Assembly: GCA_021834245.1 (NCBI GenBank) | Contig: JAKBDW010000439.1 | Location: 1-24,159 of the forward strand | Reading direction: 5' to 3' | From: Pseudomonadota bacterium | GTDB lineage: Bacteria; Pseudomonadota; Gammaproteobacteria; Acidiferrobacterales; UBA6901 | DNA length: 24,159 nucleotides | Shown here: positions 1 through 24,159 of the stretch, one piece after another | Numbering within the stretch: position 1 is the first letter of the stretch | Layout of the letters: each line of letters begins with the position of its first letter | Position numbers and translations under genes: made by a program | Notes under the pieces: generated by a model | Told to the model about the DNA's origin: nothing | Database searches by the model: none | What the model saw: only the letters and a program-made list of their open reading frames with translations

Positions 1-1
1 A

Positions 2-300
2 CTGTGCGAGCTCGTCGAGAAGGGAACAGACACCGATCTCGTACGCGAAATGATCCAGCACGTCATGGACATGGACGTGGAGAACTTGTGCGCCGCTGCC
101 TACGGCGAGCGCACCGCCGAGCGGCAACACAAAACAGCCGCAGCGGCTACCGGGAACGCCTCTGGGAGACCCGCGCCCGCGCGGTAAGTGTCAAGATCCC
201 GAAGCTGCGCTGCGGCAGCTATTTCCCGCCGTTCCTCGAGCCGCGCCGAACCGCGCCGAACCGCGCCGAGAAGGCCCTTGCCGCCGTGATCCAGGAGGTC
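2..300 (+). pseudogene. IS256-family transposase, N-terminal part (frameshifted; interrupted at 300 by an IS110 element)
   Basis: Frame 2 reads LCELVEKGTDTDLVREM...AYGERTAER, then shifts to NSRSGYRERLWETR...KIPKLRCGSYFPPFLEPRR...AEKALAAVIQEV, typical of IS256 (Mutator) transposases. It continues in frame at 1652. Confidence 0.9.
241..269 (+). repeat. 10-bp tandem repeat CCGCGCCGAA (about 2.9 copies) inside the IS256 pseudogene
   Basis: ccgcgccgaa ccgcgccgaa ccgcgccga is read directly. It adds extra residues to the usual EPRRxAEKAL motif. Confidence 0.85.
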
Positions 301-318
301 TTCTATGAACAGCTCCCC

Positions 319-552
319 CTTTGCAAGGCTCCCGATTGTTCGGCACTCAAAGTTGGCTGCTGCTATCTATCCGACCTGTGTGCGGGCACAACAGCCCTGG
401 CCTTGATGGGATCCGCGGACCCACGCCCATATACATCCACGAGGTCGATGCCTCGAGGCCTCCTTCGGGCTCAGTGGGTCCCGGTCCAACCTGATGTGCC
501 ATCGTAATCGCTCGCCTACGCAACCATGGGAAGGGTTATGTGACCGGGGCGG
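319..552 (-). ncRNA. Candidate bridge/seekRNA in the 3' non-coding end of the IS1111-type element
   Basis: About 235-nt non-coding region between the transposase stop and the right sub-terminal IR, where IS1111-group guide RNAs are encoded. It contains an 8-nt exact match to the predicted circle junction. Confidence 0.6.
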
Positions 553-1586
553 TTACACGACTGCGGCCCCGGATCGATAGCCGTTGAAGCGCTCGCCACG
601 AGTAAGCAACGCCCAGATCGTGTGGGCGTTCTTGTTCGCGACCGCGACGGCAACCACGTTCACGGGTCGGCGACGCAGGAGCTCATCGAGCCATGGTCGA
701 GCGCCGTTCGCGCGTACCCGATGCCAGCGCATCACGGCCTGGGCTCCGTGCACCAGCAGTCGGCGCAAATACCCGTCCCCGCGCTTCGAGATCGACCCGA
801 GACTGGGTTTACCGCCTGTGGAGTGCTGCTTGGGCACCAGTCCCAGCCATGCCGCAAAATGGCGGGCGCGGCGGAACGCGTGGATATCTCCCACCGAGGC
901 GACCATGGTCGAGGCCGTGATCGGCCCGACGCCCGGGATCCCCGCCAAGCGGCAGCTCGCATCGGTGGCACGGTGCCAGCGCTCAATCGCCCGCTCGAGA
1001 TGGGCAATGCGATCCTGGATTTGCCTCCATTGCTCAATCAGCAGCTCGATGAGCGCCATCACCGTAACGGGTACTCGTTCCGGTCCTGCGAGGTGTTCGG
1101 CTACCTGGCGTGTCAGGGTCGAGGATCCCACTCGGAGGTAAATACCGAATTCTGCGAGTTGGTACGAATCGAGTTACCGAGTTGCGTCCGTTGCGAATTG
1201 AGTAGTTCTCGTGATCGATGCAGTGTTAGGGCGGCCTGCTGTTGGACGGCCTTGATTGAGACGAAATGCATCGTCGGCCGCTGCACCGCTTCGCAGATCG
1301 CTTCCGCGTCCCTCAAATCGTTCTTGTTGGTCTTGAGGTACGCCTTCATGTAGCGGGCGGGAATACGCTTGCAGGAGTGCCCGAGCTTGCCGAGCTCTCG
1401 GGCCCAGTGATGGGCCGCTCCGCACGCTTCAAAGCCGATCACGCAGGGTGGAAGGTTTGCGACGAATCGTAGCAGCTCCGCGCGGCGAAGCTGTCGCCGG
1501 ATCTTCGGTCGACCGGCCCCGTCGACGCCATGGACGTGAGAGACGTTCTTGGCAATATCAAAGCCGATCACTTGTATCTCAGATAT
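553..1586 (-). pseudogene. IS110 DEDD transposase/recombinase, frameshifted near 1165, probable start codon mutated to ATA
   Basis: Motifs IGFDIAK, IGFEACG, KNDLRDAEAI, then after a 1-nt shift QLAEFGI...IPGVGPITA...GLVPKQHSTGGK...GDGYLRRLLVHGA. GAGGAG RBS lies 7 nt before an in-frame ATA at 1586. Confidence 0.9.
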
Positions 1587-1651
1587 GCCGACTCTCCTCA
1601 CGTTGATGGGTAATACACTGTCGCAGAAGTCAGGGGAGCTGTTCATCCCGA

Positions 1652-2585
1652 TATATCCGGGGCGTCTCGACCCGTTCGATCGACGAGCTGGTCAAGGCAA
1701 TGGGGATGTCCGGGATCTCGAAGAGCCAGGTCAGCCGGCTGTGCGGGGAGATCGACGAACGCGTCAACGCGTTCCTCGATCGGCCCATCGAGGGCGACTG
1801 GCCGCGGATCGATGCGATCTACGTGAAGTCGCAAGAGGCCGGCCGGATCGTGTCGAAGGCCGTAATAATTGCCGTCGCCGTAAACACTGAGAGCGTGCGT
1901 CAGGTGCTTGGTCTGGCTGTCGGTCCAAGCGAAGCGGAGCCGTTCTGGAGGGACTTCTTGCGCTCCATGACACGCCGTAGCCTTCGAGGGGTCAAGCTCG
2001 TCATCTCCGACGCCCACGCGGGCTTGAAGGCCGCCGCAGCCAAGGTCCTGAACGCCACCTGGCAGCGCTGCAAGGTTCACTTCCTGCGCAACGCGCTCGC
2101 ACACGCCGGCAAAGGGCAGCAGCAGATGGTGCTCGCCGCGATCAACACCGCGTTCGCACAGGACTCCTTCGAGACCGTGAGCGCGCAGTGGCGGGTCGTC
2201 GCCGATCAGCTGCGCGCCAAGCTGCCGAAGCTCGGAGAGCTCATGGACGCTGCTGAAATCGAAGTGCTGTCGTTCATGGCGTTCCCGAAGACGCACTGAA
2301 CGCAAATCCACAGCACCAATCCCCTCGAGAGGCTCAACGCCGAGGTCAAGCGTCAAACCGACGTCGTCGGAATCTTCCCCAACGACGCCGCCGTCATACG
2401 CCTGGTCGGCGCGCTGCGGCTCGAGTAGAACGACGAGTGCCAACTGCAGTGCCGATACATGCAACTTGAGGGACTGGCGTCCCTGAGTGACAATCAAACC
2501 GCCAGGCTGTCCGCGGTGGTCAGCTGAGCACGAGTCGAACCTGACCAAGATCGACGACTCGTACACCACTCGCCGGGACGCGATC
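1652..2585 (+). pseudogene. IS256-family transposase, C-terminal part plus right end
   Basis: YIRGVSTRSIDELVKAMGMSGISKSQVSRLC...IDAIYVK...LVISDAHAGL...WQRCKVHF; nonsense codons at 2297 and 2426; native stop at 2525-2527; IS256-like end TACACCACTCGCCGGGACGCGATC ending near 2585. Confidence 0.9.
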
Positions 2586-2729
2586 GCTGAGCAATCAGTT
2601 CTCGCCACGCCGCTGCGCTCCGTCGGATCCGCTTACCTCGACCCACTTGTCTCATCCGTTGTTGAAAACCGGAGAACATTGTCCAGATCCAACCCACGCG
2701 GAAAAGTACGCCGCGTCGTTACCGCTTAT
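2586..2729 (-). mobile_element. IS66-family left end and start of tnpA, truncated by IS256
   Basis: Minus strand begins ATAAGCGGTAACGACGCGGCGTA (cf. IS66 GTAAGCG ends and the related end at 8631), followed by ...RIRRSAAAWRELIAQ, like IS66 TnpA N-termini. Confidence 0.6.
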
Positions 2730-2772
2730 GCTCGACCTACGGTAAACTGATTCACGAGATCGGAGGTGAGAC

Positions 2773-3306
2773 ATGAATTGCTATTCGTTCAATGGAAAGA
2801 GACCGCACGTTGCCAGCGATGCATTTGTGCATCCAACAGCGGTTCTAATTGGGGCCGTCAATATCGGTAGAAAGTGTTATATCGGTCCATGTGCCTCGCT
2901 GCGCGGAGATTTTGGGTGTATCAGAATTGGTGCGGGCGCGAATGTTCAAGACAATTGCGTAATTCACACGTTTCCGAATGAGGACGTGGTGCTCGAAGAG
3001 GATGCTCATATCGGACATGCGGCTGTACTTCATGGATGCACCGTATGTTGCAATGCTTTGGTGGGTATACAATCCATCGTCATGGATGGAGCGCGTGTGG
3101 GCCGTGAAAGTATGGTTGGGGCGGGCTCGTTCGTGCCGGCGCGATTTGAGATTCCGCCGCGAACTCTCGTGATCGGAAATCCGTGCCGCATTGCTCGGCC
3201 GTTAAACGACGACGATATTCGTCGGAAGAGTCACGGCACGAGCTTATATCAAGAACTCGCACAACAGTGTCTCGCATCTTTACAGCCCTGTACGCCAACT
3301 CGGTGA
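2773..3306 (+). CDS. paaY: PaaY/CaiE-type gamma-carbonic-anhydrase-family hexapeptide-repeat protein
   Basis: FVHPTAVLIG, ASLRGDFG, QDNCVIH, HIGHAAVLHGC with three Zn-type His residues, and a C-terminal helix KSHGTSLYQEL as in PaaY. GGAGG RBS at 2762-2766. May be somewhat shorter at the C-terminus than E. coli PaaY. Confidence 0.85.
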   Translation: MNCYSFNGKRPHVASDAFVHPTAVLIGAVNIGRKCYIGPCASLRGDFGCIRIGAGANVQDNCVIHTFPNEDVVLEEDAHIGHAAVLHGCTVCCNALVGIQSIVMDGARVGRESMVGAGSFVPARFEIPPRTLVIGNPCRIARPLNDDDIRRKSHGTSLYQELAQQCLASLQPCTPTR

Positions 3307-3455
3307 CGAGTGGTCAGGCTGTAACAAGTACAAGTAATTGGAGAGAACAACTCTGGTTGCGTTGAATTTCGAGTGGTGAAGTTGGGCGAGCGCGCTCGGC
3401 TTCACCCCCTGACGCGCGTTGAACGTGACCTTCGAATTCAGAATCATTTCGCTCA

Positions 3456-4358
3456 GACCGCGCCGGAGGTTGGTATGCGCTGAAGGCGAAGAAGATACCC
3501 GGGCGACCGAGGAGGCTGTCGGGTCGGGACATGCAGCGGGTATATCGAACGGTGACGGGCAAGAATCCGCTGCAACTGGGGTTTCCGTTTGCGCTGTGGA
3601 CGCGCGGAATGGTTCAGAGCCTGATTCGCAAGCACCGCGGCGTGCGCCTGAGCTTAGTGTCGGCGGGGCGACTGCTGGCGCAGCTCGGACTCACCTGCCA
3701 GCAGCCGCTGTAGCGGGCCTTTCAACGGAACGGATCCCGGGTGCAGCAGTGGCCGAAGAGGAAGTATCCGCGAATCAGGGCACTGTCGAAGCGAGGGAAT
3801 ACGGAGATGTTCTTCGAAGACAGGTCCGGAGTTCGTTCGGACTCTCGCAGTGGCAGCACCTCGGTGGCGCGCGGTCAGACCCCAATCGTGCGGGTGACGG
3901 GCCAGCGCTTCAGCCTCAACATGATCTCGGCGATCAGCCCGCGGGGAGCGTTGCGCTTCATGGTGGTCAAGGGCGGAGTCGGTGCCCGGGTGTTCATCGA
4001 ATCCCTCAAGCGCCTGATGCACGGGCAACGACTGTCGGTGTTCCTGATCGTCGATGGTCATCCGGCGCATCGAGCCAAGATCGTCAACGCATTCGTCGAG
4101 AGCCTCGAAGCGAAACTGCGGCTGTACTTCCTGCCGCCGTGCTCCCCGGAGCTCAACCCCGATGAACTCGTCTGGAACAACGTGAACAACAATGCCGTCG
4201 GTCGCTCCAAGCTCGACGGGCCGAAGGACTTGCATCGTGCGGCGTCGGACGTCTACGCTTCCTGCAGAAGCGCTCGGACCGTGTCCGTAGCTTCTTCCAA
4301 TCCCCCGATACACGCTACGCAGCGCAAATATGAGTAAATACTTGCGAACTGGTTAGTA
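3456..4358 (+). mobile_element. IS630-family element, 5'-truncated transposase pseudogene with right end
   Basis: GGWYALKAKKIPGRPRRL...FALWTR...LGLTCQQPL*(3711)...FFEDRSG...LIVDGHPAH...FLPPCSPELNPDELVW. The right end ends in TA (GAACTGGTTAGTA, 4346-4358). Confidence 0.9.
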
Positions 4359-4379
4359 GTTGCAAGAGGTCGATGCAAC

Positions 4380-5243
4380 ATGGCTGCAAATGAGACGACG
4401 TCGGGCACCGCGCTGAGAGTTGAACATGTTGGTGCATTCATGTTGATTACGTTTAATCAGCCGGAGATGCACAATCCGCTCAGCCCCGAGGTGGTGAGTG
4501 CACTTGGGTCAGCACTTGCTGAGGCAGAGTCAGATGTGGCGCTACGCGCGATTGTGATACGCGGCGCGGGCTCCACGTTCAGCGCCGGGGGCAACCTGGA
4601 TAACTTCGAAGAGCGCATCGCCACGCCAATTAATGCCGACGGTAGCGATCCCGTTGTCATGAGCAACCGGATGTTTGGCGTCTTTCTTGAACGCTTGGCC
4701 AGATTTCCAAAACCCGTGGTGGTTGCGGCCCATGGCGCGGCTATGGGCGGGGGTGCCGGACTGGTATGCGCGGCCGACATCGCGCTCGTCTGCGCCGGGA
4801 CGCGATTTTGCTTTATCGAGACCAGAATTGGTCTTGTACCGGCACAAATCCTGCCGTTCGTTGTCGCAAGGATAGGTGCGCAGCGGGCGCGACGAATGAT
4901 GCTGACCGCAGAGCGGTTCGGTGCTGACGAAGCTCTGCGCATCGGGCTAGTGGACATCGTGGCAAATGACATGGAGGCGCTGCGTGCACAACTGGGCGAC
5001 GTGCTCGATCGCATTGGACTATGCGCACCGGATGCGCTCGCTCGGACCAAGCGGTTGGCGATGCGGTGCTTAGCGCCTGAATCCCTTTCTGGCACAGGGC
5101 TGACGGAGCTGCTCGATGATGCGGCGAATGACTTCGCCGCGCAGCTCCGGGGCGCTGGCAGCGAGGGCGTGCGGGCAGCGCGGGCAAGGCGTGATCCGGC
5201 GTGGCGCGTGGTGTTTGATCGCAGTGCGCTTGCGAGATGGTAG
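4380..5243 (+). CDS. Enoyl-CoA hydratase/isomerase (crotonase), methylglutaconyl-/isohexenylglutaconyl-CoA hydratase-like
   Basis: ITFNQPEMHNPLS, FSAGGNL, AAHGAAMGGGAGLVCAADI, FCFIETRIGLVPAQILPFVVARIG. Only the second catalytic Glu is present, as in LiuC/AtuE. Confidence 0.85.
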   Translation: MAANETTSGTALRVEHVGAFMLITFNQPEMHNPLSPEVVSALGSALAEAESDVALRAIVIRGAGSTFSAGGNLDNFEERIATPINADGSDPVVMSNRMFGVFLERLARFPKPVVVAAHGAAMGGGAGLVCAADIALVCAGTRFCFIETRIGLVPAQILPFVVARIGAQRARRMMLTAERFGADEALRIGLVDIVANDMEALRAQLGDVLDRIGLCAPDALARTKRLAMRCLAPESLSGTGLTELLDDAANDFAAQLRGAGSEGVRAARARRDPAWRVVFDRSALARW

Positions 5244-5342
5244 CGGGACTCTACGCTATAGAAACGGAGCCTAGATTGTGTTTTTGAAATTATACGCGGT
5301 AATTAGGAGGGATTCCCGGCACGTAATAGAAGGGATTACGCT

Positions 5343-5672
5343 ATGACCCATGTGGTGACCGAAAATTGTATTAAGTGCAAGTTTACGGACTGCGTGATCG
5401 TCTGTCCGACTGATGCTTTCCGGGAGGGGCCGAATTGCCTAGTTATTCATCCAGACTGGTGCATCGACTGCACCCTCTGCGTTGCGGAATGCCCTGCGGA
5501 AGCGATCTTCTCGGACGAGAGCTTGCCAGACGCACAGCATGCCTTCATAGCGCTCAACGCAGAGTTGGCGGACATCTGGGGACCGATTACCGACAAGAAG
5601 GACGCTCCTACCGATGCGGACGATTGGAACGGGAAACCTGGCAAACTCGGGCTGTTGGAGCGTAAGTGGTAA
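5343..5672 (+). CDS. fdxA: 7Fe ferredoxin ([3Fe-4S][4Fe-4S], Azotobacter FdI type)
   Basis: [22 protein letters not shown]...[21 protein letters not shown]...LNAELA...W...GKLGLLER, matching the FdxA pattern. The last codons overlap an IS66-like end. Confidence 0.95.
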
Positions 5673-5674
5673 GC
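5661..5674 (+). repeat. IS66-like terminal sequence CGTAAGTGGTAAGC (inverted copy at 9086-9099)
   Basis: Exact 14-bp match to the reverse complement of 9086-9099; resembles the GTAAGCGGTAA ends at 2729 and 8631. Confidence 0.7.
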
Positions 5675-5829
5675 CGGCCGCGTTCTGTTCGACACGAGGG
5701 ATCGCGGGGAGTATGGCGCTTCAGTTCACCACCGTCACACCGGTGCGAGCGATGGAGAGGATCAGGCGGAGACGGCTCGGTACACGACCCCTTCCGACCC
5801 TCACTGGATCCCCTTGTTTTGCCTCGGAA

Positions 5830-6086
5830 AATCGCGTCCATGTATCTCGCTGGTGTCAAACTCGGGTTTGGCGCCGCATGCTTCGGCGTCGTAGTCAGAA
5901 GGACTGGACTGACTGGAAGCGGATCTATCGCTTCGCGAGCGATTACCTGCCCACGCCCCGCGTCCTTCATCCCTGGCCGAATATCCGCTTTGCCGTCAGA
6001 CCCCGAGGTGGGAGCCCGGTGCGTGAATCGCGCCCGCCGGGATCTGTGCGGGGGGGGCACCCAGTAACCGGTGTCCCTACCGCGAT
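5830..6086 (+). mobile_element. Group II intron 3' remnant: maturase domain X end, domain V and domain VI (bacterial class E-like)
   Basis: VWRRMLRRRSQKDWTDWKRIYRFASDYLPTPRVLHPWP; DV GAGCCCGGTGCGTGAATCGCGCCCGCCGGGATCTGTGCGGGG (from 6012, AGC triad); DVI ending CCTACCGCGAT with a bulge-type A at 6079. Confidence 0.9.
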
Positions 6087-6100
6087 CACTCCACACGTAG

Positions 6101-6976
6101 TCACCGGTTACGTCGGGTCCTGCTAAGCAATTCGCGCGCCCTGTTCACAACCGGAGGATCGATCATCTTGCCCATGTATTCGGTGGCCCCTCTGCCTTCT
6201 CGAACCGCTTGGTCGAAAGCAGCAATGACGCCGTGCGCGTATTCGACCTCATGCGGTGTTGGCATGAACTCCTCGTTCAGGATATTTACCTGCGTTGGAT
6301 GAATGCAAAATGCACCGACAAAACCGAGTTGGCGCGCCAACCTGATTGCGATGCGAAGCGATTCCCCATCGGAATAGTCGGCGACTGATGCGGGAAATCC
6401 AAAGGGTAGAATTCCTGCACGGCGGCACGCGAACAGCACCTGCTGATTCGGCGCGAAGAGTGCCGCAGGAATCGGTTCCATGCCGGCTGACGCGGAAAAG
6501 TCTTCGGACCCGAGAATCATGCCCATCATCCGCGGCGAACTGGCGGCGATCTCGTCTAGTTTCGGCAGCGCCGCAACATCTTCAATCTGCGCAATCAAGA
6601 GCGTATGCCCTAAGCGGATGCCGAGCCGTGTTTCGATTAGATCTATTTTTTGCGATGTCGCACGTACGTAACCGGCATCATTCACCTTCGGCAACACAAT
6701 GGCATTCACGTCAGCGCCGACGGCTGCTTCAAGATCTCGTTCGGTCTCCAACCACGGCTGGTTGACGCGAACGACGATTGCGGCACCGGATTGCAAAACT
6801 TGTGCGGCGTCTGCCGCGATCCTGCTCCGCGCGACTTCCTTCGCAGCGGCGGGTACGCTGTCCTCCAAATCGAGAATATAGGCATCGGCGCCACGCGTAT
6901 GCGCCTTTGCAACGAACTTCTCGATATGTGCCGGTATAAACAGCATTGAGCGCCAGATCGGAAACGTTTTCAGCAT
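6101..6976 (-). CDS. CitE/HpcH-family acyl-CoA lyase (citramalyl-CoA lyase-like)
   Basis: WRSMLFIPA, ADAYILDLEDSV, VVRVN, IVLPKV, AQIEDV, LGSEDFSA, GAFCIHPTQV, GKMIDPPVV. AAGGA RBS. Confidence 0.9.
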   Translation of the reverse strand: MLKTFPIWRSMLFIPAHIEKFVAKAHTRGADAYILDLEDSVPAAAKEVARSRIAADAAQVLQSGAAIVVRVNQPWLETERDLEAAVGADVNAIVLPKVNDAGYVRATSQKIDLIETRLGIRLGHTLLIAQIEDVAALPKLDEIAASSPRMMGMILGSEDFSASAGMEPIPAALFAPNQQVLFACRRAGILPFGFPASVADYSDGESLRIAIRLARQLGFVGAFCIHPTQVNILNEEFMPTPHEVEYAHGVIAAFDQAVREGRGATEYMGKMIDPPVVNRARELLSRTRRNR

Positions 6977-6985
6977 ATTTATCCT

Positions 6986-7837
6986 TCAGCCCAAGTCGGC
7001 CGATGCCGTCATGGCGATGAATCCATCATGGTCAACCGCCCACAGATTCAGCTGCTCGCCGCGATGATTTCCGCACACCTTAAAAGGTGCGCAATCGAAG
7101 ATCGGCCTGATTGCGCGGAATCGGAACTTCTCAACTCGTCTGTGTGCAACCTGCACGCCAACCATGTCGAGCAAAAGCGTCGCCAAAAGCGGGCCGTGCA
7201 CCACGAGCGCTGGGTAGAATTCTTCCTTCACCGCATAGTCCCGGTCGTAGTGAATGCGATGACCGTTGTAGGTCAGTGCGGAAAAACGAAATAGTAGCAC
7301 CGAATCGGGAACGACAGTCTTCACCCAGTCAACGTCAGTCGGTGCGGGATCACCACGTGGTAACAACGTGGGGTCATTAGGCATGTCACGATAGATCAAA
7401 TTCTGTGTTTCAAGAATGCATAAATGATCGTTCTGGTATAGCGCGTGTTCGATGGTTATGACCACTAGCGCGCCAGTTTTGCCCTCCTTGAGTTCGATTG
7501 AACGAATGATGGATTTCCTGTGACCCGGACATCCGAGCACAAGCGGACGATCGATTTGCAGAGTGCCCGCGGCCCACATCCGGCGCGGAAGGGGCACGGG
7601 TGGCAGAAACCCGCCTTTTTTCGGGTGACCGTCGGCACCAGTACTGCTGGAAGAAGGTGTATCCAGGAAATACATCCAGTGCCAGGAAGGCGGCAAGGCA
7701 TCGCCTGTATCGGGGAGGACGTCATGATCGAGCACGGAGGCGAGCGCACGCGCGGGAAACAGGCCAAGATCGTCCGCGATCACTTTTTCGGTGCCGATCC
7801 AGCTCCTCAGATATTCAATATCAACCGTACTCATCAT
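6986..7837 (-). CDS. Itaconyl-CoA/mesaconyl-C4-CoA hydratase-like double hot-dog hydratase (Ich/Meh family)
   Basis: LPPSWHWMYF, GADGHPKKGGFLPPVPLPRRMWAAG, LLFRFSALTYNGHRIHYD, LVVHGPL. Start is ATG 7837 (alternatives GTG 7843, ATG 7834). Confidence 0.85.
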   Translation of the reverse strand: MMSTVDIEYLRSWIGTEKVIADDLGLFPARALASVLDHDVLPDTGDALPPSWHWMYFLDTPSSSSTGADGHPKKGGFLPPVPLPRRMWAAGTLQIDRPLVLGCPGHRKSIIRSIELKEGKTGALVVITIEHALYQNDHLCILETQNLIYRDMPNDPTLLPRGDPAPTDVDWVKTVVPDSVLLFRFSALTYNGHRIHYDRDYAVKEEFYPALVVHGPLLATLLLDMVGVQVAHRRVEKFRFRAIRPIFDCAPFKVCGNHRGEQLNLWAVDHDGFIAMTASADLG

Positions 7838-7870
7838 TGCCACTGCCTTCGCCGGTGGTCGGTCGCGTCA

Positions 7871-7995
7871 TACTAACAGGTTCATTTTAGAGACTATATT
7901 ATGATTGCGCGCGACGAGGGTCCACGGCCGCAAGTTCAGTAACGCGAAGCTGGAAGAGAATAGCTTTTCTGCGGTCAAGGCGGTGCAGTCGGGGG
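7871..7995 (+). mobile_element. IS630-family left end and transposase N-terminus (fragment)
   Basis: Begins TACTAACAGGTTC, an 11/13 match to the reverse complement of the right end at 4358 (TACTAACCAGTTC), then HGRKFSNAKLEENSFSAVKAVQSGE, like IS630 N-termini. Confidence 0.7.
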
Positions 7996-8631
7996 AGGTG
8001 GTTTGGGTCGAGCGCGACCTCGGGGTCCTCGAGGAACACCGAGAGTGCGTCCTTGCGCTCGCGCACGTAGCCGAGTGTTTTGTGAACGGTGTGGCCGGCA
8101 ACAGCCCGAGCTCGGCGAACGCAGCGTCAACGAATGCGAAGAGCGCCTCGACCTTCGGCTTCGTCTCGAGCACCCGTTGGTCACGCTTGGCCTCGCCTTG
8201 GAGCCCCGGCTCGCGGATCCGCTCCTCCACCGCGTAGATCTCGGCGATGTACTCGAGCACGATTCGGGCGCGTTCAGGATCGGCCGCCTCGGCCTCGAAC
8301 AGTTCGCGCCGCGCGTGAGCCCAGTTCCTATTCGATCCCAATTTTTCGGCCCAGGAAAAAACCAAGAGCTTCTGCTGCCTTCGGCATCAGACTGCACTGG
8401 GTCAGGAGCGATAGCAAAAGATCAAAGACGCAGACTTGACGAAGAACGCCTCGCAGGGTTCAATCAATCCGCAGATCTTTCCACTTAATCCCAGAACGAT
8501 TTCTGTCCGCACTTCCCAGGCCACCGCTCTGACCCCGCGTCTATGGAAGCAGCACTTCGTCACCAACCCCATGCGCTCCGAGATTCACGACTTCCCGGTT
8601 TAATCAATTACGCCGCGCGATTACCGCTTAC
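7995..8631 (-). mobile_element. IS66-family remnant: left end (8631) and internal tnpC fragment
   Basis: Minus strand starts GTAAGCGGTAATCGCGCGGCGTA; TnpC motifs WAHARRELFEA...IAEIYAVEERIR...TPFTK and (shifted frame) VFLEDPEVALDPNH. Confidence 0.8.
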
Positions 8632-9033
8632 GCTTCGTCGCTACTTTGTCGAGCTCAGACTTCTTGGGCTCGTGCATCATCGGCTACGGCTCCTCGCCTT
8701 CCCGATGCGGACCGACGATGCATCGCCGGTCAAGCCCAAGATCTCCCGGTTCCAGCGCAAGGAACATCCGCACATGCCAGGGTCTATGACCACGTCGGGT
8801 TATCCGAGCGCCCGCGTTAACGCGCCCGTCCGTGTTGCTTTCCATCTCACTGACAATGTCAGCACCCGAATCAGAAACTTTCGCGGCTCGATGCCTCGCC
8901 TGTACGTACCCCTGTCAACGCTTCGCATGCACCCTCGCGGGTGACCGCGCATGACTCGGGGCCGCCGTAGATTGCTAATCCTTCAACGTAGCGGACTTTC
9001 ACCGTCTATTCCTTGCCGGTTTCCCCGGCGCAC
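8632..9033 (-). mobile_element. Group II intron 5' remnant (domains I-III, class E-like), truncated by IS66
   Basis: 5' end GTGCGCCGG at 9033, followed by conserved blocks GGCCCCGAGTCATGCGCGG, GCGAAGCGTTGACAGGGG, GAGCCGCGAAA, GGAACCGGGAGATC, CGCATCGGGAAGGCGAGGAGCCGTAGCCGATGATGCACG and GAAGTCTGA...AGTAGC. Confidence 0.85.
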
Positions 9034-9074
9034 CTCAGAATTCCTGTCGCGTCCCGCGACGGAAAACTACTGAG
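9034..9074 (-). other. Imperfect hairpin abutting the intron 5' splice site
   Basis: Minus strand CTCAG-TAGTT-TTCC-GTCGCG-GGA-CGCGAC-A-GGAA-TT-CTGAG|GTGCG. Confidence 0.65.
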
Positions 9075-9099
9075 AGAAACCGCATGCTTACCACTTACG

Positions 9100-10266
9100 T
9101 CAGAATGATCTCGGTAGCTCAAGCACATGCTCAGCCACGTAAGAAAGAATCAAGTTAGTGGAAATTGGCGCGACTTGGTATAGCCGTGTCTCGCGGAATT
9201 TGCGCTCTATGTCGTATTCACACGCAAAGCCGAATCCGCCATGCGTTTGCAGACACACGTTTGCGGCTTCCCACGAAGCCTTCGCCGCCAAGTATTTCGC
9301 CATGTTGGCTTCCGCGCCACAAGGCTTATGCGCATCGTAAAGCTCGCAGGCTTTCCAGCGCATTAGATTGGCGGCTTCGAGCTCTATGTAGGTCTCCGCG
9401 ATCGGGAACTGCACGCCTTGATTTTTTCCAATTGGACGATCGAAGATAATGCGGTCATTAGCATATTTTGCAGCCCTGTCAATGAACCAGTAACCATCAC
9501 CGACACACTCGGCGGCGATGAGAGTACGCTCGGCGTTCAGGCCGTCGAGAATGTACATGAAACCGCGCCCTTCCTCGCCGATAAGGTTCTCCGCAGATAT
9601 TTCCAGGTTGTCGAAGAATAGTTCGTTGGTCTCGTGGTTAACCATGTTCGGGATGGGTCGTATCGTGAGCCCGTAATCGATGGCGTGACGGAGATCGACA
9701 AGAAAGACGGACATGCCATCCGATTTGCGTTTTACATCGGCGAGAGGCGTTGTGCGCGCCAAGAGGATCATCATGTCGGAATGTTGGATACGCGAGATCC
9801 AGATTTTCTGACCGTTGACGACGTAATTGTCCCCATTCCTGACAGCCGTCGTCTTTATGCGCGTAGTATCTGTACCGGCAGTGAGTTCCGTAACGCCCAT
9901 CGATTGCAGACGCAGCTCACCCGTGGCGATCTTCGGCAGATACAGACGTTTTTGCTTTTCGGAGCCGTGCCGCAAGAGCGTGCCCATGTTGTACATCTGG
10001 CCATGACATGCGCCAGAGTTGCCCCCGCAACGGTTGATCTCTTCCATAATCACTGAGGCCTCGGTGAGCCCAAGACCTGAACCGCCGTACTCCTGCGGTA
10101 TCAGAGCGGCGAGCCATCCCGCGCGCGTAAGTGCCTCCACGAAGGCCTCAGGGTAGGCGCGCGCTGTGTCCAATCGACGAAAATAGTCGTCAGGGAATTC
10201 GGCGCACAGGGCACGCACCCCGTCGCGGATGTCCTGGTATCGGTCGGGCGTGTTCACATTAGACAT
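9100..10266 (-). CDS. Acyl-CoA dehydrogenase, methylsuccinyl-CoA-dehydrogenase-like family found with itaconate-degradation genes
   Basis: NSGACHGQMYNM, LRLQSMGVTE, GQKIWISRIQHSD, LNAERTLIAAECVGD, RETRLYQVAPISTNLILSYVAEHVLELPRSF. Resembles, from recall, the ACAD of the P. aeruginosa ich-ict-ccl cluster. Confidence 0.85.
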   Translation of the reverse strand: MSNVNTPDRYQDIRDGVRALCAEFPDDYFRRLDTARAYPEAFVEALTRAGWLAALIPQEYGGSGLGLTEASVIMEEINRCGGNSGACHGQMYNMGTLLRHGSEKQKRLYLPKIATGELRLQSMGVTELTAGTDTTRIKTTAVRNGDNYVVNGQKIWISRIQHSDMMILLARTTPLADVKRKSDGMSVFLVDLRHAIDYGLTIRPIPNMVNHETNELFFDNLEISAENLIGEEGRGFMYILDGLNAERTLIAAECVGDGYWFIDRAAKYANDRIIFDRPIGKNQGVQFPIAETYIELEAANLMRWKACELYDAHKPCGAEANMAKYLAAKASWEAANVCLQTHGGFGFACEYDIERKFRETRLYQVAPISTNLILSYVAEHVLELPRSF

Positions 10267-10316
10267 GGCTCAGTCTCCATCCTCAGTTCCTTTGAAGGGT
10301 AAATCCATAATCGACG

Positions 10317-11468
10317 TCAGGTCGGGAGACGAAGAACGTCTTTTGCGATGATGTTTCGCTGGATTTCATTGGTACCGCCATAGATGGGGGCAGGCCGAGC
10401 GTGATAGAAGTTGGTGAGAACATCAACGAATTCCAGGCCAAAGTCGATGTTGCCGACCATGGCCCCGGCTGGACCCGCTGCCTCCACCATCAAATCAGCG
10501 ACCCGGGAATAGGTTTCCGTAGCCCAAATCTTCAGCAACGAAACGTCTGAGCCGAGCGTTTCATCGCGTTTTACCATATCGACGAACCGCGCATATACCG
10601 ACGCGAGGTCCGCGACATCGAGTTGGAGCTTGGTAAATTTATCGAGAAACACGGGATCCCCAAGAAGCCCTTGCTGACGCGCCATCAACTCAAGCCGCCC
10701 CAAAGCGTATTGGGACTGTTTGGGACTCCCCAGAGTAATACGCTCGAAGCCCAGCATCGCCTTGGCAATCGGCCAGCCCTTGTTGATTTCCCCGACGATG
10801 TTTTCCTTTGGCACTCGCACATTGTCAAAGAACACTTCACAAAACTCTTCCTGTCCAGCGAGGTTTCGTATCGGTCGAACTGTCATGCCGGGTGAAGCAC
10901 AATCAATCAGAAGAAAGCTAATTCCCTCCTGCTTCTTGCGCGCCTGCGGATCCGTGCGAGCCAACAGGAATATGTGTGTCGCGTCCTGAGCCAGCGTTGT
11001 CCAGGTTTTTTGTCCATTGACGACAAAATGATCGCCATCGAATACCGCTGACGTCGTTAAACTGGCCAGGTCCGATCCGGCATTGGGTTCCGAGTAGCCT
11101 TGGCACCAGATGTGTTCACCCTTCAAAATCTTCGGCAGGTAATACGCCTTTTGTTCGTCCGTTCCATGTTTGATCAGAAGCGGACCCACCATGGTCATCC
11201 CCATGTCCGGGGTACGAGCCACGCCCCACTGCTCCTGCTCCTCTAGGAAAATGAGGAGCTTCGTCGGCGACAATCCCATACCCCCGAACTCAACCGGCCA
11301 CGTCGGAGCGAGCCAGCCTTTTTTCGAAAGGGCGAGATACCAATCCTTGATCTCGCCCCAGCGAAGTCGGTGCGTTGGATAGCGCAAGGCCGAAGGATAG
11401 CTCTGCTCAAAATAACGGTGCACCTCAGAACGAAAGTCTTCATCATCCATCGCATTCCAGTCGGTCAT
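10317..11468 (-). CDS. Acyl-CoA dehydrogenase, catalytic subunit of a PimC/FadE29-type heteromer
   Basis: IWCQGYSEPNAGSDLASL, NGQKTWTT, LGFER, IYGGTNEIQRNIIAK. Start MTDW at 11468 overlaps the upstream stop (ATGA), with a GGGAG RBS. Confidence 0.9.
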   Translation of the reverse strand: MTDWNAMDDEDFRSEVHRYFEQSYPSALRYPTHRLRWGEIKDWYLALSKKGWLAPTWPVEFGGMGLSPTKLLIFLEEQEQWGVARTPDMGMTMVGPLLIKHGTDEQKAYYLPKILKGEHIWCQGYSEPNAGSDLASLTTSAVFDGDHFVVNGQKTWTTLAQDATHIFLLARTDPQARKKQEGISFLLIDCASPGMTVRPIRNLAGQEEFCEVFFDNVRVPKENIVGEINKGWPIAKAMLGFERITLGSPKQSQYALGRLELMARQQGLLGDPVFLDKFTKLQLDVADLASVYARFVDMVKRDETLGSDVSLLKIWATETYSRVADLMVEAAGPAGAMVGNIDFGLEFVDVLTNFYHARPAPIYGGTNEIQRNIIAKDVLRLPT

Positions 11469-12631
11469 GACGCGACTCCCCGAAACGATGTCCTTCCAAG
11501 CATCGCGTAGCGATGACGGTGGTAGGCCGAGTTGCCTAGCCATGCTGCAAGGACGAGTGCTCGGTTCAAATACAGCCCCAAATCGTACTCATCGGTGTAT
11601 GCGATAGCCCCGTGCAGTTGAATGGCTTCGCGGCAGATCCCGAGCGCAGCATCTGAGCAACGGGCTTTTGCACGGCTCACCGCGCCATGTCGGGCGGCCG
11701 AATCCGTTTCATCGTCTAAGGCAACCAGTGCATCGGCTACCGCTGCTTTGGACAGTTCTCTTTGGATATACAGGTCAACGGCACGGTGCTGTAGCGCCTG
11801 GAAGCTACCGATAGGCTTTCCGAATTGCACCCGCATTTTCATGTAGCCAAGCGTCATGTCCAGGGTTTTGCTCATCAGACCCACGAGGGACACGCTGGCC
11901 ATTACCGTTGCCTCATCTATCGCTACAGTTAAGGTGTGCAGGGCGTTGTTGCCAGCGCAAATCAGCTGTTCGTCTGTGACTTCCACCTGATTGAATGCAA
12001 TCCGCCCGATCTTCGACCCATCCGCCAACGGATGAAAACTGAGATCAACGCCCGGCGAGTCAACGGGAACCCAATATAGAACTGGACCTTGCTCGCTTCG
12101 TGCTGTAACGATAAAACCATCCGCCACATCAGCATGTCGCAGGAAAGATTTAATTCCCTGCAGTTTCGCCGGCCCTCGGGAATTTAATTTCGCAGTCGTT
12201 CTGATCAAATCCGGCTTGTACGATCCGTCGGGCTCCTGCCATGCAAGAAGGGGGATGAGGTCGCCGGTGGTAACTTTAGGCAAAAGATCCTCGGCAATTC
12301 TTCCACCCGCATGACAAAGTACCCCACCCGCGAGTGTGACCGCCTCTATAATGGGCTCTGGCGCCACTGATCCACCGAGTACCTCGGTGATAACTGCCAA
12401 CTCCGTAAAGGACAGGCCGAGGCCGCCGTATTGATCTGGCAAGGTGACTGCGAACCAGCCGAGTTCCGCCATTTCTCGCCAAACGGAGCGGTCAAAGCAA
12501 GAGGAGCGGTCCCGCAACGCGCGCGCGCGCGATGCGCCACCCGTGCGCTCGACAAATGCGGCAACGCTGTCCCTGAGCAGTCTTCTTTCGTCGGTCCGAT
12601 CGACCTTGACTTTACCAGTAGTCACCCTCAT
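11465..12631 (-). CDS. Acyl-CoA dehydrogenase, non-catalytic partner subunit (PimD/FadE28-type)
   Basis: DERRLLRDSV, WREMAELGW, RVQFGKPIGSFQALQHRAVD, AIQLHGAIAYTDEYDL, ending WLGNSAYHR without the xGT catalytic loop. The start is uncertain (12631 or 12643). Confidence 0.85.
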   Translation of the reverse strand: MRVTTGKVKVDRTDERRLLRDSVAAFVERTGGASRARALRDRSSCFDRSVWREMAELGWFAVTLPDQYGGLGLSFTELAVITEVLGGSVAPEPIIEAVTLAGGVLCHAGGRIAEDLLPKVTTGDLIPLLAWQEPDGSYKPDLIRTTAKLNSRGPAKLQGIKSFLRHADVADGFIVTARSEQGPVLYWVPVDSPGVDLSFHPLADGSKIGRIAFNQVEVTDEQLICAGNNALHTLTVAIDEATVMASVSLVGLMSKTLDMTLGYMKMRVQFGKPIGSFQALQHRAVDLYIQRELSKAAVADALVALDDETDSAARHGAVSRAKARCSDAALGICREAIQLHGAIAYTDEYDLGLYLNRALVLAAWLGNSAYHRHRYAMLGRTSFRGVAS

Positions 12632-12787
12632 ACCGCGCCTCATGTTGCATTCGCCCGACGATAGGACGCGTGCCAGCCAAATAACACTGCGCCACGTGAT
12701 CCAAAATCCGATCAAGCACCGCCCTCATTCGCTTTGGAGTGCCGCGGCCCTGCTCGCGCATGACTCTCGTCGCGGCGTCAAGGCCTA

Positions 12788-13080
12788 TTACACCAGTGAG
12801 GCACGGTGCCGCGCTTGTAATGCTTGCGCCAAGTCGATCACCGTCATGGGCGAGTGCATCTCGTCAATCACCAAGCAGGTTCGAGGACTGCCTTCCGGCA
12901 ACATCAAACCGCGCAAATACAACTCTGCCGGCATCCTTCGATCAACGTACGCCAACGCCGCGCCAATCACTTCACCGTACTTTTCAAAGTGACTCTCCAG
13001 GCTCTTCCCCACCACACACTTCTTGCAGTGACTGAAGATCCTGGCGGAATATTATGAACTACAGACGTTTCTAACACAGT
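12788..13080 (-). mobile_element. IS701-family remnant (left end and internally deleted transposase)
   Basis: End ACTGTGTTAG at 13080; FEKYGEVIGAALAYVDRRMPAELYLRGLMLP fused to SPMTVIDLAQAL. Confidence 0.7.
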
Positions 13081-13093
13081 GGACGTAAAAGCC

Positions 13094-14023
13094 CTATCCC
13101 AATTCAGCCATCAGTTCCGGGATTGCCTGGAATAGGTCGGCCACCAATCCATAGTCCGCCACTTGAAAGATGGGCGCTTCCGGATCTTTGTTGATGGCCA
13201 CGATCACCTTGCTTTCCTTCATTCCCGCTAGATGCTGGATCGCGCCGGAAATACCGACCGCAATGTAAAGTTCAGGCGCGATTATCTTTCCCGTCTGCCC
13301 GACCTGATGGTCGTTTGAAATGTAACCTGCATCAACTGCGGCTCTGGAGGCACCGATCGCCGCATTGAGTTTGTCGGCTAGCGGTTCCAGCAACTTGAAA
13401 TTCTCGGTACTTCCCATGGCGCGTCCGCCGGAGACCACAATCCGCGCGGCGGTGAGTTCTGGTCGGCTCGACTTAAAGATCTGTCGGCTTATTAGTTGGG
13501 ATAGTCCGCTGTCGCCAGTAGCGGCGACGGGTTCAATGAACGCGTTTCCCGCACACCCAGCCGCATCAAAACTTGTAGTGCGCACCGTCACAACCTTGAT
13601 GGCATCGACAGACTGCACCGTAGCCATAGCTGCGCCAGCGTAGATGGGGCGCACAAACGTGTCAGGCGACTGCACCGAGACAATATCCGAAACCTGAGTC
13701 ACATCCAGGAGCGCCGCAACCCGCGGCAGGAAATCTCTGCCGAAGGCGGTTGCCGCCGCCACTAGGTGCGTATACCAATTCGCCAAGGAAACGACAAGGT
13801 TTGCGAGGTTTTCTGGCAGCGCGCTGGCGTATTCATCGGCGTCCGCCACGAGGACTTTGGCCACTCCCGTCACCTTAGCGGCTTGGTCGGCGACGCTCGA
13901 ACAGTTCTTACCCGCCACCAGGAGATGCACGTCAAGCGCCATCATCGCCGCCGCGGTCACCGCGTTCAGTGTTGCACTCTTGAGCACAGCATTATCGTGT
14001 TCCGCAATAACAAGGACTGCCAT
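13094..14023 (-). CDS. etfA: Electron transfer flavoprotein alpha subunit
   Basis: [58 protein letters not shown]. Confidence 0.97.
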
Positions 14024-14025
14024 AC

Positions 14026-14775
14026 TTAGATCACCTTAGCTTCGTTACGGAGTTTTTCTATAAGAATTTTCACGTTCGGCACCAATAGCCCGCCCTTACG
14101 TTGCGGCGGATCGGAAATCTTTAGTGTCTTAAGACGCGGGCTAAGATCGATACCGAGCGATGCCGCGCTAAGCATGTCCAACGGTTTCTTTTTGGCCCTC
14201 ATGATGTTTGGCAAAGTCGCATAGCGAGGCGTATTTAGGTGCAAGTCCGTCGTGATCACAGCTGGCAGTTTAAGCTTCACGATTTCCAATCCGCCGTCGA
14301 CTTGACGTGAAACTTGGACATTTGCGCCGTCGCAGGTGACTTTCGAAGCATACGTGCCTTGACCCCAGCCAAGCAGAGCCGCCAACATTTGGCCTGCTTG
14401 GCCAGCATCGTCGTCGATAGCCTGTTTGCCAAGAATTACCAACTGTGACGCTTCCTTCACCACCACTTCTTTGATCAGCTTCGCCACGTGGAACGACTGC
14501 AACACCATGTCTGTTTCGACTAGGACCGCCCGATCCGCCCCCAGGGCAAGTGCACTTCGTAATACGTCCTGCGAAGAGACAGCACCAATCGAGACGGCAA
14601 CGACCTCGTTCAACACACCTGCCTCTTTCATTCTTACTGCCTCCTCGACGGCTATCTCATCGAATGGATTCATCGACATCTTTGCGTTGGCCATATCGAT
14701 GCCCGTTTCGTCCGATCTAACTCTTACCTTAATGTTGTAATCCAGGACGCTCTTGACTGCGACCAACGCTTTCAT
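14026..14775 (-). CDS. etfB: Electron transfer flavoprotein beta subunit
   Basis: [53 protein letters not shown]. Confidence 0.97.
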
Positions 14776-14826
14776 CGTTACTCCAATTCGTGTTTGAATT
14801 CCGGTCCTTCAGAACGTCCCTTCGTA

Positions 14827-15708
14827 TCAAACGGATTCCAAAGTCAGTTCTACGACTCCGTTGTTGAGCACCACGATATCTCGCGCGTCTACTCTTGCAC
14901 GTAGCCGAAGTTGGTTTTCACTCTCGCGCCATAGCTGGAAGCGCACTGTTTCGCCCGGCCACACTGGCGCGGTGAAGCGGAGCGCCATGCTTGAAAACCT
15001 CGACGCTTCGTACCGACAACATGTCTTCAACACTGCGTGCGCTGCCATGCCGAAAGTGCAGAGACCGTGGAGAATCGGCCGAGCGAACCCTGCAGCCCTT
15101 GCGACTACAGGGTCCACATGCAAAGTGTTGTAGTCACCGCTTAGACGGTAAATTAGAGCAGCCTGCTCCAGCGACGAAAGTTCTACCTCAATGTCCGCCG
15201 CACGCTCCGGGATTGGCGGCAACGGCTCTGGTCCTGGATCGCTGAGACCTTTCTGCTCACTGTATCCGCCGTCACCACGCAGAAACGTAACCATCCTGTT
15301 TCGTGCCAGCAGCTCTCGATCCATCTGATCCATGATCTCGCGCTCGATCACCACGATGGCTCCCTTACCAGGGCCTTTATCGGTGATCGACACAACCCGA
15401 TTCCGAGCAATGACCGTTTCCTCGACCGGCATCGGTTTGAATAAGCGGATATGCTGCTCGCCCTGCATTAACTTGACCCAGTTCGCGCCGGTCGCAGAGT
15501 CTTTCCACCAGAAACCCGGCGAACCGAGCACCGCCGCCATAGTTGGTACTGCCTGTAGATTTCTCTCGAATACGAAGCGTAGCTGCCCCTCGTCCAGCGG
15601 ATCCCCCCCCATACCAATGCCTAGCGCATAGATTATGGTGTCGCGCCAGCTATATTTTTGCACGATCTCGCCGAAGTCCCAGTTCTTAACGGCTTGATAG
15701 TTGAGCAT
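14827..15708 (-). CDS. R-specific enoyl-CoA hydratase 2 (MaoC/MFE-2-type double hot-dog)
   Basis: YSWRDTIIYALGIG, LMQGEQHIRLFKP, IYRLSGDYNTLHVDP (hydratase-2 motif with P->T), ILHGLCTFG, FTAPVWPGET. Confidence 0.9.
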   Translation of the reverse strand: MLNYQAVKNWDFGEIVQKYSWRDTIIYALGIGMGGDPLDEGQLRFVFERNLQAVPTMAAVLGSPGFWWKDSATGANWVKLMQGEQHIRLFKPMPVEETVIARNRVVSITDKGPGKGAIVVIEREIMDQMDRELLARNRMVTFLRGDGGYSEQKGLSDPGPEPLPPIPERAADIEVELSSLEQAALIYRLSGDYNTLHVDPVVARAAGFARPILHGLCTFGMAAHAVLKTCCRYEASRFSSMALRFTAPVWPGETVRFQLWRESENQLRLRARVDARDIVVLNNGVVELTLESV

Positions 15709-15876
15709 CTATGTCTCTTTGTGCGGAGTTTCTTCGATCTTGATTTCAACGGCGACCGTAATCCATGTGTCAGATAGATCAATGAGTAGGCGCTGAAATG
15801 ACGCCGCGAATTCAAACGTTGAGACACCACCGCAACGAATTAATGATTCGGCACACTCGCAGGAGACAGAAGCCGC

Positions 15877-15906
15877 TCGCTCACCTTTGTGCTAACGGGT
15901 GAGCGA
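15877..15906 (-). other. Intercistronic stem-loop after the carboxylase genes
   Basis: 9-bp inverted repeat TCGCTCACC / GGTGAGCGA with a 12-nt loop. There is no U-tract, so it is not a clear intrinsic terminator. Confidence 0.35.
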
Positions 15907-15948
15907 TAAGTACCTCTCAAGGAGAGCGGGCGAATACGTTAAGTGCCA

Positions 15949-18126
15949 TTACTGCTCGTTGTCCCTTTTGAACCAGATTGCCTTATGTTGATCCATCTCG
16001 GCATAGCGGCCCGGCGGAACGGGAAGCGTAGTCATCGGATGCTCAATGATTGCCGGTCCATCTATTCTATTCCCTGGCTCCATCTTCTCCATATCCCAAA
16101 CGGTATTCTCCACCCAACGCCCGCCCCAATAAGCTGGCCTATGGCCTTTAATGGCAAACTTTGCGGGTTCCTTGCCCTCAAGCGGGTAGGAAACTAGCTT
16201 GGGTTGGATCTTGGGGACGACGGCCTCCAAATAAACACTAGTGATCAAGTAGCCTGCTTCGGGAAAGCGCGAGGCCGTTGGATAAATCCGTGTATATGTC
16301 TTTTCGAAAGAGTCACAGATCATCTGCACATCTTCGATGGTCTCGACCATGCCGTGTTCAACCGGCGCTTCCCAACTAGAGAAGAGCTGCCCCACATACC
16401 GGGCCGCGATACCGTACCTGAAGGTCACTTTATCCTTGGAGAATCCTTCCTGTTCCAGCTCCCGGTAAGCTTGCGCCTCGAGCACTCGCCATGCATCGTT
16501 CATCGGCTTGGTGATAGTCAATTTAACATCTGCTGACAACGAGGGCAGGATGGAACAGGTCAAACTTTTTTCATAGCGATGGTAGTATTCGGCCGCAGCA
16601 ATGCCGAAGGCAGAGAAAGCTGCCGCCCAGGGAACCGTGAACATTCCGCCTAGTTTAAGTCCTTGTTCAATACCCCATAGATGCAACGGACCGCTACCAC
16701 CATAGACAATCATCGTGAACTCGTGGGGATCCATGCCTCGCGACAACAAGGTGTCGTTAACGTGATCTTGCAGACCGGCATGCATCAAATCCAAAACACC
16801 GGCACATGCTTCGAAAACATCCATTCCTAACGGCTTTGCCAAACGCTCGGTCAACTCGTGTATGGCCTTCGCTCTGTTAAGTTTGACCTTCCCTCCAAGG
16901 AAGTTATCGGGATTCAGATAGCCAAGGGCAACGTTAATATCGCTCAGGGTGATTTCGTCGTAATTTAAACAGATCCCCAACTTGGAACCGGCACACTCAG
17001 GTCCCAAGATAACCCGCTTCGCCTCCCGGTCCACATGGATCGCCGTTCCCGTTCCGTTACCAATGGAATCGGTGGCGAGCATGGTCATATTCAATCTATG
17101 ACCGGCAAAATTAGGCTCCCGGTTTAGACTCTGCTGACCGCCTACGATCACGCCGGCCTCGAAGCTGGTGCCTCCGAGGTCGGTGCAAAGGAGATTCTTG
17201 ATCCCTTTCAGATCCGCCATTATCTTGCCGCCTAGCATCCCACCGGTGGGTCCCGAAACGATGCTTTCATACAGCCTCGGGTAACGAATGTTTGCCACTC
17301 CGCCAAAGGCCAGCAAAGTTTGCAAGTCGTGGACATAGCCATCGGCTTTCGCCGCATCTTCTACGTTCTTCAGTCTCGTTCTGGCACCGTCACAGGCAAA
17401 CCCCTCAACGAGGGTCGTCTTCATCCGCGCGCTCTCCTTAATGATCGGACAGATATCGCTGGACAAGATCACATTGATATTAGCTCCACGTTTCTTGATT
17501 ATTTCCCGGGCGATCTCGGCAGCTCGTCTCTCATGAACCGGATTTGCGTAAGAGCAGAGGAAACAGATCCCAATAACTTCCACCCCTGTGTCGACGAGTT
17601 TTTCGACGCCCTTGCGGACGTCGCTCTCATGCATAGGAATGATCACATGGCCCGCGTCATAGTGGCTGCAAGGGGGAAAATAGTTACCACCCGAGAGACG
17701 CTCAGTTATCTCTATGACATTCTTTCGGTCGATCATCGGCCGCGTATGCTCATGCAGCTGGAGCTTCCACTTCTCGGCTGGCGGCCGTCCCAGCCAGGTC
17801 AGAGCTCTTTCCAAGAAGGGTGTATCCCCTTGCCCTCGGGTTACGAGCAGGCCCACTCTCTTTCCGGCCCCTGTGATCAAGATATTAAGCATGATCGTCC
17901 CGGTATAGATGGAGGTGTCCGTATTCCTGTGAATATCACCGGACGTGAGTCCCAACTGGGCAGCGGCATCTGAAACAGAACCCATATAGCTAATGGCTTC
18001 ATTGCCGTAGTTGGTTAGATATTTCCCGAGGCTGAAATTTCCCTCCTTATCAACGAGGAAGGTATCCGTCATGGTTCCGCCGGCGTCTAGCGCGACGAGA
18101 TATCTCCTATTATCCAGCTGTGTCAT
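15949..18126 (-). CDS. Acetone-carboxylase beta-like subunit (hydantoinase A/oxoprolinase, ATP-binding)
   Basis: LDAGGTMTDTF, SGPTGG, TDLGGTSFE, DSIGNGTG, YGGSGPLH, GPAIIEHPMTT; 725 aa; ATGA overlap with the gamma gene. Confidence 0.9.
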   Translation of the reverse strand: MTQLDNRRYLVALDAGGTMTDTFLVDKEGNFSLGKYLTNYGNEAISYMGSVSDAAAQLGLTSGDIHRNTDTSIYTGTIMLNILITGAGKRVGLLVTRGQGDTPFLERALTWLGRPPAEKWKLQLHEHTRPMIDRKNVIEITERLSGGNYFPPCSHYDAGHVIIPMHESDVRKGVEKLVDTGVEVIGICFLCSYANPVHERRAAEIAREIIKKRGANINVILSSDICPIIKESARMKTTLVEGFACDGARTRLKNVEDAAKADGYVHDLQTLLAFGGVANIRYPRLYESIVSGPTGGMLGGKIMADLKGIKNLLCTDLGGTSFEAGVIVGGQQSLNREPNFAGHRLNMTMLATDSIGNGTGTAIHVDREAKRVILGPECAGSKLGICLNYDEITLSDINVALGYLNPDNFLGGKVKLNRAKAIHELTERLAKPLGMDVFEACAGVLDLMHAGLQDHVNDTLLSRGMDPHEFTMIVYGGSGPLHLWGIEQGLKLGGMFTVPWAAAFSAFGIAAAEYYHRYEKSLTCSILPSLSADVKLTITKPMNDAWRVLEAQAYRELEQEGFSKDKVTFRYGIAARYVGQLFSSWEAPVEHGMVETIEDVQMICDSFEKTYTRIYPTASRFPEAGYLITSVYLEAVVPKIQPKLVSYPLEGKEPAKFAIKGHRPAYWGGRWVENTVWDMEKMEPGNRIDGPAIIEHPMTTLPVPPGRYAEMDQHKAIWFKRDNEQ

Positions 18127-18692
18127 TTGTTTGCCTCCTTAGCCCACTTCCCTGTTTGGCTAGCGCTCAGGTCCTGGAACCAATCTTTGCTCGCGCTCTT
18201 GAGCGGCTTCTGTTCCCACTCATAGAGGGTGTCGATATCCGGTAGCACTTCAAACAGGAAGGGGTATCCAGAAGGCACCGCCTCCACCCCGAGTTGAGCC
18301 ATGCACCCCGGGCAGTAAAACTCCCTGACCTCGACAAAGGTCGGGTTCGGTTTGTTCGGGGTGGTAAAAATCTCGTCGAGCTCTTCGGTGGTGGTTCTGG
18401 CATACACTAAACTGCTCAACTTCCAGTTGACGCGATAGTCGCCGAACTCCTGGCCACAATCGCATTTGACAAAGCGCTCCTTGCCTTTCTCAACTACGTA
18501 CAGGTGCTCAGAGATGCGAACCAGTATGGTTTCTTTCCACTTGACCCGCTCTTGGAGGACTTTCAAATATTTCCAGAACCGATCCGTATCTTTGACAGGC
18601 ATGCGCAGCAAGGCATGGACCTCAGCCAAGGGGAGTTTCCCTTCAGACAGCAACTTCAGCTTGTTTTTTGTCACGAAGCTATTCTCAGTCAT
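18123..18692 (-). CDS. Acetone-carboxylase gamma-like subunit (Zn-binding)
   Basis: KDTDRFWKYLKVLQERVKWKETILVRISEHLYVV, CDCG, NWKL, REFYCPGC, VEAVPSGYP: the AcxC pattern with four Cys. Confidence 0.9.
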   Translation of the reverse strand: MTENSFVTKNKLKLLSEGKLPLAEVHALLRMPVKDTDRFWKYLKVLQERVKWKETILVRISEHLYVVEKGKERFVKCDCGQEFGDYRVNWKLSSLVYARTTTEELDEIFTTPNKPNPTFVEVREFYCPGCMAQLGVEAVPSGYPFLFEVLPDIDTLYEWEQKPLKSASKDWFQDLSASQTGKWAKEANK

Positions 18693-18784
18693 GTCTCACC
18701 TTTTCATTAAATTTGGGGCGTAAGGTATCGGCATCGTCACATTCGTACACTTGACGCGCCGAGCGCACCTGCTCCGGAGGAGCC

Positions 18785-21013
18785 TTAAATTTTGAAGTCT
18801 TCGCCTAACTGCCAGAACCCGTAGAACTCGCTGTGCCACTTTGGATATTGCAGCGTGTCCCTATACATCTCGGTCACATCCGGATGGGTAAACTGCCTAG
18901 CCAGTACCTTGGATCTTTCGCGAAGCCAAAACTCCTTGGCCGGTAGCGCTCTCGCCTTCCGTTTGTTGCGGATCTCTTGCCGCGCTTTCGCACTGGCTTC
19001 AATATCCACTTGGCAGTCTCCGTTGGCAGATAACTTCACAACCGCACCGTAGACCTTTCGGGCTGTCTCCGGAGACATCCAACTACGCTCCACGTCTTGT
19101 TTGATTAGATCAAGGTCTCGATCCAGCGGCTCACCCCAGGCACTGCTGGCCTGCAGACCCTGATAGACAAGATCTCCATGCTTGAGTTGGGTGGGTGGAG
19201 ACTCGTTGCCGTATAGCTCGACAGAACCCGCCTTCAGCGTGCCTTGTTCCATCATGCGGCAGGCTTCAACAAAATCCGTGGGCAGAGTTACTCCCTTGTC
19301 CAATAACTCAAAGGCATTGGTGTCGTGCAGGTACATCACCAAGCCGTTCAACATCGGGTAGCCGCCACATACGCCAACGGCGCAACCGAGCATGTCTGTT
19401 CCACTGATTCCCATTGTGTTCATCGTCAGGAACTGGCCAGGGTCACTGATCAAGTGCGCAGAGGACATCCCCATGCTCCCGCGGTGCTTGCCATGGGAAC
19501 ACATGTCCGGAATCATTTTCCGAGCCAGTGAAGTAAAGGCTGGTTCGACGAATTCCCATTCCTCGGCTTCGCCGAAATCGGCCTCCGGATTGCCGGCGCC
19601 CACCATGCAAGCTTCACCATCGCGCCAAGGCGAAGGCCCTCGTGGACAACTGCCGACGTAACCGAAATCCGTCATGCCCCAAGGAATGTCGTTTTTCAAG
19701 ACGCCACCCATGCCAAAAACGGAATACACGTATTCGCACAGATAGGATTCCTCAAGGAATCCCCTCATGAAGTATGACCAGCCGAAAACGTGGTTCGGCA
19801 ACAATGACAGCATGGTGCCAACGACGTTCGGAGCACACGTGCTTACATCCGTACGAGTAGGGTTGACGATGGATCCCGGTGACCCTTCCACATCCATCAT
19901 CTTCAAGAGGGAGGTGTTGACCAGTGGACTTTGTACGAGGACAGCCATCGAATGCCATCCCATGCCCAACAGAATTCCGCCTCGGTGTCCATTGGCCCAG
20001 AAGTAATCCTGGCTGGTGCTGCCATCGCACTCGACGTTTATAAAAGAAGAAGGAGTGATGGATATTTTCTCGTTCAGGTGAACGACCCAATCTCTATCCG
20101 CTTCACGGTACAAGTGGCCCATGATTCCCTTTTGACGTACCGGACGAAACAATGCCTGACGAAAATCACCGGGCACCATCTGCGTTCTGACGCGGCGCTC
20201 TATGGCCCTACGTTCCCGCTCCAGGATCTCCCTCATAGCCTGCTTAAAATAGCCCCGTCCAAACTCATCGACGAGTTCCATGACCCGTCCTCGGAGCATG
20301 ATGGCCCCGGTGAGCCGCATCTTTTCATCCAGGACATTGAGGGTGCCCGTCCTGGTGCGGCGCGTCCACATCCGCTCAAACCACTTGTACTCGATCAGGT
20401 CCTCGCCAATTTTCATGGGCCCGTAGGTGAACCCATCACAGTAGGTCGTAGGGGAGTGTGCGGGAACGCCCCCAGCACAGATGGAATGTCCTGTGTCGGC
20501 GATATGATTGACACCGGCAGCCCAAGCTACCAACTCGCCGTCGTAGAAGATTGGGACATATGTATAGCAGTCCGATTGATGGGGCCCGCCGGCCAAGGGA
20601 TCATTTGTCCCCCAGATATCGCCGTCTCTGAAGCCCGGATTCTCTTCCAGGCCGGTATCCGCCATATGTTTGACTATTAGCGGGAAGCTCATGACGTGCC
20701 CAGTGAGGCCAAAGGAAGACGCTACGACTTCCCCCTCAGGTAGGGCGAGCAAATGCAGAAGTTCACCCATTCCGACCCCTGCCGGGGAACCGGATACATG
20801 TTTGGACGTTTCTCGGGCGGCACTGACCGCCGCAATCAGCCTAGTCTGAAATTTGTCGAATTTAATGGGATCTTTTTCCAGCAACTCCAGATATTTCAGT
20901 CCAAATATGTGACCTGTATCTTTGTATTGTTGTTCAGCGTGATCAATTCTTTCCTTCAGCCTGATATCTTCGCCCTTGAGTGTTGTCCTAAGAATCTTTT
21001 GCGTTGAACCCAT
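18785..21013 (-). CDS. Acetone-carboxylase alpha-like subunit (hydantoinase B fold, metal-binding)
   Basis: ARETSKHVSGSP..GEL, NDP...PHQSD...VPIFYDGELVAWAAGVNHIADTG, NPEADFGEAEEWE, GKHRG, GGYP, WGEPLDRD, EFYGFWQL. GGAGG RBS at 21018-21022. Confidence 0.9.
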   Translation of the reverse strand: MGSTQKILRTTLKGEDIRLKERIDHAEQQYKDTGHIFGLKYLELLEKDPIKFDKFQTRLIAAVSAARETSKHVSGSPAGVGMGELLHLLALPEGEVVASSFGLTGHVMSFPLIVKHMADTGLEENPGFRDGDIWGTNDPLAGGPHQSDCYTYVPIFYDGELVAWAAGVNHIADTGHSICAGGVPAHSPTTYCDGFTYGPMKIGEDLIEYKWFERMWTRRTRTGTLNVLDEKMRLTGAIMLRGRVMELVDEFGRGYFKQAMREILERERRAIERRVRTQMVPGDFRQALFRPVRQKGIMGHLYREADRDWVVHLNEKISITPSSFINVECDGSTSQDYFWANGHRGGILLGMGWHSMAVLVQSPLVNTSLLKMMDVEGSPGSIVNPTRTDVSTCAPNVVGTMLSLLPNHVFGWSYFMRGFLEESYLCEYVYSVFGMGGVLKNDIPWGMTDFGYVGSCPRGPSPWRDGEACMVGAGNPEADFGEAEEWEFVEPAFTSLARKMIPDMCSHGKHRGSMGMSSAHLISDPGQFLTMNTMGISGTDMLGCAVGVCGGYPMLNGLVMYLHDTNAFELLDKGVTLPTDFVEACRMMEQGTLKAGSVELYGNESPPTQLKHGDLVYQGLQASSAWGEPLDRDLDLIKQDVERSWMSPETARKVYGAVVKLSANGDCQVDIEASAKARQEIRNKRKARALPAKEFWLRERSKVLARQFTHPDVTEMYRDTLQYPKWHSEFYGFWQLGEDFKI

Positions 21014-21026
21014 GATACCTCCGTAC

Positions 21027-22353
21027 CAGTAGTGACCTGATGTTAGTGGCCACGCTGGCCGTAAATAACTGATTCATGTGGGATAAATCGCGATTTTTTT
21101 TGGTCTCGATTTCGACTTCGATAAACGCTGGTGCGACCCTGCGAAGACCCTATTCGCGGATGGTATCCGTGCACTCCGGCAAGCTGGTATTTGCGCAGTT
21201 GGCGAATCATCTTCCGCTCACCACGTTTCGCCGGTGTGTCGCGGCGTAGGACGGCGAGCACAAGATCAAGACCTTCGCTTGTCTCGAACAGTTTCTCTGT
21301 CTGGCGTTCGCCCAGCTTGACTTACCGCGAGAGCCTGCGGGATATCGAGGCTTGCCTCCGAGCCCAGAACGACAAGCTCTATCACATGGGAATCCGCAGC
21401 TGGATTTCGCACAGCACTCTGCCGGATGCGAACGAGGTGCGCGACTGGCGCATCTAGGCCAGCTTCCCACAGCACCTGATCGCGATGCCCCGCAAGCTTG
21501 TATGTCGACGAGCCGTTTGGACTCGATCTCAAAGAGACGGTCTACGTCCTCGACGCAACGACCATCAATTTGTGCCTGTCGGTCTTCCCGTGGGCCCTGT
21601 TTCGTACAACGAAGACGGCGGTCAAACCGCATACCCTGCTCGACCTGCGAGGCAATATCCCCGCCTTTATCTATATCAGCGACAGCAAGATGCACGATGT
21701 CAACATACTCGAACCATCGCCGCCAGAGGCCGGCACGTTCTATCTGATGGACCGCGGATATCTCGACTTCGAGAGGCTCTTCCGGTTGCACACCACGGGC
21801 AGTTTCTTCGTGATGCGGGGCAACTCCAACCTGAGGGCCCAACGACCCTACTCGCGTCCGGTGGACCGACGCACAGGGGTCATTTGCGATCATACGGTTA
21901 TCCTGACGAGCTTCTACTCGAGTCAGGACTTCGAGACCCCGCTGCGGCGGATTCGATTCAACGATCCGAGGACCGACAAGCGACTGGTATTCCTGACGAG
22001 CCACTTCGCCTTGCCGGCCCTGACGATCACGGAACTGTATCGCTGCCCTTGGCAGGTCGAACTCTTCTTCAAGTGGATCAAGCAGCATTTGCGGATCAAG
22101 CAGTTCAACGGTACGAGCGAGAACGCCGCGAAGACGCGGATTTGGACCGCGGTCTCGATCTACGTGCTCGTCGCCTTCGTCAAAACGCGATTGAAGATCC
22201 AAGCTAGCCTCTATGAAATGATACGGACCTTGAGGCTAACCATGTTCGAGGTAACCTCTTTGGATACGCTGTTTTCGCCAATTCGCACAGCTCAAAACGA
22301 TCCCGATACCGGCAACCAGCTGAATTTGTTCCACTAACGTCCGGACACTGCAG
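21027..22353 (+). mobile_element. IS4-family element (DUF4372-type transposase pseudogene) with 9-bp target duplication
   Basis: Imperfect IRs CAGTAGTGACCTGATGTTAGTGG / reverse complement CTGCAGTGTCCGGACGTTAGTGG; direct repeat CCTCCGTAC at 21018-21026 and 22354-22362. The transposase (HSGKLVFAQL...YRESLRDIE...VLDATTI...MDRGYLDF...WQVELFFKWIKQHL) has stops and frameshifts. Confidence 0.92.
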
Positions 22354-22715
22354 CCTCCGTACCATCATCAATTCGATCGCCAAACACACTTTTATGGCCC
22401 TATCCGGGTTTCTCCAATGGTTCGTAGATAAGTCGTTGGCTTTGCCAAGTGATTGGCACGGTCATCCTTTCCTAAGTTCAAAGCCCCTACGGCCGCCTTC
22501 ACGGCGCGCCAAAATCCCAGCGCGCCAAGCCGACCGGGCGAGCGCAGTGAGCGGCTGGGACCCATGGGTATGACAGGAAACCAGTTGTGACCTCGCCTTC
22601 GCTGCGCATATTCTGTAACAGGTCCTACTCGAACTGACGAGTACGGGAAACCTCCCAGATTATGCATATCACCACAAGTCCTTACACCTTTAAATTCGCA
22701 TGAAATCCTTTTTTG

Positions 22716-22739
22716 TGAACACTGTTCAATTATGTAATT
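22716..22739. promoter_or_regulatory. Possible operator palindromes in the AT-rich upstream region
   Basis: TGAAC-ACT-GTTCA (22716-22728, a T-N11-A spacing) directly followed by AATTA-TG-TAATT (22728-22739). Confidence 0.25.
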
Positions 22740-22804
22740 ACTATGCGACGAACTGGAGGTTCTGTCAAGACTTAGCCTTTTTCAATGGGGGTATGTGTCT
22801 GAGC

Positions 22805-23545
22805 GAGCAGTGGTGCGCCATCAGAAGTTCTTCAGCTTGGAGGAACTGAACACGGCGATCCGGGCACTGCTGGTTGAGTTCAATAATCGGCTGTATCAAC
22901 GTCTGCCGGGATCGCGCCGTAGTGTGTTCGAAGCGCTCGATCGGCCGGTAATGCGGGCCTTGCCATCCTCGCCGTACGTGTTTGCCGAATGGAAGGAAGT
23001 CACGGTCGCGTTTGACTATCACGTCGAGATCGACGGTCATTACTACAGCGTCCCGCACGCCCTAGTCGGCCACAGCGCGTGGGCGCGCTTCTCGGCGGCG
23101 AGCGTCGAAGTGTTCTTCCGCAGCGAGCGCGTGTCGAGCCATGTGCTCTCCTATCAGCGCGGCGTGTATACGACGATCGACGAACACATGCCGAAATCGC
23201 ATCGGGCGCACGCCGAGTGGTCACCGCAGCGCCGCATCCAGTGGGGGTGAATCGATCGGTGTGAACACCGGCGCCGTGGTCGAGCACCTGCTTCGCTCCA
23301 AACCGCATCCAGAGCAAGGCTATCGGGCGTGTCTCGGCCTCTTGAGCCCTGGGAGCCGCGAGTACGGCGATCAGCGCTTAGAGGCCGCCAGTGCGCTCGC
23401 AGTGCGGCTGCGCAGTCCCACCCCCAAAGGCGTTAAGTCGATCCTCCAGAGCGGCCGCGATCGACCTCATGCGCAAACCGAACTCCTGGACCTCGACTTG
23501 CCGCCGCATGGCAACGTCCGCGGTCCCGGCTATTTCCACTGGTGA
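22805..23545 (+). pseudogene. istA: IS21-family IstA transposase, C-terminal fragment, frameshifted near 23248
   Basis: HQKFFSLEELN, DYHVEIDGHYYSVPH, EHMPKSHRAH, KPHPEQGYRACLGL, HGNVRGPGYF. Confidence 0.9.
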
Positions 23546-23572
23546 TGACGATTAATCTTAAAGGCGAAGACG

Positions 23573-24140
23573 ATGTTGACGAGTCCGACGATCGAAACCC
23601 TCAAGAGCCTGAAGCTGCACGGCATGCTTCAATCGCTCGAGGAGCAACAGCAAACCCCGACCATCCAAGCACTCTCGTTCGAAGACCGCATCGCGCTCAT
23701 CATCGATCGCGAGCGGCTCTACCGCGACAATCAGTGCAAGTCGCGGCTGCTGCGGGGCGCGCACTTGAAGGTCGCCGCCGCGTGCATCGAGGATATCAAT
23801 TTTAAGGCCGCCCGCGGCCTCGACAAGAAACAGATCGCCACGCTCGCAACCGGAGAATGGATCCGCAGGTCCCAAAATGTCCTCATCACAGGTGCCACCG
23901 GCAGCGGGAAAACGTGGCTCTCGTGCGCGCTCGCCCAGCAGTGTTGTCGTCAAGGCGTCTCGGTGACGTACTGGCGAGTACCGCGGCTGATCGAGGAGCT
24001 GCGGGTCGTTCACGGTGACGGGAGCTACATCAAGTTCCTAATCAAGTTCCTAACATCGACCGCAAAGGCTTCGCTGCTGGTCCTCGATGACTGGGGTTTG
24101 ACCGCACTGTCCGCCCAGGACCGGGCGGATCTGCTCGAAA
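23573..24140 (+). pseudogene. istB: IS21-family IstB AAA+ helper, interrupted at 24141
   Basis: LKLHGM, LSFEDR, Walker A ITGATGSGKT, Walker B LLVLDDWG, DRADLLE; carries an in-frame 12-bp tandem duplication ATCAAGTTCCTA (24029-24052). Confidence 0.9.
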
Positions 24141-24159
24141 TGCGTATTCCGGACCATGT
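24141..24159 (+). mobile_element. Probable terminal IR of a second IS21-family (IS408-like) element running off the window
   Basis: TGCGTATTCCGG... replaces the expected IstB continuation after DLLE and resembles IS408-group ends. Confidence 0.55.

Follow-up and report, generated by a model that had tools for sequence, protein, structure and literature searches.

Predicted guide RNA with target- and donor-binding loops in a decayed IS1111-group insertion sequence lying in an IS256-family transposase gene

The element, its insertion site and its relatives

The window analyzed here is a stretch of 24,159 nt (contig JAKBDW010000439.1, positions 1–24,159, assembly GCA_021834245.1, class Gammaproteobacteria). 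It contains an IS1111-type insertion sequence of 1351 bp on the minus strand (positions 301..1651 or, equally, 302–1652, one base being ambiguous), antisense inside an IS256/Mutator-family transposase gene. The frame flanking the element belongs to the Mutator/IS256 family (Pfam PF00872, E 7e-61), and excision of 301–1651 in silico restores the IS256 reading frame QEV-YIRG, with the hyphen at the insertion point. The insertion is seamless and lacks a target duplication, which corresponds to the site-specific insertion of the IS1111 group. The hallmarks of this group are subterminal inverted repeats, short extensions, and a long non-coding region after the gene (Siddiquee et al., 2024, PMC11187229). 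The element has a 14-bp left subterminal inverted repeat ATGAACAGCTCCCC (1633..1646) with the 7-nt left extension TATCGGG (1653–1647, Hall convention), and a right subterminal repeat GGGGAGCTGTTCAT (305..318) followed by the 3-nt right extension AGA (304–302), all on the minus strand and within the limits of the group (repeats of 7–17 bp, extensions of 7 nt on the left and 3 nt on the right). The non-coding region downstream of the stop codon spans 252 nt (552–301) and is longer than the distance from the left repeat to the family start codon, approximately 60 nt here as in relatives.

Read in the element sense on the minus strand, the left target half CCGGATATA (1652..1660) covers codons YIR of the IS256-family transposase, antisense, and the right target half GACCTCCT (293..300), codons QEV; the IS256 target motif in this sense is GGATGTA CGCCTCCT. 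The circle junction predicted from the excision of 301–1651 is the 21-mer GTTCATAGAATCGGGATGAAC. The element is single-copy in the 601-contig assembly, and the host IS256 is likewise found only at this locus; hence, the uninterrupted target site rests on the reading frame. The host transposase gene is itself a pseudogene, with frames shifting upstream of position 190 and a stop at 2297–2299, past which homology apparently goes on in another frame. A 10-bp unit (CCGCGCCGAA/G) is present in three tandem copies at 241–270.

The DEDD transposase gene of the element (553..1646, minus strand) is broken, with its start codon lost and a frameshift. PF01548 (E 2e-9) and PF02371 (E 5e-28) were identified on two overlapping ORFs, one on either half of the gene split by the frameshift, and these halves are 83–90% identical to the intact 344-aa transposase P0001. 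The family start codon ATG is replaced by ATA at 1586–1584, and the frameshift falls between the residues aligned to residues 141 and 153 of P0001 (about 1165–1113). The left end TCGGGAT is unique to this copy, as CTGGGAT or ATGGGAT is found in each of the eight close relatives whose left end can be read; at the level of the extension, TATCGGG is seen here vs TACTGGG or TAATGGG in these eight.

The family retains a predicted promoter at the circle junction, composed of TTGCAA or TTGGCA, a 17-nt spacer, and GATACT, GATAAT, or TATAAT. The –35 box TTGCAA and the 17-nt spacer are present in this copy, and the –10 box is GATATC, without the final T. The two adjacent differences in the left extension weaken the pairing with the donor guide, spoil the –10 box of the junction, and create an 8-nt match considered below. 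No internal promoter or terminator was found in the element, in agreement with the published model of an RNA processed out of the transposase transcript. Judging by the lost start codon, the frameshift, and the variant left end in its sequence, this copy is dead.

A protein search yielded 21 intact transposases (344–349 aa, 65–90% identity to the C-terminal half), and a metagenome scan with the alignment of these transposases yielded nine close loci (L111–L118 and L131), whose proteins are 74–90% identical to the transposase studied. Each of the nine elements interrupts an IS256-family transposase gene at one and the same codon position and has the same, antisense orientation, so that insertion into such a gene is seen in ten copies out of ten, the window included. 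These insertions are independent, as the hosts of the relatives are 76–87% identical to that of the window. Flanks of this kind were seen in none of approximately 100 more distant loci of the family. A scan of genome contigs retrieved only relatives with identity of at most 50%, the closer ones coming from the protein search and the metagenome scan; a DNA search in 60 related genomes produced matches of about 65–70% within the transposase gene only, and these never reached the non-coding region. The closest relative, L111 (1796–2645), has an IS256-like left flank and a right flank (TAGGCTGGGACTG...) unlike IS256, with a weak second IS256-like match further on; this right flank probably results from a later rearrangement adjoining the element.

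A conserved RNA fold downstream of the transposase gene

An earlier note on this DNA placed a guide RNA with donor- and target-binding loops in the non-coding end of the element. Folding of this end and a search with our own covariance model (R1) reveal a conserved RNA, about 165–200 nt long and predicted at 523–321 on the minus strand. Its structural domain (321..523) was delineated using RNAalifold, pair counts, the covariance model, and a duplex test of the outer helices. The non-coding regions of nine full-length sequences have a mean column identity of 84%, with indels of 1 and 2 nt. The structure obtained with RNAalifold and refined by hand comprises stems P1 to P7 and a second arm, with compensatory changes in P5. 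Stem P1 is formed by 523–514 with 329–321, stem P2, by 510–504 with 339–333, and the core described by R1 spans 503–341, all on the minus strand.

R1 has 96 full-length matches at 91 loci, always immediately downstream of the transposase gene and on the same strand. Among the cells assigned to pairs in the R1 alignment, 87.1% are paired, compared to 65.7% after shuffling and 32–43% with slid partners, changes on both sides are observed in 37 of 41 base pairs, and there are 783 double-change cells vs 229 after shuffling; these counts are inflated by the fitting of the alignment to the model structure, but the margin over the controls is still large. Stems P1 and P2, lying outside R1, are also conserved, with a mean z of –3.1 for the flank duplex energies and 83% of the values below –2. 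The helix closing the donor loop is weak throughout the family (64% paired, no covariation). A search of positions 1–2400 against Rfam 15 at a permissive threshold gave two chance-level matches elsewhere and none in the RNA region.

Two further features of this region were observed. The sequence CCTTCC just after the transposase stop codon (530–545) is able to form pairs with the run of G in the right subterminal repeat (311–317), and a similar outermost pairing is seen in several relatives; the RNA could in this way mask the right subterminal repeat. At locus L105, a second full-length R1 match (3282–3433) follows the first by approximately 85 nt, and the flank of the first element contains another copy of the beginning of that element's non-coding region, an arrangement that looks like an insertion beside a solo or partial copy. 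This recalls the stand-alone ssr9 copies reported for ISPpu9 (PMC12288879).

Guide strands and their correspondence to targets and element ends

For the identification of guide strands, 83 elements (63 non-redundant) were anchored on their subterminal repeats, and each loop column was compared to each junction position and to permuted pairings. Four clean diagonals emerge between guide columns and junction positions in the 63 non-redundant elements. The permutation z-scores given below are inflated by shared ancestry, which does not affect the base-by-base identity across at least six end types and many targets; such identity, holding across subfamilies with different ends and targets, cannot be produced by shared ancestry. 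The loop strands of the relatives change both with the target and with the element ends, two of the properties by which seekRNAs and bridge RNAs are recognized.

Two of the strands correspond to the insertion site. The right-target guide AGGAGGC (458..464, minus strand), forming the 5' strand of the target loop, complements the top-strand sequence of the right flank, GCCTCCT in relatives and ACCTCCT here, leaving six pairs out of seven. Its diagonal has z of 4–8, with the register varying by subfamily, and the longest complementary run averages 6.30 with the own flank vs 3.01 with permuted ones (z 24.6). Inside the close clade this guide and its target hardly vary, and the assignment is supported there by the 7-nt complementarity and the signal of the family; most relatives have the register 2 nt closer to the core. 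The left-target guide GGAUGUAU (431..438, minus strand), the 3' strand of the target loop, is identical to positions –12 to –5 of the left junction, GGATATAT, bar one G for A, a possible G-T wobble with the bottom strand. Its diagonal has z of 5–9, the match to the own junction is 5.60 of 9 vs 3.06 for permuted ones (z 17.9), and its T/C position tracks the target in seven of eight clade elements.

The other two strands, located in the donor loop, correspond to the element ends. The left-end (right-donor) guide AUCCCAU (406..412, minus strand), the 5' strand, complements the left extension and the start of the repeat, ATGGGAT in the family and TCGGGAT here, where five of the seven positions pair. 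Its covariation has z of 6–11, with 5.49 of 6 for own ends vs 4.80 for permuted ones (z 9.7); elsewhere in the family, AUCUCAU pairs with ATGAGAT (L105), and AUGUCAU, with ATGACAT (L009). The right-end (left-donor) guide AUAGAUAG (363..370, minus strand), the 3' strand, has the same sequence as the final base of the right repeat, the extension, and the three bases that follow. These read ATAGATA in relatives and ATAGAAG here, as one T is missing. The diagonal of this guide has z of 8–11, with 6.29 of 7 for own ends vs 3.82 for permuted ones (z 15.5), and the match is 7/7 in L043, L120, L140, L040, and L143, with five different sequences. Overall, the donor guides of the window copy have a degraded match to its own ends (4/7 and 4/6), and this poor fit looks like decay.

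Two additional candidate guides were considered and rejected. The segment AGGTC (377–373) attracted attention as a right-target or handshake guide, as a C-to-T change in the window matches a G-to-A change in the target; in the family it forms a covarying stem, where the change yields a neutral G-U pair. The variable segment after P2, similar to the flank in a TCGAGA-like stretch, is too weak as an extended left-target guide.

Taken together, the fold, the covariance model, and the guide diagonals make it very probable that 523–321 on the minus strand encodes the guide RNA of an IS1111-group insertion sequence, with a Y-shaped fold bearing a target loop and a donor loop. The outer stems P1 and P2 and a stalk of P3 and P4 carry the two arms of the Y. 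The internal loop of the first arm (P5, P6, and P7; 481–417) would be the target-binding loop, equivalent to the short seekRNA, its 5' strand pairing with the right half of the insertion site (top strand) and its 3' strand, having the sequence of the left half, with the bottom strand. The second arm would form the donor-binding loop, whose two strands, in the same geometry, would read the left end and the right end as they meet in the excised circle. By analogy with published work on ISEc11, ISPa11, ISKpn4, and IS621, the RNA would be cut from the transposase transcript, and the promoter would form only at the circle junction, with the –35 box TTGCAA in the right end and the –10 box across the joint. 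The same analogy suggests that the RNA binds the DEDD recombinase and brings the circle and the target together, strand exchange taking place near a TA core. The window copy is a fossil, its left end pairing less well with the donor guide and spoiling the –10 box, and its right junction lacking one T.

The earlier note assigned the loops differently, taking the 8-mer AATCGGGA (337–330) as the donor-binding loop and GACCTC (446–441), CGGATA, and AGGTC (the latter two in AGGTCGGATAG, 377–367) as target-binding segments. All these strings are indeed found at these positions of the minus strand, and the 8-mer coincides with the middle of the 21-mer GTTCATAGAATCGGGATGAAC, thus extending across the joint in the seamless circle of this copy. 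The match is real, but it does not exceed chance: a junction match of at least 8 nt, on either strand, arises in 9.2% of 5000 first-order Markov randomizations of the non-coding region, a probability of about 0.09. It also depends on the left end TCGGGAT, found in this copy only. Five of its eight bases, AATCG (337–333), form the 3' strand of P2 and pair with CGATT (510–506), and GGA (332–330) is a 3-nt internal loop; a U:A pair of P2 in the window is C:G in L111 and L113, which have GATCGGGA at this position of the RNA and no match to their own left ends. More generally, the left ends of relatives differ, yet the sequence at the position of the 8-mer is similar or unrelated to it. No difference between own and permuted junctions is seen for the homologous segment in the 63 elements (3.95–4.06 vs 3.98–4.10), the window being the single top outlier. 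The shorter strings, being matches of 5–6 nt, are too short to be meaningful on their own. GACCTC overlaps the 3' strand of P7 (CCTCG, 444–440) and two loop bases, and it is nearly invariant in relatives with differing targets. AGGTC (377–373) belongs to the distal stem of the donor arm and covaries with its pairing partner and not with the flanks (GAC with GUC, GCU with AGC across the family), while CGGATA consists of the conserved CGGA and the start of the right-end, that is, donor, guide. As these segments lie in stems and do not covary with donor or target in homologs, this assignment of loops, to which we give very little credence, fails by the refuting conditions that the note itself set, and the RNA stands; the 8-nt match has arisen by chance within a stem of the RNA.

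Matches of the second arm to the element ends might also be by-products with no function as guides. The short ISEc11 seekRNA, described as carrying target matches, is reported to suffice for the movement of a mini-IS (Siddiquee et al., PMC11187229), and the weakness of the helix closing the donor loop points in the same direction. This reading is disfavored, as a by-product is not expected to track the end extensions, and both strands of this arm change in step with the variable bases of the extensions, keeping their register, between subfamilies whose extensions differ (AGA, GTA, ATA, ACA, and CAT at the right end; ATGGG, ATGAG, ATGAC, and ATGCT at the left end); we consider it improbable. 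Even more doubtful, to the point of being scarcely credible, is that the conserved 3' region, instead of being an RNA gene, serves the transposase as a cis-acting DNA site or encodes a small protein. The region is highly conserved and contains ORFs of 57–58 aa (321–494 or 347–523), but relatives differ in it by indels of 1 and 2 nt, not multiples of three, stems change in a compensatory manner (783 double-change cells vs 229 after shuffling), and the variable positions are those that match the flanks.

Comparison with known systems and choice of target

The element belongs to the IS1111 group, has a guide RNA with two loops of the type reported in 2024 (PMC11187229, PMC11208160, PMC11208158), and is not a system of a new kind. 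As the mechanism has been known since 2024 and this copy is dead, the finding is confirmatory and unsurprising. It adds a natural bridge RNA or seekRNA with four readable guide strands and about 90 relatives to a system relevant for genome engineering. It also demonstrates that short look-alike matches of a non-coding end to the junction can mislead, the true guides having emerged only from the in-register comparison of relatives.

Similarly to the elements with known IS1111 seekRNAs (ISEc11, ISPa11, ISKpn4, and ISPst6; PMC11187229), the element has a DEDD transposase with the C-terminal domain PF02371, subterminal repeats with extensions of 7 nt on the left and 3 nt on the right, a long downstream non-coding region, and no target duplication; the promoter formed at the circle junction of these known elements has a predicted counterpart in the family of the present one, with an incomplete –10 box in this copy. 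The order of the matches is also the same, as in IS1111 seekRNAs the top-strand match is located 5' of the bottom-strand match (PMC11187229). On the other hand, protein identity to the named enterobacterial members retrieved here is only 38–50%, the target is an IS256 coding motif vs REP, attC, or a Tn21 repeat, and the copy described here, with its predicted RNA, is inactive.

An element that targets another mobile element has a precedent in IS4321/IS5075 (Partridge and Hall, 2003, as cited in PMC11208160). R1 matches the 3' non-coding region of IS4321 where this element is inserted in a Tn21 inverted repeat (E 6e-8). At the same guide positions, the RNA of IS4321 has AAAACGGAA, complementary to the flank TTCCGTTTT, and ATAGATTC, identical to the right junction. 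The differences are a transposase identity of 38%, a poor alignment of the target arm, and a target that is a terminal repeat and not a coding sequence.

The bridge RNA of IS621 from the IS110 group (PMC11208160, PMC11208158) also has two binding loops, each with one strand pairing with the bottom strand of the left half and the other, with the top strand of the right half, as here. The guides overlap a short core in both cases, and the left guides run past it, recalling handshake guides. In contrast to the present element, in IS621 the RNA is encoded upstream of the gene, the left guide occupies the 5' side of each loop (the order is reversed here), and a CT core is combined with repeats of only 2–3 bp. 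Moreover, the donor strands are at or near a three-way junction here, while in IS621 they form a simple internal loop.

The IS256 coding motif as the target of the whole clade means one mobile element programmed against another. We tentatively suggest, though the odds are somewhat against it, that the clade is a specialized parasite of insertion sequences, with a guide RNA aimed at the IS256 motif Q-E-A/V followed, across the insertion point, by Y-I-Q/R-G, in the antisense orientation. If so, a tolerance of G-T wobbles would allow a single guide to fit synonymous or near-synonymous variants of many IS256 relatives. A literature search for IS1111 or IS110 elements aimed at IS256 genes revealed nothing specific. 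That such targeting is an adaptive strategy, either a safe harbor or competition, is a conjecture.

The junctions themselves have some irregularities. Of nine clade members, four (the window copy, L114, L116, and L117) have a right junction that is one nucleotide short (AGA-A-...), vs AGA-TA-G/C/A in the other five, and the longer form is also required by the host reading frame. Alternative core registers did not provide a consistent model for the short form. Observed in four of nine independent insertions, it could, as a conjecture, be a variant outcome of strand exchange when the core bases differ. The right-target guide of L116 carries UU, pairing with the remaining AA. Core base 2 is A at the left junction and G at the right one in L042, L043, L044, and the ATGGTC subfamily (L028, L029, L032, L006, and L023), core base 1 always agreeing between the two junctions of these elements. 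Both left guides of L043 spell the version of the core found at the right junction.

Follow-up and report, generated by a model that had tools for sequence, protein, structure and literature searches.

The 24,159-nucleotide stretch of DNA analyzed here (the window) contains a catabolic gene island, reduced in size and rearranged by transposons, whose large version is otherwise known from Sterolibacterium-like bacteria. Its entry enzyme, related to acetone carboxylase, probably channels a ketone, for which only a candidate can be named, into oxygen-free β-oxidation. The explanation to which we give somewhat better than even weight is that the window is a horizontally acquired, IS-compacted subset of a multi-module island, in which a branched ketone would enter by carboxylation and be processed by thiolysis and β-oxidation, with Ich-like and CitE-like enzymes forming a second module. 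The original prediction, made from the sequence of the window, is partly supported.

Gene content and mobile elements

Pfam and NCBIfam scans of the window's open reading frames (ORFs) placed the genes and bore out the inventory originally described. A minus-strand block (6101–21013) carries the carboxylase α, γ and β subunits, a MaoC hydratase, ETF β and α, a pair of acyl-CoA dehydrogenases (ACADs), a third ACAD (ACAD3), and the Ich-like and CitE-like enzymes; converging on these from the plus strand are genes for a PaaY-like protein, a crotonase and the ferredoxin FdxA. As originally stated, oxygenases are absent: no oxygenase family is matched by any window ORF of at least 90 amino acids, nor do the islands examined carry an oxygenase. 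Genes for thiolase, CoA ligase, SDR and a regulator are likewise missing from the window.

On the plus strand, the PaaY/CaiE/γ-carbonic-anhydrase-like hexapeptide protein (2773–3306) scores 234 bits against the PaaY model TIGR02287, below the cut-off of 320, and 153 bits against the γ-carbonic-anhydrase model; the 7Fe ferredoxin FdxA (5343–5672) scores 149 bits against NF045490, above the cut-off of 135. The crotonase-family enoyl-CoA hydratase (4380–5243; ECH_1/ECH_2) appears LiuC/AtuE-like at the family level only, scoring 129 bits with the γ-carboxygeranoyl-CoA hydratase model, whose cut-off is 426. On the minus strand lie a two-domain (R)-specific enoyl-CoA hydratase (“hydratase 2”, MaoC; 14827–15708; MFE-2_hydrat-2_N and MaoC_dehydratas), ETF β (14026–14775) and ETF α (13094–14023; PF01012/PF00766 for the pair), a small PimD-like ACAD (11465–12619), a large PimC-like ACAD (10317–11468) and the 388-residue ACAD3 (9100–10266; three ACAD domains). 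The PimD-like and PimC-like proteins, whose best NCBIfam models (pimD_small and pimC_large) score below their curated cut-offs, are predicted to form a heteromeric-type ACAD pair; with ortholog-supported starts their genes overlap by 4 nt at stop and start (ATGA), and the Glu at the IVD-type base position is present in the large subunit and absent from the small one.

At least six transposable-element remnants and one group II intron fragment split the catabolic genes into four blocks. The 248-residue “gap” ORF between the PaaY-like and crotonase genes belongs to an IS630-type element (3419–4337, plus strand; DDE_3, 102 bits, ORF 3741–4337). The 1256-bp gap between ACAD3 and the Ich-like gene contains an IS66 transposase fragment (7868–8365, minus strand; partial PF03050 match) and pieces of a group II intron (D1–D4; 8780–8999, minus strand; RF02005, 174 bits), for which neither D5/D6 nor a reverse transcriptase was found. 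Neither the IS630 stretch nor the debris at 7868–8999 has homology to the island. An IS4-like element (21131–22337, plus strand; DUF4372 at 21131–21457, DDE_Tnp_1 at 21498–22337) abuts the start/promoter side of the carboxylase, and IS256/IS1111 and IS21 elements flank the whole region.

The parent island

Orthologs of the catabolic genes, 54–87% identical, lie in one IS-free island of ~45–60 kb in two Sterolibacterium-like MAGs (G104 and G105) and partly in a third (G103). All 14 gene orthologs fall within ~43 kb of the 3.6-Mb genome of G104 (C8, ~27–71 kb) and within ~59 kb of the 4.9-Mb genome of G105 (C53, ~283–342 kb). This clustering is far beyond chance, and the window is therefore not the chance mosaic that had been envisaged had the carboxylase and downstream genes never been linked elsewhere.

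In both G104 and G105 the island includes the MaoC ortholog (71–73%), which is also the best match in the whole genome; the ETF orthologs are 68–72% identical in G104, in the identical order MaoC–ETFβ–ETFα, and 63.5% identical in G105. In these two genomes the carboxylase β orthologs are 87% identical and the PimCD-like orthologs (61–81%) adjoin the carboxylase, as do similar pairs at L106 and G248. In all three MAGs the ACAD3 orthologs are 81% identical, and the crotonase orthologs (70–74%) head an operon of ACAD–ECH–DUF35 fusion–SCPx thiolase–Ich–CitE. The islands include FdxA orthologs (64–67%), the one in G104 being oriented divergently from the carboxylase, and only in G105 does a PaaY-like homolog (54%) lie close to the MaoC gene, at a distance of 1 kb.

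Functions expected to lie outside the window were located elsewhere in the same MAG, on the small contigs C58, C389, C483 and C601, which carry thiolase, a PaaK-like CoA ligase, SDRs and an IclR regulator, all 65–90% identical to the same island; C58 holds the ligase and a standard thiolase, and C389 an SCPx-type thiolase with a DUF35 scaffold. The window was assigned to this bin (80% complete, 5.4% contamination) by composition only, and no IS copies are common to the window and the other bin contigs. The bin encodes a respiratory nitrate reductase (NarG). The Atu/Liu carboxylase, ScoAB, uptake genes and ETF-QO are absent from the window and were not found in the 80%-complete bin, and thus the reduced subset may be decaying rather than functional.

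The fuller islands add an Atu/Liu-type acyl-CoA carboxylase (AtuC/D/F-like genes), AtuA, an HMG-CoA lyase-like protein, ScoAB, an IVD-type ACAD among the Liu-like genes, and the hydrophobe-uptake set DUF1302/DUF1329/BNR/MMPL. Judging from the Atu/Liu and uptake genes, the substrate would be isoprenoid- or sterol-like and carry methyl branches; the probable class is that of hydrophobic ketones with methyl branching that derive from isoprenoids or sterol side chains. Hence, among the candidates first put forward, the isoprenoid type is favored and polar keto-acids fit poorly.

The carboxylase and its neighborhoods

The carboxylase genes lie in the order α-γ-β on the minus strand: α (18785–21013, 742 residues, Hydantoinase_B type, PF02538), γ (18123–18692, 189 residues, PF08882 Acetone_carb_G) and the nucleotide-binding β (15949–18126, 725 residues, Hydantoinase_A type, with Hydant_A_N, Hydantoinase_A and Hydant_A_C), the γ stop and β start overlapping by 4 nt. 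Identity to solved acetone carboxylase is ~30/37/40%. The closest solved relative of α is acetone carboxylase α (5M45_A/5SVB_A; E 1e-79, full length); γ aligns with Acx γ 5SVB_C (E 8e-31), keeping C-x-C...C-P-x-C and the Cys4 site, and β with Acx β 5M45_B (E 2e-146). All four Mn ligands of the Xanthobacter enzyme, Glu89/His150/Asp153/His175 (PMC5543143), are kept in α as E84/H145/D148/H170, and these residues are invariant across 14 clade members; the α orthologs at L001–L003 are 85–86% identical. Judged by sequence, this is an undescribed α-γ-β clade of the acetone-carboxylase family, of which we found no published description. Identity of α to characterized enzymes is only ~30%.

Caprolactamase, N-methylhydantoinase and 5-oxoprolinase are detected as weaker matches, as might be expected if the enzyme were no carboxylase but had some other ATP-dependent activity of the hydantoinase/oxoprolinase superfamily, such as hydrolysis of lactams or rings or phosphorylation of enols. 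We regard this as highly improbable: the Mn ligands are kept, each of the three subunits finds its best PDB match in a solved Acx subunit, 3-oxoacid activators and thiolases adjoin the carboxylase, and the PF08882 γ subunit is specific to Acx and Apc and has been used for genome mining (PMC13677872).

In five to six separate carboxylase clades (35–86% identity), the neighbors are a 3-oxoacid activator, thiolase, ACADs and hydratases. L104 (80%) is a single operon with two CoA_transf_3, ECH, ACADs, two SCPx, two DUF35, thiolase, SDR and carboxyltransferase genes; in L106 (44%) the carboxylase is preceded by an ACAD pair, DUF35/SCPx and ECH and immediately followed by SDR, AMP ligase and thiolase; G248 (39%) combines the carboxylase with thiolase, ECH and an ACAD pair; and in L123 (37%) ACAD, a DUF35 fusion, SCPx and a fused 3-oxoacid CoA-transferase immediately precede it. 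These conserved neighborhoods support a route from ketone to 3-oxoacid, 3-oxoacyl-CoA and thiolysis ahead of β-oxidation, as first proposed, and this predicted sequence fits the carboxylase contexts.

The same neighborhoods bear on whether the enzyme is an ordinary short-ketone (acetone/butanone) carboxylase variant that salvages acetone from acetoacetate in leucine/Liu-type catabolism, the remaining island being generic branched-chain β-oxidation that lies nearby by happenstance. Bulky or branched acyl-CoAs are the typical substrates of the partners that recur, PimCD-like ACAD pairs and SCPx/DUF35 thiolases, and an acetoacetate-specific partner is not adjacent in most clades; furthermore, L106 has a long-chain-type cluster in which a dedicated ligase and thiolase come after the carboxylase, identity to acetone carboxylases is ~30–40%, and the gene order differs. 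Such salvage is distinctly unlikely, although the Mn site is fully conserved, donor-type islands carry an acyl-CoA carboxylase, IVD-type ACAD, HMGL-like lyase and ScoAB, and PMC13677872 cites acetone as a product of leucine catabolism.

The Ich-like/CitE-like module

The Ich/Htd2-like hot-dog hydratase (6986–7843, minus strand), of the itaconyl-/mesaconyl-C4-CoA hydratase family, matches P. aeruginosa itaconyl-CoA hydratase (PaIch; PDB 8HUC/8KHG, E 1e-59); PF27832 (Htd2) is found in its homologs, which their source records call “mesaconyl-C4-CoA / 3-methylfumaryl-CoA hydratase”. The CitE-like acyl-CoA C–C lyase (6101–6976, minus strand; PF03328 HpcH_HpaI) matches NCBIfam citE and RipC_Ccl below cut-off and, in the PDB, malyl-CoA lyase, CitE, RipC, CLYBL and PaCcl at 80–117 bits. 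The two are a real, conserved pair: in all three MAGs the Ich ortholog (59–70%; in G104 and G105 the best genome-wide match, within the island) is directly followed by the CitE-like ortholog (72–78%). Paraburkholderia (L109) has orthologs of both (58% and 63%) directly after the same DUF35-fusion/SCPx thiolase pair and ahead of a (2S)-methylsuccinyl-CoA dehydrogenase homolog (PDB 8CIW, 788 bits) and a family III CoA-transferase (CoA_transf_3), with no carboxylase present. Mesaconyl/citramalyl-CoA chemistry, known from the Mcd/Ich/Ccl module (PMC12290011), is thus plausible for the pair.

The occurrence in Paraburkholderia makes this a separable module. Its linkage to the carboxylase is confined to one island lineage (three related MAGs and the window), and L104, L106, L123 and G248 have the carboxylase without Ich-CitE nearby. 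The adjacency of ACAD3 and Ich in the window is secondary, since IS66 and intron debris is all that connects them there, and in the islands they lie 8–20 kb apart, with ACAD3 neighboring a PaaK-like CoA ligase and DUF1302 uptake genes. The predicted ACAD-Ich-Ccl triad is therefore not ancestral, and the single linear route ending in methylsuccinyl-CoA is an inference.

In that linear route, a methyl-branched keto-acid such as methyl-levulinate would be carboxylated to a 4-methyl-3-oxoadipate-type acid and thiolyzed to methylsuccinyl-CoA, which ACAD3, Ich and CitE would convert to pyruvate and acetyl-CoA. Besides the homology of the pair, the Paraburkholderia context makes a thiolase releasing methylsuccinyl-CoA plausible, both modules were kept together in the reduced copy, and immediately upstream of a 53%-identity carboxylase clade lies an MmgE/PrpD gene, of a family that includes methylsuccinate isomerase (Gonner et al.). 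We nonetheless consider the route unlikely: in addition to the secondary adjacency, solved Mcd (6ES9) is no near match for ACAD3, scoring 151 bits, behind many generic ACADs, and 8CIW is absent from the list of PDB matches, a family III CoA-transferase is absent from the window, and the uptake set and Atu genes suit a small polar keto-acid poorly.

The pair could also serve a biotin-independent bypass of β-methyl branches, acting on an alkyl 3-methyl-2-enoyl-CoA to release acetyl-CoA and a methyl ketone whose re-carboxylation would let β-oxidation go on. This would be the alkyl analog of the conversion of mesaconyl-C4-CoA via citramalyl-CoA to acetyl-CoA and pyruvate, the last being a methyl ketone too. 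The parent islands hold isoprenoid-type genes, and the MAG keeps hydratase, lyase, carboxylase, ligase, thiolase and ACADs, no Atu/Liu-type carboxyltransferase having been found in it; the bin, however, is merely 80% complete, and the donor-type islands have the Atu route too. Known CitE-family substrates bear a carboxylate at the carbinol carbon. With the methylsuccinyl-CoA dehydrogenase homolog beside the Paraburkholderia orthologs and an estimated cost of about four ATP equivalents per branch versus one for the Atu route, we judge the bypass very unlikely.

Proposed mechanism and comparison with acetone carboxylases

We favor acquisition of part of an island that is intact in Sterolibacterium-like Rhodocyclaceae MAGs. 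By analogy with acetone carboxylase, the β subunit would use ATP to phosphorylate ketone and bicarbonate, and the α-subunit Mn site would join them to a 3-oxoacid. From the conserved neighborhoods, activation would fall to the PaaK-like CoA ligase, and cleavage of the 3-oxoacyl-CoA to the standard or the SCPx-type thiolase. The released acyl-CoA would be oxidized by the PimCD-like ACAD, ACAD3, ETF, hydratase 2 and crotonases, and a mesaconyl-/itaconyl-type C5-dicarboxyl-CoA stub could pass through the Ich/CitE module via a tertiary 3-hydroxy-3-methyl intermediate to acetyl-CoA and a 2-oxo or keto product. O2 would be needed at no step, in a host bin with a respiratory nitrate reductase.

The superfamily relatives of the carboxylase are ATP-dependent lactamases and hydantoinases without a γ subunit. 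With acetone carboxylase, by contrast, it shares three subunits, including the carboxylase-specific γ, and differs in gene order; and where its own relatives are associated with family I or family III CoA-transferases for activation of the 3-oxoacid, a PaaK-like ligase would serve here.

Gene content and fragmentation of the region

Domain scans bear out, at the level of families, the gene inventory of the original prediction. The minus strand carries a catabolic run consisting of the carboxylase alpha subunit of the HydB type (18785-21013), the gamma subunit (18123-18692) and the beta subunit of the HydA type (15949-18126), a two-domain MaoC hydratase 2 (14827-15708), ETF beta and alpha (14026-14775 and 13094-14023), a PimD-like and a PimC-like acyl-CoA dehydrogenase (ACAD; 11465-12619 and 10317-11468), a third dehydrogenase, ACAD3 (9100-10266), an Ich/Htd2-like hydratase (6986-7843) and a CitE-like lyase (6101-6976). 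Transcribed toward this run from the plus strand are genes for a PaaY/gamma-carbonic-anhydrase-like protein (2773-3306), a crotonase (4380-5243) and FdxA (5343-5672). The same scans matched no oxygenase family anywhere in the window, and a promoter and terminator scan gave counts at the level of shuffled sequence.

The inventory left out how heavily mobile elements have broken the region. Specifically, PaaY and the crotonase are separated by an IS630-family element with a DDE_3 transposase whose upstream portion is in a different frame (3419-4337, plus strand), and an IS66 transposase fragment separates ACAD3 from Ich (7868-8365, minus strand). Between that fragment and ACAD3 is a full-length match to the Rfam model of group II intron domains D1-D4 (RF02005, 174 bits; 8780-8999, minus strand); neither a D5/D6 element nor a reverse-transcriptase ORF was found nearby, and the match represents what is left of a truncated intron. 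An IS4-like element (21131-22337, plus strand), broken into DUF4372 and DDE_Tnp_1 ORFs, abuts the carboxylase on its upstream side. At one end of the window an IS256-type frame (Transposase_mut in Pfam; 1-2608) is split by an IS110/IS1111-type element (553-1646), and at the other end there is an IS21 element.

The carboxylase and its relatives

The three carboxylase subunits, encoded together, are of the Hydantoinase_A, Hydantoinase_B and Acetone_carb_G types in Pfam, and their best PDB matches, with full-length alignments, are Acx beta, alpha and gamma. The Mn ligands of the Xanthobacter autotrophicus alpha subunit, Glu89, His150, Asp153 and His175 (Mus et al., PMC5543143), align with E84, H145, D148 and H170 of the window's alpha subunit, residues that are invariant in 14 clade sequences spanning 38-100% identity. 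The Cys4 metal motif of the gamma subunit is likewise kept, its C-x-C and C-P-x-C aligning with those of Acx gamma. By analogy with acetone carboxylase, the predicted activity is ATP- and bicarbonate-dependent formation of a 3-oxoacid.

The protein falls outside the canonical AcxABC orthologous group and reaches no NCBIfam equivalog, and the gene order is alpha-gamma-beta in every relative examined. The clade is rare (42 clusters at E <= 1e-20 in a search of 5.8 billion proteins) and apparently undescribed: we found no description of it in the literature searched, and the most recent family survey consulted, which treats heterohexameric Acx, Apc and a newly described heterodecameric type, includes nothing like it (PMC13677872). 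Carbonic-anhydrase-type genes accompany the carboxylase and could supply bicarbonate; these are a beta-class Pro_CA in G105, one of the Sterolibacterium-like genomes discussed below (L006:18817-19428), and the gamma-class, PaaY-like genes of the window and of G105.

A conserved island and its likely horizontal origin

Orthologs of the alpha subunit at 85-86% identity occur only in three landfill or wastewater MAGs, labelled Sterolibacterium sp., Rhodocyclaceae bacterium and Proteobacteria bacterium. Homologs were found in none of the 18 genomes of the MAG's own family and in none of the 102 of its order, and a 300-genome sample of other Rhodocyclaceae yielded a single distant one (39%).

The original prediction joined the carboxylase and the downstream genes in one pathway, and the genes are indeed linked elsewhere: orthologs of all the window's catabolic genes lie within a single region of about 43 kb in one of these MAGs (G104) and of about 59 kb in another (G105), except that PaaY has its ortholog in G105 only (54%). 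Identities to the island orthologs are 81-87% for the carboxylase subunits, 81% for ACAD3, 78-81% and 61-65% for the PimC-like and PimD-like ACADs, 71-73% for MaoC, 63-72% for ETF, 72-78% for CitE, 59-69% for Ich, 70-74% for the crotonase and 64-67% for FdxA. The cluster is not a chance mosaic assembled by IS elements, and among the annotated genes of the two island regions there were no transposase-family matches. The window is, by these comparisons, a condensed, rearranged derivative of the same island, and its non-coding stretches held no detectable remnants of further island genes.

Horizontal acquisition of the island is most likely, because its enzymes are 60-90% identical across classes between which RpoB is about 70% identical. 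Otherwise, the contig may have been misassigned during binning. It spans exactly the window and is the longest in a 601-contig, 80%-complete bin whose RpoB is at most 74% identical to any named sequence, with uncultured Gammaproteobacteria as its top matches; the bin also encodes NarG and heme-copper oxidases. In GC content and tetranucleotide pattern the contig is consistent with the bin, and no IS copies are common to the window and another bin contig, so that these elements lend bin membership no extra support. If the island was acquired horizontally, the window would show IS elements trimming a large catabolic island that had passed from one proteobacterial class to another.

Functions outside the window

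It had been noted that a thiolase, a CoA ligase and a regulator were absent from the window. This is correct for the window but not for the MAG, where a tblastn search of the whole bin with island proteins placed them on other contigs. One (C58) encodes a PaaK-like CoA ligase (84-85%), a thiolase (78-82%) and a short-chain dehydrogenase (SDR, 79-80%); a second (C389) encodes a DUF35-fusion scaffold (81%) and an SCPx thiolase (90%); a third (C483) encodes an IclR regulator (65-67%) and a crotonase (89-90%), adjoining an IS5; and a fourth (C601) encodes an SDR (78%), a crotonase (64%) and a TetR regulator. An Atu/Liu-type acyl-CoA carboxylase, AtuA, an HMGL-like lyase, ScoAB, the uptake genes, the operon-leading ACAD388 and ETF-QO were not found in the bin, which is only 80% complete, so that their non-detection is not proof of absence.

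The fuller islands show the setting of these genes. One of their operons encodes an ACAD, a crotonase, an apparently inactive HMG-CoA-synthase-like domain fused to DUF35, an SCPx thiolase, Ich, CitE and an SDR. AtuC/AtuD/AtuF-like genes occur with AtuA in G104, and with an HMGL-like lyase, ScoAB and a crotonase in G105. The islands also contain an IclR regulator, a PaaK-like ligase adjoining ACAD3, a DUF1302/DUF1329/BNR/MMPL set, further thiolases and SDRs, and a conserved 434-aa protein of unassigned family.

The DUF35 fusion, a 494-aa protein joining a thiolase-fold/HMG-CoA-synthase-like domain to a DUF35 zinc-ribbon/OB domain, recurs at L102:7296-8780, at L109:2192-3676 in Paraburkholderia and on C389 (L111:1388-2920, minus strand). 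It is 71% identical between the Sterolibacterium-like and Paraburkholderia genomes and always precedes an SCPx-type thiolase. At what we take to be the active-site Cys position of the HMG-CoA synthase motif it reads Ser, Gln or Arg, and it may be a non-catalytic scaffold.

Carboxylase neighborhoods in other lineages

It is informative to examine the company that more distant carboxylases keep. At a seawater locus (L104; alpha 80%) a single operon combines the carboxylase with two family III CoA-transferases, an enoyl-CoA hydratase (ECH), an ACAD, the 434-aa protein (73% to that of the island), two SCPx, two DUF35, a thiolase, an SDR, two further ACADs and a carboxyltransferase. At L106 (alpha 44%) an ACAD pair, DUF35, SCPx, ECH, a ligase and an ACAD lie upstream, and an SDR, an AMP ligase and a thiolase directly downstream. 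G248 (alpha 39%) has a thiolase, an ECH and an ACAD pair, and L123 (alpha 37%) has, immediately upstream, an ACAD, the DUF35 fusion, SCPx (53% to that of the island) and a fused family I 3-oxoacid CoA-transferase; several short metagenome contigs (alpha 35-46%) carry an SDR. Across these loci the carboxylase thus keeps company with a 3-oxoacid activator, ACADs, hydratases and a thiolase, the last often of the SCPx/DUF35 kind that serves hindered substrates. This gives good comparative support to the first half of the proposed scheme, in which a ketone is carboxylated to a 3-oxoacid that enters beta-oxidation.

A differing conserved operon accompanies the alpha subunits at about 53% (L011, L012): LacI, an amino-acid permease, an AMP ligase, MmgE/PrpD, the alpha-gamma-beta carboxylase, a Zn-ADH and an ECH (crotonase). 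Its MmgE/PrpD gene hints at branched dicarboxylate chemistry in that clade. Separately, the 434-aa protein has no Pfam match and is present in both islands and in the seawater operon (L102:2652-3956, L103:2568-3872, L104:10001-11308); no homolog was found in this MAG.

The dehydrogenases and the Ich-CitE module

The PimD-like and PimC-like genes are adjacent and overlap by 4 nt, a pairing kept in G104, G105, L106 and G248. The IVD-type catalytic Glu is present in ACAD3 and in the large, PimC-like subunit and is lacking in the small one, and two coupled genes with a single catalytic base are as expected of a heteromeric ACAD of the PimCD/ChsE type. As PimCD equivalogs they fall below the NCBIfam cut-offs (PimC 283 versus 624 bits, PimD 180 versus 653 bits).

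Ich is a clear homolog of the itaconyl-CoA hydratase of Pseudomonas aeruginosa (8HUC/8KHG; E 1e-59, residues 14-260). The lyase is confirmed as a member of the CitE family, but its scores to PaCcl (81 bits) and RipC (93 bits) are about equal to or below those to malyl-CoA lyase and CitE, and it reaches 135 bits against the RipC_Ccl model, whose cut-off is 375; it forms a distinct branch of the family. Ich and CitE are adjacent in three MAGs. In Paraburkholderia (L109) their orthologs (58% and 63%) follow the DUF35-fusion/SCPx pair (71%) and precede a family III CoA-transferase and a protein closely homologous to (2S)-methylsuccinyl-CoA dehydrogenase of solved structure (8CIW, 788 bits); no carboxylase is present there. 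The homology of Ich and this context support the C5-dicarboxyl-CoA (mesaconyl/citramalyl) chemistry that had been assigned to the module, chemistry characterized by Gonner et al. (PMC12290011), but the module can stand apart from the carboxylase.

The proposed link of an ACAD to Ich and the lyase is not supported. In the islands ACAD3 adjoins the ligase and uptake genes, and its orthologs are not beside Ich-CitE in G104 or G105; it is not the ancestral partner, and its junction with the module in the window is IS66 and intron debris. ACAD3 and its orthologs give no sign of a methylsuccinyl-CoA dehydrogenase conserved beside Ich/Ccl, and the window has no CoA_transf_3 or CoA_trans ORF that could represent an Ict-type CoA-transferase. 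A second Ich paralog in G105 is not in an itaconate cluster, and the Georgfuchsia ortholog stands alone and is uninformative.

Interpretation and significance

Overall, the observation itself is confirmed and the pathway drawn from it is partly supported. The substrate is probably a larger or branched hydrophobic ketone, and the Atu/Liu and uptake genes of the islands suggest an isoprenoid or sterol-side-chain origin for it; Ich-CitE would then be an end module for a branched C5 stub. One candidate substrate, a steroid 2,3-seco ring-A methyl ketone, was given little weight, since almost none of the sampled Rhodocyclaceae carry the clade. A quite different proposal, which we regard as improbable, is that the island is a biotin-independent bypass of beta-methyl branches. 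The Ich-like and CitE-like proteins would cut a 3-methyl-2-enoyl-CoA to acetyl-CoA and a methyl ketone, and the carboxylase would build a new 3-oxoacid whose C2 derives from the branch methyl, such that the chain re-enters beta-oxidation without O2.

Carboxylation has been proposed from metabolite work for the breakdown of isoprenoid- and sterol-derived ketones, and we know of no genes for such an oxygen-independent step. If the carboxylase reading is right, ATP-dependent ketone carboxylation extends to larger or branched ketones, and the cluster provides a genetic handle on the oxygen-independent breakdown of ketones from these sources. The clade is rare and distinct, has kept its catalytic residues, and in several lineages is coupled genetically to CoA activation, to specialized thiolases and to heteromeric ACADs. 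A longer-chain variant of acetone carboxylase was first reported in October 2026 (PMC13677872).

Comparison with known systems

The pseudomonad ich-mcd-mmgE-ict-ccl cluster (Gonner et al. 2025, PMC12290011) resembles the window in having a PaIch homolog followed by a CitE-family lyase, with an ACAD nearby. However, the window lacks Ict and MmgE/PrpD, its lyase is only distantly related to PaCcl and its ACAD adjacency is secondary; in the islands Ich-CitE stands at the end of an operon that also encodes an ACAD, an ECH, the DUF35 fusion and an SCPx thiolase. With the Atu/Liu pathways of acyclic terpenes and leucine (the geranyl-/methylcrotonyl-CoA carboxylase route) the islands share AtuC/AtuD/AtuF-like genes, AtuA, an HMGL-like lyase and crotonases. 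The best named matches of the window crotonase are in this hydratase group (129 bits against an AtuE cut-off of 426), whereas AtuA, C, D and F are absent from the window, were not found in the MAG and occur only in the related islands.

The coupled heteromeric ACAD pair and hydratase 2 recall Bbs-type and steroid side-chain beta-oxidation and PimCD, as do the SCPx thiolase and DUF35 scaffold of C389 and the islands and the family III CoA-transferase pairs of L104. No match to these systems is at equivalog level (IpdE2, 139 versus 450 bits), and no glycyl-radical enzyme or steroid-ring genes were seen in the regions examined.

The closest comparison is with Acx (AcxABC of Xanthobacter autotrophicus and Aromatoleum aromaticum; PDB 5SVB, 5M45), which likewise has three subunits of the same three families, the same Mn ligands and gamma Cys4, and activation and thiolysis of the 3-oxoacid afterwards. 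The subunits are only about 30% (alpha), 40% (beta) and 37% (gamma) identical, the window lacks an AcxR-type regulator, and the carboxylase sits among ACAD, ETF, hydratase and SCPx-thiolase clusters. The acxABC genes run beta-alpha-gamma, unlike the alpha-gamma-beta order of the clade. Canonical Acx accepts only acetone and butanone (PMC13677872). Acetophenone carboxylase (Apc) and the heterodecameric Rhodococcus acetone carboxylase "Acr" (PDB 5L9W; PMC13677872) belong to the same superfamily, but in them the HydA-type subunit is duplicated and there is an epsilon subunit, features that the window lacks, and the alpha subunit matches Apc much more weakly than Acx (139 versus 272 bits). Nonetheless, Acr shows that members of the family can take longer aliphatic ketones, and Apc operons cluster with a benzoylacetate-CoA ligase (PMC13677872), the same ligase-after-carboxylase logic.

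Follow-up and report, generated by a model that had tools for sequence, protein, structure and literature searches.

A divergent acetone-carboxylase-like operon with alpha-gamma-beta gene order, probably encoding a ketone carboxylase for a substrate other than acetone

Three subunit genes and their neighbors

The window, by which we mean the whole 24,159-nucleotide stretch of Pseudomonadota bacterium DNA analyzed here, carries three intact genes on the minus strand between positions 15949 and 21013, exactly where the initial annotation had placed them. They encode a HyuB/AcxB-like alpha subunit (18785 to 21013, 742 amino acids; Pfam Hydantoinase_B), an AcxC-like gamma subunit with a Cys4 zinc site (18123 to 18692, 189 amino acids; Pfam Acetone_carb_G, 109 bits), and a HyuA/AcxA-like beta subunit (15949 to 18126, 725 amino acids; Pfam Hydant_A_N, Hydantoinase_A, and Hydant_A_C). 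A ribosome-binding site (GGAGG) lies 5 nt ahead of the alpha ATG, the beta start overlaps the gamma stop (ATGA), and the native promoter region is truncated by IS debris approximately 115 bp upstream of alpha. None of the RNA runs contained the sequence. In phmmer searches, the best solved relative of each protein is the corresponding subunit of acetone carboxylase, matched over the full length: 5m45_A for alpha (E value, 1e-79), 5svb_C for gamma (8e-31), and 5m45_B for beta (2e-146). The proposed alignment with AcxB, AcxC, and AcxA is borne out by these matches and by the Pfam assignments.

The next downstream gene encodes a MaoC-type (R)-enoyl-CoA hydratase with a double hot-dog architecture (14827 to 15708, minus strand; Pfam MaoC_dehydratas and MFE-2_hydrat-2_N). 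On the same strand we observe an ETF pair (13094 to 14775, with beta at 14026 to 14775 and alpha at 13094 to 14023; Pfam ETF and ETF_alpha) and a two-subunit acyl-CoA dehydrogenase (10317 to 12715), whose PimD-like (11465 to 12715) and PimC-like (10317 to 11543) components have pimD_small (180 bits) and pimC_large (283 bits) as their best NCBIfam matches, both under the equivalog cut-offs. A further acyl-CoA dehydrogenase (ACAD) of the glutaryl-CoA/acryloyl-CoA dehydrogenase type is encoded at 9100 to 10266 on the minus strand (Pfam ACAD domains; NCBIfam AcrC, 226 bits, and GlutCoADH_Des, 199 bits, both under cut-off). The plus strand encodes a 7Fe-type ferredoxin (5343 to 5672; Pfam, DUF3470) and a hexapeptide-repeat protein similar to PaaY and gamma-carbonic anhydrase (2773 to 3306; NCBIfam, 234 and 153 bits, respectively, both under cut-off), the latter being a possible, if weakly linked, contributor to bicarbonate supply.

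Conserved sites and an altered pocket

The closest known systems are AcxABC of Xanthobacter autotrophicus Py2 (PDB 5M45, 5SVB, and 5SVC) and its canonical relatives from Paracoccus, Cupriavidus, and Sinorhizobium, in which an alpha subunit of HyuB type likewise combines with a HyuA-type beta and a zinc-binding gamma. Common to these systems and the present one are the Glu-His-Asp-His Mn/Fe ligands, the Cys4 zinc site, the ATP motifs, the AMP-capping Ser/Phe pair, and the alpha fold. Both likewise lack a biotin domain, and alcohol dehydrogenase genes often adjoin both. In acetone carboxylase alpha, Mn is coordinated by AcxB residues E89, H150, D153, and H175 (PMC5543143). Together with H111, they align with E84, H145, D148, H170, and H106, so that the metal-ligand mapping given in the initial annotation holds, including the H111 counterpart. 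E84, H145, D148, and H170 are invariant across 68 family members. In gamma, CxC...CxxC (CDC...CPGC) aligns with Cys74/76/124/127, which retains the zinc site, and beta keeps the motifs DAGGTMTD and DLGGTSFE as well as counterparts of the AMP-capping Ser391 and Phe405; the ATP motifs and four zinc cysteines are intact, as had been claimed. An AF2 model of alpha (pLDDT 91) adopts an AcxB-type fold, with TM scores of 0.91/0.89 to 5m45_A. The score of 0.91 for AcxB compares with 0.76 for ApcD and 0.64 for caprolactamase, and hydantoinase/oxoprolinase/caprolactamase-type hydrolases score 0.64 to 0.66.

[quoted passage not shown] At the ATP site of beta, one ATP would phosphorylate the enol form of the ketone and bicarbonate; an internal channel would carry the resulting intermediates to alpha, at whose predicted Mn/Fe site carboxylation would yield a beta-keto acid. 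Gamma would be the structural, zinc-binding subunit. Of this scheme, the conserved residues, the alpha fold, and the subunit set are what we see here; the mechanism itself is inferred. Taken together, it is very likely that the three genes specify a ketone carboxylase of the Acx type, whatever its substrate.

It is, conversely, highly improbable that the complex is an ATP-dependent hydrolase, lactamase, or kinase of the hydantoinase/oxoprolinase superfamily in which gamma was retained by chance. The large subunits do belong to the HyuA/HyuB superfamily, CapA and CapB of NCBIfam give weak matches (63 bits for CapB against a cut-off of 1000), and CO2 incorporation is a prediction for every member of the clade. 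However, the gamma subunit is known solely from carboxylases and is treated as specific to the Acx/Apc enzymes (PMC13677872 and PMC4959651), while HyuAB hydrolases are two-subunit or fused proteins without it. In both sequence and fold, alpha also resembles AcxB far more than it does caprolactamase or N-methylhydantoinase, carbonic anhydrase genes occur within the clusters, and we observe no amidase-type or nitrogen-handling context at the loci.

The surroundings of the catalytic site do differ from those of acetone carboxylase. As initially proposed, neighboring pocket segments are changed, with the Xanthobacter segments SPIVEQEGELCFT and GIIIHVGTM aligning opposite SPAGVGMGELLHL and GLTGHVMSF. 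The Mn-proximal segment of alpha is Gly-rich (AGVGMG versus IVEQEG in acetone carboxylase), and where the solved enzyme has its cross-subunit gating switch, alpha-Glu85/beta-Asn578, the present one has Val and an inserted Phe-Ser. A re-made gating contact between alpha and beta characterizes the lineage described below.

A radiation sister to the canonical acetone carboxylases

Identity to the canonical subunits amounts to 28 to 29% for alpha, 33 to 38% for gamma, and 35 to 36% for beta. In a tree with L092 as the canonical anchor (1574 bits to the crystallized enzyme XaAC), alpha is not nested among bona fide acetone carboxylases and falls in a separate clade of approximately 100 sequences (SH-aLRT, 97 to 99) from which canonical Acx is excluded. 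Among the clade loci where all three genes were found, all but four display the alpha-gamma-beta order, whereas canonical loci, such as L092, are arranged beta-alpha-gamma; the departure from acxABC order noted in the initial annotation is real. The enzyme is no one-off, belonging to a large uncharacterized sister radiation with alpha-gamma-beta order, members of which appear in genomics papers as "acetone carboxylase" or "deeper-branching AcxB clades" (PMC4959651 and PMC13714315).

A second point of comparison is provided by the acetophenone carboxylase ApcABCDE (PDB 5L9W), from Aromatoleum aromaticum, and by Acr, an acetone carboxylase of Rhodococcus with five subunits (PMC13677872). They belong to the same superfamily, and the present enzyme is expected to share their ATP-driven ketone carboxylation chemistry. 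As here, a small zinc-subunit gene immediately precedes a HyuA-type gene. The suggested resemblance to the first three apc genes holds in the sense of a "large-small-HyuA" order, but apcA is HyuA-type and the first gene of the present operon HyuB-type, which makes the analogy superficial. Apc and Acr also have two HyuA-type paralogues, in contrast to the single HyuA at this locus; the sole other Hyu pair in the MAG, on contig C50, is 25 to 28% identical. Among the neighboring genes there is no candidate for an epsilon subunit (about 30 kDa), with the MaoC hydratase downstream and IS debris upstream. The NCBIfam Apc equivalogs score far under their cut-offs (ApcB, 39 versus 250; ApcC, 338 versus 1500; ApcD, 142 versus 1500), and the alpha fold is less similar to ApcD than to AcxB. 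Because the Acx hallmarks are present, alpha lies outside the canonical clade, and a second HyuA paralogue is absent, the sequence comparisons support the original reading of the operon as neither characterized enzyme and probably a new ketone carboxylase.

It is improbable that the operon simply specifies a far-diverged carboxylase of acetone and butanone, the usual annotation of Chloroflexi and marine MAG homologues. Its catalytic and metal-binding residues and fold would all be Acx-like, as observed, genome papers do annotate members of the radiation as acetone carboxylase (PMC4959651), and Zn-ADH genes resembling the canonical acxABC neighbor come after many of these operons. On the other hand, the low identity (28 to 38%), the separate clade, the gene order, the gating residues, and the Mn-proximal segment all set the enzyme apart, and acetone is not assigned to the deeper AcxB clades by PMC13714315 itself. 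The sigma-54 AcxR regulator of canonical systems has no counterpart at the present locus, where IS debris lies upstream. Canonical operons have acetoacetate-handling neighbors; no acetoacetate-specific genes are seen at the loci studied here, which instead conserve ACADs, hydratases, and ETF, plus BadI in relatives, none of which is needed for acetone. The substrate is probably a ketone other than acetone, and gene context in relatives points to a larger, likely alicyclic one.

Gene context and candidate substrates

In the closest relatives (80 to 86% identity), an SDR or Zn-ADH adjoins the operon, and the neighborhoods include alcohol dehydrogenases, CoA ligases or transferases, a BadI-type ring-opening hydrolase, PimCD-like dehydrogenases, thiolase, ETF, and carbonic anhydrase. 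In the genomes G061 and G062, a gene scoring as a BadI equivalog (486 bits, against a cut-off of 467.6) is located 4 to 7 kb from the operon, accompanied by thiolase, SDR301, MaoC289, ECH, ETF or ETF-QO, and a beta-class carbonic anhydrase, the last occurring together with a hexapeptide protein in G062. Since these two genomes are close kin, their shared synteny counts as a single observation. In L009, another of the close relatives, alpha-gamma-beta is followed co-directionally by a pair of CoA transferases along with a crotonase of the MenB/BadI family. More distantly, locus L065 (alpha 34% identical) constitutes an independent case, in which one co-directional cluster comprises alpha-gamma-beta, a BadI-like gene (462.5 bits), genes for an SDR and an OYE ene-reductase, and an Acs/acetoacetate-CoA-ligase-like gene.

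Several genes of the window recur in these clusters. The MaoC hydratase is an orthologue (486 bits) of MaoC289 of G061, which in L104 is also followed by an ETF pair. The pair that flanks the carboxylase in G061 and G062 is orthologous to the PimD-like and PimC-like proteins (534 and 734 bits), the third ACAD is an orthologue (732 bits) of one that in G062 adjoins a PaaK-like ligase on the upstream side of the carboxylase, and a homologous ferredoxin is encoded immediately upstream of the carboxylase in G061. Genes for BadI, a ligase, a transferase, or a thiolase are absent from the window itself. Elsewhere in the MAG, contig C58 encodes the thiolase, SDR301, another SDR, and a PaaK-like ligase. 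The only BadI-like gene of the MAG (C601, 461 bits) adjoins a BadH-like SDR and was rejected as an orthologue of the carboxylase-linked BadI of relatives, being 62 to 64% identical.

Based on gene context in relatives, we tentatively favor, with somewhat less than even confidence, a carboxylase of alicyclic (cyclohexanone-type) ketones feeding pimeloyl-CoA. A cyclohexanone-type ketone would be formed from the alcohol by the adjoining SDR or Zn-ADH and carboxylated to 2-oxocyclohexane-1-carboxylate. After CoA activation by the PaaK-like ligase or family-III CoA transferases, the BadI-type hydrolase would open the ring to pimeloyl-CoA, which PimCD-like dehydrogenase/ETF, MaoC hydratase, 3-hydroxyacyl-CoA dehydrogenase, and thiolase could convert to glutaryl-CoA. 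If true, carboxylation of cyclohexanone-like ketones would represent a new oxygen-free route to ring opening; in the literature searched, we found no description of pathway entry via ketone carboxylation. Counting against a cyclic substrate, known Acx enzymes accept only acetone and butanone (PMC13677872).

The proposed route parallels the bad/ali/pim system of Rhodopseudomonas palustris (BadI, 2-ketocyclohexanecarboxyl-CoA hydrolase; PimCD, pimeloyl-CoA dehydrogenase), given the BadI equivalog in relatives and the PimC/PimD-like two-subunit ACAD, hydratase, 3-hydroxyacyl-CoA-dehydrogenase-type SDR, thiolase, and ETF shared by all clusters. It differs in that the PimC/D-like genes here fall under the equivalog cut-off, and that entry there proceeds by cyclohexanecarboxyl-CoA dehydrogenation and hydration, whereas here ketone carboxylation would be the entry step. 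The usual origin of the BadI substrate is BadH and AliB, and no equivalog of either was present in G062, G063, or G000. The cyclohexanecarboxylate/benzoate pathway also uses BadI and Pim-type genes, so their proximity to the carboxylase could reflect a pathway island with no functional link.

Thiolases and an Ich/Ccl-type module in the clusters are just as compatible with a ketone that is acyclic or methyl-branched. That the enzyme carboxylates an acyclic ketone above acetone size, either methyl-branched or a medium/long-chain methyl ketone (e.g., 4-methyl-2-pentanone, a 2-alkanone, or an isoprenoid ketone), is possible but rather doubtful; after CoA activation, the beta-keto acid would undergo cleavage by thiolase, with the acyl-CoA entering beta-oxidation. 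Such a route would fit L006 (44% identical), where an SDR, a CoA ligase, and a thiolase come directly after beta, and the CoA ligases, ACADs, and ECHs that come after many alpha-gamma-beta operons. It is also consistent with a methylglutaconyl-CoA-hydratase-like ECH and an Ich/Ccl-type pair in the window, a methylcrotonyl-CoA-carboxylase-like set past the cluster in G061, and upstream DUF1302/DUF1329/MMPL genes in G062, a type linked to hydrophobic-substrate uptake. The samples originate from mine tailings or drainage, sites where branched secondary-alcohol frothers are used. However, a BadI equivalog and MenB/BadI-family crotonases occur next to three independent operons, L065 includes an OYE ene-reductase, and the conserved ACAD pair is PimCD-like (dicarboxyl-CoA type), none of which an acyclic substrate would explain.

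Carboxylase operon and its surroundings

The operon in the window is genuine and complete and belongs to a large and unstudied branch of ketone carboxylases, and the substrate hypothesis attached to it is specific and testable. Its three genes are closely packed on the minus strand and fill exactly the span given in the initial annotation (15949-21013): alpha (18785-21013; 742 aa, Pfam Hydantoinase_B), gamma (18123-18692; 189 aa, Pfam Acetone_carb_G), and beta (15949-18126; 725 aa, Pfam Hydant_A_N, Hydantoinase_A, and Hydant_A_C). Upstream of alpha, the first of the three genes, is a GGAGG ribosome-binding site, and the start of beta overlaps the stop of gamma.

The likeness to AcxB, AcxC, and AcxA that had been noticed by eye is borne out: the nearest solved relative of all three subunits is the Xanthobacter acetone carboxylase, matched over the full length by alpha (E value, 1e-79), gamma (8e-31), and beta (2e-146), with the acetophenone carboxylase subunits a clear second. 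The first alignment block of alpha is free of gaps, so that AcxB E89, H111, H150, D153, and H175 correspond to window alpha E84, H106, H145, D148, and H170, the counterparts that the initial annotation had expected. In the solved enzyme, Mn is bound by His150, His175, Asp153, and Glu89, and the gamma zinc site is formed by Cys74/76/124/127 (PMC5543143); every one of these residues has a counterpart in the window proteins. Beta retains both phosphate-binding motifs as well as the AMP-closing Ser and Phe, and the earlier description of intact ATP motifs and four zinc cysteines therefore stands. So does that of altered pocket segments, with Xanthobacter SPIVEQEGELCFT and GIIIHVGTM aligning opposite SPAGVGMGELLHL and GLTGHVMSF in the window. 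An AlphaFold model of alpha based on a 50-sequence alignment (pLDDT 91, pTM 0.90) superposes on AcxB with TM scores of 0.91/0.89, versus 0.76 for the acetophenone carboxylase subunit ApcD and approximately 0.65 for N-methylhydantoinase and caprolactamase. Within the superfamily, the gamma subunit is held to be diagnostic of carboxylases (PMC13677872, PMC4959651), and we consider a non-carboxylating activity of the window enzyme highly improbable.

The window is a complete contig, the longest of its MAG (3.59 Mb, 601 contigs, 57% GC; completeness, 80%; contamination, 5.4%), and its sequence is present in metagenome runs from mine tailings and mine drainage; none of the RNA runs searched contains it. 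Transposase remnants of the IS256/Mutator, IS110/IS1111, IS630-like, IS4/IS5-like (internal stops), and IS21 istA/istB types (1-2608, 3419-4337, 7868-9098, and 21130-24159) lie on both flanks of the cluster and also break up catabolic genes, one of them truncating the upstream region about 115 bp ahead of the alpha start codon. The cluster has the appearance of a mobile island that has undergone rearrangement, and the carboxylase has lost its native upstream region. A promoter scan upstream of alpha returned no sigma-70-like site, and among the five closest loci the intergenic regions upstream of the operon do not align beyond the ribosome-binding site. No homologue at E 1e-20 was found in the 60 nearest genomes (0/60), which together with the IS flanks fits a horizontal acquisition of the operon, in a MAG that is only 80% complete. 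Elsewhere on the contig (6101-7843, minus strand), a CitE/citramalyl-CoA-lyase-like gene (TIGR01588, 178 bits; RipC, 135 bits) comes after a 285-aa ORF for which no Pfam or NCBIfam model gave a match; one possibility is that the two handle a methyl-branched dicarboxyl-CoA.

A separate branch with its own gene order and gate

Identity to the canonical Paracoccus and Cupriavidus subunits is low (alpha, 28 to 29%; gamma, 33 to 38%; beta, 35 to 36%). The Paracoccus alpha subunit scores 1574 bits to the crystallised enzyme and thus anchors the canonical clade. An exhaustive profile-free search yielded 118 cluster representatives with E values of 1e-30 or lower, and a scan of one genome per species, queried with 10 closer sequences, yielded 80 loci. 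A maximum-likelihood tree built from 141 alpha sequences places the window protein in a five-member clade (support, 100; 80 to 86% identity), whose other members are a seawater contig and MAGs labelled Sterolibacterium sp., Rhodocyclaceae bacterium, and “Proteobacteria bacterium DX1.bin89.” Its sister is a Solirubrobacterales/Actinomycetota group (51 to 54% identity), followed outward by a large Dehalococcoidia/Desulfobacterales group (approximately 40%). With Cycloclasticus, Porticoccaceae, and numerous further Gammaproteobacteria included, these groups form a clade of about 100 sequences (SH-aLRT, 97 to 99) that excludes the canonical acetone carboxylases, and the phylogeny thus agrees with the initial annotation in setting the window enzyme apart from them.

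The gene order noted there likewise differs from the canonical one, being alpha-gamma-beta in the window versus beta-alpha-gamma in canonical loci. Wherever all three genes were located, every locus of the clade but four (L051, L052, L053, and L063, which have the canonical order) is arranged alpha-gamma-beta, and the order is therefore a trait of the lineage and not a local rearrangement. The four exceptions form a sub-clade that has either reverted to beta-alpha-gamma or kept it within an alpha-gamma-beta radiation. A proposed likeness to the acetophenone carboxylase genes holds in part. According to NCBIfam, the HyuB-type protein is the counterpart of ApcD, and ApcA and ApcC are HyuA-type, so that the apc order reads HyuA'-small-HyuA-HyuB; the window locus has in common with it only the adjacency of a small gene and a HyuA gene, and the rest of the comparison falls away.

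The four metal ligands are invariant in 68 loci, and H106 (His111 of the Xanthobacter enzyme) is missing only in the small beta-alpha-gamma sub-clade, where it is replaced by Ser. The regulatory contact described for the solved enzyme is formed by beta-Asn578 and its partner alpha-Glu85, a residue at the Mn-proximal helix (PMC5543143). This pair is not retained in the window enzyme, and the equivalent positions vary in concert, clade by clade: Glu with Asn in canonical loci (2 loci), Arg with Glu in the gammaproteobacterial type (36 loci), Leu, Met, or Ile with Ser in the Dehalococcoidia type (19 loci), and Val with an inserted Phe-Ser in the window, Actinomycetota, and L006/L008 (11 loci; Phe-Leu in L008, Phe-Ala in L006). 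In the window these positions are alpha residue 80 and beta residues 582-583, and the Mn-proximal segment of alpha is Gly-rich (AGVGMG). Judged from the alignments, the catalytic machinery is intact and the gate between ATP site and metal site appears rebuilt. The covariation, which is seen across related clades and is not statistical, suggests that a cross-subunit gate was kept and made from different chemistry.

Gene neighborhoods

Around alpha-gamma-beta operons generally, we observe recurring Zn-ADHs or SDRs, CoA ligases, family-III CoA transferases, ACADs, and crotonases. Within the sub-clade of the window, this pattern stands out more clearly. In one close relative of the window locus (G062), the cluster comprises an SDR, alpha-gamma-beta, NnrU, a PimD/PimC-like ACAD pair, a beta-carbonic anhydrase, a small MaoC, a thiolase, BadI, a 301-aa SDR, an ETF-QO, a hydrolase, a double MaoC, and an ECH. 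In another (G061), it comprises a ferredoxin, alpha-gamma-beta, the ACAD pair, a thiolase, BadI, a 301-aa SDR, an ECH, the double MaoC, and ETF-beta/alpha. The crotonase of both relatives is a BadI (2-ketocyclohexanecarboxyl-CoA hydrolase) equivalog (486 bits; cut-off, 467.6), and none of the 14 control genomes has a BadI above the cut-off. A seawater locus (80% identical) has, downstream of alpha-gamma-beta and in the same orientation, two CoA transferases and a MenB/BadI-family crotonase. Finally, a locus from a distant sub-clade, on the alphaproteobacterial MAG chromosome OZ252220.1 (L065:2788-14983; alpha 34% identical to that of the window), encodes in one direction a BadI-like hydrolase (462.5 bits), a 320-aa protein without known function, an SDR, an OYE/NemA-like ene-reductase (402.7 bits), an Acs/acetoacetate-CoA-ligase-like protein, and then alpha-gamma-beta; taken as a whole, this gene set resembles a full path to pimeloyl-CoA that starts from cyclohexenone or cyclohexanol. 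Since G061 and G062 are kin, we count three independent BadI associations and not five, so that the radiation is linked to ring-opening BadI-type hydrolases in at least three independent gene neighborhoods. Just past the carboxylase/BadI cluster of G061 (L104:17028-20783) lie an IclR regulator and a methylcrotonyl-/geranyl-CoA-carboxylase-like set (carboxyltransferase, ACAD, and biotin carboxylase), which gives this island two different carboxylation systems.

Within the window, orthologues of these genes are the double MaoC (14827-15708; 486 bits), the ETF (13094-14775), the PimD/PimC-like pair (10317-12715; 534/734 bits), and a third ACAD (9100-10266; 732 bits), reshuffled relative to the kin by IS activity. 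BadI, CoA ligase, and thiolase are absent from the window. A second piece of the same pathway is contig C58 of the same MAG (L106:411-9508), with orthologues of the relatives' carboxylase-linked thiolase and 301-aa SDR, in addition to a PaaK-like CoA ligase (491 aa), a TonB-dependent receptor, a ChcB1-like SDR, and a 220-aa protein without a family match. The sole BadI-like gene of the MAG, on contig C601 (461 bits), is 62 to 64% identical to the relatives' carboxylase-linked BadI proteins, which are 84 to 88% identical among themselves; because of this identity and its BadH-like SDR neighbor, it probably represents another paralogue. BadH and AliB make the substrate of BadI in the cyclohexanecarboxylate pathway as it is known. 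Neither equivalog was found in G062, in genome G063, or in the MAG of the window.

Candidate substrates

Acetophenone carboxylase has five subunits, and to our knowledge only two substrate types are known for biotin-independent ketone carboxylases, namely, acetone with a few short aliphatic ketones, and acetophenone. Every relative of the window enzyme, as far as we know, is annotated “acetone carboxylase” in genomes. Most characterised acetone carboxylases accept only acetone and butanone; an enzyme partially purified from Rhodococcus rhodochrous B276 also takes somewhat longer aliphatic ketones, as, it appears, does the five-subunit Rhodococcus aetherivorans type (PMC13677872). Plain acetone/butanone carboxylation by the window enzyme is in our view quite unlikely, as the gene context speaks against acetone.

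Our leading and still tentative proposal is that the window lineage is the first carboxylase of alicyclic ketones, feeding pimeloyl-CoA by oxygen-independent ring cleavage; jointly, and just as tentatively, the alpha-gamma-beta radiation would consist of ketone carboxylases with diversified substrates and not of “acetone carboxylases.” A cyclic alcohol or enone would be converted to the cyclic ketone (cyclohexanol to cyclohexanone), whose ATP-dependent carboxylation would give a 2-oxocycloalkane-1-carboxylate (2-oxocyclohexane-1-carboxylate from cyclohexanone). Following activation to the CoA ester, BadI-type ring opening would yield pimeloyl-CoA, and PimCD-type beta-oxidation would lead on to glutaryl-CoA. 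Beyond the conservation of residues and fold, we infer these steps from gene context. Such a ring cleavage differs from both the Baeyer-Villiger and the 1,3-dione hydrolase routes. An acyclic or methyl-branched ketone as substrate is somewhat unlikely; the thiolases, the Ich/Ccl-type pair and the methylglutaconyl-CoA-hydratase-like ECH of the window, and an SDR-ligase-thiolase set behind a 44%-identical operon are all compatible with it.

Two steroid-related candidates were rejected. We had presumed the ATP-dependent 25-hydroxysteroid kinase/dehydratase of Sterolibacterium to be Acx-like, which was not borne out. It is actually a 40-kDa phosphotransferase (PMC8449060, PMC7411048). For carboxylation of the acetyl group left by steroid ring-A cleavage in the 2,3-seco pathway, PMC11780191 proposes an acetate-releasing hydrolase and mentions no carboxylase.

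Earlier notice of the radiation is confined to genome papers, in which members are labelled “acetone carboxylase” of Dehalococcoidia (PMC4959651) or “deeper branching clades” of AcxB with uncertain specificity (PMC13714315). In a literature search, with most subscription journals outside its coverage, no paper ties the Acx family to cyclohexanone or pimeloyl-CoA, and nothing relevant was found on acetone carboxylase with steroid or alkane, or on “acetone carboxylase-like.” The radiation, about 100 sequence clusters with their own gene order and alpha/beta gating contact, ranges over Rhodocyclaceae-type bacteria, Actinomycetota, Dehalococcoidia, Desulfobacterales, Cycloclasticus, and others. 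Should the alicyclic proposal be true, it would provide an oxygen-free entry to pimeloyl-CoA for cyclohexanol/cyclohexanone-type solvents, naphthenic compounds, or terpenoid ketones. In that case the enzyme would also be a new biocatalyst that fixes CO2 onto cyclic ketones by forming C-C bonds, and many claims of “acetone metabolism” drawn from metagenomes would be corrected.

Three or more paralogous alpha-gamma-beta operons occur in one Chloroflexota MAG (L018/L029/L044) and in one Dehalococcoidia MAG (L033/L045/L046), a possible sign that these uncultured bacteria possess ketone carboxylases for several substrates. In addition, the sister clade of Solirubrobacterales and other Actinomycetota (L004/L005/L016/L017) displays a conserved operon of a LacI regulator, a transporter, a CoA ligase, an MmgE/PrpD-family protein, alpha-gamma-beta, a small protein, a Zn-ADH, and an EchA19/PaaF-like crotonase, a combination for which we know of no pathway.
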